A DNA stretch of 64,000 nucleotides, taken from assembly GCA_050302495.1 (NCBI GenBank), contig JBNLBP010000001.1, positions 127,269-191,268 on the forward strand. The letters are read 5' to 3'. The position numbers and the translations under genes were made by a program. Within the stretch, counting starts at the first letter, position 1, and every line of letters begins with the position of its first letter. Positions 1 through 64,000 of this stretch are shown piece after piece. Under the pieces are notes generated by a model that searched no databases, was not told the origin of the DNA, and was given only the letters and a program-made list of their open reading frames with translations. The DNA comes from Candidatus Pacearchaeota archaeon. Lineage in GTDB: Archaea; Nanobdellota; Nanobdellia; Pacearchaeales; GW2011-AR1.

Positions 1-1365
1 AGGACATTCTATTCTTAATCATGTCATCTGTAACGCTTTCGTTCCTTAAATCTGCAAAAGGCACCCTAACTAAGAAAGGCGTATTGTGTCTTTCTGAAAG
101 CTTTACTATTGCAGTTCCTACTGGTAATTTAGAGAAAAATTCTTTCTTATCGTTTAACTGCATCAAATTGCTTATATCCATTATATCTTGAGGTAGTTGC
201 TGTTGGAATGCTATCTGACATGCAGAATTACCCTTAACTGTATCTGAAAGCTTTGAAATATGCTGATCAAGACAGATTAAACTTATACCGTATTCTCTCA
301 TTTCCCTATAAACCATGTCTGTAACTGATTCTGAAAGGAAATTAGTCTTATTCTTAAGGAAGATATTATGAGCTTCATCTACAAGTATAGCGTAATTGAA
401 ACCTTCATCTATTTTGTTTTGCTGTGATTTCTTTAGTTTGTATATATAAGTTAAGATATATTCTGCAAAGAATTTCTTTTCAATATTACCTAAGGAATTC
501 AACTCGAATATTACTTTCTTATCAAATAGATCTTCTACTGAAAGAGATTTCTTTCCATCGTAGTTAATTGCTTTTCCAAATTCTCCAAAAGTAAGTACTG
601 AGGCTATTCTTAATGCACTTTCATACCAAGTAGATTCTCTTCCAGAGGCCTCTCTAGCTTTCATTTCTAACATTCTTTTTACATGTTGCCAGTTAGGATA
701 GTGTTTAGAACCTTTGTAAACACCCCATCCTTCAAAAATTTCATCTAAAGTTTCCAATAATATCTTATGAACACCAAAAGAAACTGCGAAACTCTCTGTT
801 AAAAGATCACACAATACATTAATCCATTCTTTTGGGGCAACTCCTTTTGGAGGCTTATTTATATTCATTTTGAATAGATTGCTTACTGCATCGTTTCCTA
901 CTGTGAAAGCCATAACAGAGGGATCAGCTCCAACTAAAGGTCTGAAAGATTTCTTCCAATCAAATACCAAGAAAGGTTTTTCCTTCTTTATGAAATTGTT
1001 AAGAACATTAAAAGCTAAAGTAGTCTTACCAGAACCGGACATACCAGATATACAAACGTGTCTTGGCCAGTCTTTTTCTTGTAATGAGAAGTCGTAAAGT
1101 TCTTTTTCTCCATAAATTACCTTGGATAGAGGGTATTCTCCTGAAACTAAAGCTTCTTTTGGAGGTTCAAGTAAAACTTTTTGATCCAAGAATTTTCCTA
1201 AGTGTTTTTGGTATAAAGCTGCAAGAACATGAAGTATTTCGTTTTTTTCTTCTAGAGATTCTGAAAGAGTGTATCTAAAGTATAATTCGTCTATCTTACT
1301 TCCAAGTATAGGTTTAAGCTTGTTGCTTATGTCTTCAATTGTTAGTTTTTGTGTTTGTGTCATTT
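1..1365 (-). CDS. P-loop ATPase, DUF87/HerA-VirB4-like (C-terminally truncated by window edge)
   Basis: Minus-strand ORF starting at ATG 1365..1363 and running off the window. Translation shows Walker A GMSGSGKTT and Walker B hhhhDEAH (ILVDEAHNI). It was not in the ORF track because it has no in-window stop. Confidence 0.6.
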
Positions 1366-1408
1366 TCTTGTTTGTGTTTGAAGTTTAAGTTAAAAAAATA
1401 AAAAATGT

Positions 1409-1969
1409 TTAACTAAAGATATCCTCCTCAAACCTGATTTTTGCATCTTCGACAGCAGACTCCAATGCTTTTGCTTTGTTATTATATTTCTCTGCAAAAT
1501 TTGTATGATAAGAATCGACTTTGTTATGAGTGAATTCTTTTGTAACGTCTTGTGCAACATTTAAACTAAAATCTGCATCCAAATAATCATCTTGCATTAA
1601 TGCAATTTCTGTTTTCTTCAGATGCCTTTCAACTATTTTTTCCTTTAAATTTCTAACCTGTAACTTATAGAGATCTTTGTTATCTACTTCGTTAAAAATT
1701 AAGAAACTTTCTGCATCCCAAATTGAATCATTCCAATAAGAGGAGAAATCGTCTCCGTGTTTTACTTTGTCCAAAAAACCTTCAATAATTTGTTTTTTGT
1801 AAAAGTTTGGAGTTTCTTTCTGAGACTCCATTTCCCAATCTTGGAATGACTGTTCTGCACGAGAGTAATCGCCTTTTTCTAAATAAGAAATTCCTTGATA
1901 AAATGCATCTCTTGCTTCAGATGATTCTTTCTCAACAAAACCATATTTTGCTAATTTTGTGTTTTCCAT
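1409..1969 (-). CDS. hypothetical protein (acidic, 186 aa), same operon as the ATPase
   Basis: Track ORF. It sits 44 nt upstream of the ATPase gene on the same strand. No recognizable motif. Confidence 0.45.
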   Translation of the reverse strand: MENTKLAKYGFVEKESSEARDAFYQGISYLEKGDYSRAEQSFQDWEMESQKETPNFYKKQIIEGFLDKVKHGDDFSSYWNDSIWDAESFLIFNEVDNKDLYKLQVRNLKEKIVERHLKKTEIALMQDDYLDADFSLNVAQDVTKEFTHNKVDSYHTNFAEKYNNKAKALESAVEDAKIRFEEDIFS

Positions 1970-1986
1970 ATTAATTTAACTTCCTT

Positions 1987-2433
1987 TCAATTCTCCATTA
2001 GGATATTGTTTAATTCTATGAATCTAGCTTCTTTTTCAGCGAGTTCTTTCTCGTTTTCTCTAAGTTCTTTCTTAAGTAATGCTATATCTTTCCAACAATT
2101 GATCTTTTCATTAAGCTGGTGTTCTGAGATTTCTACCTTTTTGTTCCTTAGAGAATTCTTTTCTATAATTGGGTCTTTGTCTCCTAAAACTGCAGGAGAG
2201 TTCTCAATATCCAAAAGGAAGTTACTTATCTCTAGCTTTATTTCATCTCCTTCTCTTAGGAAGTTCTGACTAAGAATATTTCTTTCTTGAATCAACTTCT
2301 GGATTTCAGAAATTGTTCTTTTTAGGGAATTAACCTTATCTTGACCTATTGATCCAATAGAGTTGCCACTTGTGAGACTTGATATTTCGGGTCTTACCGC
2401 CTCTTCCGCATGGTATTTCATATTTTCCATCAT
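1987..2433 (-). CDS. hypothetical coiled-coil protein (148 aa)
   Basis: Track ORF. Heptad-like K/E-rich sequence. First gene of a three-gene minus-strand operon. Confidence 0.45.
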   Translation of the reverse strand: MMENMKYHAEEAVRPEISSLTSGNSIGSIGQDKVNSLKRTISEIQKLIQERNILSQNFLREGDEIKLEISNFLLDIENSPAVLGDKDPIIEKNSLRNKKVEISEHQLNEKINCWKDIALLKKELRENEKELAEKEARFIELNNILMEN

Positions 2434-2527
2434 TTCATAGTGATAACATACTTTATAAATGTTTCTATTTAGTAGTTACTCTATAGTTAGTACATTATCT
2501 TAAATAAAACAGGTCTCCTAGTTTAGA

Positions 2528-3289
2528 ATGGGTGAGATTCAAGACAAAGAGATAATTTCAGAGTTATGTGGGGCAATAATTGGCGATGGGTGGATCCAAT
2601 CAAATGAGAGGTGTTTCTTTCTTGCAGGAGATCCTACAGAAGATAGAGATTACTATGATTCCCACATTCCAGAAATATTTAGAAAGGTTTTGATAACTGT
2701 GACTCCAAAAGAATTCCCCTACTGGAGTGTCTATGGCATTTCAATATATAAGAAAGACATAATTCAGAAATTACTTTCTTGGAATATCCCCAAGGGCAAA
2801 AAAGTTGACACTGCAAGAATTCCAAACTGGATAAAGAAATCAGAGGATAAAGTTAAGAAAGCGTTCCTTAGAGGATTCTTTGATGCTGATGGAAGCATCT
2901 TCTGTCAAAAAGATTATACCAAATACGCGAAGGAATTTAATTCAAAACATCATGTTAAGGCTAGATTGAGAATAACAAGTATCTCAAGTAATCTTGTAGA
3001 TGAAATGAAGGGAATGTGTGAGGAAGTAGGGTTTAAAGTAATAAGAAGGACAATTAAAAGAGGGAGAATAAGTGAACGTAATTGTAAAGATATTCACATA
3101 ATTGAGATAAATCATTTGGAGAGTATAAGGAAATGGTTTGAAGAATTGAAGCCCTCTAACCCCAAACACACTACAAAATATCGGATATGGAAGAAATTTG
3201 GCTTTTGTCCTCCAAAAACGACGCTAATTCAGAGGAAAGAAATACTTAAAAATGAATTAAGCCCTTATTCATTCTATATGCAGGAGTAG
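2528..3289 (+). CDS. LAGLIDADG-family homing endonuclease (double-motif, free-standing)
   Basis: Two LAGLIDADG motifs read directly in the translation: ELCGAIIGDGWI and AFLRGFFDADGSI. At 253 aa it fits a monomeric two-motif enzyme. The stop codon overlaps the first 10 nt of tRNA-Leu. Confidence 0.8.
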   Translation: MGEIQDKEIISELCGAIIGDGWIQSNERCFFLAGDPTEDRDYYDSHIPEIFRKVLITVTPKEFPYWSVYGISIYKKDIIQKLLSWNIPKGKKVDTARIPNWIKKSEDKVKKAFLRGFFDADGSIFCQKDYTKYAKEFNSKHHVKARLRITSISSNLVDEMKGMCEEVGFKVIRRTIKRGRISERNCKDIHIIEINHLESIRKWFEELKPSNPKHTTKYRIWKKFGFCPPKTTLIQRKEILKNELSPYSFYMQE

Positions 3290-3363
3290 CGAAGTGGTCA
3301 AACGCGCAAGACTCAAGATCTTGTCTCTTAGTGAGTTCGAAGGTTCGAATCCTTTCTCCTGCA
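3280..3363 (+). tRNA. tRNA-Leu (anticodon CAA), long variable arm
   Basis: Hand-folded cloverleaf. Acceptor GCAGGAG/CTCCTGC. Anticodon stem CAAGA/TCTTG with loop CTCAAGA. Long variable arm. T-arm AAGG-TTCGAAT-CCTT. Discriminator A. Confidence 0.85.
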
Positions 3364-3459
3364 TAAACTTTATAAAGCCAAGATAATTCGGCATTATACG
3401 ACCTGCGAGTTAATCGCGTTAGCGGGGAAACATTTTTCTCGTTAATTGGATAATATAAA

Positions 3460-3831
3460 ATGATAAAATCAAAAACAAAGATATCGAAGCAATTAGAAAG
3501 AAAAACTAATCCAGAATTAGTCGAAACAATACTATTAGCTAAGAAGAGTGCTTCTTGGTTAGAAATTGCATCAATCTTGTCAGGATCTAGAAGAAAGAGA
3601 ATTAATATTAATCTAAGTGATTTAAGTAAAAGTATTGAAAGTGAGAAAATAGTTCTTATTCCCGGAAAAGTATTGTCTGAAGGAGAAATGGATAAAAAAG
3701 CAAAGATTGTTGCCTTAAACTTCTCTGAAAAAGCAAAAGAAAAGTTGATAAAAGCTGGATGCGAAGTTTCAAGTATACTAGAGGAAATTAAATCAAACCC
3801 TGAAGCTAAGGGTATTAAGGTGTTAAAATGA
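3460..3831 (+). CDS. rpl18e: 50S ribosomal protein L18e
   Basis: 123-aa basic protein. It begins the conserved archaeal L18e-L13-S9 cluster. Its end overlaps the L13 start by 4 nt. Confidence 0.75.
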   Translation: MIKSKTKISKQLERKTNPELVETILLAKKSASWLEIASILSGSRRKRININLSDLSKSIESEKIVLIPGKVLSEGEMDKKAKIVALNFSEKAKEKLIKAGCEVSSILEEIKSNPEAKGIKVLK

Positions 3832-4217
3832 AGGTAGTTGATGCAACAAATTATCCAATGGGAAGACTTGCAAGCTTTGTAGCAAAAGAAGCTTTGAAGG
3901 GGGAAGAAGTAAAGGTAATCAATTGTAACAAAGTCTTGATAACTGGAAGTAGAGAATATGTTGAAAAAGAGTTCCAAGTTAGAAGGGGAAGATATGGAAG
4001 TTCTCAAAAAGGACCAAGAATTTCAAAATCAAACGAACAAATAGTTAAAAGAACAATAAGAGGTATGCTTCCAAACTTTAGAGAAGGAAAAGGAAGAGAA
4101 GCTTACAAAAGAATAATGTGTTATAATGAAGGTTTAGGTGAAGAAGTTAAAGAGATTGTAACTCTTGGAAAAAGAAAACCAAAGAAATCAATTAAATTAG
4201 AATCAATGAGAAAATGA
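3828..4217 (+). CDS. rpl13: 50S ribosomal protein L13
   Basis: Translation MKVVDATNYPMGRLAS...VINCNKVLITG is typical uL13. Position is conserved, between L18e and S9. Confidence 0.85.
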   Translation: MKVVDATNYPMGRLASFVAKEALKGEEVKVINCNKVLITGSREYVEKEFQVRRGRYGSSQKGPRISKSNEQIVKRTIRGMLPNFREGKGREAYKRIMCYNEGLGEEVKEIVTLGKRKPKKSIKLESMRK

Positions 4218-4612
4218 AAGTAATCACATCAGGAAAAAGAAAGACAGCTATTGCAAGAGCTATACTTGAAGAAGGAACAGGAAAAGTTACAATAAATGGT
4301 CAAGATTACAAGAAATTACAAGAATTTGATAAGTTGAAATTGGAAGAGCCATTAAGAATAACTGAGAACATATTAGGAAAATTGAATTTCAATGTTGCAA
4401 TAAAAGTTAGAGGCGGTGGAGAAAAATCACAAGTTGAAGCATCAAGACTGGCTTTAGCAAGAGCAATTGTTGAATTTACAAAATCAGAAAAAGTAGAAGA
4501 TGCTTTCTGGGATTATGATAGAAATCTTCTTGTTGCTGATGTAAGAAGAAAAGAAGCTTACAAGCCTGGTGATTCCAAAGCTAGAAGTAAGAGACAGACA
4601 TCATATAGATAG
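4214..4612 (+). CDS. rps9: 30S ribosomal protein S9
   Basis: C-terminal ...KPGDSKARSKRQTSYR is the uS9 signature. 4-nt overlap with rpl13. Confidence 0.85.
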   Translation: MKVITSGKRKTAIARAILEEGTGKVTINGQDYKKLQEFDKLKLEEPLRITENILGKLNFNVAIKVRGGGEKSQVEASRLALARAIVEFTKSEKVEDAFWDYDRNLLVADVRRKEAYKPGDSKARSKRQTSYR

Positions 4613-4660
4613 TTTTGCTTTTAGAGGTAATTTTATAAAGATCTTTTTCATATTTATGAT

Positions 4661-4867
4661 ATGAAAGGGGTGAGAAAAGTTAATTGGATAGGTGCTTTGA
4701 TTGTTTCTATCTTGGTTGGTAGTCTGGGGGTTGACCGATTTATGATGGGCAAAGTTGGCCTTGGAATTCTTAAACTTATCACTCTCGGTGGATTTGGAGT
4801 TTGGTGGCTAATAGATGTTATCCTTATAGCTACTAAATATAACTTCAAAGGAATCGAGTGGGCATAA
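4661..4867 (+). CDS. TM2-domain membrane protein
   Basis: 68 aa with GVDRFMMGKVGLGILKLITLGGFGVWWLID, matching the TM2 domain (two TM helices, DRF motif). Confidence 0.65.
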   Translation: MKGVRKVNWIGALIVSILVGSLGVDRFMMGKVGLGILKLITLGGFGVWWLIDVILIATKYNFKGIEWA

Positions 4868-4914
4868 TTAGGATTTCTGCATAAATTTATAAATTGTTTT
4901 TAACATTTTTTTAA

Positions 4915-5214
4915 ATGGTAGTTAAGAAAAAACCAAAAAAAGAAGGTCACGAGAGATCTGAAGCTTTAATGAGAATTGTTGTTGGAATAATTTCAGGAAT
5001 AATCTTTTACTTCTGGAGTTATGTAATAATTGCTTTTACAATTTTCAATTTCTTATTTACTTTAATTAAAGGTGAAAGATCTAAAGAAGTTGCAGGGTTA
5101 TGTGAAGTTTACAATACTCAAATTTATACATTTTATAGGTATATGACTTTTGTATCAAATAGAAGACCTTTCCCTTTTGATAAATTGGAAAAAGACATTA
5201 GTAAGTTTGAATAA
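4915..5214 (+). CDS. hypothetical membrane protein
   Basis: Track ORF with a predicted hydrophobic segment. No motif. Confidence 0.3.
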   Translation: MVVKKKPKKEGHERSEALMRIVVGIISGIIFYFWSYVIIAFTIFNFLFTLIKGERSKEVAGLCEVYNTQIYTFYRYMTFVSNRRPFPFDKLEKDISKFE

Positions 5215-5270
5215 GATAACATATATTTACATACAATAATCCTTATATAGGATCTTCTTTATGAGTCATC

Positions 5271-5855
5271 ATGGGGTTGAGTTTAGATGATCTCTCTGAA
5301 ATAAGTCGGAAATTATTTAAGGAAGCGCAAGAAACAGAAATCAAGGAAGACTATGACCTTGCTTTGAGAATTTTAGACAAAGAAATTAAAACAACAAAAG
5401 ATCTTACAAGCCGTCATTACAACCAAAGAGGCATTTGTCTTTGTGCTCTTGGAGAATATAACAATGCAATTGAGAATTATAGTAATGCTATAGATCTTCA
5501 TAAAGGAGGGTTAGAAGACTCCGCAATACTTTATGCTAATAGGGGAGATGCTCAAGTCAAAAGAAATATGTTAATGAATGCTCTATCTGATTATAAAGAA
5601 GCAGTAATTAGGGATCCTAAAGCTAGCTATTATTTGTTTAAAATTTCAAAGATAAATAAAAAATTAAATCAAAAAGAAAAAATGAGACAAAATTTTGAAG
5701 AAGGATTAAGAGTATTTTGTACACAAATAAAGGATAAAGGTCTTAACAAAATATCTGAGGTAAAAAATGAATATCCAAACACATTGGAGATAATAAAAGA
5801 AATTTCGCAAGAAACAACGGATATAAATGTAGCATTGATGGGGTTATTTGAATAA
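5271..5855 (+). CDS. TPR-repeat protein
   Basis: Repeated TPR-like A/Y/N patterns, e.g. YNNAIENYSNAIDL and ALSDYKEAV. Confidence 0.5.
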   Translation: MGLSLDDLSEISRKLFKEAQETEIKEDYDLALRILDKEIKTTKDLTSRHYNQRGICLCALGEYNNAIENYSNAIDLHKGGLEDSAILYANRGDAQVKRNMLMNALSDYKEAVIRDPKASYYLFKISKINKKLNQKEKMRQNFEEGLRVFCTQIKDKGLNKISEVKNEYPNTLEIIKEISQETTDINVALMGLFE

Positions 5856-6410
5856 TTATTCAGAAATTTTTCTTCTTTTAGTTAAGGTATCTAGTTTATC
5901 TTGTACTTTATTAAATAATATTGAAGATACAATTGGTTTATGATCTGCTTCATGAATTTGACCATCAAATTTTATCTTTCCTATATAAGCAAAATTTCTA
6001 AGTATTTTCTTTAAACCATTTACGGAAAGTTGGTGTTTTTTTGATAGTGTGTTTAAGTTCATTCTTGGTTGTAAGAACTCTTCGAATATTTCTTCTACCT
6101 CTTCATAGTTTTGAGCTGGAACTAAAACTCCTGAATCATGATTTCTTTTATACCCAAATGGTGCTCTAGACATGTGTAATCCTTTAGAAGATTTCTTTAT
6201 CATCCCAATTTTTTGATTTTCCCCACGGAACTTAGAATATTTTCTTAAAGGTTCAAGATTCTTTTCAAGGATTTTTTCTTCAATATATACATCTAATTCT
6301 TCGGGAGTATTGGGGGAGAAAGTATGGCAAATACTACATAATGTTAGTCCAAACTTACTCTTGTTCTTATCCGAAACATACCCGCATTTTACGCATTTAC
6401 TTTCATTCAT
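5856..6410 (-). CDS. zinc-ribbon protein carrying a serine-recombinase-type recombinase (DNA-binding) domain, without a resolvase catalytic domain
   Basis: N-terminal CxxC...CxxC (CVKCG...CSICH). The remainder matches the recombinase-domain pattern of large serine recombinases (APFGYK...VLVPAQNYEEVEEIFEEF...LKKILRNFAYIGKIKFDGQIHEADHKPIVS..LFNKVQ). Its start overlaps the 3' end of the tyrosine recombinase gene by 8 nt. Confidence 0.55.
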   Translation of the reverse strand: MNESKCVKCGYVSDKNKSKFGLTLCSICHTFSPNTPEELDVYIEEKILEKNLEPLRKYSKFRGENQKIGMIKKSSKGLHMSRAPFGYKRNHDSGVLVPAQNYEEVEEIFEEFLQPRMNLNTLSKKHQLSVNGLKKILRNFAYIGKIKFDGQIHEADHKPIVSSILFNKVQDKLDTLTKRRKISE

Positions 6411-7242
6411 TTTGCATCAATCCATCTATAGGGGATTTTATTTTTTTTAATTGTTCCGTTGAAACGTGAGCGTAAATTTCTGTGGTCGCAAGGTTACTAT
6501 GGCCAAGAAGAGTTTGTATAAATCTTATGTCTGTTCCATTTTCTAATAAATGTGTTGCAAAAGAGTGTCTTAAGGTATGGCAGTGAACATCTTTGTTTAT
6601 TCCTGCTTTTTTTGCTGTATTTGAAACTATTTTTTGCATATTTCTAGGAGTAAGTTTTCCCTTTGGACCTGAGAAAATGTAAACTTGGTTGAATTCTTTT
6701 TGATTTTTAGCACGATTTTTTAGATCTTCATATAAGAATTCGGGAATATTAAACATACGATCTTTCTTTCCTTTAGCTTGTTTTACATAACCTATCTTAT
6801 TATCAAAATCTAGATCATCTATTTTAAGACTAACCAGTTCTGAAACCCGAAACCCACAAGCATACATAAGAGACATCATTAACCTTGATTTCTTATTTGA
6901 AGCGACATCAAACATCCTTTTGACTTCTTCTTTTGTTAAAACTGCAGGGATTCTTTTTTCTCGTTTTGGTCTTTTAATACCTTGAGTTATATCTTTTTTT
7001 AGAATATTTGAATAAGCATATTTAATTGCGGATAAGAAAACAATCGTTGAACTTGAACTTGAATCAGATAATCTCTCAACTAAGAAAAGTTTTAGATCGT
7101 CTTCACTCATATCATCTGGTATTTTATTTGTAAATATGAATAATTCATTGTTTGCTCTTAGATAGTTTCTTAAAGTATAATTGGAATTTTTAGAGATCTT
7201 CAGTTCTATTTCAAGTTTTTTTAGAAATTCTTCTGGAGTCAT
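6403..7242 (-). CDS. xerA: tyrosine recombinase, XerA/XerCD-like integrase family
   Basis: C-terminal catalytic signature HTLRHSFATHLLENGTDIRFIQTLLGHSNLATTEIYAHV. R (RVSEL) and K (GKKDR) are also present. Confidence 0.85.
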   Translation of the reverse strand: MTPEEFLKKLEIELKISKNSNYTLRNYLRANNELFIFTNKIPDDMSEDDLKLFLVERLSDSSSSSTIVFLSAIKYAYSNILKKDITQGIKRPKREKRIPAVLTKEEVKRMFDVASNKKSRLMMSLMYACGFRVSELVSLKIDDLDFDNKIGYVKQAKGKKDRMFNIPEFLYEDLKNRAKNQKEFNQVYIFSGPKGKLTPRNMQKIVSNTAKKAGINKDVHCHTLRHSFATHLLENGTDIRFIQTLLGHSNLATTEIYAHVSTEQLKKIKSPIDGLMQNE

Positions 7243-7243
7243 A

Positions 7244-7909
7244 TTATTTCTTAGGGGCTTTTAGGAAAAGATTTTTCCAAACAGGCTGTTTAAACAGCTG
7301 TTTATTATCTTTGAAAACTATTGTATTTATTCCTAATTTAGAAGCGGGTTTTGTATTCCAAACTTGATTATCAATAAATAATATATTTTTTGGTTTTACC
7401 CCTATTTTTTTTATTAAAAGTTTGAAGATCTCAGGATTTGGTTTTCTCATTCCAGCGTCGCAAGATACAATTATATCATCAAAATTCTTGTAAAGTTTTG
7501 GAGGCATTAGTGCTTTCTTAGATAAAACCCATTGATCTGATAAAACACTTACATTATATCCTAATTTTTTTAGTTTAGATGCCTGATTAAACAGCCATTC
7601 ATTTTGTTTGAAATGTTTTTTGTAAGAATTTATGTATAAACTTCTTACTTTCTTTTCTGAAATTTTGAAGTTTTTTGAAAGTGTAGAAACAACTCTTTCT
7701 GGAGAGATTTTACCTTCTATTGCAAGTGCATAAGTCGTATCTATAGCATCAAGATATTGATCCAATGAAATCTTAAGTTTTTTTGCAATATCTGTGTGTA
7801 CTCCAGATGGAATTAATTTTCCAGATTCTAATTTAGAACTTTCGCCTAGAGCAAGAACTCCGCTTACATCAAAAACAATGGATTTTATGTTGAGATCACC
7901 TTTTTTCAT
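7244..7909 (-). CDS. HAD-superfamily hydrolase
   Basis: N-terminal IVFDVSGVL (motif I-like). C-terminal ILFIDNQ (motif III/IV-like). 1-nt spacing to xerA. Confidence 0.5.
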   Translation of the reverse strand: MKKGDLNIKSIVFDVSGVLALGESSKLESGKLIPSGVHTDIAKKLKISLDQYLDAIDTTYALAIEGKISPERVVSTLSKNFKISEKKVRSLYINSYKKHFKQNEWLFNQASKLKKLGYNVSVLSDQWVLSKKALMPPKLYKNFDDIIVSCDAGMRKPNPEIFKLLIKKIGVKPKNILFIDNQVWNTKPASKLGINTIVFKDNKQLFKQPVWKNLFLKAPKK

Positions 7910-7996
7910 GATATGGTTATACGAACTATGTTTAAAAATTCTTCTAAGATATCTTTTTATAGTTAATTCGTGTGATTGTTTGAGGAGAGGTTAAGT

Positions 7997-9625
7997 ATGA
8001 ATTCAGCAATAATAGTTATAGTTGCAATAATCTGGATGATTCTAGGATATAAGTTTTATGGAAGATTTATCGAGAGAAGGGTAAAGATAAATGACAAAGA
8101 CAAAACACCTGCAAAAACTAGCAAGAACAAGGTGGATTTCTCTCCCGCTAAAAAGAAATTTCTTTTAGGACATCATTTTGCGTCGATTGCTGGAGCTGGA
8201 CCAATAATAGGTCCAATACTTGCGGTTAGTTATTTTGGTTGGTTACCTGTTGCTATTTGGGTTTTAGTTGGATCTGTTTTGATCGGAGCTATGCATGATT
8301 ATATTTCTTTAATTGCCTCTGTAAGAAATAAGGCTAAGGGCGTTGCTTCAATAACAAAACAATATTTGAATAAAAGATCTGGATGGGTTTTTGGATTGAT
8401 GATTTGGGTAACATTAATCTTAGTTATAACTGTTTTTACAGTTTCTTCTGCGGAAAGTATAATAGAAAAACCAGATTTGATAATTCCGATAATAACAATA
8501 ACCGTTCTTTCAGTTTTCTTAGGTGTAGGCGTTGAGAAATACAAATTAAACCCCAATATTTGGAGTGTAATTGTTGTCGTTTTAAGTTTTGCTTCAGTGT
8601 GGTTAGGACAAAAAGGTTTAATCTCTGCTAATATAATAAATCCAGAAATAACTAGAATATTTTGGATAAGTATAATTATGTTGTATGCTTTCATTGCTTC
8701 AGTAGTTCCAGTTTGGGTTTTGTTGAGGCCAAGAGGGTATCTTAGTTCAATACAATTAGTTGTGATTTTGCTTTTAGGGTTTGTTGGAATATTAATAGTG
8801 GGCCCTCAAATAAATGCTCCAGCATATATTCCTAATGCACCATTTCCATTATGGCCAATATTATTTATTACGGTAGCATGTGGCGCTGTATCCGGATTCC
8901 ATGGAATTGTTTCTTCTGGAACAACAAGCAAACAGCTATCCAAAGAAAGTGATGGAAGACCTATTGCGTATGGTGGAATGTTGATGGAAGGTTTGTTAGC
9001 AATACTTGTTACAACGATAGTTGTTGCAGGGTTAAAATGGGGTGCGGGAGTTCAAGGAGGTTTCCAATTAACCTTAGAAAAAGGGTGGATAGTTTTGTTT
9101 TCGGAAGGGTTTGGAAATATAGTTGGAAGCCTAGGAATACCTTTGATAACTATGACAATTGCAGGATTGCTTGGAGCGTTTATGGTTAATCAATTTATTT
9201 TAACTTCAGTAGATACTTCATCAAGGTTGGGAAGGTTTGTATTTACAGAAACACTATTTCCCAAGGTAAAGAATAGATATTTGACAACATTTATAGTGTT
9301 AATTCCTGCTTGGCTTCTTGCAATAACAAATTCTTATCAGAGTTTATGGAGATTATTTGGAACCTCAAATCAATTAATTGCATCTATAACTCTTATTGGT
9401 CTTTCTTCTTACTTTATATCTAAGAAAATAAAGACTAAATTCATAACAATACCAGCAGTATTTGTTTTAGTTACAACAATGTCTGCTTTGTTATACTTAA
9501 CATTTAGATCTGGAGGGTATTTCACTGAAGGGAAGATTGCTTTAGGAATAATTTCACTAATAATGTTTGGTTTAGGCGCGGTAGTAGCTTATGAAGGATT
9601 TAGAACTTTGATTAAGAAGAAGTGA
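7997..9625 (+). CDS. cstA: carbon starvation protein CstA-family peptide transporter
   Basis: Polytopic membrane protein with the CstA signature GHHFASIAGAGPIIGPILA. The ATG at 7997 with an upstream GAGGAGAGG RBS is preferred over the track's alternative start at 7976. Confidence 0.8.
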   Translation: MNSAIIVIVAIIWMILGYKFYGRFIERRVKINDKDKTPAKTSKNKVDFSPAKKKFLLGHHFASIAGAGPIIGPILAVSYFGWLPVAIWVLVGSVLIGAMHDYISLIASVRNKAKGVASITKQYLNKRSGWVFGLMIWVTLILVITVFTVSSAESIIEKPDLIIPIITITVLSVFLGVGVEKYKLNPNIWSVIVVVLSFASVWLGQKGLISANIINPEITRIFWISIIMLYAFIASVVPVWVLLRPRGYLSSIQLVVILLLGFVGILIVGPQINAPAYIPNAPFPLWPILFITVACGAVSGFHGIVSSGTTSKQLSKESDGRPIAYGGMLMEGLLAILVTTIVVAGLKWGAGVQGGFQLTLEKGWIVLFSEGFGNIVGSLGIPLITMTIAGLLGAFMVNQFILTSVDTSSRLGRFVFTETLFPKVKNRYLTTFIVLIPAWLLAITNSYQSLWRLFGTSNQLIASITLIGLSSYFISKKIKTKFITIPAVFVLVTTMSALLYLTFRSGGYFTEGKIALGIISLIMFGLGAVVAYEGFRTLIKKK

Positions 9626-10396
9626 TTATCCTTTGTTGTAAATAGTTCTGACTTTTTCTTCAAACTCTTTCTGAACTGCTTTTGGAACATAATCATTTGA
9701 TAATTTCAGAATCTCTAAAATATTCTGATCAACCAATATCCCCTCTTCTAAATTTTTCTTTGCGGCTCCGCCGCTAGATCCGACGAACCGATCGCTCCAG
9801 TCGCCAAGATCGCCCCTAGCGAGGGCAATAGACCTGCTCCCAAGCCTGCTGAGGTACAAGGCACGTCCCTTTTCAAAGTTACTTTTAGAATCAAAATAAA
9901 TCTCCATAGCTTTTTCTATCCCAAATCTTTTCTTCATTTCAGGGAAGAATTCATCTGCATAGTCAGAAAGTAATTTATTGCCTCTTGCTAGAAAATTCCA
10001 TATTTCAGAATCTTTCACACTTTCAACTGTGTAAGTTTTATTGTGAAGATTTTTCACTTCACCTTTGGACAAATATAATACTTTACTCTTGTCATTTAAG
10101 CTTTCAAAAGTTCCATTGTCTAAAACAACTGCTCCTTCATTTAATTTTGTTGAAGGGTTAATATTTCTGATGTAATCTGCATCCAAGACAATTTTAACAT
10201 CTCCTCTTGTATTGTAAACTGTTCCGTCAGAAGTGTCAAAAAAATTATCTTTCCAATCTGAGAATTCTCTTCCATAACTCAATCTATTTTGCATAACATC
10301 GGCTACAGATTGTATTTTGTATCCTTCTTCTTTCATAGTAGGTATGCTGTTTCTTGCATCTCCTGAAAATAATTTATAGTTTTTTCCTAAGTTCAT
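9626..10396 (-). CDS. hypothetical protein (256 aa) containing a local GC-rich segment
   Basis: Track ORF. No motif recognized. Carries a roughly 64% GC stretch at 9761-9870. Confidence 0.45.
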   Translation of the reverse strand: MNLGKNYKLFSGDARNSIPTMKEEGYKIQSVADVMQNRLSYGREFSDWKDNFFDTSDGTVYNTRGDVKIVLDADYIRNINPSTKLNEGAVVLDNGTFESLNDKSKVLYLSKGEVKNLHNKTYTVESVKDSEIWNFLARGNKLLSDYADEFFPEMKKRFGIEKAMEIYFDSKSNFEKGRALYLSRLGSRSIALARGDLGDWSDRFVGSSGGAAKKNLEEGILVDQNILEILKLSNDYVPKAVQKEFEEKVRTIYNKG

Positions 10397-10442
10397 TGTA
10401 AAGTTACATATAGAAGGGATTTATAAGTTTTCTGGAAACCAA

Positions 10443-10583
10443 TTATTTCTTCTTAAGTAATTCTTTTTGATTGATTAACATTAAAATTACTGAAACGATT
10501 ATTAAACTCCAATGAATTAGTAATCCTCCTACTAAAAAAAGCAATGCTATTAAGGATAAGATAAAAACTTTAGTATTTTTCAT
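10443..10583 (-). CDS. small hydrophobic protein (46 aa), unlisted short ORF
   Basis: ATG at 10583..10581. Translation MKNTKVFILSLIALLFLVGGLLIHWSLIIVSVILMLINQKELLKKK has two hydrophobic stretches. Confidence 0.25.
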   Translation of the reverse strand: MKNTKVFILSLIALLFLVGGLLIHWSLIIVSVILMLINQKELLKKK

Positions 10584-10633
10584 GGATATCCAAGTGCAAT
10601 AATTCTTAAAAATGTTTACAGTGTCTATAGTTT

Positions 10634-11227
10634 ATGGATAAAAAAGAGGGAATTCTTGAATTATTTTTAGGATTGATATTTGTTGCATTATTAGTTATTA
10701 TTTCTATTTTGGTTATTGGTATGGCTGATGGGAAACAAACAGCTGTTCAAACATCAAACAGCATCCAAAATTCTTACAATGTTAATTCCTACAACCAGGT
10801 TGTCCAAAAAATTCCTGTAGAGACAAGTGCGGCTAGGAATGTTCCGGTTACCAAAAGGTTTGTTGAAAGGCCTGATTATGGCACTCATATAGTAAGTTAT
10901 GTTCGAAAAGGTTATACGAACTCTGACAACTATCAGAAAAGCCAATACCTTAGATACACTAGTTACGGAGAGCATACACAAGAAAAAACCTTTTTTAATA
11001 ACTACAGGGACGAATTTAATGTTTATGTAGTTAATAAGGATTATGCCGGAGGGTATTTTAAGGTAAAATTCGCTTTTTGTGATTATTATGATAATTGTTT
11101 CTCTGAAACCATAGAAAAATATATTCCAGCAAAAGAGGAAGCGAAGTTCACATTCATGGATGTGCAGAACGAGCGATATAAGTACCACAATTGGGAATAT
11201 AAGGTGTTTCCAGATGTTTTGGACTAG
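10634..11227 (+). CDS. membrane-anchored hypothetical protein
   Basis: N-terminal TM helix (ILELFLGLIFVALLVIISILVIG), then a Y/N-rich ectodomain. Contains an AAACAGCTGTT palindrome. Confidence 0.45.
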   Translation: MDKKEGILELFLGLIFVALLVIISILVIGMADGKQTAVQTSNSIQNSYNVNSYNQVVQKIPVETSAARNVPVTKRFVERPDYGTHIVSYVRKGYTNSDNYQKSQYLRYTSYGEHTQEKTFFNNYRDEFNVYVVNKDYAGGYFKVKFAFCDYYDNCFSETIEKYIPAKEEAKFTFMDVQNERYKYHNWEYKVFPDVLD

Positions 11228-11311
11228 TTTTTAGGGCAATTTCCAAAAAGTACTGATAATGTACGTTGTGCGAAGCTTTTTGAGGGTTTTTAGGCATTTT
11301 TTGCGAAAAAA

Positions 11312-11971
11312 TCAATAATTTTCATATTTTGGGTCAAAAAATCCACTTCCTTTATGTTTTGAGAAGAGATCTTCCTTAGGTTCATCAAAAGAATTTGCAC
11401 TTAGGTTATGTTTGTTTTGTTTATTCAGTTTTGCAGTCTCATTTATATTGAATGCGAGATTTGCAAGCTCTGTTGGACTTGGAAAATAATAATTTGTATT
11501 TAAGGTATGTAAGAAATCACTCTCTCCAGAATCAACTTTTGAAGGGGATAGTTTTGTGCTCATATCAGTCGTATGGCCTGCGTCTTTTTTATCAACTTCA
11601 TAATCAATGCCCTTTATTGCACTTAGGTTATGTTTGTTTTTATCTCTTACAAATTTGGAGTCTTTGTGTGCGATAAGTAGATTTTGAAGATTTGTTTTAT
11701 TATTTTTATATTCATTAAATTGTTCTTCAGAAATTAAAGCATAATGATCAAACTCCTCAAGAGATATATCCCCATGCCTTTTTAGTAAAGGGAACCATGC
11801 TGATAGCTTTCCTCCCTCTATATAGTGTATGCCTAATGAATTTTCCTTAGGAATTTGGGCAATTAAGTGAGGCTGACGAATGTTTTGAAAATATTGGCCT
11901 TCTAGATTTTCAATTAATTTAGAATAAAGTGTGTGTTCATAAGGAACGACCTTGAACTCTTTATTTGGCAT
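11312..11971 (-). CDS. hypothetical protein with an internal 24-bp duplication
   Basis: Track ORF. Identical 24-mer TTGCACTTAGGTTATGTTTGTTTT at 11394 and 11617, encoding an NKHNLSA repeat. Confidence 0.4.
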   Translation of the reverse strand: MPNKEFKVVPYEHTLYSKLIENLEGQYFQNIRQPHLIAQIPKENSLGIHYIEGGKLSAWFPLLKRHGDISLEEFDHYALISEEQFNEYKNNKTNLQNLLIAHKDSKFVRDKNKHNLSAIKGIDYEVDKKDAGHTTDMSTKLSPSKVDSGESDFLHTLNTNYYFPSPTELANLAFNINETAKLNKQNKHNLSANSFDEPKEDLFSKHKGSGFFDPKYENY

Positions 11972-12052
11972 TGAAAACTAAATCAGAGGTAATATTTAAG
12001 GATTTGTTTGATAGAAGTATTATAATTACGAAAATTATACACTTAGGTTAGA

Positions 12053-12346
12053 TTAGTCTTTTGGAAGATTAAAGATTACAGCAAATCTTTCTAAGCTATC
12101 TTTTGAATTGGCTTGGGCCTCTAGAAGGCTTTGTTCTTCAGAGTCTATAAATTGGACATGAACCCCTTCAACAAGGTATTTATCAGGCGATACTGAATTT
12201 TCTAGTTGATTGTTGTAAAAGTCTTCTTTTATTGAATCGTATTTATCTTTGGGAATATTCAAAGAAGTGAATCCAAAAAAATCTATACGATCTTTCCAAA
12301 ATTCCTTGCCTTTTTCCCCCACCGTGTATCCTGTGCCAAAGATCAT
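12053..12346 (-). CDS. hypothetical protein (97 aa)
   Basis: Track ORF. No motif. Confidence 0.35.
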   Translation of the reverse strand: MIFGTGYTVGEKGKEFWKDRIDFFGFTSLNIPKDKYDSIKEDFYNNQLENSVSPDKYLVEGVHVQFIDSEEQSLLEAQANSKDSLERFAVIFNLPKD

Positions 12347-12539
12347 AGTGATTGTTAATTCTATCTCTATTTAAAGATTTAGGCTCTAGAATTTCTGAAT
12401 AATTAATAGAACTGCCAGGATGTTGCACTTAGGTTAAGTTAGTATTCTTACTAAAAAATATTGTGAAAATTTTGATTTTAAAAGAATAGTTTTTAATTAT
12501 TTAGTAAATTATTTTATAAAATGACCAAAGAAAATTAGA

Positions 12540-12790
12540 TAAACACCTGTTTAAACAGCGTTTTATCGACGGTGTAAGAACTTGGGTATTTAAGGGTGTT
12601 TGACAGGTTGTTGGAGGTGTTTGAACAGGTGTTGGATAATATTTTGTGTTTTGGGTGATTCTTAAACAGCTGTTTATAGGTGTTTGTAGCTGTTTAGAGA
12701 TGTTTAAACAGGGTGTTTGTTTGTTTTTTTCAAAATAAACGGGTGTTTAAGGGTGTTTATTATGTAAAATTTTATGTTAAAAATAGTGTA
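12540..12790. repeat. intergenic array of GGTGTTT / CAGGTGTT iterations interleaved with CTGTTTAAACAG and AAACAGCTGTTT palindromes
   Basis: At least six exact GGTGTTT copies. Palindromes at 12547-12558, 12662-12677 and 12701-12711. Confidence 0.7.
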
Positions 12791-12865
12791 AAAATTAGCA
12801 TAGAAAAAGGCTTTTTATCGATATAAGAAAGAAAAGTTTATAAACATGCTTTCTTTGTAATTACT

Positions 12866-13507
12866 ATGTTTGGATTATTTTCGAGAAAAAAAGAGATTGA
12901 TGAAGTTAAGGAAGATACAAAAAAAGGATTTGAATCTGTAAAAAAAGATATTACGGCTGTAAGCGGATGGATTAAACACCTAGATTCTGAGCGAGAAATG
13001 CAAAAAAAAGACATTTCTGAGGTTAAAGAAATTTTATCGTCGGTTCAAGAAGAGCTTGAAAGTCTCAAGAACGTGTTTTCTATGATGAATCAAACAGGTG
13101 TTTTGCCAAAAAACAAACAGGTGTTTAAAACACCTGGTAGGGTGTTTGAAGAACAAACAGGTGTTTATGCTGTTCAAACAGGTGTGCAAACGGCTGTCCA
13201 AACACCAAATTTAGAGCAATTTTCAATAACAGAGAGAGCAATTATATGGGTTATGCTAAATAGTGATATGAAGCTTAGTTATGATGATATAGCTGCTATG
13301 TTGGGAAAGGAGAGATCTACTATAAGAGGGCAGATAAATACAATAAAATCAAAGAGTGAGGGCTTAATTGAAGAGGTAATAGAGAAAAATGGTAAAAAAA
13401 GAGTGTTTATACCTGAGAAAATGAAGGAAATAATGCTCAAAAAGGCGAAAGTGAGAGTTAATAAACAAAAAAACGCGAAAAAAACTAAAAAAGTGAGTGA
13501 ATATTGA
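12866..13507 (+). CDS. coiled-coil / QTGV-repeat / C-terminal winged-HTH protein (paralog of 13702..14589)
   Basis: N-terminal K/E coiled coil. Middle region is made of AACAGGTGTTT nucleotide repeats (QTGV peptide repeats). C-terminal HTH-like LSYDDIAAMLGKERSTIRGQINTIK. Confidence 0.5.
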   Translation: MFGLFSRKKEIDEVKEDTKKGFESVKKDITAVSGWIKHLDSEREMQKKDISEVKEILSSVQEELESLKNVFSMMNQTGVLPKNKQVFKTPGRVFEEQTGVYAVQTGVQTAVQTPNLEQFSITERAIIWVMLNSDMKLSYDDIAAMLGKERSTIRGQINTIKSKSEGLIEEVIEKNGKKRVFIPEKMKEIMLKKAKVRVNKQKNAKKTKKVSEY

Positions 13508-13660
13508 AAGAAAATGAGGGTAAAAATGCTAAAAAATAAAGAAAAAGTGAGTGTTTTACAAGAGAATAGGGGCTCGAGTAAAAGCTTAGAAAAAGTGAGG
13601 ACTAATTTATCGACGGAAACAACGTAAAAGTGATAGATTTACAAGATAAAAGAAGTGATA
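13445..13660. repeat. AAAGTGAG iteron-like direct repeats (about six copies at 25-55 bp spacing)
   Basis: Copies near 13447, 13488, 13543, 13592, 13627 and 13653. They span the 3' end of the 12866 gene and the convergent intergenic spacer. Confidence 0.6.
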
Positions 13661-13701
13661 TGAATAGTCAAAGTAATTAATCGGTGTAACGAGAATCGTA
13701 A

Positions 13702-14589
13702 TTAAATATCTCTTAATTGAATTATTGTTTGTAGACTAGCAACTTTCTTTAAATCAGAAGAGACACTTAACTGGATAGACTTGTTATTTATCTTAGTTTT
13801 ATCGACGGGGATACCTTTCTTTATTAGTCTTCCAATATAATCCCTGATGGAGCTCTCTGTAAGCCCTAAAATGCTTGAAATAGCCTTATAATCAGCATAT
13901 CCTTCTTCTTCACATAATTGATATAATGTAGTGAATACTGTCATCTCTTGATCAGTGAGTCTTTTGAACTTTAGACGTATTTCTTTCTTCAAGTTATCAA
14001 GAGAGTTGAGAATTGTCATGGCATCCTTTATTGGGCTTGAAGGAGTCATTTTAGGTATGTTTTCTTGATTGTACGAACTATTATGTGTCTGTTGGTGTGT
14101 TTGTCTGTTTGTCTGTTTGTCTGTTGGAACCCCCCCATTTCCTGTGGAAATACCTAAATTTTGGGGTTCTAAGGGCTTAATATGTGTCGAATCTGTCGAA
14201 TTATGTGTCGAAATAGAGTCATTTATGTGTTGGATTGTCGAATTATGTGTCGAAGCCCTTTTAACAGGGATTTCAGGAGTGTTGGAATATGTGTTTGTCT
14301 GTTTGTCTGTTTGTCTGTTTGTCTGTTGGATAAGTATTTCAGGGTTATTTGGAGAAGAAAGAATACTTGAAAGGGAGTTTTTTTTGGATTGAAGTGTATT
14401 CTCTTTCAGTGATTTAACAATTTCTTTAATCTCATTTAAATCAGAAGAAGTATTATTTAAAGAATCTTTCAATGAGCATATCTCACCATACAAAAAGTCA
14501 ATATCTTCTTTAACTCTCAAAAAGGCCTCTTTTATTTCTTCCATTATTTCAAAAGAGGTATTAGATATAAAAAGATTAAGATAATCCAA
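13702..14589 (-). CDS. coiled-coil / tandem-repeat / C-terminal winged-HTH protein (paralog of 12866..13507)
   Basis: Same architecture as the 12866..13507 gene. C-terminal HTH-like YADYKAISSILGLTESSIRDYIGRLIKKG. Middle region encoded by (TTGTCTGT)n arrays and GAATTATGTGTCGAA repeats. Confidence 0.5.
   Translation of the reverse strand: MDYLNLFISNTSFEIMEEIKEAFLRVKEDIDFLYGEICSLKDSLNNTSSDLNEIKEIVKSLKENTLQSKKNSLSSILSSPNNPEILIQQTNRQTDKQTNTYSNTPEIPVKRASTHNSTIQHINDSISTHNSTDSTHIKPLEPQNLGISTGNGGVPTDKQTNRQTHQQTHNSSYNQENIPKMTPSSPIKDAMTILNSLDNLKKEIRLKFKRLTDQEMTVFTTLYQLCEEEGYADYKAISSILGLTESSIRDYIGRLIKKGIPVDKTKINNKSIQLSVSSDLKKVASLQTIIQLRDI
14085..14340. repeat. intragenic tandem arrays: (TTGTCTGT)4-5 at 14090-14135 and 14293-14335, and GAATTATGTGTCGAA x3 at 14181-14255
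   Basis: Read directly. On the coding (minus) strand these give KQTNRQT and STHNS peptide repeats. Confidence 0.75.
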
Positions 14590-14597
14590 GATAATGT

Positions 14598-14867
14598 TTA
14601 ATTTGCTAGCTTCCTATAAGAAGAATATGCTTTATCAGATAGTTTCCATCTTGATCGTTTCAAATAAGGTATACCTGAAGGATTTTTCTTTATTTCATTA
14701 ACAAGACCTTTCTTTTTTAGCCTAAGTAATAAAGTTTTGGTGAATTCTTCATCCCTCACAACTTCATGTGCAACATTAATTGTGAAAACTGCTTTAGGAG
14801 ATATAGAAAATAGATATGAAATGATTTGTTCACATATTCTCTCTTTTTTTTGTTCTGAAATACGCAT
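14598..14867 (-). CDS. small basic protein, possible winged-helix DNA-binding
   Basis: 89 aa, directly upstream of 13702..14589 on the same strand. K/R-rich C-terminus. Confidence 0.35.
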   Translation of the reverse strand: MRISEQKKERICEQIISYLFSISPKAVFTINVAHEVVRDEEFTKTLLLRLKKKGLVNEIKKNPSGIPYLKRSRWKLSDKAYSSYRKLAN

Positions 14868-14946
14868 AAGGAGGATAAGAAAATACTTTTTTTAAATATG
14901 ATGTATTATATAATAAATTAGAGTAGGAATAATTAGCAAATTTAAA

Positions 14947-15387
14947 TTATTTCTTTGGAGAAGAACCTTGTGCAGAATTCTTAGCTGGTTTCACCGAGGG
15001 TAAAGGCACATGAGAAGGTAAATTTATTTCTTCTTCCAATTGAAGAGCTTTAAGATTACATTTCTTTAAAATAACATTGAATAAAGGTAATCTGAATTCT
15101 TCAGGAACAGATTTTTTAGCCCATTCTTTTATAAATAATTCCGCTTCTTTAGCTGGCATTGATACTAAAACCATTCCTGAAAAGAATATCTTAGCAAACT
15201 TAGGTTCATATGAGATCTCATAACTAAAATCAACACCTAGAAGAGATTCTTTTGATTGAATAACATCAGACTTAACGTCTTTTACGTCTGCAATATCTAT
15301 ATTTGTATTAACCTTTAAGTTTTCAACAAGTGTTTTAGAATATTTCTCTGCACCAATTTTAGAAAAGTTAAAACCAACTAATTTCAT
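14947..15387 (-). CDS. hypothetical protein (146 aa)
   Basis: Track ORF. No motif. Confidence 0.4.
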   Translation of the reverse strand: MKLVGFNFSKIGAEKYSKTLVENLKVNTNIDIADVKDVKSDVIQSKESLLGVDFSYEISYEPKFAKIFFSGMVLVSMPAKEAELFIKEWAKKSVPEEFRLPLFNVILKKCNLKALQLEEEINLPSHVPLPSVKPAKNSAQGSSPKK

Positions 15388-15467
15388 AATACCAAGAGAA
15401 AGTTTTTGTTTTTAAATATTTTGGTAGTTGAAAAGGATTGTTAGTCTTTTTTATTAGAATAATCTAA

Positions 15468-15728
15468 TTATATTAAGTCTTCTTCAGAAACAATAACGAA
15501 GTCTCCTATAGCTACAATAGAGCTATAAGGTATTAACAGCTCGTTTGAAGATGTTTTCTCTAGGTTAAGATTTCTGGTATAGGGAGTTGTATCTTTTACA
15601 ACGATATTAATTAATTCCCCAGATCTTGTCTCAAAGAGAATATCCTTAACAAATCCTAATCTTTTTCCCTCTTTTGTTACAATCATTTTACCCACAAGAG
15701 CATTGAAAGGAGTCTTTTCTGTTTGCAT
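15468..15728 (-). CDS. PRC-barrel domain protein
   Basis: 86 aa. The GKMIVTKEGKRLGFVKDILFETRSGELINIVV pattern is typical of small archaeal PRC-barrel proteins. Confidence 0.6.
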   Translation of the reverse strand: MQTEKTPFNALVGKMIVTKEGKRLGFVKDILFETRSGELINIVVKDTTPYTRNLNLEKTSSNELLIPYSSIVAIGDFVIVSEEDLI

Positions 15729-15813
15729 GAGAAGGTGAGACCTAACAAATTTATAAAGTTTTCTGTGAGAATATATAGAGATTAGAGGAGATACTTAATA
15801 ATACTCTATATAA

Positions 15814-15985
15814 ATAATAATAATAATAATAATAAATTATTATATATAACACCCCCACCCCATTACTTCTTATGGAAATATTTAAAAAGAAATTGATTGA
15901 CTTTTTCTTTTTTATTTTATTTAAAAAAATTTATATTATATATTATATATATAATATAAATAATAATAATAATAATAATAATAAT
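15814..15985. repeat. (AAT)n microsatellites (about 7 and 8 units) within the origin AT-rich region
   Basis: aataataataataataat runs at 15814-15836 and 15957-15985. Confidence 0.8.
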
Positions 15986-16146
15986 TGTTCTATTTGGTGA
16001 TTATTTAGAAATTGTTCTCCATAGGAAATAAAGGTGTTTTTATTTCTTAGTGATTATAATCCTTTATATAATAAACTCCGTTTTCTCCGTTGGTTATGTT
16101 CCTTTGGAGGTATTTTCCACAGGAAATAAACGTGTGGGTGTGATAA
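15845..16146. promoter_or_regulatory. predicted chromosomal replication origin (oriC): AT-rich unwinding element flanked by ORB-like dyads, immediately upstream of orc1/cdc6
   Basis: ORB-like elements TCTCCATAGGAAATAAAGGTG (16015-16036) and TTTCCACAGGAAATAAACGTGTGGGTG (16124-16150). A third copy lies on the opposite strand at 15849-15880 (TTTCCATAAGAAG..GGGGTGGGGGTG) with a G-string. A >90% A+T stretch containing an (AAT)8 run sits between the inverted elements (15881-16010). An inverted core TTCCTTTGGA is at 16100. Confidence 0.6.
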
Positions 16147-16148
16147 AG

Positions 16149-17360
16149 ATGGCATTAGATATTGATGGTTTGTTTAACTCTTTTCATAAAGAGGGTATAT
16201 TCAAAGATAAAAGCTTACTACAAATAAACCATAAACCTGAAGAGATTCCTCATAGGGATGAACAGATAAAGCAAATTGTTTCTATTCTGGCTCCTGTACT
16301 TAGGGGTGAGAAACCTAGTAATCTTTTTGTTTATGGTAAAACTGGTACTGGTAAGACTCTTTCTGTTCAATTTGTTCAAGATGAATTAATAAGGAGATTC
16401 TCTAGAGAATCTGATTTTAAGCTTAGAATTGAATATTTAAATTGTAAACTTAAGAAGATTGCTGATACAGAATATAGAATCCTTGCGGAATTAATTAAGA
16501 AACTAGGTGGTGAGGTTCCTGAGACTGGCTTGCCTACTCAGTCTGTTTATGGTAAATTTGTAGATTTAGTAGATACTGAGAAACAATTGATTGTTTTAGT
16601 TTTAGATGAGATCGATCAAACTGTTAAGAAAATTTCTAGTGACTTTCTTTATAACCTTACTAGATTAAACTCCGAATTATCTAAAACTCAAATTTGTGTG
16701 GTGGGTATTAGTAACAATCTTACTTTTTTGGATGAATTAGACCCAAGAGTTAGAAGTTCACTGAGTGAAGAGGAGATAGTTTTTCCCCCATATAATGCTG
16801 TTCAGTTGCAAGAAATTTTGAATAAGCGTTCAAATGTTGCATTTAGGGAAGGTATTGTTGAAGAAGGTGTTATTGCTAAGTGTGCTGCTTTTGCTGCTAG
16901 AGAGCATGGTGATGCTAGAAGAGCATTAGATCTCTTAAGAGTTGCAGGGGAATTGGCTGAAAGAGCGGGTTCTGAAAAAGTTTTACTCGAACATATAGAT
17001 CAGGCCAATGATAAAATAGAAAAGGACAAGATTTTGGATATTGTTGAATCTGAACCTAGGCAATTTCAACTTGTATTATACTCCATTATAAATCTAATTG
17101 AGAAAGATAAAGATCATTCTATATTTACAGGAGATGTTTACAACTATTATCAGGATTTATGTTCTAAGAATCGATCAGAAGTTCTTACTCAAAGAAGAGT
17201 CTCAGATATAATACAAGAATTTGACATGTTAGGTATCATTAATGTAAGAGTTATTTCTAAGGGTAGAGGTGGGAGAATGAGGGAAATAAAGTTAGCTATT
17301 TCAAATAATATATTAAATAAGGTTAAAGAGATCATTGAACACTCTCTTAATTATAGATAA
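16149..17360 (+). CDS. orc1: Orc1/Cdc6 replication initiator
   Basis: AAA+ Walker A GKTGTGKT. Walker B VLVLDEID. C-terminal winged helix. N-terminal MALDIDGLFNSF...INHKPEEIPHRDEQ is typical of Cdc6. The ATG at 16149 is preferred over the track's alternative start at 16050, which would run through the ORB elements. Confidence 0.9.
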   Translation: MALDIDGLFNSFHKEGIFKDKSLLQINHKPEEIPHRDEQIKQIVSILAPVLRGEKPSNLFVYGKTGTGKTLSVQFVQDELIRRFSRESDFKLRIEYLNCKLKKIADTEYRILAELIKKLGGEVPETGLPTQSVYGKFVDLVDTEKQLIVLVLDEIDQTVKKISSDFLYNLTRLNSELSKTQICVVGISNNLTFLDELDPRVRSSLSEEEIVFPPYNAVQLQEILNKRSNVAFREGIVEEGVIAKCAAFAAREHGDARRALDLLRVAGELAERAGSEKVLLEHIDQANDKIEKDKILDIVESEPRQFQLVLYSIINLIEKDKDHSIFTGDVYNYYQDLCSKNRSEVLTQRRVSDIIQEFDMLGIINVRVISKGRGGRMREIKLAISNNILNKVKEIIEHSLNYR

Positions 17361-18940
17361 TGGGTGATGAAATTGTTAAATTTTGTTTTGAAAGGGGCTT
17401 ATTATTAGATAATGAAATACTTGATTTGTTTAGACAGGAGAATGATTTTGAATCGGTCAAATTAGTTATAGAGAAAATAAAGAGTAAAACTCAAGAGAAA
17501 ATAATTACTAGAGATGTTCTATCTGTTAATCAGGAGAAAATAAGACAGGTTTTTTTGGAACTTCCTTATGAAAAACAGAAAATACTTGAGAATTTGAAAA
17601 TAAAGTTGGGTTTGAGCATAGAAATATCTAGAGAGATTAAACAAGAGGTAAGCACTTCTTTTAATTTAGAAGAACCAAGTGTTAAAATTTTTGATTCTCC
17701 TAAGCTTGTTGAGAAGAAGTTAGAAGTTCAGGATTTTACTAAGTATTTTAGGTCTAGATTTGATCAAATGAAGGGGGTTCTTATGACCCATTCCGCTTTG
17801 AATAATCTTGTTTCAATAAATAAGATTTCAGGTAATAGGTCTAATTTTTCCTTGATTGGCATTGTTAGGGATAAAAGTGTTACTAAAAATAAAAATCTTA
17901 TGTTAGAGGTTGAAGATTTTACTGGAAAAATAAAGGTTCTTATTAATCAAAATAAGAAGGAAGTTTATGAAGAAGCACAAGATATTGCTCTTGATTCGGT
18001 GTTAGGGTTTAGTGGTTCAGGGAATAGTGAGATATTTTTTGCTAATGAGGTTATTTTTCCAGATTCTATGCTTCCAGAGAGAAAAAAGGCTTTTGTGGAG
18101 GAATTTGCTCTTTTTATTGGGGATTTACATTTTGGAAGTAAGAGGTTTTTGAGAAAAGGTTTTGAGAATTTTATAAATTATATTAATGGCGATGCTGGTA
18201 ATAGAGATGAAGTAATGAAGATAAAATATCTTTTTTTAGTGGGAGATGTTGTTACGGGTGTTGGAAATTATCCTAATCAAGAGCCTGATTTAGAAATAAA
18301 TGATCTTGAGGAACAGTTTACTCAATTGGCAGGCTTGTTGGGGAGGATAAGAAAAGATATTAAGATTATTATTTCTCCTGGAAATCATGATGGTGTTAGA
18401 ATTATGGAACCTCAACCCTTACTCAATGAAAAATATGCTTGGCCTCTCTTTGATATGGATAATGTGATTATGACTACAAACCCTTGCAATGTTAATATTG
18501 CTTCAAGGGAAGGATTTTCTGGTTGGGATATTTTGACTTATCATGGTTTTTCATTTCCTTATTATGCTGGAAATATACCTTCTTTAATAAAAAAGAAGGC
18601 TATGAATTCCCCTGAAGAAATTATGAAATTTTTACTCAAGAATAGACATCTTGCTCCAACCCATGGTTCTACCCAGTATTATCCTTTAGAAGAAGATTCT
18701 TTGTTTATAAAAAAGGTCCCAGATATATTGGTTTCTGGACATACTCATAAAGCAGGTATTGTTTACTATAATAATATCCTAATTATTTCAGTTGCTTGTT
18801 GGGAAGGGATGACTCCTTATCAGGAGAAGTTTGGTAATAAACCGGATCATTGTAAGGTTCCAATGGTTAATCTTAAGACAAGGTCTGTTAAAATTCTTGA
18901 TTTTGAGGATCTTGAAGAGACTGAAGAGAAAAGCGTTTAA
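17360..18940 (+). CDS. DNA polymerase D small subunit (DP1, 3'-5' exonuclease, calcineurin-like phosphoesterase)
   Basis: MPP motifs GDLHFGS, GNHD and GHTH with an N-terminal OB-like region. 1-nt overlap with the orc1 stop. Confidence 0.88.
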   Translation: MGDEIVKFCFERGLLLDNEILDLFRQENDFESVKLVIEKIKSKTQEKIITRDVLSVNQEKIRQVFLELPYEKQKILENLKIKLGLSIEISREIKQEVSTSFNLEEPSVKIFDSPKLVEKKLEVQDFTKYFRSRFDQMKGVLMTHSALNNLVSINKISGNRSNFSLIGIVRDKSVTKNKNLMLEVEDFTGKIKVLINQNKKEVYEEAQDIALDSVLGFSGSGNSEIFFANEVIFPDSMLPERKKAFVEEFALFIGDLHFGSKRFLRKGFENFINYINGDAGNRDEVMKIKYLFLVGDVVTGVGNYPNQEPDLEINDLEEQFTQLAGLLGRIRKDIKIIISPGNHDGVRIMEPQPLLNEKYAWPLFDMDNVIMTTNPCNVNIASREGFSGWDILTYHGFSFPYYAGNIPSLIKKKAMNSPEEIMKFLLKNRHLAPTHGSTQYYPLEEDSLFIKKVPDILVSGHTHKAGIVYYNNILIISVACWEGMTPYQEKFGNKPDHCKVPMVNLKTRSVKILDFEDLEETEEKSV

Positions 18941-18995
18941 TTATATGTTTTAGATAACATATTAGTATTAAAATGGAAAAATATTTTGATTAAAA

Positions 18996-19595
18996 ATGGT
19001 AGAAAAATTGAAAATAGGTATAGATATTGATGATGTTGTTGCAGAATTTTTTAAACCCTATTTGGAATTTCATAATTCTAAGTTCAATACCTCTCATGAT
19101 TTTGAAGATATTACAAATCCTTTTATTTGGGAACAACTGGGTTTTAGTGTAGAAGAGATGCAACCTCATTTTGAAGATTTTGAAAAGAATTCAACCCCTG
19201 TGAAAGATTTTCCTTTGGTTGAACATTCTAAGGAAGCAATAGATGAATTGGCAGAGACTTGTGACATTTTTATTATTAGTTCAAGACCCAATAAACTTTT
19301 TGATGAAACTGTTTTATTTTTTGAAAAGAATTTTCCTGGAAATAATTTTGAAATTATTTTTTCAGGAGAGATCCATGATGAGGATAAACGTAATTTATCG
19401 AAGCATGAGATATGTAATAATTTGGGTATAAATGTTATGGTTGAGGATAATCCTACTTATGCTTTTGAGTGTGCAAGAAATGGGATAAAGACTTTTTTGA
19501 TAGACCGGCCTTGGAATAGGGTTTTTGAGGAACATGATAACATAATAAAAGTTAATGGTTGGAAAGAGGTGTTGGATCACTTAAATGATAAATGA
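18996..19595 (+). CDS. 5'(3')-deoxyribonucleotidase-like HAD phosphatase
   Basis: N-terminal KIGIDIDDVVAEF (DxDxV motif), typical of the NT5C family. Confidence 0.6.
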   Translation: MVEKLKIGIDIDDVVAEFFKPYLEFHNSKFNTSHDFEDITNPFIWEQLGFSVEEMQPHFEDFEKNSTPVKDFPLVEHSKEAIDELAETCDIFIISSRPNKLFDETVLFFEKNFPGNNFEIIFSGEIHDEDKRNLSKHEICNNLGINVMVEDNPTYAFECARNGIKTFLIDRPWNRVFEEHDNIIKVNGWKEVLDHLNDK

Positions 19596-19917
19596 TAAAG
19601 GTGAATTAGTTATGGAATTGATGCATGAAGAGGAAAAGAAGGAAATTTTGAAGATAGGTCTTGTTTATAATGTTCAGGTTGGAGAAAGTAGTGTAAGGTC
19701 AGGTATTTTGACTAGTAAAAATAGAAATGATCTTTATAAAATTCTTGTAAATAGTTTACCTGCAGATAGGATGAATGATCCCCGGATTTATCCTTTTAGA
19801 GAATATTCTTTTGAAAATGATTTGTTGAAAATTCGTTGTTCTTCTGGACCTGAAATTATTTCAAAATATTCTAAGAAATATAGGGAGCTTAAACCGTTTT
19901 TAGAGAAATTAGAATGA
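19585..19917 (+). CDS. hypothetical protein (110 aa)
   Basis: Track ORF overlapping both neighbours by a few nt. No motif. Confidence 0.35.
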   Translation: MINDKGELVMELMHEEEKKEILKIGLVYNVQVGESSVRSGILTSKNRNDLYKILVNSLPADRMNDPRIYPFREYSFENDLLKIRCSSGPEIISKYSKKYRELKPFLEKLE

Positions 19918-22900
19918 AAACTGAAACATATTTTGAAAATTTGAAGAAAGAAGTTGATAAGGTTTATGTAGTAGCAAATGAAGCTAGAAGAAAGGGTTTT
20001 GACCCTGTTGATGAAGTCGAGATACCTTTGGCTATGAATATGGCTGAGAAGGTTGTAGGTATTATTTCTACAGTTTACCCTCAAATGTTGAATTCGGGAA
20101 TATCTAAAAGAATTGTTGAGCTTGAGAAACAATTTGGAAAACTTGATGCTACTGTCTCATTTAAAATTGCGGAAGAAGTTGCAAAACAGAAATTTTGTAA
20201 GTTTGAAAATACTCTTGAAGCAATGGATGCGGGTATACGTGTTGGTTTTGGTTATCAGACAATAGGTGTTGTATCTTCCCCAATTGAAGGATTTACTGGG
20301 TTGAAGGTTCGACATACTAAAGATGGGAAAGAGTATATTGAAGCAAGTTTTTCTGGACCTATTCGTTCGGCTGGAACGACGGCTTCTTGTATTGTTTTGA
20401 TGATTATTGATTTTTTGAGGGAGACTTTTGGTTATGCGAAGTATGATCCTACTGATGATGAAATTAAGAGGGTTTGGACCGAATTAGAGCATTTCCATGA
20501 CCGTATAACTAATTTGCAGGGAATGCCTACAGAAGCGGAAGCATTGTTTTTAGCTGAGAGAATGCCTATACAGGTTGCAGGTGATGCTTCTGAAAGAATT
20601 GAAGTTCCAAATTATAAAAATCTTGAAAGGGTTGATACCGATTTTTTGAGGAGTGGTTTTTGTTTGATTATGGCTGAAGGGTTATCTCAGAAAGCAAAGA
20701 AGGGTTTTAGATTGTATACTAATGCTAAGAAAAATGGAGTAAACATGACTGGTTTTGATTGGCTGGATGAATATCTCGTCTTACAGGAGAAGATTAGTAA
20801 AGGTAAGACCAAATCTGTTAATTCTGTTCCGCCTTATATTAGAGATTTGGTTGCAGGTAGACCTGTATTTGGCCATCCATCGCGAAGTGGAAGTTTTAGA
20901 TTTAGATATGGTAGAGGAAGAAATTCTGGGTTCTCTGCTGCTTCAGTACATCCTGCTACTATGGCAATATCTGATAATTTTATTGCTGTAGGGACTCAAT
21001 TGAAAATAGAGAAACCAACAAAGGGTTGCGCAATAAGTTCTTGTGACTCAATTGATGGCCCTATTATAAAATTATTTAATGGAAGTGTAAAGAAACTCCA
21101 TAATCAACAGGAAGCTAAGCAATATTATCCTGATACAGAAGAAATAATTTATTTTGGAGATATTCTCTTCCCTTTTAGTGATGTTTTGAATAGAAATTAT
21201 AATTTGCTTAAACCTGGTTATGTTGAAGAATGGTGGGAATTGGAGTTGAAAGAGAAAAATCCTTTAGAAGAATATCATGGTTTTAATCTAAAAATTGATG
21301 AAGCAATTAATTTGAGTAAAAAATATGGTGTTGCATTGAATCCTAAATTTATTTTTTATTGGACTCAGATTTCTAAAGAGCATTTTAGGGGGTTGATTGA
21401 TTGGCTGAAATATTCTAAGGTTGATGGAAAAATTATTTTGCCTTACGAAAAGAATAGCAATGAAAAATTTATTTTTGGAAAGAGGGCTTTGGAACTTTTA
21501 GGTATTGAGCATGATGTCACATTAGAACATGTTGTTTTATCTGAATTGAATTCAAAGGCTTTACTGGTGAACCTTGGTTTGAATCTTGATGTTCATTTAT
21601 CTAGAACTTTGAAAGAAGAAATAGATGGTTTGGAGAAAAAGATTAACTTTGATAGCGAAAATATTTTGGAAGAAATTAATAAAGTTTCAGAATTTTTAAT
21701 AAAAGATAAAGCTGGAGATTTTGTGGGTGCACGGATGGGTCGTCCAGAAAAAGCAAAATTGAGAAAACTGACCGGTAGTCCAAATATTCTTTTTCCGGTG
21801 GGTAATGAAGGAGGGAGATTAAGGAGTTTACAAGCCGCTTGTGAAATTGGTAAAGTTTTTAGTTCGTTTCCATTAAATTATTGTGAGAAATGTGCTAAAG
21901 AGACTATTTACCCTAAGTGTGAAACTTGTGGTGAAAAAATCAGGGAGCAATTTTATTTTCCACGTCTTAAGGAGAAGAGTTTTTCAAAAGAGATAGAAGG
22001 TTCGGATAGACCTGGTATGAGGTATTCAGGTAGATCTATTGATATTAATCACTATTATTCTAATGCTTTGGAGCTTTTAAAAATGGATAAGAATGAAGCA
22101 CCCGTTTTGATAAAAGGTATAAGGGGTATGAGTTCAGAAGGTAAGGAAACAGAACATTTGGTTAAGGGTATTTTAAGGGCCAAATATGGTTTGCAAGTAA
22201 ATAAGGATGGTACCATAAGGGTTGATGGGACTGAGTTGCCCGTTACGCATTTTAAACCAAAAGAAGTTTCAGTTAGTGTTGAGAAATTGAAAGAAATTGG
22301 ATATGATTTTGATATATATGGTAAACCTCTTGAGAATGAAAATCAAATCTTGGAAATAATGCCTCATGATGTTATTTTGCCTTGTAGTCCTGATTCTCTT
22401 GATGAGAAATGTGATGATGTTTTTTCTAAAGTTTCTAATTTTGTTGATGAGCTTTTGACTAAATTTTATGGTGTTGGTAATTTTTATAATGTGAAGAAAA
22501 GAGAAGATCTTGTGGGAAAATTGGGTGTTTTTATGGCACCTCACAATTGTGCAGGAGTTGTTTGTAGGTTTATTGGTTTTTCAAAAACCCAAGGGCTTTT
22601 GGCTAGCCCTTATATGCATGCTGCAGTTAGAAGAGATTGTGATGGAGATGAGGCTGCAGTTATGTTGTTGGGTGATGTTTTATTGAATTTCTCAAGAAAA
22701 TTCTTGCCAAGTCATAGGGGAGGTACTCAAGATGCTCCTTTGGTTTTGAATGCTAGGATTGATGCTGGAGAGGTTGATGATCAAATCTTGGATTTTGAAG
22801 CAACACCTGAAGGTCATTACCCTTTATCTTTGTATAAACTTGCAGAACAAGGAAATCATTCAAGTGAAGCTAAAGATGTTGTAATTGTTAAAACTGTTTT

Positions 22901-23396
22901 GAAAGAAGGAAGAGATCCTTTCCGTAATTTGGGTTTTACCCATGATACTTCTGATTTCAATGAAGCAGTTTTATGTTCTTCATATAAATTATTAGCAACT
23001 ATGCAGGATAAAGTTCAACACCAGATGGAATTGGTTGAGAAGCTAAGGAGTGTTGATACTTCTGATACTGCAAGATTGATTATTGAAAGACATTTCATTA
23101 GAGATTTAAGAGGTAATTTAAGAAAATTCTCTCAACAAGAGTTTAGATGCGTTGCTTGTAATGAAATAATAAGAAGGCCTCCTTTGAAAGGGGTTTGTAG
23201 TTCTTGTGGTGGAAAATTGATTTTTACAATTCACGAAGGGGGTATTAAGAAATATCTCGAACCTGCACTAGATTTAGCAAAAAAATATAATTTGTCAACT
23301 TATTTACAACAGAATTTGGAATTGGTTAAGGGCTATATTGATAGTATCTTTGGGAAAGAATTGGAAAAACAAGAGAATATTAGTAAATGGTTTTAG
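19914..23396 (+). CDS. DNA polymerase D large subunit (DP2)
   Basis: 1160 aa. Conserved DP2 blocks and C-terminal Zn-binding CxxC pairs (CVACN...CSSCGG). No intein-sized insertion. Confidence 0.9.
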   Translation: MKTETYFENLKKEVDKVYVVANEARRKGFDPVDEVEIPLAMNMAEKVVGIISTVYPQMLNSGISKRIVELEKQFGKLDATVSFKIAEEVAKQKFCKFENTLEAMDAGIRVGFGYQTIGVVSSPIEGFTGLKVRHTKDGKEYIEASFSGPIRSAGTTASCIVLMIIDFLRETFGYAKYDPTDDEIKRVWTELEHFHDRITNLQGMPTEAEALFLAERMPIQVAGDASERIEVPNYKNLERVDTDFLRSGFCLIMAEGLSQKAKKGFRLYTNAKKNGVNMTGFDWLDEYLVLQEKISKGKTKSVNSVPPYIRDLVAGRPVFGHPSRSGSFRFRYGRGRNSGFSAASVHPATMAISDNFIAVGTQLKIEKPTKGCAISSCDSIDGPIIKLFNGSVKKLHNQQEAKQYYPDTEEIIYFGDILFPFSDVLNRNYNLLKPGYVEEWWELELKEKNPLEEYHGFNLKIDEAINLSKKYGVALNPKFIFYWTQISKEHFRGLIDWLKYSKVDGKIILPYEKNSNEKFIFGKRALELLGIEHDVTLEHVVLSELNSKALLVNLGLNLDVHLSRTLKEEIDGLEKKINFDSENILEEINKVSEFLIKDKAGDFVGARMGRPEKAKLRKLTGSPNILFPVGNEGGRLRSLQAACEIGKVFSSFPLNYCEKCAKETIYPKCETCGEKIREQFYFPRLKEKSFSKEIEGSDRPGMRYSGRSIDINHYYSNALELLKMDKNEAPVLIKGIRGMSSEGKETEHLVKGILRAKYGLQVNKDGTIRVDGTELPVTHFKPKEVSVSVEKLKEIGYDFDIYGKPLENENQILEIMPHDVILPCSPDSLDEKCDDVFSKVSNFVDELLTKFYGVGNFYNVKKREDLVGKLGVFMAPHNCAGVVCRFIGFSKTQGLLASPYMHAAVRRDCDGDEAAVMLLGDVLLNFSRKFLPSHRGGTQDAPLVLNARIDAGEVDDQILDFEATPEGHYPLSLYKLAEQGNHSSEAKDVVIVKTVLKEGRDPFRNLGFTHDTSDFNEAVLCSSYKLLATMQDKVQHQMELVEKLRSVDTSDTARLIIERHFIRDLRGNLRKFSQQEFRCVACNEIIRRPPLKGVCSSCGGKLIFTIHEGGIKKYLEPALDLAKKYNLSTYLQQNLELVKGYIDSIFGKELEKQENISKWF

Positions 23397-24601
23397 AATA
23401 GATAGAATAAAATTACAGGAATTAATAAACATCCCATCATGTTGGTCCTTCTTACTTTTGTTTCTATGCAGTAAATTCCAGTTAAAGTTGATATTATTAG
23501 TATGAATAATCCTGGAAGTTTTGATACACTAATTGTTATTAGGGTAATTATTCCTAAAATTATGTAAGAAATTCTAGCGTAGTTTATTTTTGGAATTAAT
23601 TTTGAAGCTTTTTTTGCAAGTAGTTTTGTAATGTAGTATGAAATAATTCCTGATATAAGAATGACTACAATTATTAGAATAATATATTTTGTTTGGAGTG
23701 TTTGTCCAACTATTTCTTTTATTGCAGATGCAGCACCCGTACGGGTTTTTGATATGAAATATAACGACAAAAATGAAAATCCCATAACAATTGTATTTGT
23801 TGCCCCTAAAAGAAATAAGAATTCTTTTTTATCTCGATTTCTTTTTGGATTGGAGATTGTTTGTCCTATGATTGCTGCTTGTCCGGATCCCAGTCCTGGA
23901 AGTAAGCTACATAAAGGGGATGCAATTGCAGATCCTATTAAGGGTCTAAGGATTTTAACTTTGGGGTTTTCTATTTTTTGAGGAGGGATTTTTGTTTTGT
24001 TTTTTATACTTAGTATTATTGATGAGCTTCCAAATAATCCAGTGAGCAATGGCAAAAGTGGTTGGTTTATTGCATTTTCAGGAAAATTTAACACAATATA
24101 TCCTAAAATTCCTGTTAGTATGAATACTAGAGAGGCTTTTCCTTTTTTGCTTTCAGAAGAGATTAGAGATAGAGAGGTTATAATTAAAATTAGGGGGATA
24201 AGTTGAGATATAGGATCATAATATTTATCTAAAAATAGTCCAAAAGGTATGGCCAATATTATTACTACAAATATTGCTGCAATACTTCCTTTGTTTGCAA
24301 GCATTATTGCTTGGTATCCATGGCCTTCTTTTAGTAGCTCATGACCTGGAAGAATAGATAATTCTGTGTCTGTGTCTGGACATCCTAAGAAGATTGAGGG
24401 TATAAAATCAATGAAGGTATGAGTTATTGCCATTGAAGTTACTAAAACAATAAGATAAACTTGGGGAACATTTAACAAAAATCCGGTTGATAGAGATATG
24501 ATTATTGCTCCAATTAAGTTTGTATGTATTCCTGGTGTTAATCCAGTTAAGGTACCAATTATTATTCCAATAATTAATACAATAATTATTTCAATTAGCA
24601 T
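23393..24601 (-). CDS. TctA-family (DUF112) tripartite tricarboxylate transporter-like membrane protein
   Basis: Polytopic. The LTGLTPGIHTNLIGAIIISL pattern resembles the DUF112 repeat. Assignment is from pattern memory only. Confidence 0.55.
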   Translation of the reverse strand: MLIEIIIVLIIGIIIGTLTGLTPGIHTNLIGAIIISLSTGFLLNVPQVYLIVLVTSMAITHTFIDFIPSIFLGCPDTDTELSILPGHELLKEGHGYQAIMLANKGSIAAIFVVIILAIPFGLFLDKYYDPISQLIPLILIITSLSLISSESKKGKASLVFILTGILGYIVLNFPENAINQPLLPLLTGLFGSSSIILSIKNKTKIPPQKIENPKVKILRPLIGSAIASPLCSLLPGLGSGQAAIIGQTISNPKRNRDKKEFLFLLGATNTIVMGFSFLSLYFISKTRTGAASAIKEIVGQTLQTKYIILIIVVILISGIISYYITKLLAKKASKLIPKINYARISYIILGIITLITISVSKLPGLFILIISTLTGIYCIETKVRRTNMMGCLLIPVILFYLF

Positions 24602-24642
24602 TTATTGATACTTTTATAAATTATATAACTTTTATTGTGATT

Positions 24643-25722
24643 ATGGATATTAAAGAAAAAATAGCTCTTGTTAAAGAAGTTGGAGAAGAAATTGTTAATG
24701 AAGAGGATCTTAGATCTCTTTTATCAAAGAAAAAGAATCCTATTGCTTATGATGGTTTTGAACCCTCAGGAAAAATTCATATTGCTCAAGGTTTACTTCG
24801 GGCAATAAATGTTAATAAGTTGACTTCAGCAGGTATAAAATTTAGGTTTTGGGTTGCTGATTGGTTTGGGATGTTGAATAATAAGATGGGTGGCGATCTT
24901 AAGAAAATCAAGGTTGTTGGAGATTATTTTATTGAAGTTTGGAAGGCTTGTGGAATGAATTTAGATAATGTGGAATTTGTTTGGGCTTCCGATTTCATAA
25001 AACAACATCCTGAATATTGGGAAACCGTTTTGAAATTATCTATGAATGCTACTGTTCAAAGAGTCTTAAGATGTGGTCAGATTATGGGTAGGGAAGACTC
25101 CATTTCTAATCCGGCCTCTCAAATATTATACCCTTTAATGCAAGCAGCGGATATTCATCATCTTGGAGCAGACATTGCCCAATTGGGTATGGATCAGAGA
25201 AAGGTTAATATGCTTGCAAGGGATATTTTTCCTAAATTGGGATTACAACCTCCAGTTGTTGTTAGTCACCATATGCTTATGGGTTTGACTGAACCTCCTA
25301 AAACAGATCTTAGCGGGGTTGATGCGGCAATATCTAAAAAGATGAGCAAGTCAAATCCTAATTCTGCGATATTTATGACCGATAGTGAAGAAGAGGTGAA
25401 GAAGAAGTTTAAGAAAGCTTATTGTCCAGAAGGTAAGGTTGAAGATAATCCTATTTTGGAATATTTCAAGTACATTATCTTTGAAAAATTTGATAATATT
25501 GAAATTGAAAGATCTGAAAAATTTGGAGGTAATTTAGAAATTAATTCTTATGCGGATCTTGAAAAATTATTTTCTGGTAAGAAAATACACCCTCTTGATT
25601 TGAAAAATAGTTGTGCAAAATATATTAATTTGCTTTTGGGCCCGGTTAGAGATCATTTTTCTAAGAATAAACGAGCTAAATCTCTTTTAGAGAAAGTTAA
25701 TGGTTTTAATGTTACTCGATAG
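24643..25722 (+). CDS. tyrS: tyrosyl-tRNA synthetase (archaeal type)
   Basis: Class I motifs GFEPSGKIHIAQG (HIGH-type) and KMSKS. C-terminal KKAYCPEGKVEDNPI...FGGNLEINSYADLEKLF...HPLDLKN closely follows archaeal TyrRS. Confidence 0.88.
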   Translation: MDIKEKIALVKEVGEEIVNEEDLRSLLSKKKNPIAYDGFEPSGKIHIAQGLLRAINVNKLTSAGIKFRFWVADWFGMLNNKMGGDLKKIKVVGDYFIEVWKACGMNLDNVEFVWASDFIKQHPEYWETVLKLSMNATVQRVLRCGQIMGREDSISNPASQILYPLMQAADIHHLGADIAQLGMDQRKVNMLARDIFPKLGLQPPVVVSHHMLMGLTEPPKTDLSGVDAAISKKMSKSNPNSAIFMTDSEEEVKKKFKKAYCPEGKVEDNPILEYFKYIIFEKFDNIEIERSEKFGGNLEINSYADLEKLFSGKKIHPLDLKNSCAKYINLLLGPVRDHFSKNKRAKSLLEKVNGFNVTR

Positions 25723-26649
25723 CTATTTTGTTTTGAATTCTACAATGTCCATATCTTTGATTTTGTGCTTTAATCCCACTACTTGTCCGCCAAATTTGGA
25801 TGAAGGCCCCCAAATTTTTGTTTGAACTATTTTTGATGAGAATCCTTTGAGTATTTTTTCTGCAACATCGCTAATTGTGGAGTTCGGGGGTAGTATCATT
25901 GGACGATTCTTATTTACTTCTTTTCCTGGTTCTTTTGTGTAAACTCTGCAAACCTCAAAACTCTGAAATATTTTTTCTTTTAGAATTTCTATGCTGTCAT
26001 AATCTTTTGTTTTGGTGGAAATTATTATTGAAGGGTATTTTTTGTATTTTGAATTCAAGGTCGCTTGTAATTTTCTTTTTTCATTATTGGATAATTTGTC
26101 CGATTTGTTTAGGACAATTAAGATTTTTCCTTGGGTTTTTAGTTCCTTTAGTATGCTATTTAGATCTTCTAAATTCTCTGAAACTATTATTACTAAATCT
26201 CCTGTGTAAACCACTCCTTTATCATAATATTCTGAATCTATTGGTGGAACTTCTACCATTTGAATACTTGTTGTTTGGTATGACATCATACCTATTTTAG
26301 GAGATATTGTTGTGAATTTATTCTCAGAAATTTTTGGTTCGGCATTTGTAAGTATTTTTAGAAGAGAGGATTTTCCTGAATTTGTTTTTCCCACAATTAC
26401 GCATTGCATTTCTTCTTTTTTTATACCTGTTTTTGAAGAAGACTTTCCAGAACGTTTTTGTTTTTCTAATTGATTTTCTAGTTTTTTTCTCCGGGTTGTA
26501 AGTTGTTGTCTTAGATTTTCGGCCCCCTTGTGTTTTGGAGCGTGAGAAATCATTTTGTTTAGTGCAAGAAGTTGTTCATCCACTGTTTTTGCTTCATGAA
26601 ACCATTTTTCGGCTTTGCTGTATTCCGGATCGTTTACATTTATTGGCAT
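25723..26649 (-). CDS. DRG/Obg-family GTPase with C-terminal TGS domain
   Basis: G1 motif VIVGKTNSGKSS. C-terminal TGS-like segment ending VVGLKHKIKDMDIVEF. Confidence 0.7.
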   Translation of the reverse strand: MPINVNDPEYSKAEKWFHEAKTVDEQLLALNKMISHAPKHKGAENLRQQLTTRRKKLENQLEKQKRSGKSSSKTGIKKEEMQCVIVGKTNSGKSSLLKILTNAEPKISENKFTTISPKIGMMSYQTTSIQMVEVPPIDSEYYDKGVVYTGDLVIIVSENLEDLNSILKELKTQGKILIVLNKSDKLSNNEKRKLQATLNSKYKKYPSIIISTKTKDYDSIEILKEKIFQSFEVCRVYTKEPGKEVNKNRPMILPPNSTISDVAEKILKGFSSKIVQTKIWGPSSKFGGQVVGLKHKIKDMDIVEFKTK

Positions 26650-26685
26650 TGTAATCTTTTTAAGGGCATTTGTTTTAAATTCTTT

Positions 26686-27471
26686 ATGGGAGAATCTAGT
26701 CGAGAAGAAATATTTGAGAAAGTGGTTCAGAAGAAAGAATTTTCTGATCTACCTAGAAAGGATGTGGAATTTGCTTTGAATAAATTTTACAGGGATGATA
26801 GGCCTGATTTTCAAATAATTAAATTGACAAGAAATTTTTTGAGAAAAATCTATTCTTCTTTTTCTAGCCATAAGTTGCTTAATTCTAACTATAAGAGTGC
26901 GGAATGGGTGTTAATGAAACACAAATCAACTAAAGAAAGATATAATTTTTACGAAGACATTTATGACAAACTCTTGAGGGGTTATAATAACTCAAAAACT
27001 TTATCGATTATAGATCTTGGGAGTGGCGTTAATGGTTTTAGTTTTGAATTTTTGAGAAAAATAAATAAAAATGTAGAATATGTTGGGGTTGAAGCTATTG
27101 GTCAACTTGGAGGTCTTACAAATTCTTTTTTCAAAAAAAATAATTTTCAAGGAAGAGTGGAGCATATCAGCCTTTTTGATTGGGAATCTCTTGAAAAAAT
27201 TATTTCAAATCAGAAAAAACCTTGTGTTGTGTTTTTATTCAAAGTTATTGATTCTTTAGAATCTATGGAAAGAAACTATTCCAAGGAATTGTTGAAAAAT
27301 CTGGTCCCTTTGGTAGACAGAGTTGTTGTTAGTTTTGCTACTAGGAGCCTAGGAGATAGAAAAAAATTTAGTGTTCAAAGGGGTTGGCTTTTGAAGTTCA
27401 TAAGGGATAATTTTAATTTAGCTGATGACTTTGAGCTTGGTGGAGAACGATACCTTGTTTTAGAATCTTGA
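26686..27471 (+). CDS. SAM-dependent methyltransferase (class I fold)
   Basis: Motif I IIDLGSGVNGFS and downstream VEYVGVEA. The later ATG removes the track's 77-nt overlap with the convergent GTPase gene. Confidence 0.5.
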   Translation: MGESSREEIFEKVVQKKEFSDLPRKDVEFALNKFYRDDRPDFQIIKLTRNFLRKIYSSFSSHKLLNSNYKSAEWVLMKHKSTKERYNFYEDIYDKLLRGYNNSKTLSIIDLGSGVNGFSFEFLRKINKNVEYVGVEAIGQLGGLTNSFFKKNNFQGRVEHISLFDWESLEKIISNQKKPCVVFLFKVIDSLESMERNYSKELLKNLVPLVDRVVVSFATRSLGDRKKFSVQRGWLLKFIRDNFNLADDFELGGERYLVLES

Positions 27472-27508
27472 ACACAAGTTTTATAAAAATGACTTATCAT
27501 TATAATTT

Positions 27509-27790
27509 ATGGTGAAGTTTAATATTAATTCTCAAGGAGAGTCTGTTCCGCAACAAACTTCTAAAATCTCTTCTGCGAAAGTTTCTAAACCGACTAAGCA
27601 AGTTGTTAGTAAACCTGTTCAGAAAACAGCTCAGTCTTCTCAGCTAGTTAAACCTGTTAAACCAGTAGATCAACCTCAAACTGTCCAAGGAGTGACAATA
27701 CCTAAGAAGAAGTCTTGGGCTTGGCTTTGGTTCTTGTTAGTTTTCCTTTTAGTGGGTGCGGGTCTTGTGGTTTATTTCTTTCTCTTTTGA
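27509..27790 (+). CDS. small secreted/membrane-anchored protein with low-complexity K/P/Q-rich region and C-terminal TM
   Basis: Track ORF. C-terminal WAWLWFLLVFLLVGAGLVVYFFLF. Confidence 0.35.
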   Translation: MVKFNINSQGESVPQQTSKISSAKVSKPTKQVVSKPVQKTAQSSQLVKPVKPVDQPQTVQGVTIPKKKSWAWLWFLLVFLLVGAGLVVYFFLF

Positions 27791-27798
27791 TAGTTAAA

Positions 27799-29001
27799 AT
27801 GGACTTTAAGAAGAAAGTTTTAAGTAACGGTATGACTGTTTTGTTTGAGAAAAGGGATTTGCCTATTGTGTGTGTGGCTTTTGCAGTTAGGGCTGGAGGC
27901 ATAAATGAATCTTTAGATGAGAAAGGCATCTCTCATTTTATTGAACATATGCTTTACAAAGGAACACGTAAGAGGAATTCAAAAAAGATTTTCTCTGATA
28001 TCGAAAAGAATGGAGGCGAATTAAATGGGTTTACTTCCGAAGAGGTAACTGCTTTTTGGTGCAAAATGCCTTCAGATAAATTGCGTATTGCTCTGGATGT
28101 TTTATCCGATATGGTTAAGAATCCAAAACTTGATAAGAAAGAGTTAGGTAAGGAACGGAGGGTTATTTTTGAGGAAATTAAAATGAGAAGAGATAATCCT
28201 CAAAAATTTGTTTTGGATGGTATTCAGAAATCTTTGTATGGAGGGTCATTGGGTGTTGATCTTATTGGGACCGAAAAGAGTCTCGGCTCGATAAATAGAA
28301 AAAAAATCTTAACAAAATTTAAGAGGCTTTATACTTCAAACAATCTTATTCTTTGTGTTGTGGGGGATGCTAAATTTTCTGAGGTTGTTAATTTTGCGGA
28401 GAAGAACTTTTCAAGAAAAGAATCAAAGGTTCCAGAGGAAAATATCTCTCTTAAGAATGAGGTTAAGTTTGAGAAACGTCTTGGTCTTGATCAGGCTAAT
28501 TTTGTTTTTGCTTACCATGTTCCTTTTTTTGATGATAGAGGGGTTTATGCTGCTAGAATCTTGAATACTTTAAGTGCGGATGGGATGTCTTCAAGATTAT
28601 TCACAGAAATAAGGGAAAAAAGAAATCTCGCTTATTCAATAAATGGGATGTGTGATCAGAATAAGAGATATGGCCACAATCTTATTTATGTGGGGTCCAA
28701 AAAAGAGAATGTGCCTGTTATACGGAAGCTTATTTTGCTTGAATTTAAGAAAATTGCAAAAAATTTGAAAGAAAAAGAATTGAACGAAGTAAAGAAACAG
28801 TTGATTGGACAATATAGGCTTTCTATGGAAGATTCTCAAAATCAAATGGTTAATTTGATTGCTTCAGAAATAAGGGAAGGTGCAGAAAAATTTTATGATT
28901 TTGAAAGGAAGATAAAATCTGTTAGGCTTGATGAGGTTAAAAAATTGGCTTCAAGTGTTAAGGAAGGGAATTATAGTTTACTTGCTCTCATTCCAAAATG
29001 A
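27799..29001 (+). CDS. M16-family zinc peptidase (pitrilysin-like)
   Basis: Inverted zinc motif HFIEHMLYKGT (HxxEH). The ATG at 27799 is chosen over the track's alternative start at 27715. Confidence 0.78.
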   Translation: MDFKKKVLSNGMTVLFEKRDLPIVCVAFAVRAGGINESLDEKGISHFIEHMLYKGTRKRNSKKIFSDIEKNGGELNGFTSEEVTAFWCKMPSDKLRIALDVLSDMVKNPKLDKKELGKERRVIFEEIKMRRDNPQKFVLDGIQKSLYGGSLGVDLIGTEKSLGSINRKKILTKFKRLYTSNNLILCVVGDAKFSEVVNFAEKNFSRKESKVPEENISLKNEVKFEKRLGLDQANFVFAYHVPFFDDRGVYAARILNTLSADGMSSRLFTEIREKRNLAYSINGMCDQNKRYGHNLIYVGSKKENVPVIRKLILLEFKKIAKNLKEKELNEVKKQLIGQYRLSMEDSQNQMVNLIASEIREGAEKFYDFERKIKSVRLDEVKKLASSVKEGNYSLLALIPK

Positions 29002-29051
29002 GTTTCTAAAACAATAATTTTTTTAAAGCAGGTTAACTCTTGAAATCTAGG

Positions 29052-29606
29052 ATGAGATGTTTTGTTTCAATTGAGTTTCCTGAACACGTACGTTCAGAAA
29101 TCTTTCATTGTTTTGAGAAAGTAAAAGAATCTGGATTTTGCTCAGGCAATTTTGTGGGGAAGGATAATTTGCATCTTACTTTGACTTTTTTGGGGGAATT
29201 AGATGAAGACCGGCTTGAGATAGCTAAAAAAGTGTTGGCTAAAATAGATTTTCGAAAATTTCCAATTGAGACAGGGGGAGTTGGTTTCTTTCCTAGCGAG
29301 GATTACATAAAGACTATGTGGGTTGAAGTTGTTTCTCCAGAAATTATTTCGTTGAGAGAAGAAATTGAAAGATCTCTTAGAAAAGAAGGGTTTGAATTTA
29401 AGGATATGGAGTTTGTTCCCCATCTTACTGTTGCTAGGATAAAGAGTATTAGGGACAAGGATCGTTTTAAGGATGTACTTGGTGAAATTAGACTTCCAAA
29501 ATTATTCTTTATTGCAGAGGATTTTGCGCTCATGAAATCTCATTTGATGAAGTCAGGACCAGAATACAAAGTTTTAGATCGTTTTGGAATGAGAATTAGG
29601 CAGTAA
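29052..29606 (+). CDS. thpR: RNA 2',3'-cyclic phosphodiesterase (LigT/ThpR, 2H family)
   Basis: Two H-x-T-x motifs: HLTLTFLG and HLTVARI. Confidence 0.78.
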   Translation: MRCFVSIEFPEHVRSEIFHCFEKVKESGFCSGNFVGKDNLHLTLTFLGELDEDRLEIAKKVLAKIDFRKFPIETGGVGFFPSEDYIKTMWVEVVSPEIISLREEIERSLRKEGFEFKDMEFVPHLTVARIKSIRDKDRFKDVLGEIRLPKLFFIAEDFALMKSHLMKSGPEYKVLDRFGMRIRQ

Positions 29607-30320
29607 TTAATATTTCCTTTCAATGATTTGTCTTATATAGTTTGCATTTTTCCCAAGTATTTTTTCAAGTTCTTCTGTTGGGGCTAAGATTATATTTTGT
29701 ATTGATCCAAATCTTTCTAAGAGTTTTTTAGAAGTTTTAGGTCCTATATTTGGAAATGATTCTATTATAAATTGTAGTTGCTCTTTTTTGTTGAGAGTTT
29801 TCTTCTTTCCATTTAGAGGAATTTCTCTATCACGCTTCTTTGATAGGACCGAGATAAATTTTGCTGTATCTGAAGGACTTTTTGTATAGGCAATGGGGAT
29901 TTTGTGTTTTAGAAGTATTGAAAGGATAAAACCTCTTATAGCGTTTGGGTTTATCCCGTTATCTAGTTCTTCCGAATAGAGATTTCTTTCTTCAAAACCT
30001 TCTATTATTAGTAGTTTGTTTTCAAATTGTTTTAGTTCTTCAATTTGATTTATTAAATGGTTGTTTGTCATTGAATTTAAAAAATCTTGAATTGTTTTTC
30101 TTTCAATTACTATGTCTTTAACAATGTAATCTCCAACTTTTAGTTCTCTTACTTCTGTTTCTAAATTAAGTTTTATCAATTCTAAAGGTACTGTTGAATT
30201 TTTTTCACGATAATCGATAATTATTTTTTCAAGGGGTTTTTCTGAATTTTTTATTTGGGTTTTTCTTACTTCTCTTTTTGTGAATATATCATGGATTGGT
30301 TTAGAATTTAATATCTTCAT
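29607..30320 (-). CDS. XPF/ERCC4 nuclease domain plus HhH2 (Hef nuclease half)
   Basis: ERCC4 motif VIERKTIQDF. C-terminal HhH2 FPNIGPKTSKKLLERFGS. Overlaps the Hef helicase ORF by 4 nt. Confidence 0.78.
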   Translation of the reverse strand: MKILNSKPIHDIFTKREVRKTQIKNSEKPLEKIIIDYREKNSTVPLELIKLNLETEVRELKVGDYIVKDIVIERKTIQDFLNSMTNNHLINQIEELKQFENKLLIIEGFEERNLYSEELDNGINPNAIRGFILSILLKHKIPIAYTKSPSDTAKFISVLSKKRDREIPLNGKKKTLNKKEQLQFIIESFPNIGPKTSKKLLERFGSIQNIILAPTEELEKILGKNANYIRQIIERKY

Positions 30321-31897
30321 AGTGTTCTTTGGGATTCTTGTTTTTCTTTACTAAAATCTATTCCTGCTTCAAGGTCTTTTTGTATTTTTTCTATTGCGGT
30401 CTTCATTTTCTTTTCTCTTGCTCGTGAAGCATAGAAGAAGAATTCATCTCTTGTTCCTTTAGTTATCAGAGTTATTAGTTTTCCTTTACTTAATCTTGCT
30501 GTACGCCCTGCACGTTGTATTGACCTTATTGCACTTGGCACGGGTTCATAAAATATAACCGCATCTACTTCTGGAATATCAAGCCCTTCTTCTGCTATTG
30601 AGGTTGCTATTAAAATATTTATTTTCCCTTCCCTGAATTCCTCTATTATTTGTTTTTGTTCTTTTTGTTTAAGCCCAATTTTTTCCCCGTTAACTGTTTT
30701 CATTGTTTGGCCAATGAAGATTTTTGGCTTAGAATTTGGAATTCCTTTTAGTTGATCGTTTAGTTTTTTTGCAGTATCTCTAAATTGTGTGAAGATTATT
30801 ATCTTTGGAATTTTGTTTTGCGTATCTGAAAATTCGTTTTTTATTATTTCTCCTAATTTTTCTACTTTTGGATGTTCTTTTTCCCCTGAAAGAAGCTCTG
30901 ATGATTTTGTTTTTATGAATTGGAATTCGGGTCTTGATACTAATTTTACAACACCTTTAGATTGTTTTTTTGATGCTTGTTTTATTAGTTCTCCTAAATA
31001 ATTATTGAAACTTGTGAGTGTTTGTGTTTCTAACAATTCCATCGCATGGTGTAACTTTATTGCTTGTGCACATGCTGAAGCTCCAAGCATGTAATTGAAA
31101 TTATTTCCTGAGTGTCTTGAGATAGTTGCAGATATTTTTTTTTGTAGTTCTATAAGCGTTATTTTTGTGGCGTTGCCAAAAAGGATTTTTCTTACTTTTA
31201 ACTCATCAATATATTGATCTATTAATTTGCTTAGTACATGTTTTAATTCTTGGAATTCGGGAGGGAAATCTACAAATATCTTTTCAAATTCTAATTCTTG
31301 TAAGTAGGGTTTTACATCTGGACTTTCTCTTGTACGCAATTCTACTTTATTTATTGAAAGATTCCTACAGATTTCTTTTATTTTTGAGGCTTCGGATCCA
31401 GGGGAGGCAGTTAAACCAATTATTCTTGGATGTGCTGATTGTTCTTTGTATTTTTGAGCTATGAAGTTGTAATCATAATTTTTCATACATCTATGGGCTT
31501 CATCTTCAATTAGAAGGCAGACTTCGTTTAAATCGTAGAGGTTCTTTTTAAGGTCATTAGCCACACATTGAGGTGTGGAAAAGATTATATCTGCTGTCTT
31601 CCAAATCTTTTTTCTTTCTGGTGCCTTTACACTTCCAGTAAATAGTTGTATATCTCCGAACAGTTCGGGTAGATTTTTTTTGAATGAACTTAGATGTTGT
31701 TCTGCAAGAGGTTTTGTGGGCGCTAGAATTACAACCTTTTCTCCAGGAAATTCTTGCATTCTTTGGATAGCCATCATTAATGCGATTAGTGTTTTTCCTA
31801 AACCTGTAGGCAGAACTACTAAACAATTCTCTTTTTTACATGATTCGAAAATCTCTTTTTGGTATTCTCTGGGTTGTATGTTTTGTAAGAATTTCAT
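30317..31897 (-). CDS. hef: Hef/FANCM-like SF2 helicase (Hef helicase half)
   Basis: Motif I PTGLGKT, motif II IEDEAH and motif VI QRAGRTAR. Hef-type insertion domain between the RecA folds. Confidence 0.82.
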   Translation of the reverse strand: MKFLQNIQPREYQKEIFESCKKENCLVVLPTGLGKTLIALMMAIQRMQEFPGEKVVILAPTKPLAEQHLSSFKKNLPELFGDIQLFTGSVKAPERKKIWKTADIIFSTPQCVANDLKKNLYDLNEVCLLIEDEAHRCMKNYDYNFIAQKYKEQSAHPRIIGLTASPGSEASKIKEICRNLSINKVELRTRESPDVKPYLQELEFEKIFVDFPPEFQELKHVLSKLIDQYIDELKVRKILFGNATKITLIELQKKISATISRHSGNNFNYMLGASACAQAIKLHHAMELLETQTLTSFNNYLGELIKQASKKQSKGVVKLVSRPEFQFIKTKSSELLSGEKEHPKVEKLGEIIKNEFSDTQNKIPKIIIFTQFRDTAKKLNDQLKGIPNSKPKIFIGQTMKTVNGEKIGLKQKEQKQIIEEFREGKINILIATSIAEEGLDIPEVDAVIFYEPVPSAIRSIQRAGRTARLSKGKLITLITKGTRDEFFFYASRAREKKMKTAIEKIQKDLEAGIDFSKEKQESQRTL

Positions 31898-31944
31898 TTT
31901 AGGGTTATAGAAAATAAATCTGGTTTATATTAATTTTGGGGCTG

Positions 31945-32625
31945 TTATATTAGGAAAAATACATATCCTATTCCAAGAAGTGTTATTAGTGCTAATACAT
32001 TCCAAAGTGCAAGATTTCCAAAGAATATTTTGTTTCCATCTAGATCTGAAAGAGGAATCATATTGAAGAATGCAAGGTAAATATTTATTTTAGATAATAG
32101 GGGGAACCCAATCAGATAACCAATTACCGCAACAATCAGGTTTAGGATTATTCCTGCTGCTGCAATATATCCTATATGGTCCTCTGTCATTTCTGAAAAT
32201 GAATAATATCCGTGACGCTTTGCAACACGCCATGATTTTGGTTTGACATCAAAGACAAGCGAAGCCATCCACACCAACCCTTGGAAAGGGAATAAAATTA
32301 TTTTTGAGATTAAAGGGATTAGTAATCCTGCAGGAAAAGGGGTTTTTGTTTTTTGCCTTGCTTTGTATCCATATCTTTTGAATTCCCAAAGTCTTATTTC
32401 TATTTCAGATTCAAAGAAGTATGCCGCTACTTTTTTTGCTAATGAATTTATTAAAATTGCAATAAATACAAACAATAATGTATACAAGAATAAATTCCAG
32501 GTTTCTATTAAGGTACTTGCAAACGCAATAAATATTGTTACAATCACCATCCAAAGTAGTTCTTTTCCTTTAAGCATTGTTAATTGAGGAAGATATTTTT
32601 TATAAAGCTTATTATATCTTCTCAA
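31945..32625 (-). CDS. polytopic membrane protein with S2P/M50-like NxxPxxxLDG motif, no HExxH seen
   Basis: FNMIPLSDLDGNK resembles the third conserved motif of site-2 proteases. No HExxH was found by eye. Confidence 0.35.
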   Translation of the reverse strand: MRRYNKLYKKYLPQLTMLKGKELLWMVIVTIFIAFASTLIETWNLFLYTLLFVFIAILINSLAKKVAAYFFESEIEIRLWEFKRYGYKARQKTKTPFPAGLLIPLISKIILFPFQGLVWMASLVFDVKPKSWRVAKRHGYYSFSEMTEDHIGYIAAAGIILNLIVAVIGYLIGFPLLSKINIYLAFFNMIPLSDLDGNKIFFGNLALWNVLALITLLGIGYVFFLI

Positions 32626-32678
32626 AATCAGTATTGTTATGACGAAATATTTATAAATAAGTTCAGAGTCATTTTAAC

Positions 32679-32948
32679 ATGAGGATAAAAAAGGTATCAG
32701 AGGTTATAGGAACAAGAGTTTATACAGATTCTGCGGATTACTTTGGAGAGGTTGAAGAAGCTAATCTTTCTGAAAATAAAATTGATGGATGGAGAATAAA
32801 GGTGGGGGGTAGCGTTCTTTCTATAATTGGTGGTGCTCGAGGAGTTATAATCCCTCATAGCTTTGTTAAGTCTATAGGTGATGTTTTTATTATAAGTAAG
32901 GCTGCATTGCCTAGTCAGGAAAGTGTTGATGAATTTCCTGAAATGTAA
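32679..32948 (+). CDS. PRC-barrel domain protein
   Basis: 89 aa. VIGTRVYTDSADYFGEVEEANLSENKIDGWRI and GDVFII are typical. Confidence 0.55.
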   Translation: MRIKKVSEVIGTRVYTDSADYFGEVEEANLSENKIDGWRIKVGGSVLSIIGGARGVIIPHSFVKSIGDVFIISKAALPSQESVDEFPEM

Positions 32949-32982
32949 TAACATTTAAAAAAGAGAGTTGATTAAATTAGAT

Positions 32983-33495
32983 ATGGCGACAATACTACAA
33001 TCAGATGTGGCGGTTAGATTTATTTACCCGTTTTTGTTGATATTCTTTGTATTATTTGCGATACTTGAAAAGACTAAACTTCTTGGAGAAGGTCAGAAAT
33101 CTATTAATGCTTGGGTTGCGGGAATTATTGCTTTGATATTTGTTGCTGCTGTTACTCCTAAACTTATTGTAGGAAATTTGATCTTATATCTTAGTGTTGC
33201 GTTGATATTAGTATTTGTTGTTTTACTTCTGTGGGGATTTGTATCTGGAAGTGAGATGAAGAGTGGTATTTTCGGAGAAGGTAAATGGTTGAAATGGGTT
33301 GTTGGAGTTATTCTTGTTTTAGGAGCTTTTGTTGTTGTTTCAACTTCTGCGGGTATAGATGTAGGAGGGTTCTTTGGTAAATTGTTTAGTAGTAGTTGGA
33401 GTGAAGCATTTTGGACTAATCTTTTATTCGTGGTTTTGATTGTTGTGGCTTTGGCTGTTGCAATAAAAGGCGGTGCTGGAGGTAATTCAGAATAA
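32983..33495 (+). CDS. hypothetical polytopic membrane protein (paralog of next gene)
   Basis: 5-6 predicted TM segments. Shares GGFFGKLFSS..W pattern with 33497..34099. Confidence 0.4.
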   Translation: MATILQSDVAVRFIYPFLLIFFVLFAILEKTKLLGEGQKSINAWVAGIIALIFVAAVTPKLIVGNLILYLSVALILVFVVLLLWGFVSGSEMKSGIFGEGKWLKWVVGVILVLGAFVVVSTSAGIDVGGFFGKLFSSSWSEAFWTNLLFVVLIVVALAVAIKGGAGGNSE

Positions 33496-33496
33496 A

Positions 33497-34099
33497 ATGG
33501 TTTTGGAGGTGATGTTTTTGGCTTCTTATGGAGGTTTTGGAGGAGGTGCTCTAGGTAACGTTTTTGCTCAGTGGGAAGCTGCTGGAGTTTTTAGTTACGC
33601 TTTGCCTTTTCTTTTGATTTTCGCTTTAGTTTTTGCTATACTCGGTTTTGTTCCTTTGTTCAAAGAGAATAAGTCAATAAATGCGATTATTTCTTTGGCA
33701 ACTGCTTTGATGGCCTTACAATTCAATATCGTTTCAATATTCTTTGCAGAGATTTTCCCTCGATTGGGAGTAGGCCTTGCAATTGTTTTGGTATTGATCA
33801 TACTTTTAGGTTTGCTTATCCAAGATAAGGAGAAAGGAAATCAAATTATAAAATGGATTTTGGTTATTGCAGTCTTAATAATTGCAATTGTTGTTATCTC
33901 TAATTCTCTTGGGAGTGCTGGGTTTTTAGGTTTTGGAGGTGGAGCTTTCTGGAGTTGGATAAGGTTTAATCTTGCGAATGTTATTGTTGTTGTCTTAATA
34001 GTTGCAGGTATAATTGCGGCTATTGCTTCTCAGAGTCCTAAGTCTAAAATGAAAGAAGTTAAAGTTGGGATATCTCCTTTGATGGGTACAGGGCAATAA
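33497..34099 (+). CDS. hypothetical polytopic membrane protein (paralog of previous gene)
   Basis: AGFLGFGGGAFWSWIRFNLANVIVVVLIVAGIIAA parallels the upstream gene. Confidence 0.4.
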   Translation: MVLEVMFLASYGGFGGGALGNVFAQWEAAGVFSYALPFLLIFALVFAILGFVPLFKENKSINAIISLATALMALQFNIVSIFFAEIFPRLGVGLAIVLVLIILLGLLIQDKEKGNQIIKWILVIAVLIIAIVVISNSLGSAGFLGFGGGAFWSWIRFNLANVIVVVLIVAGIIAAIASQSPKSKMKEVKVGISPLMGTGQ

Positions 34100-34110
34100 T
34101 AATTTTAGAA

Positions 34111-34770
34111 TTATTTTTTCTTTGTTTTTGCTTCATATGATTCCGCAAATTTTGGAAGAGTTTTGCTAAATGAATCTTGCATCATTTCCATTTCTTTTTT
34201 GATATTGTTTAAGTTATTTCCATAATTTCCTACTTGTTCTAGTATCTTTATTTGAAGATTGTCAATTATTCTTTCTATTCTTTCAAGTCTTTTATCTGTA
34301 TCAGAAATTCTTGATTCTGCTAGGTTCATAAATTCAGTAATTTTATTTATTTGCTTTTCTGTTTCTTGAGTTTTTTCCGCAAAAACTTGCTCGGAAATTT
34401 CCATTATTGTGCTTGTATCCACACCATATCCTTGTTGAGAGTAGTCTCCCTGGTAAGCTTGAGGAGAATAATATTCTTCTTGTGCTTGGGCAAAATTTTG
34501 TTCGGGATATTGTGTATTTTCTGTATAACTTTGATCGGGATAACCACTATTTTGAGAATCTTCTTCAGGTGTTGAAGGCATATAATTTTCTTCCATTGTG
34601 TTGTTGTTTTCAAGAGAATTTTCTGAGGAAACGGCATTTTTTATACTAAGTTGATCGAACGAATCCTTTATTTCCATGGGAGAAACTCCCTCTTCTCGGA
34701 GTTTGTCGAATATTTTGTTTTCGTTTAATCCCTCTTTTTTCAGTTCATTTATTCTCTCTAAAGTACTCAT
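34111..34770 (-). CDS. hypothetical coiled-coil protein with Q/Y/E-rich low-complexity N-terminal half
   Basis: Track ORF. Divergent from the pilus ATPase operon. Confidence 0.4.
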   Translation of the reverse strand: MSTLERINELKKEGLNENKIFDKLREEGVSPMEIKDSFDQLSIKNAVSSENSLENNNTMEENYMPSTPEEDSQNSGYPDQSYTENTQYPEQNFAQAQEEYYSPQAYQGDYSQQGYGVDTSTIMEISEQVFAEKTQETEKQINKITEFMNLAESRISDTDKRLERIERIIDNLQIKILEQVGNYGNNLNNIKKEMEMMQDSFSKTLPKFAESYEAKTKKK

Positions 34771-34790
34771 GTTTTGTTTGTTTTTAATCC

Positions 34791-35159
34791 TTACTGATTT
34801 TCTTTATTAATCATTTCTAAGGGTTGGAACATTTTTGCTTGTTTTATTAATATGTTTAAATCGTCTTTACGAGCAAATTTTGAGAATTCCTCTGAGATTG
34901 TTTCAATGAACGACTTTATTCTAGTGGAGTCTTTTTTGATCATTTCAATTTCCTTCCTTATTTCGGTTATTGTGTCCCTGAATTGTTCTTTCATTTCTAG
35001 AAGGTTATTACCAATTATTAATGTTCTTTCCTTTATCATTCTCTGTTTTTCTTCTAAATCTTTTAGTCTTATGCTGAATTCAGAGAAATATTGCCCGCTG
35101 TAGTCTTGGTCTGCCATTTTTATAACAAGATATTGTACTTTAAAATTGTTTTTATACAA
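34791..35159 (-). CDS. hypothetical coiled-coil protein (122 aa)
   Basis: Track ORF. Heptad-rich. Confidence 0.4.
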   Translation of the reverse strand: MYKNNFKVQYLVIKMADQDYSGQYFSEFSIRLKDLEEKQRMIKERTLIIGNNLLEMKEQFRDTITEIRKEIEMIKKDSTRIKSFIETISEEFSKFARKDDLNILIKQAKMFQPLEMINKENQ

Positions 35160-35191
35160 AACATTTTAAAGATGGTTGGATTATATGATTT

Positions 35192-37480
35192 ATGCAGTTT
35201 GGACCTGATACAAAATTATATTCTAGTGAAGTCCGTAGAGAAGGAGGGGAGGATGTTCTTTATGTTAATTACCTTGGGGCTAGTTTTGTACCAAATCTTG
35301 CAGATTATCCTGAAATAATGGAAAGAACTATCGATTTATTGATTGAAAACCCCAATGTTTCTAGAATTGTTTTTGTACAACAGAAGAACTATAACTATGA
35401 TTTGAAGGAAACAAATTATCTTTTAGAAATTGCTAGGCTTTATGTTTATTTCATTAGACAGGAGAAAATATTATCTCATGAGAGATTGACTGCTGGAAGT
35501 GAAGAGTTTTTTTCTAAACGATATAATGAGATTTTTTCATTTTTATTTAATCTTAAAAAAGATCCTATTGGAGCTTATTATGATCTTAAGAAATTTTTGA
35601 TTGAGGCTAAGGTTCTTCTTGATGACCTTGCTGGGCCTTCTAAATCAGATCAACAAAATTATGTTTCTTTGATTGAAAAAATAATTAGTTTGCTTTCTGA
35701 TACTGCAATTGTAAGAGATTCTCGATCTTATTTAGATGATTATCATAAAGGGGAGAGGGAGATTTATTATAAATTGTTCAAACCTGATTTAATTCCTAAT
35801 TTTACTTTTACAAGGCTTGTTTCCGATTTGCCCGAAGAAGGAGAGATTGTAGATCAATATAAAATTTCAAATAACAAATATGATGAGTCTCTTGTAACTA
35901 TTTTTAGAAAAAAAGAAGAATCTAAATTCTTTTACCATATCGTCCCTCCTGAGAATGCTTTGAGTGAAGACTATTCAAATTTGTTAAATCTTGCAAGAGG
36001 TGTTCTGATAGAGCACCAACCTAAAGCTGAAGAGTTTACAGATACAGAGAGAACAAGACAAGTTTTCTTTAATATTTCAAGAGATCTGTTGAGTGATTTG
36101 GCACAGAGTAAAAGGATTAAATTGGATTATTCTGACTTGAATTTGTTGGCTACCATTCTTGTAAGACATACTATTGGTTTTGGTTTGGTTGAAGTTTTGT
36201 TACAGGATAAGAATTTACAAGATATTTCTTTGAATGCACCTATACCCCAGGTTCCTATTTATGTGAGGCACAATAAATATCATGAATGCACTTCAAATAT
36301 TTTGCCAAGTCAGGAAGATGCAGATTCTTGGGCAGCTAAATTTAGACTTATTTCTGGGAGACCTTTAGATGAAGCAAACCCTATATTGGATACTCAATTG
36401 GAAATAGGTAATTTAAGGTCAAGAATTGCTATTATCCAGGCCCCTCTTAGTCCGGATGGTTTGGCTTATTCGATTAGAAGACACAGGGAAAGTCCTTGGA
36501 CGTTGCCTTTATTTGTTAAAAATAAAATGCTTAATCCTTTGGCTGCTGGTTTGTTAAGTTTTATGATAGATGGAGCTAGAACTATGTTGGTTGCAGGAAC
36601 TAGAAGTTCGGGTAAAACTTCTTTGTTAGGAAGCCTTATGTTGGAAATAATCCCTAAGTACAGGGTTATTGTTATTGAAGATTCATTGGAGTTGCCTGTT
36701 GAAAGTTTGAGGAAATTGGGGTATGATATTTTGAGGATGAAGGTTAGAAGCGCTTTATTAAAAACAACTAATGAGGTCTCAGCGGATGATGGTATAAGAA
36801 CTTCTTTGAGATTAGGAGATAGCAGTTTAATAGTTGGGGAAGTTAGAAGTGTTGAAGCTAAGGCTCTTTACGAGGCTATGAGGGTGGGTGCTTTGGCAAA
36901 TGTTGTTGCTGGAACAATTCATGGTGCTTCACCTTATGGTGTTTTTGATAGGGTTGTAAATGATTTGGGGGTTCCTGCTACTTCCTTTAAAGCTACAGAT
37001 ATAATTACGGTTTGTAATCCAATAAAATCTGCAGATGGATTAAACTCTTGGAGGAGAGTTTTACAGATTTCTGAAATTAGAAAACATTGGAAGGAAGATC
37101 CTTTGAGGGAAAAAGGCTTTGTGGATCTTATGAAATATAATGTGGAGAAAGATGAATTGGAACCTACAGAAGATTTAATCAATGGAGATAGTGAAACGAT
37201 TAAAGATATTGCTTCGGGAGTTAAAGGATGGGCTGGAAATTGGGACGCTGTTTATGATAATATCTTGCTGAGGGCTAAGATTAAGAAGGAGATTGTGGAT
37301 GTTTCAGAGAAAATTAATAATTCTGAAATACTTGAATCGGATTTTAATACACTGTCTAATCATATGTTTCATAGAATATCTGAAGAAGTTATTAGGGAGA
37401 CGGGTTTACCTTCGAGTGATAGAGTTTTTCCTGAATGGCAGAAGTGGTTGAACGGAGAAATTAAGAAACGGAAATTCTAG
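35192..37480 (+). CDS. type IV pilus/archaellum-type secretion ATPase (FlaI/VirB11/PilB family) with long N- and C-terminal extensions
   Basis: Walker A LVAGTRSSGKTSLLGS, Walker B-like VIVIEDSLE and a His-box region. At 762 aa it is about 200 aa longer than typical FlaI. Confidence 0.78.
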   Translation: MQFGPDTKLYSSEVRREGGEDVLYVNYLGASFVPNLADYPEIMERTIDLLIENPNVSRIVFVQQKNYNYDLKETNYLLEIARLYVYFIRQEKILSHERLTAGSEEFFSKRYNEIFSFLFNLKKDPIGAYYDLKKFLIEAKVLLDDLAGPSKSDQQNYVSLIEKIISLLSDTAIVRDSRSYLDDYHKGEREIYYKLFKPDLIPNFTFTRLVSDLPEEGEIVDQYKISNNKYDESLVTIFRKKEESKFFYHIVPPENALSEDYSNLLNLARGVLIEHQPKAEEFTDTERTRQVFFNISRDLLSDLAQSKRIKLDYSDLNLLATILVRHTIGFGLVEVLLQDKNLQDISLNAPIPQVPIYVRHNKYHECTSNILPSQEDADSWAAKFRLISGRPLDEANPILDTQLEIGNLRSRIAIIQAPLSPDGLAYSIRRHRESPWTLPLFVKNKMLNPLAAGLLSFMIDGARTMLVAGTRSSGKTSLLGSLMLEIIPKYRVIVIEDSLELPVESLRKLGYDILRMKVRSALLKTTNEVSADDGIRTSLRLGDSSLIVGEVRSVEAKALYEAMRVGALANVVAGTIHGASPYGVFDRVVNDLGVPATSFKATDIITVCNPIKSADGLNSWRRVLQISEIRKHWKEDPLREKGFVDLMKYNVEKDELEPTEDLINGDSETIKDIASGVKGWAGNWDAVYDNILLRAKIKKEIVDVSEKINNSEILESDFNTLSNHMFHRISEEVIRETGLPSSDRVFPEWQKWLNGEIKKRKF

Positions 37481-37514
37481 AAATATTTTTAAAGTTGTTT
37501 TTTCTTGTGGATTC

Positions 37515-37898
37515 ATGGTTGGAAGTTTTGGAGTGTTTATTCTTAGTCTTTTAGGGAGTTTTGTTTTAGGAACTTTGCTTCTTATGTTGGTTGCTAAGAT
37601 TTTCAAACAGTCTAATGTATTTGTTCCTTCTGTGAAAGTTTCAATTATTGTTGCATTTTTGGGAGCGATAATAAATATTTTGCCCTTGGGTAATTTTCTT
37701 TCTTTTATTTTGGGATTGGGCTTAATTGTCTTTAATGTTTATTTGATAAAGAGATTCTTTAATGTTAATACTGGGAAAGCTGTAGGTATGTGGTTTGTTC
37801 TTTTAGGCTTTACAACAGTTTTGGTTCTTATTGCCATTGTTGCTTTGTGGAGTATAATTGCTAATTCTATTCAACAGAGTATTCCTGCTAATTTTTAA
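37515..37898 (+). CDS. small 4-TM membrane protein
   Basis: Track ORF. Four hydrophobic helices. Confidence 0.4.
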   Translation: MVGSFGVFILSLLGSFVLGTLLLMLVAKIFKQSNVFVPSVKVSIIVAFLGAIINILPLGNFLSFILGLGLIVFNVYLIKRFFNVNTGKAVGMWFVLLGFTTVLVLIAIVALWSIIANSIQQSIPANF

Positions 37899-37952
37899 TC
37901 TTTCTAATTTTTAGAAATATTTTTAAATACACCTTTCATTAGGTAGTTTAGG

Positions 37953-39839
37953 ATGGATGGAAAAAAGGGGTTGAGAGTTCTTGTTTTGGGAATTTTCCTA
38001 TTTGCATTGTTATCTGGATTTGCTTCTGCAGGGTTGTTTGATAAAACTATTGATAAATACAATGTTGGAAATGGGATAACAGGCAATGCGGTTGGAGATT
38101 CTTATTGTTATGGAATTAACAATTATGAGGGATGTGATCAATATTTTGGATCTGGTATTTCTCTTTGCGAGACAAAAGGATATTGTAAGGTAGAAGGAGA
38201 TTTATGTGTTCCCAAAAGTTGTGAGGAGGTTGGTCTGGATCGTTGTGGAGGTTATGGATGTTCTATTAAAACTGTGGATGAATCTGAGCAGAGATTCGAT
38301 AACCCTAAAGATAATTCGGGAAATGGTATTTTGATTTCAAAGTATTATTACGGAGATAATTATACTAATTATGCCTTGGGTTATTGCGAGAGTAAGGGTT
38401 TTGATGATTTTAGAGACGTTGTGGTTGTAGACGATTCTGCAAAAGCTTGTAGGTGTGATGATTATTGGGGCTGTGAAGGCCAGAGTTGTATAAGTGATGT
38501 TTCTTTGGACTTTAGGTGGGAAAGAATTGGTTCAGTTACTTGTATTGGTGATGAAAGTGAGAATGTTTCTCTATGTGGCAATGGTGTTTTGGAATTAGAA
38601 GAAGAGTGTGATGATGGGAATTTGGTTAAGGGGGATGGATGTTCTAGTTCTTGTTTGAAAGAGGAGAATTTATCTTGCACTGATAGTGATGGGGGCTTAT
38701 CCCGTTATACAAAAGGGGAAACCTGTTTTGGAGATCAGTGCCAAGAAGATTATTGTGAGATTCCTACGGCAGTTAAGGAGTTTTATTGTGATGAGGTTAC
38801 GGGGGGATTAAAAAATGTTCTTCTTACTTGTGTGTCACCAAATAAAACTACTGGTTGTTTGAACGGAGCTTGTATTTCTAATAATGATTCTTCTTATTGT
38901 GATGATAAGAAATGTGTTTTGTATGAGGCTGATGAAGTGCATTTTGGAAATTATGCTGTTTTTATTAATTCTTTTGAATCTGTTTTACCTACTAATTCTG
39001 TTAATTTGACTGTACAGGGTCTTAAAGGTTATCAATTGAAAACTGTTTTGGTAGAAGGAGAGACTAAAACTTTTAATGGAGGGGATTTGGTTTTGACTCT
39101 TGGCGAAGTTAATTTGGACCAATCTAAAATTGTTTTTGATTATAGTTTCTCTGAATGTTCTTCGGATTTTGATTGTTCCATTAACGAAGAATGTGTTTCG
39201 GGGAGTTGCGAGAGTATAGGTATTTCAGAATGTGATTACTTAACTGATGATGTTAGGGAAGAGGTAGCTTTTTTGAGAACACAGAATGCTAATATTGCTT
39301 TTGAAGGTGGGGAAATGAGGTTAAATGATTACCTTGTTGTTCCTTATGGAAACTCTTCAAAGCTTTTGAGGTTTTTTTGGATTTACAACACTGCTAGTAG
39401 TTATTCAAATAATAAAGTTGGTTTTGAAGATGTTTTGTCTAATGAAGTTTATTACTCTACCTTTACTTCAACCGATAAGGCTTATATCTATTTTGGAGAT
39501 GATCGGTATAATCTTAATGTTTCAGGTCTTGGTCTTGGAAGTTATATTGTTATAGATTCCCCTCCTGTTAATTTTGAAGAATGTCTTTTGGTTTCTGATT
39601 CTGAAGGAGGATCTTGTGATTCTGGAGAATGTTTTTTAGATGGAAAATGTTATCCTTTAGGATATAGGAAATCTGGAGAATTTTGTTCTGATAGCGACTT
39701 ATTTATTGAACAGTTAGGAAACGATGAAATTTGCGAAAATAATTTTGAGTGTGACAGTAATCTTTGTATTGATGGGCAATGTGTTGAATCTGGTTTGTTC
39801 ACAAGATTTATTAGCTGGTTCAGAAATTTATTTGGTTAA
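37953..39839 (+). CDS. secreted cysteine-rich surface protein with Myxococcus-type cysteine-rich repeat
   Basis: N-terminal signal-like LRVLVLGIFLFALLSGFASAG. CGNGVLELEEECDDGNLVKGDGCSSSC matches the CGDG..GEECDDGN...DGCS..C repeat. More than 50 Cys. Confidence 0.6.
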   Translation: MDGKKGLRVLVLGIFLFALLSGFASAGLFDKTIDKYNVGNGITGNAVGDSYCYGINNYEGCDQYFGSGISLCETKGYCKVEGDLCVPKSCEEVGLDRCGGYGCSIKTVDESEQRFDNPKDNSGNGILISKYYYGDNYTNYALGYCESKGFDDFRDVVVVDDSAKACRCDDYWGCEGQSCISDVSLDFRWERIGSVTCIGDESENVSLCGNGVLELEEECDDGNLVKGDGCSSSCLKEENLSCTDSDGGLSRYTKGETCFGDQCQEDYCEIPTAVKEFYCDEVTGGLKNVLLTCVSPNKTTGCLNGACISNNDSSYCDDKKCVLYEADEVHFGNYAVFINSFESVLPTNSVNLTVQGLKGYQLKTVLVEGETKTFNGGDLVLTLGEVNLDQSKIVFDYSFSECSSDFDCSINEECVSGSCESIGISECDYLTDDVREEVAFLRTQNANIAFEGGEMRLNDYLVVPYGNSSKLLRFFWIYNTASSYSNNKVGFEDVLSNEVYYSTFTSTDKAYIYFGDDRYNLNVSGLGLGSYIVIDSPPVNFEECLLVSDSEGGSCDSGECFLDGKCYPLGYRKSGEFCSDSDLFIEQLGNDEICENNFECDSNLCIDGQCVESGLFTRFISWFRNLFG

Positions 39840-39901
39840 TCTCTTCTGAAAACATTTATTAATTGCTTTTTGTTTTTTATTCTATATAAAAAGGTGTGAT
39901 T

Positions 39902-42076
39902 ATGGTTAATAATTCAAGAAGGGAATCTGATGTTAATGATATACTTAGGAAGTATGAAGCAAAGCTTCAGAATAAGGTAAGAGGTTTTGACTTTGACAAT
40001 AAAAAATATAGTAAGGAATATACAAAATTTCTTTCAGAGAAAACTCCTGAATTATCTAAATATGAGAGATGGTGTAAGACTCTTGGAAGTTTCATAAAAT
40101 TAAAAGTATCTCAGAAAGATTCTCTTAAGGTTAAGAAACATCTTAATTCTGCACATCTTGACATTGAACCTTGGCAAGCAGTAGGGCTTTCTGTTTTTTC
40201 TTTTTTGGCTGTATTTTTTATTGGTTTGTTTATTTCGTTGGGTTTGGTTTTGATTAAAGGGGACTTTGGAGCTTTTCCTACGGGATTTTTTATTTTGACT
40301 GTTTTTGCAGGAGTTTTTGTATTCTATTTTGTTAATGGCTATCCAGAAAGACTTGCAAATCGTTGGAGGTTGAAGGCTAGTTCCCAGATGGTTCCCGCTG
40401 TACTTTATGTAGTTGTTTATATGAGGCATACTTCTAATTTAGAAAAGGCAATAGCTTTTGCAGCAGATAATTTGCAGTATCCTTTGTCTTTAGATTTTAA
40501 GAAAATATTTTATGATGTTGAATTAGGTAATTTTTCTACAATTAAAGATAGTCTTGATCATTATCTTGAAAGTTGGAGAGGTTATTCGACAGAGTTCATA
40601 GAAGCCTTCCATTTGATTGAATCAAGTTTGTTTGAGCCTGATGGTGGAAGAAGAATTTCTGTTCTTGAGAAGTCTTTACAAGTTGTTTTAGATGGCGTTT
40701 ATGAAAAGATGTTGGTATTTACCCATGATGTAAAAGCACCTTTAACAAATTCCTATATGCTTACAGTTATGCTGCCTATTTTAGGGATTGCTTTGATCCC
40801 TTTGGCTTCTGCAATGCTTGGAGGTTTAATTAAATCCTCTCATGTTATCATTTTGTATAATGTTATGATTCCCTTTATTGCGTTCTTCCTTATGGATAAA
40901 ATTATGATCATGCGTCCAGGAGGTTATGGTGAGACTTCTTATTTGGAGAAGAATCCTTATTATCACGAATATACAAATAAAGGTGTTTATTGGAATGCTT
41001 TCTTTTTGTGTTTGCCCTTTTTTGTAATTGGTTTATTGCCTTTAATTTTCCAGTATACTGGACTTCCAGGGGTTTTAGGTTTACAGAATGACTATACCTT
41101 TTCTGAAATAGGGTGGGGGTTATTTGGTCAACAAAAAATATTTGATTTTAAGGTTACGGATACGGGTGTTACTGGACCTTTTGGCCCTTTAGCCGTTATT
41201 CTTGGATTATTTATTCCATTAGGTATTGCTTTGTTTTTCTCAATTGCTTATAAAGATAGAACTAGGAATTTAATCAAGGAAAGAAAGAGAACTAGACAGC
41301 TTGAGAAAGAATTTAATGGGTCTTTGTTCCAGTTGGGTAACCGTATAGGAAATGGGGTTCCTCCTGAATTGGTTTTTGGAAGGGTTGCAGAAAGTTCTAA
41401 AGGTTTGGTTTCTGGAGAGTTTTTCTCAAGAGTTAATTATAATATAAGACAACTTGGTATGAATGTTGAGAAAGCTATTTTTGATTCAAGAAGAGGTGCA
41501 TTGTTATTTTACCCTTCTGATTTGATTGCTACAAGTATGAAGATTTTAGTTGAATCAAGTAAAAAGGGTTTGAAGATAGCTGCGGTTAGTCTTATGAGCA
41601 TATCCGAATATGTTAAGAACATACAAAAAATTACTGAAAGATTGAGAGATTTACTTGCAGAGATTGTTTCTGATATGAAGAGCAATATGACTTTTTTAGC
41701 TCCTTTGTTATCGGGTATTGTTGTAGGTTTGGCGTTGATGATAACTAGTATCTTGAACAAGTTGGATTTGGCAAGTATTGGAGGAGATTCTGCGGGAATA
41801 AGTGGATTTGAGAATTTACTTAATATTTTTGAACTTACAAAGATGATTCCTCCGTATTATCTTGCAATTGCAATTGGTATTTATTTAATCCAGATAATTT
41901 TTATCCTTACTAGGACGCTTGTAACAATCGATGCAGGAGAAGATCGTTTAGAAACAACTTTTAAGCTATCTCAAAACTTAAAGAAAGGAATTGGATTATT
42001 CTTTGTAGTTTCTCTATTTACAATAATTGCATTGTTTATCTTGAGTTCGGTAGTTCTAGGAAATAGTCTTGGGTGA
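39902..42076 (+). CDS. FlaJ/TadC-like polytopic platform protein (type II secretion F-domain family)
   Basis: 726 aa with clusters of TM helices separated by cytoplasmic domains. It follows the ATPase as in archaeal pilus/archaellum loci. The ATG at 39902 is preferred over the track's GTG at 39896. Confidence 0.65.
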   Translation: MVNNSRRESDVNDILRKYEAKLQNKVRGFDFDNKKYSKEYTKFLSEKTPELSKYERWCKTLGSFIKLKVSQKDSLKVKKHLNSAHLDIEPWQAVGLSVFSFLAVFFIGLFISLGLVLIKGDFGAFPTGFFILTVFAGVFVFYFVNGYPERLANRWRLKASSQMVPAVLYVVVYMRHTSNLEKAIAFAADNLQYPLSLDFKKIFYDVELGNFSTIKDSLDHYLESWRGYSTEFIEAFHLIESSLFEPDGGRRISVLEKSLQVVLDGVYEKMLVFTHDVKAPLTNSYMLTVMLPILGIALIPLASAMLGGLIKSSHVIILYNVMIPFIAFFLMDKIMIMRPGGYGETSYLEKNPYYHEYTNKGVYWNAFFLCLPFFVIGLLPLIFQYTGLPGVLGLQNDYTFSEIGWGLFGQQKIFDFKVTDTGVTGPFGPLAVILGLFIPLGIALFFSIAYKDRTRNLIKERKRTRQLEKEFNGSLFQLGNRIGNGVPPELVFGRVAESSKGLVSGEFFSRVNYNIRQLGMNVEKAIFDSRRGALLFYPSDLIATSMKILVESSKKGLKIAAVSLMSISEYVKNIQKITERLRDLLAEIVSDMKSNMTFLAPLLSGIVVGLALMITSILNKLDLASIGGDSAGISGFENLLNIFELTKMIPPYYLAIAIGIYLIQIIFILTRTLVTIDAGEDRLETTFKLSQNLKKGIGLFFVVSLFTIIALFILSSVVLGNSLG

Positions 42077-42114
42077 TTAATAAGATTTATTAAGAATGTT
42101 TTTTTGTAAATTAT

Positions 42115-42285
42115 ATGAAAAAGGGGTTTTTTTTAAGAGGGAAGAGAGGTATTGTCACAGATTATTTGCCTTGGTTAATTATTGGTTTAGCTATTTTGGT
42201 AATTGTTTTTATTTCAATTATGCTTTTGAAAGATAAAGGTACTAGTTTTATAGATCAAATAAAAAATCTTTTTAGGGGGAGATGA
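42115..42285 (+). CDS. small pilin-like protein with class III (KRG) signal peptide, unlisted short ORF
   Basis: MKKGFFLRGKRGIVTDYLPWLIIGLAILVIVFISIMLL. A basic-Gly motif is followed by a hydrophobic helix. 56 aa. Confidence 0.4.
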   Translation: MKKGFFLRGKRGIVTDYLPWLIIGLAILVIVFISIMLLKDKGTSFIDQIKNLFRGR

Positions 42286-42286
42286 T

Positions 42287-42445
42287 ATGGAATTAACTAT
42301 TGGAAATCTTATTAAAATTATTATCGGGTTGATTGTTATTGTTGCAGTAATTTATGGGGTTTATAGGGTTTTTCAGGGATCTATATTTGATTTTTTTGGA
42401 GGTGTGGGAAATACAAGCAAGGTTTTCCTAAGTTTGTTAACATGA
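42287..42445 (+). CDS. small single-TM protein (52 aa), unlisted short ORF
   Basis: MELTIGNLIKIIIGLIVIVAVIYGVYRVF... Its stop and start overlap the neighbouring ORFs (ATGA-type coupling). Confidence 0.3.
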   Translation: MELTIGNLIKIIIGLIVIVAVIYGVYRVFQGSIFDFFGGVGNTSKVFLSLLT

Positions 42446-42918
42446 TTAAGAATAAGAGGGGTTTTTTGCTTGCAGAAGAGACTCTTAAAATTGTTATTGC
42501 TGTAATTGCTATAGCTTTTCTGATTTATTTTTTAACTAGTCTTTATTTTGCAAAAGTCAATGGGGATAAAAAACTTCAGGCAGATAATTTGATTGAAACA
42601 CTTAAACCTAAATTAAACAATCTTTCAGAAGGAAGTGTGGATAATATTGATGTCTTTAACCCAAAAGGGTGGTATATTTTTAGTTATATAAGTTCAAATG
42701 TGGGGCCTAATGCTTGCGCAGGCAATAATTGCATCTGTATTTGTGATAATGCTTGGGATCTTGATGGAAGGTTTAATAGACAACAAAAAGAATGTGATAA
42801 GGACGGGGTTTGTTATATTCGTTATGATTTTGGAGCTTTTGACCCTATAAGTATTACAGGAGATTTAAAGATAATCAATATTGTTAAATCAGGGGGAAAG
42901 ATTTATTTTCAAGGATAA
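42442..42918 (+). CDS. pilin-like protein with class III signal peptide (KNKRG-FLLAEE) and Cys-rich C-terminal domain
   Basis: N-terminal MIKNKRGFLLAEETLKIVIAVIAIAF has G followed by FxxxE, like type IV prepilins. C-terminal CxGNNCICICDNAW. Confidence 0.6.
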   Translation: MIKNKRGFLLAEETLKIVIAVIAIAFLIYFLTSLYFAKVNGDKKLQADNLIETLKPKLNNLSEGSVDNIDVFNPKGWYIFSYISSNVGPNACAGNNCICICDNAWDLDGRFNRQQKECDKDGVCYIRYDFGAFDPISITGDLKIINIVKSGGKIYFQG

Positions 42919-42924
42919 TCTTTT

Positions 42925-43032
42925 ATGAATATGGATTTAGATGAAATGATAAAGTATATAATTTGGGTTGTTGTCTTTGCTATAGCCCTTTTTGGAATTT
43001 ACACTTTATTAAAGAAAATGGGTATTGCTTAA
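42925..43032 (+). CDS. small single-TM protein (35 aa), unlisted short ORF
   Basis: MNMDLDEMIKYIIWVVVFAIALFGIYTLLKKMGIA. Similar in pattern to the 42287 ORF. Confidence 0.3.
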   Translation: MNMDLDEMIKYIIWVVVFAIALFGIYTLLKKMGIA

Positions 43033-43033
43033 T

Positions 43034-44002
43034 ATGGTAAATTTATTTAAGAATAGAAGAGGTGAATTGACAACACAACAGATTGTTCTATTAATAATTT
43101 TGATTGCTAGTTTTTTGGTTATCTTGTTTTTTTTATTTAGGTTAAATCTTGGGGGAGATTCCGAAAGAGAAATTTGTAGAAATTCTGTTATAACTAGAGG
43201 GAGTTCTGCTTTGCCCGAAGATTCTACGCCTTTGAAATGTTCAAGGACTTATGTCTGTTTGAGTGAGGATAAAAGTTGTGAAAGTTTGTTGAATCCCGTT
43301 GTTAAGAGGGTTAAAACTGAGAAGGAAGTTTATGATGCTCTTGCTGAAGAAATGGCTTTGTGTTGGTGGACTTTTGGCGAAGGTAAGGTTGATTATGTTG
43401 GAGAACAGATTACTCACGAAAATTATTGTTCTATTTGTTCTCAGATAGCCTTTGATGATAGTGTTTTATCTATAGAAGATGATTCTGGAGATCTTGTTTT
43501 TTCTGATGGGAAGATTAGTAAAGATAAACTTTATGATTATTTATCTCAGAGAGAATATTCTGATGGATTAACTTATGCACAATATCTTTTTGGTACTAAC
43601 GACGTTAATGGATTGAAAAACGAAATTATCCAGAGCCAGGATTTGAACAACGAGGTTAGTACTTTTGGGGAGATAGAAATTAACAAGCAGTATTATGTTG
43701 TTATGGGCATTGTAAGTGAATTGAGTACTTGGAAGTTGGCTTTGATAGGTGCAAGTGTGGGTGTTGTGGCCATTCCTGTTTTGGGTGCAAGTTATGTTGG
43801 TGGAGCTATTTTGATTGCAGGAGGGGGAACTTTAGGAGGAACAGTTGGAGGAGATCTTTCGGATTTATTTAATCCTGAGATTGGAGCCATAATTATTAAA
43901 GGAAATGGAATAGATAATTCATTTATGGCACCTACAATACAGGAAATAGATTCCGATAAATTTAATGCTCTTGGGTGTGATAAGATATTAACTTTAAATT
44001 GA
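43034..44002 (+). CDS. pilin-like protein with class III signal peptide (KNRRG-ELTTQQ)
   Basis: MVNLFKNRRGELTTQQIVLLIILIASFLVILFF. C-terminal G-rich segment. The ATG at 43034 is preferred over the track's TTG. Confidence 0.55.
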   Translation: MVNLFKNRRGELTTQQIVLLIILIASFLVILFFLFRLNLGGDSEREICRNSVITRGSSALPEDSTPLKCSRTYVCLSEDKSCESLLNPVVKRVKTEKEVYDALAEEMALCWWTFGEGKVDYVGEQITHENYCSICSQIAFDDSVLSIEDDSGDLVFSDGKISKDKLYDYLSQREYSDGLTYAQYLFGTNDVNGLKNEIIQSQDLNNEVSTFGEIEINKQYYVVMGIVSELSTWKLALIGASVGVVAIPVLGASYVGGAILIAGGGTLGGTVGGDLSDLFNPEIGAIIIKGNGIDNSFMAPTIQEIDSDKFNALGCDKILTLN

Positions 44003-44059
44003 CTATATTATTTGGAAAGCGATAGAAACTTTTATTAATAAAAATATTCTTGAGGTTGT

Positions 44060-46441
44060 ATGAAGAGGATTGTATTATTTGGTCTTTTGGGGTTATTTTT
44101 TATTGGCTTTGTTTTGTCAAGTCCATTAATTGATGTTGTTAGTCCTTCAAATGGAAGTACTGTAACTACTAATTATGCTTATGTTAATTTTACAGTTAAT
44201 GATAGTTCTGGTTTAAATGTATCTTCTTGGTTTAATTGGAATAACTCTTTAGCTGGTTATTGGTCAATGGATTATTATAATGGTACTGGAATTTATGATA
44301 ATTCAAGTAATGGATTGTTTGGAACTTTTGAAGGGGATTTGTCTTCTAATAATATTTCTTTAGGATCTCGAGGCAACTCCACTATTTTTGAGAACAGTGA
44401 GGGTTATATTAATATTTCTGATGGTTCGCCTTTAAATATTTCAAGTAATTTTACTTTTTCGGTTTGGGTTAATTTGAATAATTCTGATCAGCTTGAAACT
44501 ATTTTGGAAAAGGATGGTTACCGTGTTGGAATATCTGGTGGAAATGTTCCTTATTTTGAAGTAATTTCTAATAACACACTCACTAATTGGGTTAACACCG
44601 GAGATGTTTCTGGTTCAAATGTGGGTTACACTCTTAATGTTTACAATGGGACTTTGTATGTTGGAACTGGCCAAACAGGGGGTATTGGGGGTCAAGTCTT
44701 CTCTTATAATGATTCGGGTGATTCTTGGTCTCAGATTGGAGATTTGTCGAGTGTTGGGTTTAATGGGGCGGTTACAGCTTTGACCGTTTTTGAAGATAGA
44801 TTATATGTTGCCAATTATTCTGCGGATGTTGTTTTTGCTTATAATTTTTCTACTGGAAATTGGACTAATGCGGGTAACTTTTCTAGCACTAGTGGTCAGA
44901 GGATGTTACTTGTTTATAACAATGATTTATATTCTACGGATAGGACTGATGATCCTATTTTGTCTGTTTATAACTCTTCAAACAATTCTTGGACCGATTT
45001 GGTTACTTTTGGAGGGTATAATGGAGTAAATGCTTTAACTTCATATAATGGCTCTATGTATATTGGTCTTGGGAAAACTGGAGGTGGTGCGGCTGTATTT
45101 TCCTATAATGGGAGTGGGTCTGTAGCTAATATTGTTGGAGGTAACATCTCAAGTGTTATTCAGCCTAGGAGTCTTGGAAGATATGGGGATAAATTATATA
45201 TGGTTACTAATGGTGTTACTCAAGGAGATCTTTATTTTTATAATTCTTCTAATGATTCGTGGTATGTTTCTGGTCCTTCAGATGCTAGTCAAACTATGTA
45301 CTCTTCAATTACTTATTTTGGGGATCTTTATACAGTGAGAAGATTTAATCTTTACAAGTACAATGTCTCTGGAGGTTCTTGGATTACCTATTCTAGTGTT
45401 ATATCTGACCCAACAACTTTGTCTATGGCTCGTTATAAAGGGAAGGTTTATGCCTCTACTGGTCAAGCTAATGGGAATGTTTATGTTATGGGTAATGGTT
45501 CTGGAGTCTTTTCAAATACTTCTCTTTCAAGAAATCAATGGTATCATTTGGCAGGGACTTTTAACGGGAGTGTTTTGCAATTTTATTTAGATGGCGTTTT
45601 GGTCGGGTCTCAATCTTTTCAGGGCGAGGTTCTTGGAGATAGTAACAGTTTTATTATTGGTAGAGGCAAGGGAACCTCTCTTATCTCTTACAGCGTTTCA
45701 AGTGATGAATATTTCTCTGGTTTAATTGATGAAGTATTAATATTTAACCGATCTTTATCTTCATCAGAGATACAATCTTTGTATAATAACACCGATTCAA
45801 CTTTAGGAAATAATTTTACTAGTTTGGATGATGGATCTTATAGCTATAGTGTTTATTCTATAAATTCTAATGGAGATACCAATATTAGTAATTATAATTT
45901 TGTCATTGATACAAGTGTTAGTTCTTCTAGCTCAGGACCTAGTGCAAGTACTCCTCCTACTTCTGGAGGTATACCTTCTAATTATGTTTATAAGATCAGT
46001 CAGGACCAATTATTGGAAGGGTATTCTAGGTTATTGAAAAAAGGAAATAAAGTTAGTGTTAGTGGACAGAACTTAAATTATGTTGTTGAAGTTATTAATG
46101 TGGGAGATAACGTTATAATTTCTGTTTCGGATAAGGAGTATTCTTTGGATTTGGAGGGAAGTGAAAAGATTGATGCTAATGAAGATGGATATTATGATTT
46201 GGAGGTTAGGGTTAGTGAAATTAGAAGTAATGGTTATGCTAATCTTGTTTTTACAGAGATATACGAAGAAATTCATTCTGAGCAGAGGGATTCATCTAGT
46301 GATGAATTGAAAACTAGTGATGAAGATTTTGATGCAAATAATAATACTTGGATCTATGTTTTAGTAATTGTTGTTTTAGTTTTGGTTATTGTTTATTTCT
46401 CTGAGAGTAATCGTTTGAAGCTTTGGTTTAGTAGACGTTAG
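44060..46441 (+). CDS. large surface protein with N-terminal signal, LamG/concanavalin-A-like domains, S/N/G-rich beta-repeat region and C-terminal TM anchor
   Basis: LamG-like signatures FTFSVWVNLNN and WYHLAGTFNGSVLQFYLDGVLVGSQ. C-terminal anchor WIYVLVIVVLVLVIVYF. Confidence 0.6.
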   Translation: MKRIVLFGLLGLFFIGFVLSSPLIDVVSPSNGSTVTTNYAYVNFTVNDSSGLNVSSWFNWNNSLAGYWSMDYYNGTGIYDNSSNGLFGTFEGDLSSNNISLGSRGNSTIFENSEGYINISDGSPLNISSNFTFSVWVNLNNSDQLETILEKDGYRVGISGGNVPYFEVISNNTLTNWVNTGDVSGSNVGYTLNVYNGTLYVGTGQTGGIGGQVFSYNDSGDSWSQIGDLSSVGFNGAVTALTVFEDRLYVANYSADVVFAYNFSTGNWTNAGNFSSTSGQRMLLVYNNDLYSTDRTDDPILSVYNSSNNSWTDLVTFGGYNGVNALTSYNGSMYIGLGKTGGGAAVFSYNGSGSVANIVGGNISSVIQPRSLGRYGDKLYMVTNGVTQGDLYFYNSSNDSWYVSGPSDASQTMYSSITYFGDLYTVRRFNLYKYNVSGGSWITYSSVISDPTTLSMARYKGKVYASTGQANGNVYVMGNGSGVFSNTSLSRNQWYHLAGTFNGSVLQFYLDGVLVGSQSFQGEVLGDSNSFIIGRGKGTSLISYSVSSDEYFSGLIDEVLIFNRSLSSSEIQSLYNNTDSTLGNNFTSLDDGSYSYSVYSINSNGDTNISNYNFVIDTSVSSSSSGPSASTPPTSGGIPSNYVYKISQDQLLEGYSRLLKKGNKVSVSGQNLNYVVEVINVGDNVIISVSDKEYSLDLEGSEKIDANEDGYYDLEVRVSEIRSNGYANLVFTEIYEEIHSEQRDSSSDELKTSDEDFDANNNTWIYVLVIVVLVLVIVYFSESNRLKLWFSRR

Positions 46442-46475
46442 ATAGTTTTTTATATTGCTTATTGTTTTTTTAATT

Positions 46476-46889
46476 ATGGATAAGAGAGGTGCAATTCTTA
46501 TAGAAAATGTTGTTTTTATTATTCTAAATGTCCTGTTTCTTTCTATGATTATTCTTTTTTTGGCTAAGCAATCTTCTTCTGGGGCAGTTTTGGAGGAAAT
46601 TTATGCGAAAAGAATAGCTTTAATTGCAGATTATGCTAAACCAGAAATGGTAATAAAAGTTGATATGGAAAAAGGGTTGGATTTGGTTAAAAAAGATAAT
46701 GGTGACTTTTCTGATGTTGTTCGTGTTGAAGGAAATGTTGTTTTTGTTAAATTGACGGATAAAGGAGGGTATTCTTATAGTTTTTTTAATAATGTTGATT
46801 TAAGTTCTTATCCCGATAGAGACCCCTTAACAAACCAGTATAATGGTTTGTATGTTTTGACTATTTCGAATAAAGGAGGGAATAATTAG
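46476..46889 (+). CDS. pilin-like protein with class III signal peptide (MDKRG-AILIE)
   Basis: MDKRGAILIENVVFIILNVLFLSMIILFL. Confidence 0.55.
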   Translation: MDKRGAILIENVVFIILNVLFLSMIILFLAKQSSSGAVLEEIYAKRIALIADYAKPEMVIKVDMEKGLDLVKKDNGDFSDVVRVEGNVVFVKLTDKGGYSYSFFNNVDLSSYPDRDPLTNQYNGLYVLTISNKGGNN

Positions 46890-46890
46890 A

Positions 46891-47436
46891 ATGAGATTGT
46901 TTGTTAAGGATAAAAAAGGGGCAGATAAAGTTCTTTCTGTTTATTGGTTTGTAATTTTAATTTTAATTTCTGGAGGTGTTTTTGCAATGGCCTATAGTTT
47001 TTATGGAAATCCTTATGATGTAAGGGAAATTGAATCAGGAATTTTGACTGAGAAGGTTTCAGATTGCTTATCTTCAAGAGGTATTTTGAATTCTAATTTA
47101 GTGAGTGGAAGTAGTTTTAGTGAAGACTTTAGAACTAATTTTTTGAATGAATGTGGCTTTAACTTTGATTCTCCAGGTGAATGGAATAATATTCAGTATT
47201 TTGTTTATGTTGAATTTTATAATTTGACTGAAATGGTAAATCCGATTTATAATTTTAGTTCAGGCGATATAAACCTTATTGGCGATTGTGAAATAAAGAC
47301 ACAGAAAGGAAAAGATTATGAAAGGATTGTTAAGTGTGATGAGAAAAGGTTTTATTCTTTGGATGACTCAAATAAACAGTATCTAATTAAAGTTCTTTCA
47401 GGAGTGAGGAAATCAGAAAAAAATGTTAAACTATGA
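46891..47436 (+). CDS. pilin-like protein with class III signal peptide (KDKKG-ADKV)
   Basis: MRLFVKDKKGADKVLSVYWFVILILISGGVFAMAY. AGGAGGG RBS upstream. Confidence 0.5.
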   Translation: MRLFVKDKKGADKVLSVYWFVILILISGGVFAMAYSFYGNPYDVREIESGILTEKVSDCLSSRGILNSNLVSGSSFSEDFRTNFLNECGFNFDSPGEWNNIQYFVYVEFYNLTEMVNPIYNFSSGDINLIGDCEIKTQKGKDYERIVKCDEKRFYSLDDSNKQYLIKVLSGVRKSEKNVKL

Positions 47437-47695
47437 TCTTTTGAAAACCAAGAAAGGGCAGGTAGCGGAAACTATTACTTGGGTTGTTGCAACAATAATC
47501 ATTATCTTTTTATTAATTACTACAATATATATTTCTGGTTTATTGGGGAAGGGAAAAGATATTAGTAAAGCTGATATTGGTCTCTCTTCTTCAGATTCTG
47601 AATGGATAGAAGTTAAAACTAATCTTGCTTATCTGACTAATTCTGAAAATAAAGTTGAAATTGATTTATGGATAAATCAAGAGGAGGGGAATTAA
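47423..47695 (+). CDS. pilin-like protein with class III signal peptide (KTKKG-QVAE)
   Basis: MLNYDLLKTKKGQVAETITWVVATIIIIFLLITTIYI. Confidence 0.5.
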   Translation: MLNYDLLKTKKGQVAETITWVVATIIIIFLLITTIYISGLLGKGKDISKADIGLSSSDSEWIEVKTNLAYLTNSENKVEIDLWINQEEGN

Positions 47696-47696
47696 G

Positions 47697-47984
47697 ATGG
47701 GGTTATTTATGAAAAATAAAAGAGGTGACGTTCCGGTTACTATCTTGGTGATTGGGGTCTTTGTTGTTTGTGGTCTTGCAATTGGAAGTTTTGTTTATTC
47801 TTCTGTTTTGATGAATAAATCTTTTGAGGGTGTTGATTTAGTTGGTAAAGCTAATGTAGAAATTGAAAGAGATTCTCTTGATTATTATCATTATCAAGCA
47901 AATAAAACCAAATTCTCTTTTAATCTTGATTTTGATTTTTTTAAGGAAGTTCCAACATTTTCTATAGAATATTTTGGAGGATGA
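47697..47984 (+). CDS. pilin-like protein with class III signal peptide (KNKRG-DVPV)
   Basis: MGLFMKNKRGDVPVTILVIGVFVVCGLAIGSFVY. Confidence 0.5.
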   Translation: MGLFMKNKRGDVPVTILVIGVFVVCGLAIGSFVYSSVLMNKSFEGVDLVGKANVEIERDSLDYYHYQANKTKFSFNLDFDFFKEVPTFSIEYFGG

Positions 47985-48041
47985 TGAGAAAGGTTTTTAA
48001 ATAAGATTGGTTTAGTTTATACATTGGTGTAAAAGAGGAAA

Positions 48042-48392
48042 ATGATAAAAAATAAGCGTGGACAGGGTATGAGTACTAGTACTATTATTTTACTTATACT
48101 TGGTTTGATAATTCTTGTGGTTTTGGTTTTAGGATTTACTTTAGGTTGGAATAGGCTTGTGCCTTTTGTTAAAAATTCGAATAATCTTGATTCGGTTAAG
48201 GCTTCATGTAGTATTGCCTGTTCTACTAATAATCAGTATGATTATTGTGTTGTGACAAGATCTGTTAAGGATGGTGTAAACGATAATTTTGAGGCTACAT
48301 GTAATGCTTTGGCAACTGAGCAGACTTATTCAGATAGATTGTATGGTGTTGCATCTTGTCCAGAAATAGATTGTACAGTTTCATCTCAATAA
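48042..48392 (+). CDS. pilin-like protein with class III signal peptide (KNKRG-QGMS) and Cys-rich C-terminus
   Basis: MIKNKRGQGMSTSTIILLILGLIILVVLVLGF. Six Cys in the C-terminal 70 aa. Confidence 0.55.
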   Translation: MIKNKRGQGMSTSTIILLILGLIILVVLVLGFTLGWNRLVPFVKNSNNLDSVKASCSIACSTNNQYDYCVVTRSVKDGVNDNFEATCNALATEQTYSDRLYGVASCPEIDCTVSSQ

Positions 48393-48433
48393 TTTTTAGA
48401 AAACTTTAAATTTCTTATTTGCATCGATTCTTT

Positions 48434-48550
48434 ATGGATTATGACTCAGGCTCGGGAAAAAGGAACAAAAGAAAAGGAAAGAAGAAAGATAATAAGAAGT
48501 ATCCTTATCGAAAGGGGGGCAAGTACAGAAGCACCGAGGTTAAGGCTTAA
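48434..48550 (+). CDS. tiny highly basic protein (38 aa), unlisted short ORF
   Basis: MDYDSGSGKRNKRKGKKKDNKKYPYRKGGKYRSTEVKA. Could be a real small basic protein or a chance ORF in an A-rich spacer. Confidence 0.2.
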   Translation: MDYDSGSGKRNKRKGKKKDNKKYPYRKGGKYRSTEVKA

Positions 48551-48595
48551 TTTTATTTAAAATAATTTTATAAACTTTGTAATTCCTTGTTATTT

Positions 48596-49432
48596 ATGAT
48601 TGAGGTGGTGCCGTGGATTTTCTTAGCAGTTATTGCACTAGTGGCAATTGTATTTGCAATATTTCAGGATTGGAGAACCCATGAAGTTGCTAATTGGATC
48701 AGTTTCTCTTTGTTAATATTTGCCTTAGGTTTTAGGTTCTTTTATTCACTTTTATCTGTGGATGGAGAATGGAGTTTTTTATATCAAGGTTTAATTGGTT
48801 TTGGGATATTTTTTGCAATTGGGAATATATTTTATTATAGCAAGATCTTTGCAGGAGGGGATGCTAAGCTTATGATTGCATTGGGAATTGTCCTTCCTTT
48901 TTATGAAGATTTTATGTCTAATTTGAATTTGTTTGCAACTTTTATTTTCTTGTTCCTTATTTCTGGGGCAATATTTGGGATAATTATGGGTGTTAAGATT
49001 ACTCTTTCTCATAGGAAAGAATTTAGAAAGGAATTTTATAAGAGATTTAAGAGTAGCAAAGTTTTGTTTTACATAACTACCTGTTTGGCTATCTTGTTTG
49101 TTGTTTTAGGGTTTTTCTTTGAATTGTTTTTTGTATTGGGAATAATTATTTTTGTTTTGCCTTATTTTTATGTATGGGCTAAGTCTGTTGACGAATCTTG
49201 TATGACAAAAGAAATCTCTACTTCTAGGCTTAGAGAAGGAGATTGGTTATATAGAAATCTTAGGATTGGAAATAGATTAATTAAGGCTAGGTGGGAAGGG
49301 TTAACTAAGAAAGAAATATCTTTTTTGAAGAATCATAAATCAAAGATTGTGATAAAAGAAGGTATCCCTTTTACCCCTGTTTTTTTAATTAGTTTTATTC
49401 TTTTATTAATTAAGGTATTCTTTTTGGGATAA
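48596..49432 (+). CDS. A24-family prepilin/preflagellin peptidase (PibD/FlaK-like) with C-terminal extension
   Basis: First catalytic Asp region FQDWRTHEV. Second catalytic motif GGDAKLM (GxGD-like). Multiple TM helices. A roughly 80-aa extra C-terminal segment. Confidence 0.68.
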   Translation: MIEVVPWIFLAVIALVAIVFAIFQDWRTHEVANWISFSLLIFALGFRFFYSLLSVDGEWSFLYQGLIGFGIFFAIGNIFYYSKIFAGGDAKLMIALGIVLPFYEDFMSNLNLFATFIFLFLISGAIFGIIMGVKITLSHRKEFRKEFYKRFKSSKVLFYITTCLAILFVVLGFFFELFFVLGIIIFVLPYFYVWAKSVDESCMTKEISTSRLREGDWLYRNLRIGNRLIKARWEGLTKKEISFLKNHKSKIVIKEGIPFTPVFLISFILLLIKVFFLG

Positions 49433-50045
49433 TTACATCTTCCCCAATTTCTTCTTTTTTTGAAGGTTCTTTTGGGATTTCTTTTTTTATTTCTGGTTTA
49501 GCACTTTGTATTTTGTCTTTTATTTTTTGCAGTTCTTCGTTTGAAGCATTTTTTCTTTCTGTTTCAAGTGTATCTCCGTATACTGGTATTAGGTTGATTA
49601 TTGCATGGCCAAATAGTTCGCTATTTTCTTTTACTACATCTTTGGGGTTTAGTGTTTTTTTTATTTGTTCTTTTACTTTGTCTGCAAATTCCTCCGCATC
49701 TTTTGAAGGCATGTTTGAGTGTTCTCTGGGTATAACAATTGTATGCCCTTCTGATAAAGGGTTTATTTCAAGTACAGCCATGGAGTTGTTATCTTCTGAT
49801 ATTTTTACTGAGGGAGAATTTCCAGATGAGATTGCACAAAAAATACAATTTGTTTCTCCGTCTCCAGGATTTTCTCCTGGGTTTTTTATGGCTCCACTTT
49901 TTTTCAAAAAATCTATTAGTTCATTGTCAGGCATCGAAGAAAATTTATCGATGGATTCTTTCTTCTTATCTTCGGGATATGAAGAATTTATTTGACTTAT
50001 TAGTTGATTTCTTATTTCGTTGATTTGCTCTGATGTAAACTCCAT
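49410..50045 (-). CDS. HIT-like protein with N-terminal extension (histidine triad appears degenerate)
   Basis: CIFCAI...LEINPLSEGHTIVIPREH matches the HIT N-terminal half. A canonical HxHxHxx was not found. Confidence 0.45.
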   Translation of the reverse strand: MEFTSEQINEIRNQLISQINSSYPEDKKKESIDKFSSMPDNELIDFLKKSGAIKNPGENPGDGETNCIFCAISSGNSPSVKISEDNNSMAVLEINPLSEGHTIVIPREHSNMPSKDAEEFADKVKEQIKKTLNPKDVVKENSELFGHAIINLIPVYGDTLETERKNASNEELQKIKDKIQSAKPEIKKEIPKEPSKKEEIGEDVIIPKRIP

Positions 50046-50076
50046 TATTTTCTGAAAGAACAGGGGTTAATAAGAT

Positions 50077-50364
50077 TTATGCAATTTTTCTCAAATCCAC
50101 AACTTGTACTGATTGCACATTTTCAATAGAGCTTAGTTTTGATTCAAGTTCTTCTAATTCTTTATCCTCTTTCCATTGGAAGAATGCGATTATTGCTTTC
50201 AACCCGAATGCTACCGGCTCAATTTCGTATGGGTTGTTTATTCCCCCTGATTCTTGAACTGTTGATTCTATCTTTTTCTGAAGGTCTTCTAGGTTTACTT
50301 CGGGGGAGTTTGGCATTATTTTTATCTTTACTCCTGCAATTCCTATGTGTGAATCTTCTGACAT
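50077..50364 (-). CDS. translation elongation factor aEF-1 beta
   Basis: 95 aa. The IEPVAFGLKAIIAFF core is typical of aEF-1beta. Confidence 0.7.
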   Translation of the reverse strand: MSEDSHIGIAGVKIKIMPNSPEVNLEDLQKKIESTVQESGGINNPYEIEPVAFGLKAIIAFFQWKEDKELEELESKLSSIENVQSVQVVDLRKIA

Positions 50365-50467
50365 GATTTTCTATAATATGCAGGCTTTATAAAATCTTGC
50401 TTGTTTTTTTCTATTTCTGCTATTCTAGTTACAAAATACTTATAAAACCCTTTTCTTTTTTTGAGAT

Positions 50468-51397
50468 ATGGTGGTAGATAATTATGAGCGGATTATTGAT
50501 AAAATCTCTAAGATTTCTGGAGTTGAAAAAGAGGAAGTTCTTAGAAGAATAGAGGCTAAGAGAGCCAAACTTTCAGGTTTGATCAGTCCAGAGGGTGCTG
50601 CCCAGATTGTTGCTGCTGAATTAGGCGTTAGTTTTGATAATGAGAAACTTAAACTGGATGAAATTATCTCTGGTATGAGAAAAGTTAATGTTGTTGGGAA
50701 GGTGATAAGGATTTTCCCTGTAAGAACTTTTAGAACCCAAAAAGGAGATGATGGGAAAGTTCTTAATCTTGTTCTTGCAGATGACACTTCTAATGTTAAA
50801 GTTGTCTTGTGGGATACAAACCATATTTCTCTTTTTGAGAACCAGTCTTTGAAAGAAGATAGTGTTATTGAAATTATTAATGCTAGTGTTCGTGAGGGGG
50901 AAATACATTTAGGTAGTTTTTCTGATGTGAAACTCAGTACAGAAAATTTTGATAATCTTGTTACTGAAAAAATTGTTTCGGATAAAAAAATTTCTGATTT
51001 GAAGATTTCTGATTCTGCGAAAGTCCGAGCTTTTATTGTTCAAAGTTTTGAGCCTCGATTTTTTGAAGTTAACAAACAAACCGGAAAGAAAGCAACAGAT
51101 GAAGATAGATCTAGTGGTGCTGAGATTGAGAAAAGGGCTTTGATAAATGTTGTTTTAGATGATGGGAGTGGGACTATAAGGGCTGTTTTGTTCCATGAGA
51201 ATCTTAAACATATTGGCCTTTCTAGTTTAGACAACCCTGAAGAGCTTTTGATTCAGAGACATGGGATTTTGGGAAGAGAATTTGTTTTTTCAGGAAATGT
51301 TAGAAAGAATAATTATTTTAATAATGAAGAGTTTATTATTGATGGAATTGAGGTTGTAAATTTGGACGACCTTATAAAAGGTCTTGAGACCAAGTAA
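50468..51397 (+). CDS. rpa: replication protein A (RPA/SSB-like, two OB folds)
   Basis: N-terminal alpha-helical region followed by OB-fold patterns VNVVGKVIRIFPVRTF...VLNLVLADDTSNVKVVLWD, and a second OB fold. Confidence 0.7.
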   Translation: MVVDNYERIIDKISKISGVEKEEVLRRIEAKRAKLSGLISPEGAAQIVAAELGVSFDNEKLKLDEIISGMRKVNVVGKVIRIFPVRTFRTQKGDDGKVLNLVLADDTSNVKVVLWDTNHISLFENQSLKEDSVIEIINASVREGEIHLGSFSDVKLSTENFDNLVTEKIVSDKKISDLKISDSAKVRAFIVQSFEPRFFEVNKQTGKKATDEDRSSGAEIEKRALINVVLDDGSGTIRAVLFHENLKHIGLSSLDNPEELLIQRHGILGREFVFSGNVRKNNYFNNEEFIIDGIEVVNLDDLIKGLETK

Positions 51398-51483
51398 ACC
51401 CCATTGTCTTTTCTGCTGGTTTGTCAATATATATTTGTCATGCAAATAATCTTTATAAACTGCGAGCTTTTTGGTTCATTGTT

Positions 51484-51831
51484 ATGGAAGAAAAATTAGA
51501 AACTAAATTCTTGAGGGTTGATGTATCGTCCTTTGACGATATGTATAATGCTCCTGTTGGAGCTCGTTTGTTCTTTCCTGATAATAGGGTAGAGACTAAG
51601 TTAGGGGTTTTGCAGGATTTTCTTGAGAATGGAAATAATAGCTACTCTGTTTATACTAAGGACCGAGTTGGAAATCAGGGTGTGGTTTATCACAGAGTTT
51701 CTTCTTATTCTTCAAATTCTGAAGAGCCTTTGGTTCCTGTTTTTGATTTTAGTTATTCTGGAAATTTTGATGTAGATCTTATTTTATCTAAGAAATTTAA
51801 GGATTTAATTGGAGGAGTTAGAAATGAGTGA
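51484..51831 (+). CDS. hypothetical protein (115 aa)
   Basis: The in-frame ATG at 51484 is preferred to the track's upstream alternative start. No motif. Confidence 0.3.
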
Positions 51832-52810
51832 AGAAGAGAAGAAAATAAAAAAGAAAGTTGAAAAAGATCCTGAGCTTACGGATTTGCCTGGTATCGGTCC
51901 TGCTGTTGCAGCTAAGTTGGAAAGTGCAGGTATTTTTGATTTGATGGCTTTGGCGGTTTCAAGTCCTGCTACCATTTCTGATGCTGCGGGGGTCAGTCCC
52001 GCTGTTGCTAGAAAAGCTATCGGTGCTGCAAGAGATCTTTTAGACCTTGGTTTTCAAGATGGTTCAGAGTTTGCTAAAAAAAGAGAAAATGTTTCCTATA
52101 TAACTACTGGAAGTAAGAATTTGGATGAGCTTCTGGGAGGGAGAGGTATTGAGTCCAGAGCTATAACAGAAGCCTTTGGGGCTTTTGGCTCTGGAAAAAC
52201 TCAATTGGGATCTACTCTTGCGGTTAGAGTACAACTTCCTGTTGAACAGGGAGGGGCTAATGGAAAATGCGTGTTTATAGATACTGAAGGTACTTTTAGG
52301 CCTGGGAGAATAAAACAAATTGCTGAAGCCATGGGGGCTAATTCCGAAAAAGTTCTTAAGAATATTCTTGTGGCAAGAGCCTTCAATTCGGACCATCAGA
52401 TGCTTCTTTTAGAAAAAGTTACCGAAATGATAAAATCTGGAGAGCCAATAAAGTTAATGATTATTGATTCTTTGACTGCTCATTTTAGAGCAGAATTTTC
52501 TGGAAGAGGTCAGTTAGCAGATAGACAGCAGAAGCTTAATCGTTATATGCATGATCTAATGAAGCTTGCTGAAACTTATAACCTTGCAATCTATGTTACC
52601 AATCAAGTTATGGCAAATCCTGCTCAATTGTTTGGAGATCCCACCACTGCTATCGGGGGAAACATTGTGGGTCATGCTTCTACATATAGAATGTATTTGA
52701 GAAGAGGGAAGCAAGGTTCCAGAGTTGCTAAGTTGATTGATAGTCCTAATCTCCCTGATAATGAAGCTGTTTATTTCGTAACTGAAGCTGGAGTTACAGA
52801 TAAAGGGTAG
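51824..52810 (+). CDS. radA: RadA recombinase
   Basis: N-terminal HhH ([19 protein letters not shown]). Walker [11 protein letters not shown]. Walker [16 protein letters not shown] at 51824 has a GGAGG RBS. Confidence 0.9.
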
Positions 52811-52882
52811 TCAGGTTTTTCTAATGATCTTCTAGGCACATTTTATGAATAAGTTTAAAATGTGTTTTTGTTTTATTGAAAT

Positions 52883-53398
52883 ATGAAAAAGAGGTTTCAT
52901 AGATACCTTCCGGAGTTTGTTTATGGAGGTATTGATGGTAGTGTAACTACTTTTGCAGTTGTTGCTGGTGCAATAGGTGCTTCTTTAAGTAGTGCTGTGG
53001 TTTTGATTCTTGGCTTTGCTAATCTTTTTGCGGATGGTTTTTCTATGGCTGTTTCAAATTACCTCTCAAATAAATCGGATAGAGATTTAAATAAACACAA
53101 GATTTTTGATAAGAAGCCTTCTAAAGCAGCATTAGCTACTTTTGTTTCTTTTGTTGTCATTGGTTTTATTCCTTTATTGTTTTTTGTTTTGGCACTGGTT
53201 TATCCTAGTCTTTTGGATAGAGCGTTTTTATTTTCAAGTGTTTTAACAGGGATTGCATTTTTGTTTGTAGGTTTTGTTAAAGGAAATATAACTCAAAAAA
53301 GTAAATCTTACTCTGCGTTTGAAACCTTTTTGGTGGGTGGAATTGCATCTTTAATTGCTTTTTTGGTGGGTTATTTGCTTCGTAGTATTGCAGGATGA
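52883..53398 (+). CDS. VIT1/CCC1-family (nodulin-21-like) metal transporter, short form
   Basis: The GGIDGSVTTFAVVAGAIGA signature is typical of VIT-family proteins. Confidence 0.65.
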   Translation: MKKRFHRYLPEFVYGGIDGSVTTFAVVAGAIGASLSSAVVLILGFANLFADGFSMAVSNYLSNKSDRDLNKHKIFDKKPSKAALATFVSFVVIGFIPLLFFVLALVYPSLLDRAFLFSSVLTGIAFLFVGFVKGNITQKSKSYSAFETFLVGGIASLIAFLVGYLLRSIAG

Positions 53399-53471
53399 TT
53401 TCAATTAGTTTTATAAATTGTAATTCTTTTAATATATCATGGGGTTTTCCCTGTTTTGAAAGGAGGTTGAA

Positions 53472-53813
53472 ATGAAAAAAAGAAAAAAGAACGTATTTGG
53501 AGCATGGGCGTTCCTTGTTGGAGTTGTTCTTGCTTTAGCCGTTGGAATCTTTAGTGACCTTACTACAAATGTGTGGTTAATGGGACTTTTAGTTATAATT
53601 GGTCTTATAATAGGTTTGCTTAATATTTCAAGTAAAGAGGTTTCTCCTTTCTTGATGTCAGGAGTTGTTCTAATTATTGCAAGTGCTTTTAGTGCTGGTG
53701 CTTTAAGTGTTATTCCTAAGGCAGTAGATATACTTAGTGGAATATTAGCTTTGTTTGTTCCGGCTACAATTGTTGTTGCTATTAAGAACGTCTTTATGAT
53801 GGCTAAGAACTAA
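53472..53813 (+). CDS. small 3-4 TM membrane protein
   Basis: Track ORF. GGAGG RBS. Hydrophobic throughout. Confidence 0.4.
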   Translation: MKKRKKNVFGAWAFLVGVVLALAVGIFSDLTTNVWLMGLLVIIGLIIGLLNISSKEVSPFLMSGVVLIIASAFSAGALSVIPKAVDILSGILALFVPATIVVAIKNVFMMAKN

Positions 53814-53843
53814 ATTTATTTTTATTTTTTTATTTTTTTAACT

Positions 53844-54413
53844 TTATTCTATTTTCCTGTAGTGGATTTTTTCCTCAGGTTTTTCGTATATATGAATTTC
53901 TTCTGGTGAGAACCAGTAATTAATTTCTTTTTGAGCTTCATCTGGATTATCTGTTGCATGGATTATTGTTATGTTTGGTCTATTTGATCTATTTGCTAAT
54001 TCAAAAGTATCATGTGAATAATCTCCTCTTATTGTTCCGGGGGGAGCTTGATCTATATTTGTTGGTCCAGTTAATCTTTTTACCGTATGTACTGCGTTGT
54101 GGCCCTCAAGAACTATTGCAACTATTGGAGATGTTTGCATATCTTTTATTAAACTTTCAACTATTCCTTGCCCAACTTCTATTGGATTAGATTCTTTGGG
54201 TAAAGATAATTTTTTCTTATAGCGCTCTCCTCGTTCTATTAGCCATTTTTCATCTTTGTAATAATGTTTTTGCAGAATTTCTTTTGGAGCCTTTATCATT
54301 TTCATTGCAGAAATCTTCATACCGACTCTTTCAAATCTTTGAATTATTTCACCTGTTATGCCTCTTAATATTGCGTCTGGTTTTATCAAGACAAGTGTTC
54401 TCTGATTTGTCAT
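53844..54413 (-). CDS. ndk: nucleoside diphosphate kinase (with an insertion)
   Basis: N-terminal RTLVLIKPDAILRGITGEIIQRFERVGMKI. Active-site-region GTIRGDY and a catalytic His context. Confidence 0.72.
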   Translation of the reverse strand: MTNQRTLVLIKPDAILRGITGEIIQRFERVGMKISAMKMIKAPKEILQKHYYKDEKWLIERGERYKKKLSLPKESNPIEVGQGIVESLIKDMQTSPIVAIVLEGHNAVHTVKRLTGPTNIDQAPPGTIRGDYSHDTFELANRSNRPNITIIHATDNPDEAQKEINYWFSPEEIHIYEKPEEKIHYRKIE

Positions 54414-54463
54414 AGATCTTCTTTTATAATATATTTTAAATAGTTTTGTTTATTTTTTGAATT

Positions 54464-55069
54464 ATGGAAGATTTGGAAAGTGTAGAGGAGGAATGTAAAA
54501 AAGCAGACTTGCCTTTGAAAGAGGGTGCTACGAATTTAGTTTTTGGAAAAGGAGATTCTCATGCGGATATTTTGTTTGTTGGAGAAGCTCCAGGAAATAA
54601 TGAAGATTTGCAAGGGAAACCTTTTGTAGGTGCTGCGGGAAAGAATCTTGATAAACTTTTGAACAATGTTGGTTTGAGTTTAGAAGATATTTATGTTGCA
54701 AATATTTTGAAATACCGTCCTCCTCAAAATAGAGATCCTATCCCTTCAGAAATCGAAGCCCATACGCCTTGGCTAATAGAGCAAATCAAACATATCAAAC
54801 CAAAGGTTATTTGTTCGCTTGGAAATTATGCTACTAAATTTTTCCTTGCTGATGGAAAAGTTGATTTGATGAAAAATCAACCCGGGATAACCTCTGTTCA
54901 TGGAAAAGTGAGAATGATTGATTTTTGTGGATTGAAAATAAAACTTATTCCACTATTTCATCCCGCTGCTATAATCTATAAGAGGGCTTTGTTGCCTTTA
55001 TGGGAACAAGATATGGAAATTGTTAAGAAAGAGGTTAAGGAAAATCTTGAACAGAAGAAATTGTTTTGA
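54464..55069 (+). CDS. udg: uracil-DNA glycosylase, family 4/5-like
   Basis: The GEAPG motif in FVGEAPGNNEDLQGKPFVGAAGKNL. C-terminal HPAA-like motif FHPAAII. Confidence 0.72.
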   Translation: MEDLESVEEECKKADLPLKEGATNLVFGKGDSHADILFVGEAPGNNEDLQGKPFVGAAGKNLDKLLNNVGLSLEDIYVANILKYRPPQNRDPIPSEIEAHTPWLIEQIKHIKPKVICSLGNYATKFFLADGKVDLMKNQPGITSVHGKVRMIDFCGLKIKLIPLFHPAAIIYKRALLPLWEQDMEIVKKEVKENLEQKKLF

Positions 55070-55405
55070 TCATTGAACTACTGGTTTGTCCAAAGGTTTG
55101 AATCCATTTTCTATTAATATTTTTTCTATTTCTGATCTTTCTTTCAAGTTTTTCCCTTGTTTTTCTACATTTGCTATTGCCACAAAAGGATCTTCATTAT
55201 CTATTCTTTCATAATTTATTTCTACTTTTGAGATAAAACTTTTTTCTTTCATTAAATAGGTTAGAGGATTTTTGCTAAGAACTATTGAAATACTTTCCAA
55301 ATACCCTGCCAGGTGATCATATTTTTTGTCTATTCTTTCTGAATCTTTTTGGAATTTGTATGTTTTTGTGTAGGTTACTTCTTCTTTCATGGGTTTTTTG
55401 AGCAC
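55070..55405 (-). CDS. hypothetical protein (111 aa)
   Basis: Track ORF. No motif. Confidence 0.3.
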   Translation of the reverse strand: MLKKPMKEEVTYTKTYKFQKDSERIDKKYDHLAGYLESISIVLSKNPLTYLMKEKSFISKVEINYERIDNEDPFVAIANVEKQGKNLKERSEIEKILIENGFKPLDKPVVQ

Positions 55406-55449
55406 GATTTGATTTATATTATTAATTGCAATTAGAAATATACTTTTGA

Positions 55450-55593
55450 TTATTTTCTTTTGAAGAATTTGGCATTGCTTTTTGGAGCATCACGAACTTT
55501 TAGAAATTTATAATGAGCCTCTTTAACCTTTCGATCTTTTTTTAGAGTATATTCTTTTTTTCCTTCAGAATCCACAAAATATTTTAATTTCAT
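55450..55593 (-). CDS. candidate Cys-less Nop10-like H/ACA RNP protein (47 aa), unlisted short ORF
   Basis: MKLKYFVDSEGKKEYTLKK...EAHYKF resembles the eukaryote-type Nop10 N-terminus (M.L.Y..D..GK..YTLKK....AHPARF). It lies downstream of aIF2alpha, where nop10 is often found in archaea. Confidence 0.35.
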   Translation of the reverse strand: MKLKYFVDSEGKKEYTLKKDRKVKEAHYKFLKVRDAPKSNAKFFKRK

Positions 55594-55596
55594 CTT

Positions 55597-55992
55597 TTAC
55601 TCTAGATTAATTATATATTCTTTTAATCTGGTTGGGAATTTTTGGTTTAATTTTTCTTCTACTTCAGATGGTTTTATCCAAATTAACTCTTCAATGTTTG
55701 CTCCTGGTTTTTCTGAACCTTCTGTTGCTTCACATAAGAAATATAGCTCTAAGATTTCTTCTTTATTTTTTATCTTGTTTCTTGCATATACTGCTCCAAG
55801 ATTGTGTATTTTATACCCTGTTTTTTCTTTTGCAATCTTCTTTAATTCTATGTCTAATTCGGAATTGTATTTCAAATTTCCCTCAAGGAAGCTAAATTCT
55901 TCCTCTTTGTCGCCTTTTCCTACTAAGATTCTTCTTTTTTCTGGATCGAATAGAATTCCTATAATTTTTACGATAAATTTTTCTTGTTCCAT
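55597..55992 (-). CDS. hypothetical protein, possibly degenerate Nudix fold
   Basis: The GNLKYNSELDIELKKIAKEKTG region weakly resembles a Nudix box. Confidence 0.3.
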   Translation of the reverse strand: MEQEKFIVKIIGILFDPEKRRILVGKGDKEEEFSFLEGNLKYNSELDIELKKIAKEKTGYKIHNLGAVYARNKIKNKEEILELYFLCEATEGSEKPGANIEELIWIKPSEVEEKLNQKFPTRLKEYIINLE

Positions 55993-55999
55993 TTTTCCT

Positions 56000-56722
56000 T
56001 TATTTTTCTTTGATTGTTATGTTTAAATTTCTTTCTCTAGCTGAAGATTCTATTTTTTCAAGATATTTCTTCATTTCTTGATTTGCTTTTTTAAAATCAT
56101 CTGAGACCATTTTTAGGGAATATTTTCCTGCTGAAATGTATCTTACTTCTACATTTTTGCTTGCCTGAAACATATCTTTTATTAATTCAAGACCTTCTGG
56201 ATCTATTGTATTTACTTCAATTGTTCTTTTTATTTCGATTTGTTTATCCTTTGTTTCTTTTATAATCTCTAATATCTTTTTTGCATCTTCTTTTCCTGCT
56301 ATTTTCTCTAGATTTTTTGGGCTTTCTTTTGCTTCATTGATGAAATTATATAGCGAATCTTCTTCTTTTATTTTCTGGATTATTTTATCTGAATTTTCTC
56401 TAAGGATACTTTTTATTATACTTTGGTAGCTTTTCTCTAACTTAAATTGTTCCATTATTTCTTTGGTCTCTTTTGGGGTTACTCTTCTTAGAGAAAGTTC
56501 TATTCTGTTTCCAGATATTTTTATTACTTTACAAACTATTTTCTTCTTTGGGACGACATATTCTCTTAAGTTTCTTATCCTTCCGGGAGCAATTTCACTT
56601 GTTATTATTGTTCCTTCAGTATTTCCTTTTAAAGAATCAATTTTTACAAATACTGTTGTTCCAATAATCCTATCGACTGTACATAAAAGTATGTCTCCTT
56701 GTTCTATTTGTCCTATTTCCAT
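56000..56722 (-). CDS. translation initiation factor 2 alpha subunit (aIF2alpha)
   Basis: N-terminal S1-like domain (GDILLCTVDRIIGTTVFVKID...GTIITSEIAP...KIVCKVIKISGNRIELSLRRV), then helical and alpha-beta domains. Confidence 0.78.
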   Translation of the reverse strand: MEIGQIEQGDILLCTVDRIIGTTVFVKIDSLKGNTEGTIITSEIAPGRIRNLREYVVPKKKIVCKVIKISGNRIELSLRRVTPKETKEIMEQFKLEKSYQSIIKSILRENSDKIIQKIKEEDSLYNFINEAKESPKNLEKIAGKEDAKKILEIIKETKDKQIEIKRTIEVNTIDPEGLELIKDMFQASKNVEVRYISAGKYSLKMVSDDFKKANQEMKKYLEKIESSARERNLNITIKEK

Positions 56723-56773
56723 TAAATATCCATAAAAATAAGGGTTTTAAAGGTTATTATCCTTCTTTTTTTC

Positions 56774-57010
56774 ATGGGTCGGAAATTTTGTAAGACTCTT
56801 GTTAAGATTGTTGAGAAAAAGGGCAAAGTTCCCTGTCTTCATAGTGGTTGTAAGGGTTATATTCGTAAGGGAGAAGAAGATTTTGTTCCTTATTCGGGTG
56901 AGGGAGGAGAGTCCCACATTTATTACCAATGTACAAAGGTGAATAAACATAAATGGCTGGAGGTTAAGGATAGCTTTTATGAGAACAATCCTGTTTTCTT
57001 TGAACTTTAG
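56774..57010 (+). CDS. small Cys-containing hypothetical protein (possible zinc finger)
   Basis: 78 aa with C6, C21, C26 and C53. Weak evidence. Confidence 0.25.
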   Translation: MGRKFCKTLVKIVEKKGKVPCLHSGCKGYIRKGEEDFVPYSGEGGESHIYYQCTKVNKHKWLEVKDSFYENNPVFFEL

Positions 57011-58344
57011 ATTTTTACATATTCCATTTCAAAACTCTTTTGCAATAATTCTATAAATTTTTCTTCTTTGTTTTTATCTATAAGGCAACCTGCTGCAAAT
57101 TCGTGGCCTCCTACCTCGCCCCCAATTTCTGATACTATTTTACTTAATATTTCTCGAATATTTCTTCCTTCTTTTCCTACATTCCTTGAGGATACTTTTA
57201 TTTGATCTTCCGAATGGGCCATAGTTGTTATTATTGTTCCTTTTTCATAGACTTGGGAATTTGATAATATGCTTGCAATTGTTCCCGCCATGGAATCTTT
57301 TATGTTGTCCCTTGCATTTATTATCACAAAACCCTTCCCCTGGATTCTTTCTGTTTCTTGAGCAAATTTTAATCCAGATATTAGTAATTGTTTGTATTTG
57401 ATATGTATTGCTTCTGCTTGTTTTTTTGCTAATGGGAGTTCCATGATCATTTTTATTGCTACTTCTGGAGATCCAGATCTAGAACAAGCATTAACGACCG
57501 CACTTAGATCCCTTGCATCTTCTAGCTTGTTAAACATTTTAATTAGAAATAAATCTCCAATTAATTCATTACTTTTTATCTTGGGGTTTCTTAAAAGAAT
57601 TGCGGTTGTTAATTTTTCCATTTCTTCTTCACTGAGATCTATGATGCACTTATATTTCCCATTTTCAGGGGATAATCCAGATTCTCTTAATAGTTCTAAA
57701 ACCCCCTTAATATTTCCAGTTACTTCTGGAATATATGGTGAAGAAGAATATTCTAAAACTCTATTTAATGGTCTTGTTGAGGGATAAATTAATATTCCTC
57801 TTTTTCTTACTATATCTCCTTCTTCTAATATTCCTTTGTTTAATGTATCTATTTCTTTTTCTAGATTATCTCCGATCATGCCTAGTATTGCCAATTTTGC
57901 GTACTCTTTGTTTTTGGGGTCCATTTCCTTGCAAAACAAATAGGTTAGTCCTGATGAACTTATTTTTTGTTTTGACTTGTTTTGTGGATTAATCATTGTT
58001 ACGTTTGAAGGTATTTCTGAGGGTATTTCGTGATGGTCCACAATAAAGACTGTTTCAAAATCAGCTTCTCTTATTGTATCAAGACTTCCTGATGCTAGGT
58101 CTAGAAAGATTGTTGGTTTTTTGTTGTTTAATTCTTTTATGAATTCTTTTGTTAGATTTTTGACAATTTTTAAAGAAAATCTTGAATCTCTTCTTTTTAG
58201 TGCTTGAATCATTATTGCGGCGGAAGTTATCCCATCTGTATCAAAATGACTTATCACTTGGATTTCTTTTTCTTTTGGGATTTCTAAGAATTTTTTTACA
58301 CTTGGTTTTATTTCATTTAGTATGAATTCATCTACCTCTTTCAT
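57007..58344 (-). CDS. DHH-family RecJ/GAN-like phosphoesterase (archaeal Cdc45/RecJ homolog)
   Basis: DHH motifs VISHFDTDGITSAAIM and IVDHHEIP. DHHA1-like C-terminus GGHEFAAG. Next to rps15, as in many archaea. Confidence 0.78.
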   Translation of the reverse strand: MKEVDEFILNEIKPSVKKFLEIPKEKEIQVISHFDTDGITSAAIMIQALKRRDSRFSLKIVKNLTKEFIKELNNKKPTIFLDLASGSLDTIREADFETVFIVDHHEIPSEIPSNVTMINPQNKSKQKISSSGLTYLFCKEMDPKNKEYAKLAILGMIGDNLEKEIDTLNKGILEEGDIVRKRGILIYPSTRPLNRVLEYSSSPYIPEVTGNIKGVLELLRESGLSPENGKYKCIIDLSEEEMEKLTTAILLRNPKIKSNELIGDLFLIKMFNKLEDARDLSAVVNACSRSGSPEVAIKMIMELPLAKKQAEAIHIKYKQLLISGLKFAQETERIQGKGFVIINARDNIKDSMAGTIASILSNSQVYEKGTIITTMAHSEDQIKVSSRNVGKEGRNIREILSKIVSEIGGEVGGHEFAAGCLIDKNKEEKFIELLQKSFEMEYVKI

Positions 58345-58361
58345 TTTGTTTTAAAAAAAGT

Positions 58362-58781
58362 TTACTTAAGCGGGAGCTTTAGGTATTTCTTTGTTTTTCT
58401 AAGCTGAGAGAATACTCTGTCTTTTTCTCTCTTTGCTCTTTTATCTTGTTTGTTCTTCTTATAATGATTTCCTATTCTTTCTAGCTTGGATTCTATGTTT
58501 TTTATATCCGGATTTGTATACATTCCTTCTTCCTTTAATATCTGAGAGATCTTTTTTGAGTATTCTTTTGAATGAATGTTCTCTTTTCTTAATATTTCTC
58601 CAATTTTCTCAGAAGTTATTCCTTTTTTTGCTAATTCTAGAACTTTCTTTTCAAAATCTGCTTCCGATAACTTTTTGGTTTCTTTTGGCTTCTTTTTTGA
58701 AACCTTTTTTTCTTCGGGAGTTTCCTCTGAAGACGATTTTGTTTCTTCAGTTTCTGCTTCTGTTTTCTTTGTTTTTGGCAT
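58362..58781 (-). CDS. rps15: 30S ribosomal protein S15 (uS15/S13e) with K/E-rich N-terminal extension
   Basis: C-terminal LERIGNHYKKNKQDKRAKREKDRVFSQLRKTKKYL follows the uS15 pattern. Confidence 0.7.
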   Translation of the reverse strand: MPKTKKTEAETEETKSSSEETPEEKKVSKKKPKETKKLSEADFEKKVLELAKKGITSEKIGEILRKENIHSKEYSKKISQILKEEGMYTNPDIKNIESKLERIGNHYKKNKQDKRAKREKDRVFSQLRKTKKYLKLPLK

Positions 58782-58878
58782 CCAGATAGTTCGTAATGTG
58801 GTTTTTTAAAGGTTGCTGTCTGCCTTTTCTAAGTTTTCTTTTGAAAAGATATTTAAACTATCTTTATTTTGTTTTACC

Positions 58879-59592
58879 ATGAAAAAGAGGAAGAATAATT
58901 TTTCAAATAAACTACACTATACTCTAGCTATAATTTTGGCAATCCTTATCTTTGGTGTAGGGGTTTATGCAATACAAACCTCTCCTCCTGGTTCCGATCC
59001 AAGCCCAGGACATACTCTTGCAACAATTGCTCCTCCTTCTGGTTGCTCTGATGGTCAATTTTTACAATATGATTTTGGCTCAGGAGGACATACTTGGGTT
59101 TGTGCCAATCCTCCTAGTGGAGGTACCAATTATTGGACTGATTCTGGTGCTTTTGTAGAGCCTACATCTGGAGACAAGGTTGGTGCTACACAGTATTGTG
59201 ATGAAAGTGGGGTTAATTGTTTTGAGGCAAGTGCAGTTAGTGGTTATTTGCAATGCCCTCCAGAGTTAGTTCCAGTTAGAGAATCTTCTCCAGGAAATGA
59301 TGAGTTTGCTAGAAATAGGGGTTGTATTTATGGCGTAGGTGGTGATGGCACCCCTTATGTTCGTTTATCTACACCTGAAATTTGTGATGGTACTGACTGT
59401 GAAAGCATAAAGAGCGGATATGCGGATGATTTTTGTGAAGCTTATGGTTTGAATGATTATAATACTGGGACTTTAAATCCAGGATCTGTGGCTAATACTG
59501 GCTATTATTATTCTACCTCAGGTGCTATCCATCAGTGGGCTACAGTAGCTAATCTTCAGAGTACTTATTCCTATATTTACTGTTCCAAATAA
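58879..59592 (+). CDS. secreted/cell-surface protein with N-terminal TM/signal and Cys-containing ectodomain
   Basis: MKKRKNNFSNKLHYTLAIILAILIFGVGVYA, then a G/S/P-rich sequence with 10 Cys. Confidence 0.45.
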   Translation: MKKRKNNFSNKLHYTLAIILAILIFGVGVYAIQTSPPGSDPSPGHTLATIAPPSGCSDGQFLQYDFGSGGHTWVCANPPSGGTNYWTDSGAFVEPTSGDKVGATQYCDESGVNCFEASAVSGYLQCPPELVPVRESSPGNDEFARNRGCIYGVGGDGTPYVRLSTPEICDGTDCESIKSGYADDFCEAYGLNDYNTGTLNPGSVANTGYYYSTSGAIHQWATVANLQSTYSYIYCSK

Positions 59593-59633
59593 TTGAACAA
59601 CAAACTTATAAATAATTATTTCTTTTATCGTTG

Positions 59634-60428
59634 ATGTGTAAAGTAATCGGGGTGGTTTCATTAAAAGGAGGCGTTGGTAAAACCTCTTCTGTTGTTAATA
59701 TGGGTTATGCTCTTTCAAAATTAGGAAAGAAGGTTCTTCTTGTTGATGGCAATTTGAGTGCTCCCAATCTCGGTTTGCATCTTAATTTGGTTGATCCTGA
59801 GAATGGTTTGCATGAAGTTTTACAGAGAAAGTCTAACCCTTCTGATGCTATTATTAAACTGGATGATTTTGATGTTATTGTTTCAAAGCTTATGGGTGAT
59901 GAAGAATTGGAATATCTTTCATTAAAGAAAAGGCTGGGTCATATAAAGAATAATTATGATGTGGTTCTTATTGACTCCTCTCCTAAATTGGATGAAGAGA
60001 CCCTTGCTGTTATGCTCGCTTCAGATGAAATTTTGGTTGTTACAACTCCTGATTTGCCTACTCTTGGAACTACAATTAAAGCAATTCAACTTGCAAAAAA
60101 AAGAGGCACTCCAATAGGAGGATTGGTTTTAAATCGAGTTTATAACAAAGACTTTGAGATTTCGTTGAAAGATGTTGAAGAAACTTTGGGGATTCCAGTA
60201 TTGGCCGTGATTCCTCATGATATTGGTTTTTTGAAATCTCTTTCAAACTTTGAATCTTTTGTGAAGGACAAACCTAAATCTGAAGCAAGTGAAGAATATA
60301 TGAAACTTGCAGGATCTCTTGTTGGAGAGAAATATAAACCTCTTAAGATGAAATCTTTTTTTAGGTGGGTTAATCCACGTAAACAAGATGTAAATCGAGC
60401 TATTTATTATAGGAGTTTGTTTGATTGA
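59634..60428 (+). CDS. MinD/ParA-family P-loop ATPase
   Basis: Deviant Walker A KGGVGKTS. Walker B VVLIDSSP. ATG at 59634 (track start is TTG at 59631). Confidence 0.75.
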   Translation: MCKVIGVVSLKGGVGKTSSVVNMGYALSKLGKKVLLVDGNLSAPNLGLHLNLVDPENGLHEVLQRKSNPSDAIIKLDDFDVIVSKLMGDEELEYLSLKKRLGHIKNNYDVVLIDSSPKLDEETLAVMLASDEILVVTTPDLPTLGTTIKAIQLAKKRGTPIGGLVLNRVYNKDFEISLKDVEETLGIPVLAVIPHDIGFLKSLSNFESFVKDKPKSEASEEYMKLAGSLVGEKYKPLKMKSFFRWVNPRKQDVNRAIYYRSLFD

Positions 60429-60474
60429 TCCTCTCAAAAACCTTTTAAATTGCTGAATATCTGATTATTATATT

Positions 60475-60547
60475 AGCCCCGTAGTACAGTGGTCAAGTAT
60501 GCGGCCCTTTGGAGGCCGTGACCCCGGTTCGAATCCGGGCGGGGCTA
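60475..60547 (+). tRNA. tRNA-Gln (anticodon TTG)
   Basis: Hand-folded. Acceptor AGCCCCG/CGGGGCT. D-arm GTAC/GTAT. Anticodon stem CGGCC/GGCCG with loop CTTTGGA. T-arm CCCGG-TTCGAAT-CCGGG. Discriminator A. Confidence 0.85.
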
Positions 60548-60548
60548 T

Positions 60549-61172
60549 TTAGTTCCTATACCTTCCTCTACGTTCTACTGCTGTTAGTCTTTCTAATATC
60601 TTTTTTGATTCTGTTTGGCCAAGAATTCTTTCATAAGATTTTATTACTTCTCCAAAAAGTATCTTCCAATTATTGAAATGTTTTGCCTCAAGGGCTTGCT
60701 TTAATAAATGAAGATCAACCGCTTTTGCTTCGGTTTTTGTTGAAATGAATCCCAACCCAAAATCAATAAAATGGACTTTGTCATTAAGAAATATCATGTT
60801 TGAAGTTGTTAGATCTCCATGGACTATGTGGTTTTGATGTAAAATGGCTATGTTTTTTCCTATTTTCTTCATAATTTTTTTCTGTTCTTTTATTTCAAAA
60901 TCATCAAGACTTCTTGAAAGTTTTTCCCCCTCCAGATACTGCATTTGTATCTCAGAATCATTTTTGTTTTCAATTGGTTGAGGAGAAGGAATTATTTTAT
61001 TTGCCTTTATAAGTATTTTTCTTTCTGATTTTGTTCTTCTCTTTCTTATGGCGTCATCTATTTCTGGAATTCTATAACCTTTTGGAATTCTTTCTTTTAT
61101 GATTAAATTGTTTGTTTTATCTAGAAATATTTTTGCTTCTGCTCCTTGTTGAATTAATTCTAGATTTTTCAT
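60549..61172 (-). CDS. bud32: Bud32/Kae1-associated serine/threonine kinase (KEOPS subunit)
   Basis: Small RIO-like kinase. Catalytic loop HQNHIVHGDLTTSNMIF. DFG-like IDFGLG. Confidence 0.8.
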   Translation of the reverse strand: MKNLELIQQGAEAKIFLDKTNNLIIKERIPKGYRIPEIDDAIRKRRTKSERKILIKANKIIPSPQPIENKNDSEIQMQYLEGEKLSRSLDDFEIKEQKKIMKKIGKNIAILHQNHIVHGDLTTSNMIFLNDKVHFIDFGLGFISTKTEAKAVDLHLLKQALEAKHFNNWKILFGEVIKSYERILGQTESKKILERLTAVERRGRYRN

Positions 61173-61181
61173 TTTGTAAAA

Positions 61182-61607
61182 TTATTTCTTTGCTTTTTCT
61201 TCAATGAATATTATTGCTAGGGATATTAAAACACCGATGTCTACAACCATACAATATTTACATATGGCATCTAATACAAAAAATTGTAGATAAAGGAAAT
61301 AGATTGCAAAGGCACTTCCAATAATTATTCCTAGTTGTATTAATCTTTTTCTTAAATAACTTGATCTTTTTAATTCAAATATTGTGAGTATTGCTAAGAT
61401 GGGGAATGCAATTAACCCGAGATGAGAATTCTTTATTCCAAAAGTTGATTCATATTGAGAGGTCTGAACTATTGAACAATCACTTAAGACCTCTTCGGGT
61501 TTAACTCCGCAAGCTTGTTCTAGAGATACAAAGGAGAGAATTAATGATGCAATTGTTGCAAGAATCATTAAAACAAGAATTATTGAATATTTTGTTTTAT
61601 TTTTCAT
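61182..61607 (-). CDS. VKOR-family (vitamin K epoxide reductase-like) thiol-disulfide oxidoreductase membrane protein
   Basis: 4-5 TM protein. Loop Cys pair (C..C in LEQACGVKPEEVLSDCS). CxxC in the last TM (CKYC). Confidence 0.6.
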   Translation of the reverse strand: MKNKTKYSIILVLMILATIASLILSFVSLEQACGVKPEEVLSDCSIVQTSQYESTFGIKNSHLGLIAFPILAILTIFELKRSSYLRKRLIQLGIIIGSAFAIYFLYLQFFVLDAICKYCMVVDIGVLISLAIIFIEEKAKK

Positions 61608-61653
61608 AAAGAGTTATGGGTAAAATATTTTAAAAGCGTTTGGGTGAAGCAGG

Positions 61654-63039
61654 TTACCTAAATTTCATCATCTTTTTCTTTCCGAATTTCTTCATTAATT
61701 TTTGCATAGATTTCATGTCCATTCCTTTGCTTGGGTCGAAATTGGCTTGTTCTTTTATCATTGATTGAAGCATATCATATTGTTTTAGAAGTGAACGGAT
61801 ATCCGAATTGTTTACTCCGGCTCCTTTTGCAATACGGTTTATTCTTGAAGTTTGTTTCTTTAATAATTCAGGATTTTCTTTTTCATCTTGTGTCATGGAT
61901 TTTATGATATGTTCCCATTTCTTTATTTTTGATTCTTGGGTGGATAGAGCATTATCAGGGATTTTTGCTTTTCCTAAACCAGGTATCATCGATTTAATTT
62001 TATCAAATCCTCCTAATTCTCCCATTGATTTTACTTGATCAATAACGTCTTCTAGAGTTAGTTTTCCTTCTTCCAAATTTTTTAGAGTTTTTTCTTTCTT
62101 TTTTGAATCTGTAACCGAATTAATTTTTTCGATTAGACTTTGTAGATCTCCCATACCAAGAAGTCTTGAAAGGAAAGATTCTGGATCAAATTCCTCCAGG
62201 TCATTTATTTTTTCACCATTTGTTATGAAATATACTGGAGCTTCAGTTTCGTAACAAGCAGTTAAAGCCCCTCCTGCTTTTGCGGTAGAATCCATTCTTG
62301 TTATAATTACTCCAGAAATATCCAATGCGGATTTGAAATGTTCTGCTTGAGGTTTTGCTGCTTGCCCTATGTCTGCTGGCATAACTAAAATTGTTTCAGT
62401 AGGTTTTATTTTCTTGTTTAGAGATTTTATTTCTTGAACAAGCTCTTCATCTAAATTGTGTCTTCCTGCTGTATCAATTAAAACTAAATCATAATCTCTT
62501 AATTTTCCAGATTTTTCTAGTGAAGTCCAAAGTTTTTCTGCGTTAGTTTCTTTTAAGTCTGTGTAAACGTTAATATTGTGTTGTTTTCCTAATTGCATTA
62601 GTTGTTCTTTTGCAGCAGGTCTATGGACATCTAATCCTACTAGGAGAACTTTTTTTCCACGCTTTGCAAAGTAATTACCTAATTTAGCAATTGTTGTTGT
62701 TTTTCCTGCAGCATATAATCCTACAAGCATAATCCTGTTTTGTGTTTTTTTATCTGTTGAGAGTTCTAGTTTTTTTGAATGTCCAAGTATTGTTTTTAGT
62801 TCATCATGTAGTACTTTTATTAGGTGTTCTTTTTTGTCTATATCTTTTATTCTTTCATCGTATGCTGCTTTACGTATTTTGTCAGATAGTTGCTTTACAA
62901 GAAGTATATTTACATCTGCTTCAATTAGGGCTCTTTGAAGATCTTTTACAATTCCATCAACTAAATTTTTATCGAGAAATATGGCATTAGCTATCTTATC
63001 TGTAGTTTTTCTCAGTATATTTCCTAATTTTTCTAACAT
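61654..63039 (-). CDS. srp54: signal recognition particle protein SRP54
   Basis: N and G domains (GLYAAGKTTT, DTAGR, TRMD-type motifs). M-rich C-terminal M domain. Confidence 0.9.
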   Translation of the reverse strand: MLEKLGNILRKTTDKIANAIFLDKNLVDGIVKDLQRALIEADVNILLVKQLSDKIRKAAYDERIKDIDKKEHLIKVLHDELKTILGHSKKLELSTDKKTQNRIMLVGLYAAGKTTTIAKLGNYFAKRGKKVLLVGLDVHRPAAKEQLMQLGKQHNINVYTDLKETNAEKLWTSLEKSGKLRDYDLVLIDTAGRHNLDEELVQEIKSLNKKIKPTETILVMPADIGQAAKPQAEHFKSALDISGVIITRMDSTAKAGGALTACYETEAPVYFITNGEKINDLEEFDPESFLSRLLGMGDLQSLIEKINSVTDSKKKEKTLKNLEEGKLTLEDVIDQVKSMGELGGFDKIKSMIPGLGKAKIPDNALSTQESKIKKWEHIIKSMTQDEKENPELLKKQTSRINRIAKGAGVNNSDIRSLLKQYDMLQSMIKEQANFDPSKGMDMKSMQKLMKKFGKKKMMKFR

Positions 63040-63170
63040 TTTAAGCTGATTTTAGAAGTCTTTGAGGAGTTATTAAGTTTTTGGGTTTTAAAATTCTTGG
63101 TTGAGATAGTTGTTTATCCCAAAAGGTTCTCTGAGAAGGAGTTCAACTATTTGAAATCGGGGGATTATAA

Positions 63171-63311
63171 TTATTTCTTTTTTGGTTTATCCCAGTAAGG
63201 GCTTTTGCATTTTGGGCAGACTGTTGGCTTATTTTTTATGTTGTGAGGGACCCATTCATGATTGCATCTTTCACACTTAAATCCTTTTTTTGTTACGTCT
63301 ATTATTCCCAT
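63171..63311 (-). CDS. small zinc-ribbon protein (46 aa), unlisted short ORF
   Basis: MGIIDVTKKGFKCERCNHEWVPHNIKNKPTVCPKCKSPYWDKPKKK. CxxC...CxxC plus a basic tail. Confidence 0.35.
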   Translation of the reverse strand: MGIIDVTKKGFKCERCNHEWVPHNIKNKPTVCPKCKSPYWDKPKKK

Positions 63312-63421
63312 AAGTGATATATCTCTTTATAGTATATAAATATTTGGTATATTATTTTATAATCGGAATATTTAAATAGTTTAATTACTTTTATGATATA
63401 TTATTTAATAGGTATATAAAA

Positions 63422-64000
63422 ATGAACAAAGAGGAAATTAGAGTAAATATTGATGAAAAATTGCAAAAGGAAATCTTCAAGGATTTTATTAAAAAATTTA
63501 AGGGAGATTTTGGTAAGGCGAGCGGATACCTTGGGATTACTAGATCTTCTTTGAGTAAATATAAAAGGTGTGTGGTCAGTCATATTCCTAGGGAAGTTTT
63601 GTTTAAAGTTACAAATTATTTGAAAATTGAAACCCCTGAAATAATTTATTCAGGAAATATAAGAGAAATTAGAAGCAATTATATGAAAAAAGCTCATCCT
63701 GTTTTGAAGAAAAAGTATGGTTCTAATTGGGCAAAAGAGCTTACAATTAAGAGGGATTTTAATGGAATTACTTTAAATGATTTTCCCGATGAGACTTTTG
63801 TTTTTCTAGAAGAAGATTATAGGAAGGATTTATTAGAATCTGCTTATTTTTTGTTTGGGTCTTTGAATAAATTAGCAAAGAAGATTGGTGTAAGTTCCAC
63901 AAGATTATCTTATTGGTTTAGGGGCAAACAAAAAGATTACAAAGCAAATAAAATTGGCTTACAATTTATTCCCTTGTCTAAATTAAAATTAATTTCTAAA
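63422..64000 (+). CDS. hypothetical protein, possible HTH (N-terminal part; runs off window end)
   Basis: ATG at 63422, open in frame to position 64000. The GYLGITRSSLSKYK segment is HTH-like. Confidence 0.35.
   Translation, partial: MNKEEIRVNIDEKLQKEIFKDFIKKFKGDFGKASGYLGITRSSLSKYKRCVVSHIPREVLFKVTNYLKIETPEIIYSGNIREIRSNYMKKAHPVLKKKYGSNWAKELTIKRDFNGITLNDFPDETFVFLEEDYRKDLLESAYFLFGSLNKLAKKIGVSSTRLSYWFRGKQKDYKANKIGLQFIPLSKLKLISK

Follow-up and report, generated by a model that had tools for sequence, protein, structure and literature searches.

The DNA analyzed here, referred to as the window, is a 64-kb portion of the replicon of an archaeon that is known from metagenome assemblies only and whose genome is 68% A+T. 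On the + strand the window carries an orc1/cdc6 initiator gene (16149..17360) encoding a 403-aa protein of the Orc1-1 type, with the Pfam domains Cdc6_C, Cdc6_lid, and AAA and a TIGR02928 match at 429 bits. The ATG at 16149 proposed in the initial annotation was supported by the homologues, most of which are also 403 aa long. The best PDB matches were 2qby_A (E 5e-107) and 2v1u_A (E 5e-90); these two ORB-bound crystal structures, 2QBY_A and 2V1U, are the closest to Orc1, and its wH region aligned with both throughout. No further orc1 gene was found in the 64-kb window. Downstream on the same strand are the genes for the small subunit (DP1, 17360-18940) and large subunit (DP2, 19914-23396) of DNA polymerase D. 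The orc1-DP1-DP2 synteny described earlier thus held for strand and order, but DP1 and DP2 are separated here by two small ORFs, one of them NT5C-like (18996-19595) and the other of 110 aa (19585-19917); in the close relatives L082 and L083 DP1 and DP2 are contiguous.

The left flank contains a wHTH paralogue (12866-13507, +), a wHTH gene (13702-14544, −), ORFs of 89 aa (14598-14867, −) and 146 aa (14947-15387, −), and a PRC-barrel gene (15468-15728, −). Searches of the small flanking proteins against Pfam and NCBIfam gave only weak generic HTH or coiled-coil matches, and an Rfam scan of the region found no structured RNAs. When the leftmost complete protein of the window was looked up, the only contig recovered was a 9.5-kb Logan contig that ended at window position ~290. 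For comparison we used 80 related loci; the layout described below is shared by ~60 related Pacearchaeota-type loci, whose Orc1 proteins are 65–78% identical. Downstream of orc1, DP1 was present in 75 of the 80 loci and DP2 in 68, and the left-flank gene block (12866..15728) was syntenic in 43–60 of the 80, as well as in the close relatives.

ORB elements were sought with a 21-nt consensus, TTCCANWGGAAAYNNNSGKGT, which has 17 specified positions, allowing at most two mismatches. Only four sites in the 64-kb window matched, at 14149(−), 15877(−), 16017(+), and 16115(+), designated A, D, B, and C, respectively. Each of the four contains a TTCCA-N-TGGAA-like dyad and a G-rich string at the consensus spacing. 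The published archaeal ORB consensus is CTTCCAGTGGAAACGAAAGGGGT / GTTCCAGTGGAAATGG-AGGGGTA (PMC4153887 Table 2), and the alignment to known ORBs called for in the initial annotation showed that the window elements agree with it, dyad-to-G-string spacing included. The exact core TCCANAGGAAAT was found three times in the window, at 16018(+), 16116(+), and 14137(−), compared with 0.13 copies expected, and none of 100 shuffled sequences yielded three copies; the copy at 14137(−) had not been noted before. Matches to the core with two mismatches were common (59 observed vs 44 expected in the window). Three ORB-like elements had been proposed originally. The minus-strand element at 15849-15880 is real, because the 21-nt consensus matches only four sites and ORB D is among them; the first plus-strand element is also real, but the second had been placed ~9 nt too far to the right. 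Across the 80 related loci, the 700 bp preceding orc1 had an ORB density of 3.6 per kb vs 0.07 per kb elsewhere, and no ORB was found downstream of the orc1 start.

ORBs D and B form an inverted pair. ORB D, the left arm (15857..15877, −; TTCCATAAGAAGTAATGGGGT, then GGGGGTG), is oriented with its dyad toward the intervening DNA and its G-string away from it, and its G-run extends to 15850. Of 60 related loci, 58 retain it, and its consensus there is cTTTTTAAAtatTTCCATAAGAAATCAAGGGGTGAGgG. The right arm, ORB B (16017..16037, +), has the sequence CTCCATAGGAAATAAAGGTGT; the consensus of its class is TTTCCATaaGAAAT..AGGTGTtTTTCTTTtT (58 loci). Between the two arms is a predicted duplex unwinding element, or DUE (15878..16016), of 139 bp that is TA-rich and 91.4% A+T. 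The 140-bp duplex between D and B is the least stable in the whole window (dG −133, compared with a mean of −169 and an SD of 7.4 for 140-bp duplexes of the window). An (ATA/AAT)n run was detected by TRF at 15951-15985 inside the DUE, in agreement with the earlier description of an (AAT)n-containing segment of >90% A+T between inverted ORBs; a second (AAT)n-type run (15813-15835) lies outside the pair. The order ORB(−)/DUE/ORB(+) is therefore present at the locus as D, the 139-bp tract, and B. In related loci the tract between D and B ranges from 108 to 464 bp, and its median A+T content is 90% vs 69% overall (31 loci). Words of the TATAATAT type were enriched in 46–49 of 56 DUEs vs at most 37 in shuffled sequences; among these 56 loci only TA-rich words recurred, and no specific GC-containing or other non-ORB motif was conserved in the DUE. 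A conserved TTTWTAAA immediately precedes ORB D and may possibly be the TATA box of the leftward PRC operon, but D lies at a long and variable distance from the PRC ATG (median 147 bp).

To the right of ORB B, a conserved block (16038..16071, +) ends in a TATA box, TTTATATAA (16063-16071). In an alignment of 61 loci, GGTGTTTTTCTTTTTTAGTAGTTATAATCnTTTATATAATAAA was conserved at 70–99% per column. From the usual distance between TATA box and start site in archaea, we infer that the block is the orc1 promoter and that transcription starts near 16092. ORB C (16115..16135, +; TTCCACAGGAAATAAACGTGT) lies 98 bp from B and 14 nt before the orc1 ATG, and its G-rich tail, GGGTGTGA, extends to 16143. The consensus of its class is TTTCCAtAgGAAAT.aAcGTGTG. 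In 58 of 61 loci B and C are 96–100 bp apart. The TATA box sits between them at a fixed distance. Across loci, the distance from ORB C to the ATG varies between −27 and −127. An ORB abuts the orc1 start here, as had been proposed, but does so only in some genomes. The placement of this ORB over the orc1 promoter was not borne out: because the conserved TATA box lies upstream of C, between B and C, ORB C is downstream of the predicted start, in the orc1 leader. Autoregulation of orc1 through ORB C remains plausible.

The most canonical ORB of the window is the distal ORB A (14129..14149, −; TTCCACAGGAAATGGGGGGGT), which lies 1.7 kb left of the origin core, in frame within the wHTH gene at 13702-14544(−), where it encodes ISTGNGGV. 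An equivalent was found on the minus strand 1.5–3 kb upstream of orc1 in ~45 loci, giving the family consensus TTTCCACWGGAAATGAAGGGGT. The encoded peptide maps to a linker with predicted disorder, and the gene belongs to a family of >2,000 proteins in which the disordered linker carries the ORB-encoded sequence I-S-T-G-N-x-G-V-P-T-D-R-Q-T. ORB A is the most conserved DNA of its gene, and across 45 genomes the synonymous codons within it stay frozen, against normal codon usage. This freezing indicates that selection acts on the DNA itself, and ORB A is most likely an auxiliary or regulatory Orc1-binding site. Two (ACAGACAA)n arrays on the minus strand (14086-14125 and 14292-14327) flank ORB A and TTCGACACATA repeats, all of them (14086..14327) within the linker-coding part of the wHTH gene, and (ACAG)n follows ORB A directly in nearly all loci. 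The wHTH paralogue has AAACAG[GC]TGTTT palindromes upstream as well as in the DNA that codes for its linker. Repeats at 12.5–13.2 kb share the G-string half of ORB B (AGGTGTTT), and a binding site common to ORB B and these repeats was considered but not adopted; the repeat unit is the palindrome-like AAACAG[GC]TGTTT.

The arrangement resembles that of oriC1 of Sulfolobus/Saccharolobus (Orc1-1, ORB1-3), whose ORB3-DUE-ORB2 core likewise has inverted ORBs, each with a dyad and a G-string, around an AT-rich DUE; the DUE is ~130 bp there and 139 bp lies between the ORBs here. Both also have a third ORB and an adjoining initiator gene, and 2QBY_A is the closest solved initiator. The differences are that the Sulfolobus ucm motif, ATTATACAAAC, is absent from the DUE here; that the right-hand ORBs have GGTGT or CGTGT in place of GGGGT; and that a fourth ORB is found 1.7 kb away inside a gene. 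An origin of the WhiP type, as in Sulfolobus oriC3, was also considered. Neither its TACTACTACTAC repeats nor ucm was present or enriched in or near 15.7–16.2 kb, and the adjoining initiator gene is orc1 rather than whiP, so this type was rejected.

In Pyrococcus and other Thermococcales, as here, the origin lies upstream of cdc6/orc1, which is followed by the PolD genes; the same-strand orc1-DP1-DP2 order of that group is found in the window with two ORFs between DP1 and DP2. Pyrococcus has a further ORB cluster inside dp1, which flanks the initiator gene; Cdc6 binds this cluster both in vivo and in vitro, and the cluster is conserved throughout the order (PMC1904270). It provides a precedent for ORB A. 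Here the in-gene element lies across the origin from dp1, within a wHTH gene, and consists of one canonical ORB, with (ACAG)n after it, rather than a cluster. A search of DP1 (17360-18940) for ORBs matching at least 14 of the 17 positions found none. Pyrococcus ORBs also have a longer dyad-to-G-string spacer than those described here (PMC1904270). The ORB A family consensus is nearly identical to the ‘Ca. M. intestinalis’ sequence TTCCAGTGGAAATGA-AGGGGT (Pelve et al., tabulated in PMC4153887). In ‘Ca. M. alvus’ ORBs ~1.9 kb apart lie on both sides of orc1 (PMC4153887); the Methanomassiliicoccales elements are described as upstream or downstream of genes, and none is reported in frame within a conserved gene (PMC4153887).

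In the classification of Ori-Finder 2, Ori-Finder-Arch, and DoriC, the locus has the features of Type I (an initiator-adjacent intergenic region with ORBs) and of Type III (at least three ORBs with ORB(−)/DUE/ORB(+)). The Ori-Finder-Arch preprint annotated oriCs across 9,877 genomes, Nanobdellota included. Because pipelines of this type scan intergenic regions only, an ORB embedded in coding sequence, like ORB A, would go unreported. No described origin for Pacearchaeota-type DPANN archaea was found in the searchable literature.

Strand composition changes at the same place. The best change point for AT3 skew was 16176, between the PRC gene and orc1, where the RSS fell from 564 to 190; that for GC3 skew was at 15.4–17.5 kb. 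To the right of the site the + strand has an excess of G and T, of the leading-strand type, whatever the orientation of the genes. In the 16 kb to the left, AT3 was ~0 and GC3 ~+0.17, with no mirror image, and the raw cumulative GC skew climbed through the site without a minimum. The skew analysis proposed in the initial annotation gave a sharp knee here, without a reversal of sign within the window, whose left flank is 16 kb. Third-position skews in the 80 related loci, examined over 6 kb to the left and right, were small and inconsistent from locus to locus. L082 and L083, with 10-kb flanks that are syntenic to the left and to the right, do not have the strong skew of the right flank and thus are unable to show a reversal. 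A chimeric assembly joined at the AT-rich tract was considered as the cause of the knee and rejected, as divergence from L082 and L083 is equal for the orthologues left and right of the tract.

Taken together, consensus ORBs, an inverted ORB(−)/DUE/ORB(+) core, an adjoining gene for an Orc1-1-type initiator with wH and AAA+/ISM domains, and conservation of the element arrangement in ~60 related loci argue that the locus is very probably the chromosomal replication origin of a Pacearchaeota-type DPANN archaeon, of the oriC1 type and dependent on Orc1-1 and ORBs, as the initial annotation had predicted. The binding of Orc1, the loading of MCM, and the point of initiation are predicted as follows. 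Orc1 would bind ORB D (−) and ORB B (+) as polar monomers, with the dyads facing the 139-bp unwinding element; ATP-bound Orc1 on the inverted pair would recruit MCM to the DNA between them; and the DNA would melt in the TA-rich tract, after which bidirectional replication would follow. Orc1 on ORB C in the orc1 leader may damp or time its own transcription, and ORB A, in the wHTH gene, would serve as an auxiliary or regulatory Orc1 site.

ORB C follows a conserved TATA box at a fixed distance, a position that would also be expected if the ORBs were operators only, through which Orc1 regulates its own gene and the divergent PRC-barrel operon, while replication starts elsewhere or by another route, such as recombination-dependent initiation. 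TTTWTAAA before ORB D could then act as the leftward operon's TATA box, and the site shows no sign reversal of the skew. Origin-independent replication has been reported in Thermococcus, and the predicted origin and Cdc6 of Thermococcus kodakarensis are reported to be dispensable (PMC5663688); replication therefore does not have to start mainly at a canonical oriC. We nevertheless regard a purely regulatory role as improbable. It leaves unexplained the conserved inverted ORB pair around a tract of 108–464 bp that is ~90% A+T and the least stable of the window, as well as the compositional change point exactly at the site. The same architecture is an origin in characterized archaea, and the two roles are compatible.

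There is likewise only a slight chance that the locus is a real origin but a secondary or dormant one, with the main one outside the 64-kb window. The absence of mirror-image skew from the left flank would fit such an arrangement, and other archaea are known to have multiple or dormant origins next to orc genes (PMC4010727; dormant oriC, Ori-Finder-Arch text). Against it, the strong strand asymmetry starts exactly at the site, Orc1 is of the conserved Orc1-1 type in a conserved orc1-PolD neighborhood, and the window has no other orc1 gene and no ORB site outside this locus. Moreover, no tiny DPANN genome is known to have several origins. A chance resemblance in an unremarkable AT-rich stretch between genes that carries promoter elements, conceivable in a 68% A+T genome where loose core matches are frequent, is extremely improbable and was refuted by the core statistics, with exact and near-exact matches far above expectation, by the confinement of these matches to four sites at the locus, by the conservation of position, orientation, and spacing in ~60 genomes, and by the conservation of ORB D.

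As an origin of the standard ORB(−)/DUE/ORB(+), oriC1-type layout, the locus is ordinary in kind; its less ordinary feature is the extra predicted initiator-binding site preserved inside a neighboring protein-coding gene. ORB A offers a natural case of dual constraint, with a reading frame and a predicted initiator-binding site on the same DNA. We suggest tentatively, at somewhat less than even likelihood, that the linker-coding sequences also act as arrays of protein-binding sites in an extended origin-control region of ~3.7 kb that reaches into the wHTH genes; if so, the linker arrays may serve for titration of the initiator, for looping, or for coupling wHTH expression to Orc1 occupancy. 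Contigs from 21 of the 80 related loci stop within ~700 bp upstream of orc1, and the putative origin can account for this repeated assembly break. For uncultivated Pacearchaeota-type DPANN archaea the analysis offers a well-supported comparative definition of oriC, and the putative origin can anchor genome coordinates and permit growth rates to be estimated from origin-to-terminus ratios of read depth in metagenomes.

Exact copies of the core TCCANAGGAAAT of the origin recognition box (ORB), an initiator-binding element composed of a dyad and a G-string, occurred three times in the 64-kb window against 0.13 expected. Allowing two mismatches gave 59 matches against 44 expected; because this enrichment was slight, sites were called with a 21-nt consensus extended to cover the G-string, TTCCANWGGAAAYNNNSGKGT, at no more than two mismatches. 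It gave four matches in the window and no others: ORB A (14129–14149, minus strand), ORB D (15857–15877, minus), ORB B (16017–16037, plus), and ORB C (16115–16135, plus). The last three are the elements named in the initial annotation, which had correctly recognized them and started C about 9 nt too far to the right. As was to be checked, the elements fit the published archaeal consensus, in which a spacer of 4–5 nt separates the dyad from GGGGT (PMC4153887 Table 2).

The predicted arrangement of inverted dyads around an A+T-rich segment was confirmed. ORBs D and B are inverted, and their dyads face a 139-bp tract (15878–16016) that is 91.4% A+T, contains the expected (AAT)n element as an (AAT/ATA)n run at 15951–15985, and has, at about 4.9 SD below the mean, the lowest stability of any 140-bp duplex in the window. 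With this tract as the duplex unwinding element (DUE), the order D(−)/DUE/B(+) is exactly the ORB(−)/DUE/ORB(+) pattern named as the minimal functional archaeal origin (Ori-Finder-Arch preprint). Sulfolobus oriC1 has ORB3-DUE-ORB2 inside 130 bp, and both of its ORBs are essential (PMC12141716). Among solved structures, the adjacent Orc1 is closest to S. solfataricus Orc1-1 (2QBY_A, E 5e-107) and to A. pernix ORC1 (2V1U, E 5e-90), with alignments that extend through the winged-helix region; ORC1 of the 2V1U type binds the ORB as a polar monomer (PMC12141716).

For comparison we fetched 80 related loci whose Orc1 proteins are 65–78% identical. In these loci the 700 bp preceding orc1 contained 3.6 ORBs per kb, vs. 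0.07 per kb elsewhere; no match was found downstream of the orc1 start in the 80 loci, and nearly all of the matches elsewhere represent a single conserved minus-strand site 1.5–3 kb upstream of orc1. The B–C spacing was 96–100 bp in 58 of 61 loci, and ORB D was on the minus strand in 58 of the 60 loci having enough upstream sequence. The D–B interval varied from 108 to 464 bp, with a median A+T of 90% (69% overall). Each class had its own distinct consensus: TTTCCActGGAAATgAAGGGGTTCCaACAGAC for A, AAAtaTTTCCAtAaGAAAT.AAGGGGTgaG for D, TTTCCATaaGAAAT..AGGTGTtTTTCTTT for B, and TTTCCAtAgGAAAT.aAcGTGTG for C. Along about 10 kb the loci, and close relatives too, keep one gene order (wHTH paralogue, wHTH gene, two small ORFs, PRC-barrel gene, origin, orc1, DP1, DP2). 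Immediately next to ORB D, on its DUE side, a TTTWTAAA motif (15880–15889, minus strand) was conserved in most loci at 80–90% per column; it could serve the PRC-barrel operon, which runs leftward, as a TATA box, or belong to an extended boundary between ORB and DUE. Assemblies of these MAGs also break repeatedly at the AT-rich DUE region: 21 of the 80 contigs (L001, L007–L009, L013, L015, L021, L025, L030, L035, L036, L040–L043, L045, L047, L056, L059, L061, and L064) stop in or close to this low-complexity DNA, no more than about 700 bp upstream of orc1.

The window is archaeal sequence of about 32% G+C, and ribosomal-protein genes, tRNAs, TyrRS/TrpRS, and SRP54 show that the context is chromosomal. 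ORFs encode Orc1/Cdc6 (16149–17360) and the PolD subunits DP1 (17360–18940) and DP2 (19914–23396), all on the plus strand. The ATG proposed for orc1 at 16149 is supported by the length of its homologues, most of which have 403 aa. The proposed orc1-DP1-DP2 synteny held for order and strand and not for contiguity, since an NT5C-like 5′-nucleotidase gene and a 110-aa ORF without a family match (18996–19917) separate DP1 from DP2, which are adjacent in close relatives. The NT5C gene occupies this gap in 22 of the 80 loci; no homologue of the 110-aa ORF was found in the fetched loci. Orc1 homologues with 77–91% identity came from metagenome assemblies labelled Pacearchaeota, Nanoarchaeota, or Woesearchaeota. 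The most conserved left neighbor of the origin is the gene for an 86-aa PRC-barrel protein (15468–15728, minus; median identity 78%, 60 of 80 loci), and PRC-barrel proteins are connected with archaeal cell division. Between the ribosomal-protein genes and the origin region lie a XerA-like tyrosine recombinase, with Phage_integrase and SAM-like N-terminal domains, and a small ORF with a 'Recombinase' domain (5856–7242, minus); this pair is conserved in the close relatives L082 and L083 and could be Xer/dif machinery or a mobile-element remnant. About 4.5 kb at 7976–12400 (a CstA-like transporter and several small ORFs), 4–8 kb left of the origin, is missing from these otherwise syntenic relatives and is a lineage-specific insertion or a deletion in them. 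A 445-aa DHH/DHH-CID/DHHA1 protein (57007–58344, minus), encoded 41 kb away from the origin, resembles GAN, the RecJ/Cdc45-like replication factor of archaea.

Raw cumulative GC skew, proposed as a check on the origin, climbed through the site and had no minimum there. Skew at third codon positions (AT3 and GC3) separates strand effects from gene orientation. To the right, for at least 48 kb, third positions on the plus strand were rich in T and G whichever way the gene pointed (AT3 −0.345, GC3 +0.31); to the left, AT3 was about 0.01 and GC3 about 0.17. The best AT3 change point, 16176 (RSS 564 to 190), lies between the PRC gene and orc1. When genes were compared with their orthologues in L083, a sister genome, AT3 was shifted by −0.213 ± 0.031 and GC3 by +0.252 ± 0.046 in the right flank, and the left flank showed no significant shift. 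A chimeric join would also give a knee, but is unlikely because orthologues on the left and right are equally diverged. The composition thus changes precisely where the origin is predicted; on the right its polarity is that of a leading strand, and the mirror image expected on the left is absent. This one-sided knee gives partial support for an origin; replication in one direction or in both would not account for it. In L082 and L083 the skew is missing from both flanks.

The ORB next to orc1 had been proposed to overlap the orc1 promoter. A 61-locus alignment of the B–C stretch revealed a very strongly conserved block ending in TTTATATAA (16063–16071), followed about 25 nt beyond by a conserved TCGTTGA. 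By the usual archaeal promoter geometry, these would be the orc1 BRE/TATA and start site, with transcription starting near 16092. ORB C would then lie not in the promoter but past the start, at about +20 to +40 in the predicted leader. The gap between C and the ATG varies among genomes (−27 to −127), while C keeps a constant spacing to B and the TATA box. From such a leader position, bound Orc1 could act as a transcription roadblock, and autoregulation of orc1 through ORB C is plausible.

The most canonical of the four ORBs, A, is found 1.7 kb to the left of D, in frame within a gene (13702–14544, minus) whose product begins with a coiled coil and ends with a wHTH domain, the two being joined by a variable linker. 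The site was located in relatives at the protein level by the motif S.GN.G..[TA][DN], present in 45 of 46 syntenic wHTH genes. The codons at this motif are frozen: Ser TCC (45/45), Gly GGA (45/45), Gly GGG (44/45), Val GTT (40/40), Asp GAC (41/41), and Gln CAG (42/44). Usual usage differs; among the orc1 codons of these loci, TCC makes up 5% of those for Ser, GGG 23% of those for Gly, and GAC 19% of those for Asp. Amino-acid variation in the peptide falls exactly at degenerate positions of the ORB consensus. ORB A and the adjoining (ACAG)n are the most conserved DNA of the gene (identity 0.90–0.94), above the wHTH domain, within a hypervariable linker (0.05–0.3); AlphaFold places the peptide in this linker at pLDDT <50 and without secondary structure. 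The protein family had 2,079 matches; the peptide is present in 116 of the best 120. The unusual frozen codons, the high DNA conservation, and the disordered, variable linker together indicate that the peptide is not the only target of selection at ORB A, which acts on the sequence of the DNA, or RNA, as well. A precedent for a coding-embedded ORB is the Cdc6-bound cluster within dp1 of Pyrococcus/Thermococcales (PMC1904270); the 21-nt consensus found no cluster in DP1 of this genome.

Repeats accompany both wHTH genes. In the linker of the wHTH gene, two (ACAGACAA)n arrays in direct orientation (14086–14125 and 14292–14327), translated as TDKQTNRQT..., enclose ORB A together with a series of TTCGACACATA repeats. 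Almost all relatives have (ACAG)n after ORB A, with frozen codons GAC/AGA/CAG/ACA, and in locus L002 two convergent ORBs share a single (ACAG)n tract. A palindrome-like AAACAG[GC]TGTTT array (12540–13190) lies in the intergenic DNA upstream of the paralogue (12866–13507, plus) and again in its linker-coding part; AACAGSTGTT with at most one mismatch had 24 strand matches in the window, mostly there, vs. 6.9 expected. Most related loci have these repeats too, both inside the homologous gene and upstream of it; they are probably operators at which a dimeric DNA-binding protein acts, perhaps the wHTH protein encoded there. The 11-mer TTTATCGACGG (5 matches in the whole window vs. 0.3 expected) has four plus-strand copies in 1.3 kb, at 12562, 13033, 13606, and 13798, one of them inside the wHTH-coding region, and occurs on the plus strand at analogous positions in 11 related loci.

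We found no described origin for this lineage in the searchable literature; Nanobdellota origins are reported to have been annotated automatically on a large scale (Ori-Finder-Arch preprint). We conclude that the site is very probably a functional replication origin. It is a standard oriC1-type origin, and some novelty lies only in the coding-embedded ORB A and the repeat arrays of the two wHTH genes.

Follow-up and report, generated by a model that had tools for sequence, protein, structure and literature searches.

A probable type IV filament locus with eight ordered pilin-like genes and variable surface-protein inserts in a DPANN archaeon

Here, we describe a locus from a DPANN archaeon that belongs to the Pacearchaeota/Woesearchaeota group. 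Judged from its genes and motifs, it probably carries the full core gene set of an archaeal type IV filament (TFF) machine, most likely an adhesive pilus of the Tad/Epd-like kind. Its genes for a secretion ATPase (762 aa), a platform protein (724/726 aa), eight class-III-type proteins with a [KR][KR][GA] motif and an A24 peptidase lie on the + strand at 35192-49432 of the window (the whole 64,000-nucleotide stretch that was analysed), and two coiled-coil genes diverge from them upstream on the - strand. The window is part of an archaeal chromosome that encodes RadA, aEF-1beta, PolD and Orc1 and has a GC content of approximately 32%. This type of locus is already known, as conserved type IV pilus loci that include genes for coiled-coil proteins have been described from these DPANN lineages (Hamm et al. 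2024). An earlier sequence-only reading of this DNA had proposed a locus of the archaeal type IV filament type that encodes numerous pilin-like proteins as well as a dedicated A24 peptidase, and the genes it listed (the 762-aa ATPase, a 4-TM ORF, ORFs of 628 and 726 aa, a 793-aa LamG protein, the A24 peptidase and the divergent coiled-coil genes) are all present in the sequence at the coordinates and sizes given below. For this window our result mostly corrects that reading, in which the LamG and Cys-rich proteins defined an unusual composition; the two are strain-specific or lineage-specific inserts. A chance explanation of the locus was rejected.

Motor, platform and peptidase

The ATPase gene (35192..37480, +) matches Pfam T2SSE (1.5e-12), and its product carries all the boxes of the PilB/FlaI/TadA-type ATPases of the TFF superfamily, namely Walker A (GTRSSGKT at 469), Asp (492), Walker B (LIVGEVR at 546) and His (TIHG at 575). 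Compared with FlaI, it has approximately 250 additional aa at the N terminus and approximately 60 at the C terminus, and in a PDB search it ranks afGspE (2oap, 1.7e-26) and CpaF (2e-24) well above FlaI (1.8e-14). It is the single ATPase of the locus, which has no separate retraction ATPase.

The platform gene (39896..42076, +; a 726-aa ORF, or 724 aa from the ATG at 39902) encodes a polytopic protein of the T2SSF (GspF/PilC/TadBC/FlaJ) superfamily that characterizes TFF machines. The assignment comes through the family: Pfam T2SSF is matched by 17 of 46 family members, while no Pfam or NCBIfam model recognises the window's own protein and a direct PDB sequence search with it gave nothing usable. 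A profile of the 46 relatives had EpsF as its sole PDB match (E 0.87), and the structure model is of moderate confidence (pLDDT 64). Homologs of the platform protein are encoded by no fewer than 468 species genomes of GTDB that bear the label Pacearchaeota, Woesearchaeota or Nanoarchaeota, and from these a sample of 80 related loci was drawn for synteny; in the window and in 80/80 of the loci the platform is a single gene of approximately 725 aa.

The last gene of the block (48587..49432, +; likely start ATG 48596) encodes a 281-aa class III signal (prepilin) peptidase matching Peptidase_A24 (1.6e-10). Its alignment to FlaK (3s0x, 3.7e-8) spans both Asp motifs, and D28 and the GGD motif are conserved at 95% or more in 43 orthologs, predicting an A24 enzyme with the two catalytic Asp residues expected of the TFF superfamily. 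The 'extra C-terminal domain' ascribed to it earlier turns out to be a soluble stretch of approximately 60 aa before a last TM helix with P-F-x-P; it is conserved in the 43 orthologs and resembles FlaK and PilD. The peptidase gene closes the cluster in the 36 loci that span ATPase to peptidase, and the match in L030 lies on the opposite strand.

Gene order is almost invariant across the 80 loci, running from ATPase and platform through two short genes, s56 and s52, to seven larger pilins in fixed order and the peptidase. Median identity in the same loci is 75% for the ATPase (range 71-84%, 56 loci) and 65% for the platform, compared with 49% for aEF-1beta and 57.5% for RPA. A distant locus, L083, in which the platform is approximately 25% and the full-length ATPase 45% identical, keeps the ATPase, coiled-coil genes, platform and a row of short class-III-like genes, and adds a VWA-domain protein with the N terminus YKG↓QVSF (arrows mark the predicted cleavage site).

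Eight pilin-like genes

Eight genes encode an N terminus in which [KR][KR]G precedes a hydrophobic helix: RGKRG at 42115 (s56), KNKRG at 42442 (p158), KNRRG at 43025 (p325), DKRG at 46455 (p144), KDKKG at 46891 (p181), KTKKG at 47423 (p90), and KNKRG at both 47697 (p95) and 48042 (p116). These K/R-rich motifs had been noticed in the sequence-only reading, and in each of the eight families we find that the orthologs retain [KR][KR][GA] and the hydrophobic helix behind it. When all ORFs of the window from 60 aa upward were scanned loosely for such N termini, six pilins of the locus and the Cys-rich protein were picked up, as were two weak look-alikes outside the locus, at 4661 and 31945; p144 was missed, and s56 falls below the length limit. 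Only three of the eight N termini, p144 included, pass a strict FlaFind-type pattern of our own making. The bacterial-type G-[FA]-x-x-x-E signature, previously attributed to several pilins, is found only in p158 (GFLLAE) and p144 (GAILIE).

The fixed order of the pilin genes across loci shows that they are old, distinct orthogroups and not recent paralogs, so the pilin paralog expansion suggested earlier gives way to eight separate orthogroups. None of them is recognised by any Pfam or NCBIfam model, direct PDB sequence searches with all pilins gave nothing usable, and the head domains match no solved pilin and have no significant sequence or fold match to pseudopilins.

The smallest, s56 (42115..42285, +), is a mini-pilin of approximately 44 aa when mature that lacks a globular head, with orthologs in 63-65 loci and the conserved N terminus KKG↓I(I/V)(T/S)(E/D)YLPWLLI. 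By position and size it is the best candidate for a Flp/Epd-like major (bulk) subunit. Its gene comes right after the platform gene, where bacterial T2SS and Com operons carry the gene for the major subunit; the Flp Pfam model did not match it at E values up to 0.05. Next comes s52 (42287..42445, +), a conserved protein of 52 aa with one TM segment, which lacks the [KR]G motif and whose orthologs in 29-30 loci have the N terminus MELTIGNLIKII. A third tiny TM ORF listed at this place (42096-42236) partly shares the stretch of 42115-42285 in a different reading frame and appears to be spurious, leaving two real ones.

Among the larger proteins, p158 (42442..42918, +) combines the bacterial-type N terminus G↓FLLAE with six invariant Cys. 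Its AF2 model (pLDDT 87.9) consists of a 54-residue N-terminal helix and a beta-sheet head, so that the locus shows both the class III signal peptide motif, in eight genes, and the 'lollipop' pilin architecture of the TFF superfamily. The family has 222 homologs, all unannotated. Besides the Cys, L9/L10 are invariant in p158, and E12/E13 are nearly so (at least 90%). The large pilin-like p325 (NRRG↓ELTTQQIV; 43025..44002, +; likely start ATG 43034, giving 322 aa) has orthologs in 56-59 loci, with conservation in the N-terminal half, including Cys and CWWTFGEGK. Its Gly-rich hydrophobic C-terminal stretch is not conserved among orthologs, and we therefore rejected the idea of a double-anchored non-pilin.

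The remaining five follow downstream. Orthologs of p144 (DKRG↓AILIE; 46455..46889, +; likely start ATG 46476) are found in 54-55 loci and those of p181 (KDKKG↓ADKVLSVYWF; 46891..47436, +) in 48-52, certain p181 orthologs having large C-terminal extensions to a total of 376-397 aa. Two small proteins, p90 (KTKKG↓QVAETITW; 47423..47695, +; 29-33 loci, orthologs mostly with KK[AG]↓QVGETITW) and p95 (KNKRG↓DVPVTILVIGVF; 47697..47984, +; 35-41 loci), precede p116 (KNKRG↓QGMSTSTIILL; 48042..48392, +; 42-43 loci), the small head of which has five invariant Cys and one nearly invariant Cys in an alignment of 25 orthologs. Heads with conserved Cys, together with a VKOR gene present in the window, fit extracellular disulfide-bonded proteins.

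Variable inserts and upstream genes

Three genes of the block behave differently from the rest. A small 4-TM membrane protein (37515..37898, +) matches no Pfam or NCBIfam family, has homologs in 0/80 related loci and is a strain-specific accessory. Cys628 (37953..39839, +), which sits in the slot between ATPase and platform, is a 628-aa secreted protein with a Sec-type signal peptide and 42 Cys, matching DUF4215 (4.8e-6) and TIGR02232 (1.1e-12, residues 207-242). Of the Myxococcus-type Cys-rich repeats ascribed to it, one unit (TIGR02232) is borne out and further units went undetected; homologs are present in 7/80 loci at varying positions, which makes it a variable accessory. The strain-specific surface protein LamG793 (44060..46441, +) is Sec-secreted, with a Laminin_G_3 domain (4.4e-22), seven repeat units of approximately 45 aa between 199 and 478, a C-terminal TM anchor, 36 N-glycosylation sequons and no Cys. 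Its eight database relatives match over the LamG domain only, a single homolog occurs among the 80 loci (L004, in a different slot), and a weak match to TafC of haloarchaeal Tat-fimbriae was set aside as LamG-domain similarity. Many complete related loci have no insert at all, with a minimal core of approximately 9.3-9.9 kb that lacks all three genes. Being missing from most loci, the three are variable inserts rather than core. In other genomes, the ATPase-platform slot is occupied by unrelated genes, such as those for UvrABC or a RecQ helicase, and so behaves as a permissive insertion site.

Upstream, the coiled-coil protein cc219 (34111..34770, -), whose gene is divergent from the ATPase gene, has a small domain at its N terminus, joined by a low-complexity linker to a coiled coil at the C terminus, and weakly matches Pfam Tropomyosin (3.4e-4). 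Its orthologs keep the same position in 49-51 loci (median identity 39%), and in L083 a gene weakly similar to it (E 4e-4) adjoins the ATPase. It is in keeping with the genes that Hamm et al. 2024 call 'CCP'. The shorter cc122 (34791..35159, -) probably starts at ATG 35117, giving 108 aa, the length of the gene call in L002; its orthologs occur in 53-55 loci at a median identity of 54%. Farther upstream, two paralogous-looking 4-TM proteins, u175 and u208 (32968..34099, +), share a PFLLIF..VLFAIL motif and are conserved in 44-50 loci. Direct Pfam, NCBIfam and PDB searches with the coiled-coil proteins and with u175/u208 gave nothing usable for assigning them. The neighbourhood (HIT, aEF-1beta, RPA, PRC-barrel) is itself syntenic in related genomes, hence adjacency alone is no proof that the coiled-coil proteins or u175/u208 belong to the machine. 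It is possible that u175/u208 are weakly linked accessory components: a look-alike lies beside the platform gene in L083, with a BLAST E value (2.0) that is not significant. We also considered the PRC-barrel and M50-like genes, with u175/u208, as possible machine parts, to which general synteny and the same L083 match apply.

Assembly, alternative explanations and known systems

In the mechanism that we propose, the eight prepilin-like proteins would enter the membrane by their N-terminal hydrophobic helix and be cut by the A24 aspartic peptidase after [KR][KR][GA], and a hexameric ATPase acting on a two-repeat T2SSF-type platform would lift the processed subunits, at the expense of ATP, into a helical filament. 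The 44-residue, headless s56 would be the bulk subunit; the seven larger pilins, which contain Cys, would be present in low abundance to prime the filament or form its tip, and the divergent coiled-coil proteins would be conserved cytoplasmic partners. The 4-TM, Cys-rich and LamG genes would stand outside the machine as lineage-specific surface-protein insertions. Its most likely function would be attachment to a surface or to a host cell.

An archaellum, that is, a rotary motility filament, might be suspected from the peptidase, which weakly matches FlaK, and from the ATPase, whose best NCBIfam match is the FlaI model (3.1e-35). However, that match reaches 122 bits (121.9) against a cut-off of 550, the TadA model scores alike (120 bits, also far under its cut-off), and in the PDB search afGspE and CpaF come out ahead of FlaI, all of which argues against FlaI/ArlI orthology. 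Archaellum ATPases have been described as the most minimal (2026 TFF survey), in contrast to the large extra domains found here. No archaellin, FlaF/G, FlaH, FlaX or FlaCDE match was obtained by Pfam or NCBIfam in the locus or the scanned window ORFs, in agreement with the sequence-only reading of a type IV pilus-like apparatus, and we reject the archaellum as having next to no probability. We also regard as very unlikely that reading's own proposal of a non-canonical composite organelle with LamG and Cys-rich proteins as integral, defining pilus parts. Both genes do lie within the same-strand block with short intergenic gaps, and some relatives (L008, L029, L041, L069 and L072) also have large secreted proteins between ATPase and platform, but the rarity of all three inserts, the orphan status of LamG793 outside its LamG domain, the use of the slot for UvrABC/RecQ, the many complete insert-free loci and the fact that neither Cys628 nor LamG793 has a class III N terminus weigh against it.

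Bacterial comG and gsp operons encode an ATPase, a platform, one small subunit, larger 'minor' subunits and a peptidase, a layout that the locus mirrors. A short pseudopilus could then replace the adhesive pilus, working as a Com- or type II secretion-like piston for the uptake of DNA or macromolecules or for surface-protein export, which would serve a DPANN cell that has a reduced genome and depends on others for nutrients. The lone ATPase without a retraction partner, the two subunits with a bacterial G↓F/A-x-x-x-E N terminus and the very strong purifying selection on the motor, which would fit an essential uptake role, all speak for this. Nevertheless, we consider it unlikely, given that no ComEC-like DNA channel or DNA-binding component is seen in the window, that archaea have no outer membrane to cross, and that relatives carry adhesin-type modules on pilin-like proteins (VWA in L083; large extensions on p181, p144 and p95 orthologs), which indicates binding rather than transport. 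The locus also differs from T2SS/Com pseudopili in having eight subunits instead of five and no outer-membrane or DNA-channel parts.

The adhesive pilus that we favour resembles the Tad/Flp system (CpaF/TadA, TadB/C, Flp, TadE/F/G, TadV) in its single ATPase, for which CpaF is roughly as near a match as any archaeal enzyme of solved structure, in its dedicated A24 peptidase and in its very short candidate major subunit, which lacks a head and has an acidic-Tyr pair close to the predicted cleavage site; the VWA-domain pilin-like protein of L083 recalls TadG. It differs by its archaeal host, its one fused platform gene and its lack of a secretin, TadZ/CpaE and TadD. A counterpart in pattern among archaea is TFF System 1, the Epd pilus of Methanococcus maripaludis, which has also been reported in some DPANN (Makarova et al. 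2016, PMC4858521; Sivabalasarma & Albers 2026 preprint). Common to both would be many different pilins, an in-cluster class III peptidase, a headless major pilin and adhesin-domain proteins; s56, of approximately 44 aa when mature, seven more pilins and the in-cluster A24 enzyme fit such a pattern of genes. In contrast, System 1 has two platform genes (2026 preprint) where the locus has one; the ATPase here, of approximately 760 aa, carries family-specific extensions, and no pilin matches a curated family.

In cluster 2 DPANN (Pacearchaeota, Woesearchaeota, Nanoarchaeota, Nanohaloarchaeota, Aenigmarchaeota and Undinarchaeota), Hamm et al. 2024 (PMC11291902) report one or two genes for coiled-coil proteins beside those for a CpaF-like ATPase and a TadC-like platform, and for Ca. 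Nanohaloarchaeum antarcticus several proteins of two such loci, coiled-coil proteins included, were detected by proteomics. In gene arrangement our locus agrees with these, with cc219 and cc122 next to its ATPase and platform and conserved there in 49-55 loci. Eight ordered pilin orthogroups, a mini-pilin, a terminal A24 peptidase and a variable insertion slot are not described in the available portions of that paper, whose figure and text centre on Nanohaloarchaeota.

Pacearchaeota and Woesearchaeota, which may live free or attached to a host, are abundant, uncultivated and ultra-small; a near-universal complete pilus locus would be an obvious candidate for their contact organelle. A bolder joint reading, which we offer tentatively and do not hold to be the likelier outcome, is that this cluster typifies a separate, unclassified TFF subsystem specific to DPANN and encodes the main host-contact organelle of both groups, on which selection would act more strongly than on some factors of translation and replication. 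Its defining features might then be an ATPase of approximately 760 aa with domains of its own at both termini, a fused platform of approximately 725 aa missed by current Pfam models, a 44-residue Flp-like bulk subunit, an invariant set of seven more pilins with head folds unseen in the PDB, coiled-coil partners, and a permissive ATPase-platform slot for the lineages' own secreted adhesins. Type IV pilus components were stated to be missing from DPANN genomes in a groundwater study (10.1101/2020.05.14.094862), which most likely reflects an annotation gap. As Pfam and NCBIfam recognise neither the pilins nor the platform, genome surveys can miss the system, and the eight pilin orthogroups and their cleavage motif provide targets for annotation models, metaproteomics and cryo-ET.

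Motor, platform and peptidase

The locus (34111-49432) is best interpreted as a type IV filament machine resembling Tad/Epd systems, and each gene listed by the sequence-only reading was found at its position and length. The 762-aa protein belongs to the secretion ATPases (Pfam T2SSE, 1.5e-12) with Walker A (GTRSSGKT, 469), an Asp box (VIVIED, 492), Walker B (LIVGEVR, 546) and a His box (TIHG, 575). In a PDB search it matched afGspE (96 bits) and CpaF (89 bits) better than FlaI (56 bits); it reached 122 bits against the FlaI model, for which the cut-off is 550, with the TadA model scoring equally. The check for archaellum-specific genes suggested earlier turned up neither archaellin nor FlaF/G/H/X/CDE among the scanned ORFs of the window. 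An archaellum was rejected on this absence, the low FlaI model score and the higher ranking of afGspE and CpaF. In one related locus (L043) the ATPase ORF is 1287 aa long, compared with the usual ~762, and may be fused to an upstream gene or reflect an artefactual start codon under the longest-ORF rule.

The 726-aa platform protein has no match in Pfam, NCBIfam or PDB sequence searches. It does have thousands of close homologs (65-79% identity), and 1155 cluster representatives when these are grouped at 50% identity. Of 46 diverse members scanned singly, 17 matched Pfam T2SSF (best 3.2e-10), which by transitive homology places the family in the GspF/PilC/TadBC/FlaJ superfamily. The gene block is closed by an A24 peptidase whose alignment to FlaK (3s0x) covers both catalytic Asp motifs; its D28 and GGD show 95% or higher conservation among 43 orthologs.

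Pilins and small reading frames

Eight locus genes, encoding the pilin-like proteins s56, p158, p325, p144, p181, p90, p95 and p116, open with a short basic leader that terminates in [KR][KR]G and has a hydrophobic helix behind it, and both [KR][KR][GA] and family-specific mature N-termini are conserved across all eight families. A strict FlaFind-type regular expression passes only p158, p325 and p144; in the pilins that fail it, polar residues separate the cleavage site from the helix. Six of the eight pilins were picked up by a loose N-terminus scan of window ORFs (60 aa or longer), which also flagged the Cys-rich protein and, outside the locus, two weak look-alikes. Only two pilins have the bacterial-like G-[FA]-x-x-x-E motif previously ascribed to several, and one of the three tiny ORFs described (42096-42236) overlaps another ORF out of frame and is likely to be spurious.

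The AF2 model of p158 (60 homologs; pLDDT 87.9) has a 54-residue N-terminal helix and then a beta-sheet head, the overall architecture of type IV pilins. None of the 60 homologs has a Pfam domain and all are annotated as hypothetical. Invariant Cys residues number six in p158 and five, plus one nearly invariant, in p116. The vitamin K epoxide reductase (VKOR) family is represented by a gene at 61182-61607 (-) (Pfam 1.3e-20), which suggests extracytoplasmic disulfide-bond formation; oxidative folding outside the cell would fit both the secreted protein with 42 Cys and the conserved Cys of the pilin heads. The small TM protein s52 (52 aa, 42287-42445 (+)) is conserved and lies between two pilin genes in ~30 loci; its N-terminus, MELTIGNLIKII, shows neither a basic leader nor a G/A cleavage motif, and it might be a pilin-like protein without a leader or an assembly protein. 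In some Pacearchaeota loci, orthologs of p181, p144 or p95 have large C-terminal extensions. Orthologs of p181 (376-397 aa in L010, L027 and L073), p144 (319-346 aa in L045, L047, L057 and L060) and p95 (267-279 aa in L053, L056 and L058) are two to three times as long as in the window, which suggests that extra C-terminal modules have been fused to particular pilins in some lineages.

In a Tad/Epd-like machine of this kind, the A24 enzyme would cleave the prepilins, and the ATPase would dock on the platform protein and power assembly. Given its small size and its position directly after the platform gene, s56 is likely to be the bulk subunit, and the seven larger pilins would then act as minor or tip subunits.

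Conservation, gene order and insertions

Patterns derived from an alignment of the platform family retrieved relatives in 468 GTDB species genomes, from which 80 loci were fetched and their ORFs compared with the window proteins by BLASTP. The gene order is nearly invariant: M50-like (-), PRC-barrel, u175, u208, cc219 (-), cc122 (-), ATPase, platform, s56, (s52), p158, p325, p144, p181, p90, p95, p116, A24, HIT (-), aEF-1beta (-) and RPA. Since each pilin has its own ortholog at an unchanged position, the eight are old, distinct subunits and do not stem from a recent burst of paralogs. Median identity is 75% for the ATPase, 65% for the platform, 52% for A24, 58% for s56 and 39-49% for the other pilins, compared with 57.5% for RPA, 49% for aEF-1beta and 38% for HIT among the neighbours. 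Hence, the motor is more constrained than some core informational proteins, and the exposed subunits evolve faster. Directly upstream (31945-34099), the M50-like membrane protein, the PRC-barrel protein, u175 and u208 are kept in ~36-50 related loci; u175 and u208 are paralogous-looking 4-TM proteins with a common PFLLIF..VLFAIL motif, and a u208 look-alike adjoins the platform gene in the distant relative L083, at a non-significant match (E 2.0).

In L083 the platform is ~25% identical and the 750-aa ATPase 45% identical end to end, so the N- and C-terminal extensions of the ATPase are a family trait. Two coiled-coil genes are divergent from the ATPase there as well (E 4e-4 and 0.046), and the platform gene is accompanied by a series of short genes with class-III-like N-termini. 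This gene content favours coiled-coil genes, motor and pilins being linked in function and not only through local synteny.

The combination of LamG and Cys-rich proteins, earlier regarded as the novelty of the locus, does not survive the comparison: the 793-aa LamG protein has a homolog in 1 of 80 loci, in another slot than in the window, and the 628-aa Cys-rich protein in 7 of 80, at four different positions. The 4-TM gene (37515-37898) has no homolog in any of the 80. Among the 36 complete loci, the shortest (9.3-9.9 kb) are insert-free. The ATPase-platform gap is a frequent insertion site, occupied by secreted Cys-rich proteins in some genomes and by UvrABC or a RecQ helicase in others. The LamG protein has a Sec-type leader, seven ~45-aa repeats between the LamG halves, a C-terminal TM anchor, 36 N-glycosylation sequons and no Cys, and its eight database relatives are similar only within the LamG domain; it is neither a pilin nor a core part, and plausibly a surface adhesin. 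One unit of the Myxococcus-type Cys repeats attributed to the 628-aa protein stands, and further units are not detectable. Secreted Cys-rich inserts of other pilus loci (L041:4121-8884, L041:12129-13883, L041:14376-16241 and L069:8536-9909) have a common N-terminus directly after the signal peptide, SAGWF..FW.(K/R)I(T/S)G, of which the 628-aa protein carries a degenerate form, ASAGLFDKTIDKYNVGNGITGNAV.

Function, published systems and genomic setting

The filament probably serves attachment to surfaces or host cells; the main rival is a pseudopilus acting in uptake or secretion. Adhesion is pointed to by a 445-aa VWA-domain protein in the distant locus (L083:16718-18055 (+)), which has a class-III-like N-terminus (MYKG|QVSFF...), recalls TadG and PilY1-type tip proteins and is a candidate pilin-borne adhesin. 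The locus type is already known. Hamm et al. 2024 (PMC11291902) describe two conserved type IV pilus loci that combine coiled-coil proteins with a CpaF-like ATPase and a TadC-like platform in Nanohaloarchaeota, Woesearchaeota, Pacearchaeota, Nanoarchaeota, Aenigmarchaeota and Undinarchaeota, and report proteomic detection for Ca. Nha. antarcticus. System 1 (Epd-like) of a 2026 TFF survey (10.64898/2026.04.22.720090), present in some DPANN, combines many pilins, including a headless major one, with a peptidase of its own, but fits only partially, given that it has two platform genes and the window one; a separate DPANN-specific TFF subsystem is a possibility. The main text of Makarova et al. 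2016 makes no mention of DPANN, Woesearchaeota or Pacearchaeota, and He et al. (10.1101/2020.05.14.094862) stated that DPANN genomes lack components of type IV pili, a statement explainable by the fact that no curated model matches the pilins or platform here. The window is one of hundreds of instances, still of interest for its detailed, so far unannotated subunit set.

The window is part of an archaeal chromosome (~32% GC) and encodes RadA, aEF-1beta, an RPA-like OB-fold protein, a split Hef helicase/ERCC4 nuclease, Orc1/Cdc6, both PolD subunits, SRP54 and ribosomal proteins. Close kin of the locus proteins were binned from metagenomes under the labels Pacearchaeota, Woesearchaeota, Nanoarchaeota or Diapherotrites, which indicate DPANN archaea. 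Immediately after Orc1/Cdc6 come the PolD small subunit, a 5'-nucleotidase-like gene and then the PolD large subunit (16050-23396 (+)), a stretch that may be a replication-origin neighbourhood. A LAGLIDADG endonuclease ORF (2528-3289) overlaps the start of tRNA-Leu(CAA) (3279-3364). At 5856-7242 (-), a tyrosine recombinase (Phage_integrase 8.4e-45) adjoins a short ORF with a fragment of the serine-recombinase 'Recombinase' domain, and the pair could be XerA or a mobile-element remnant.
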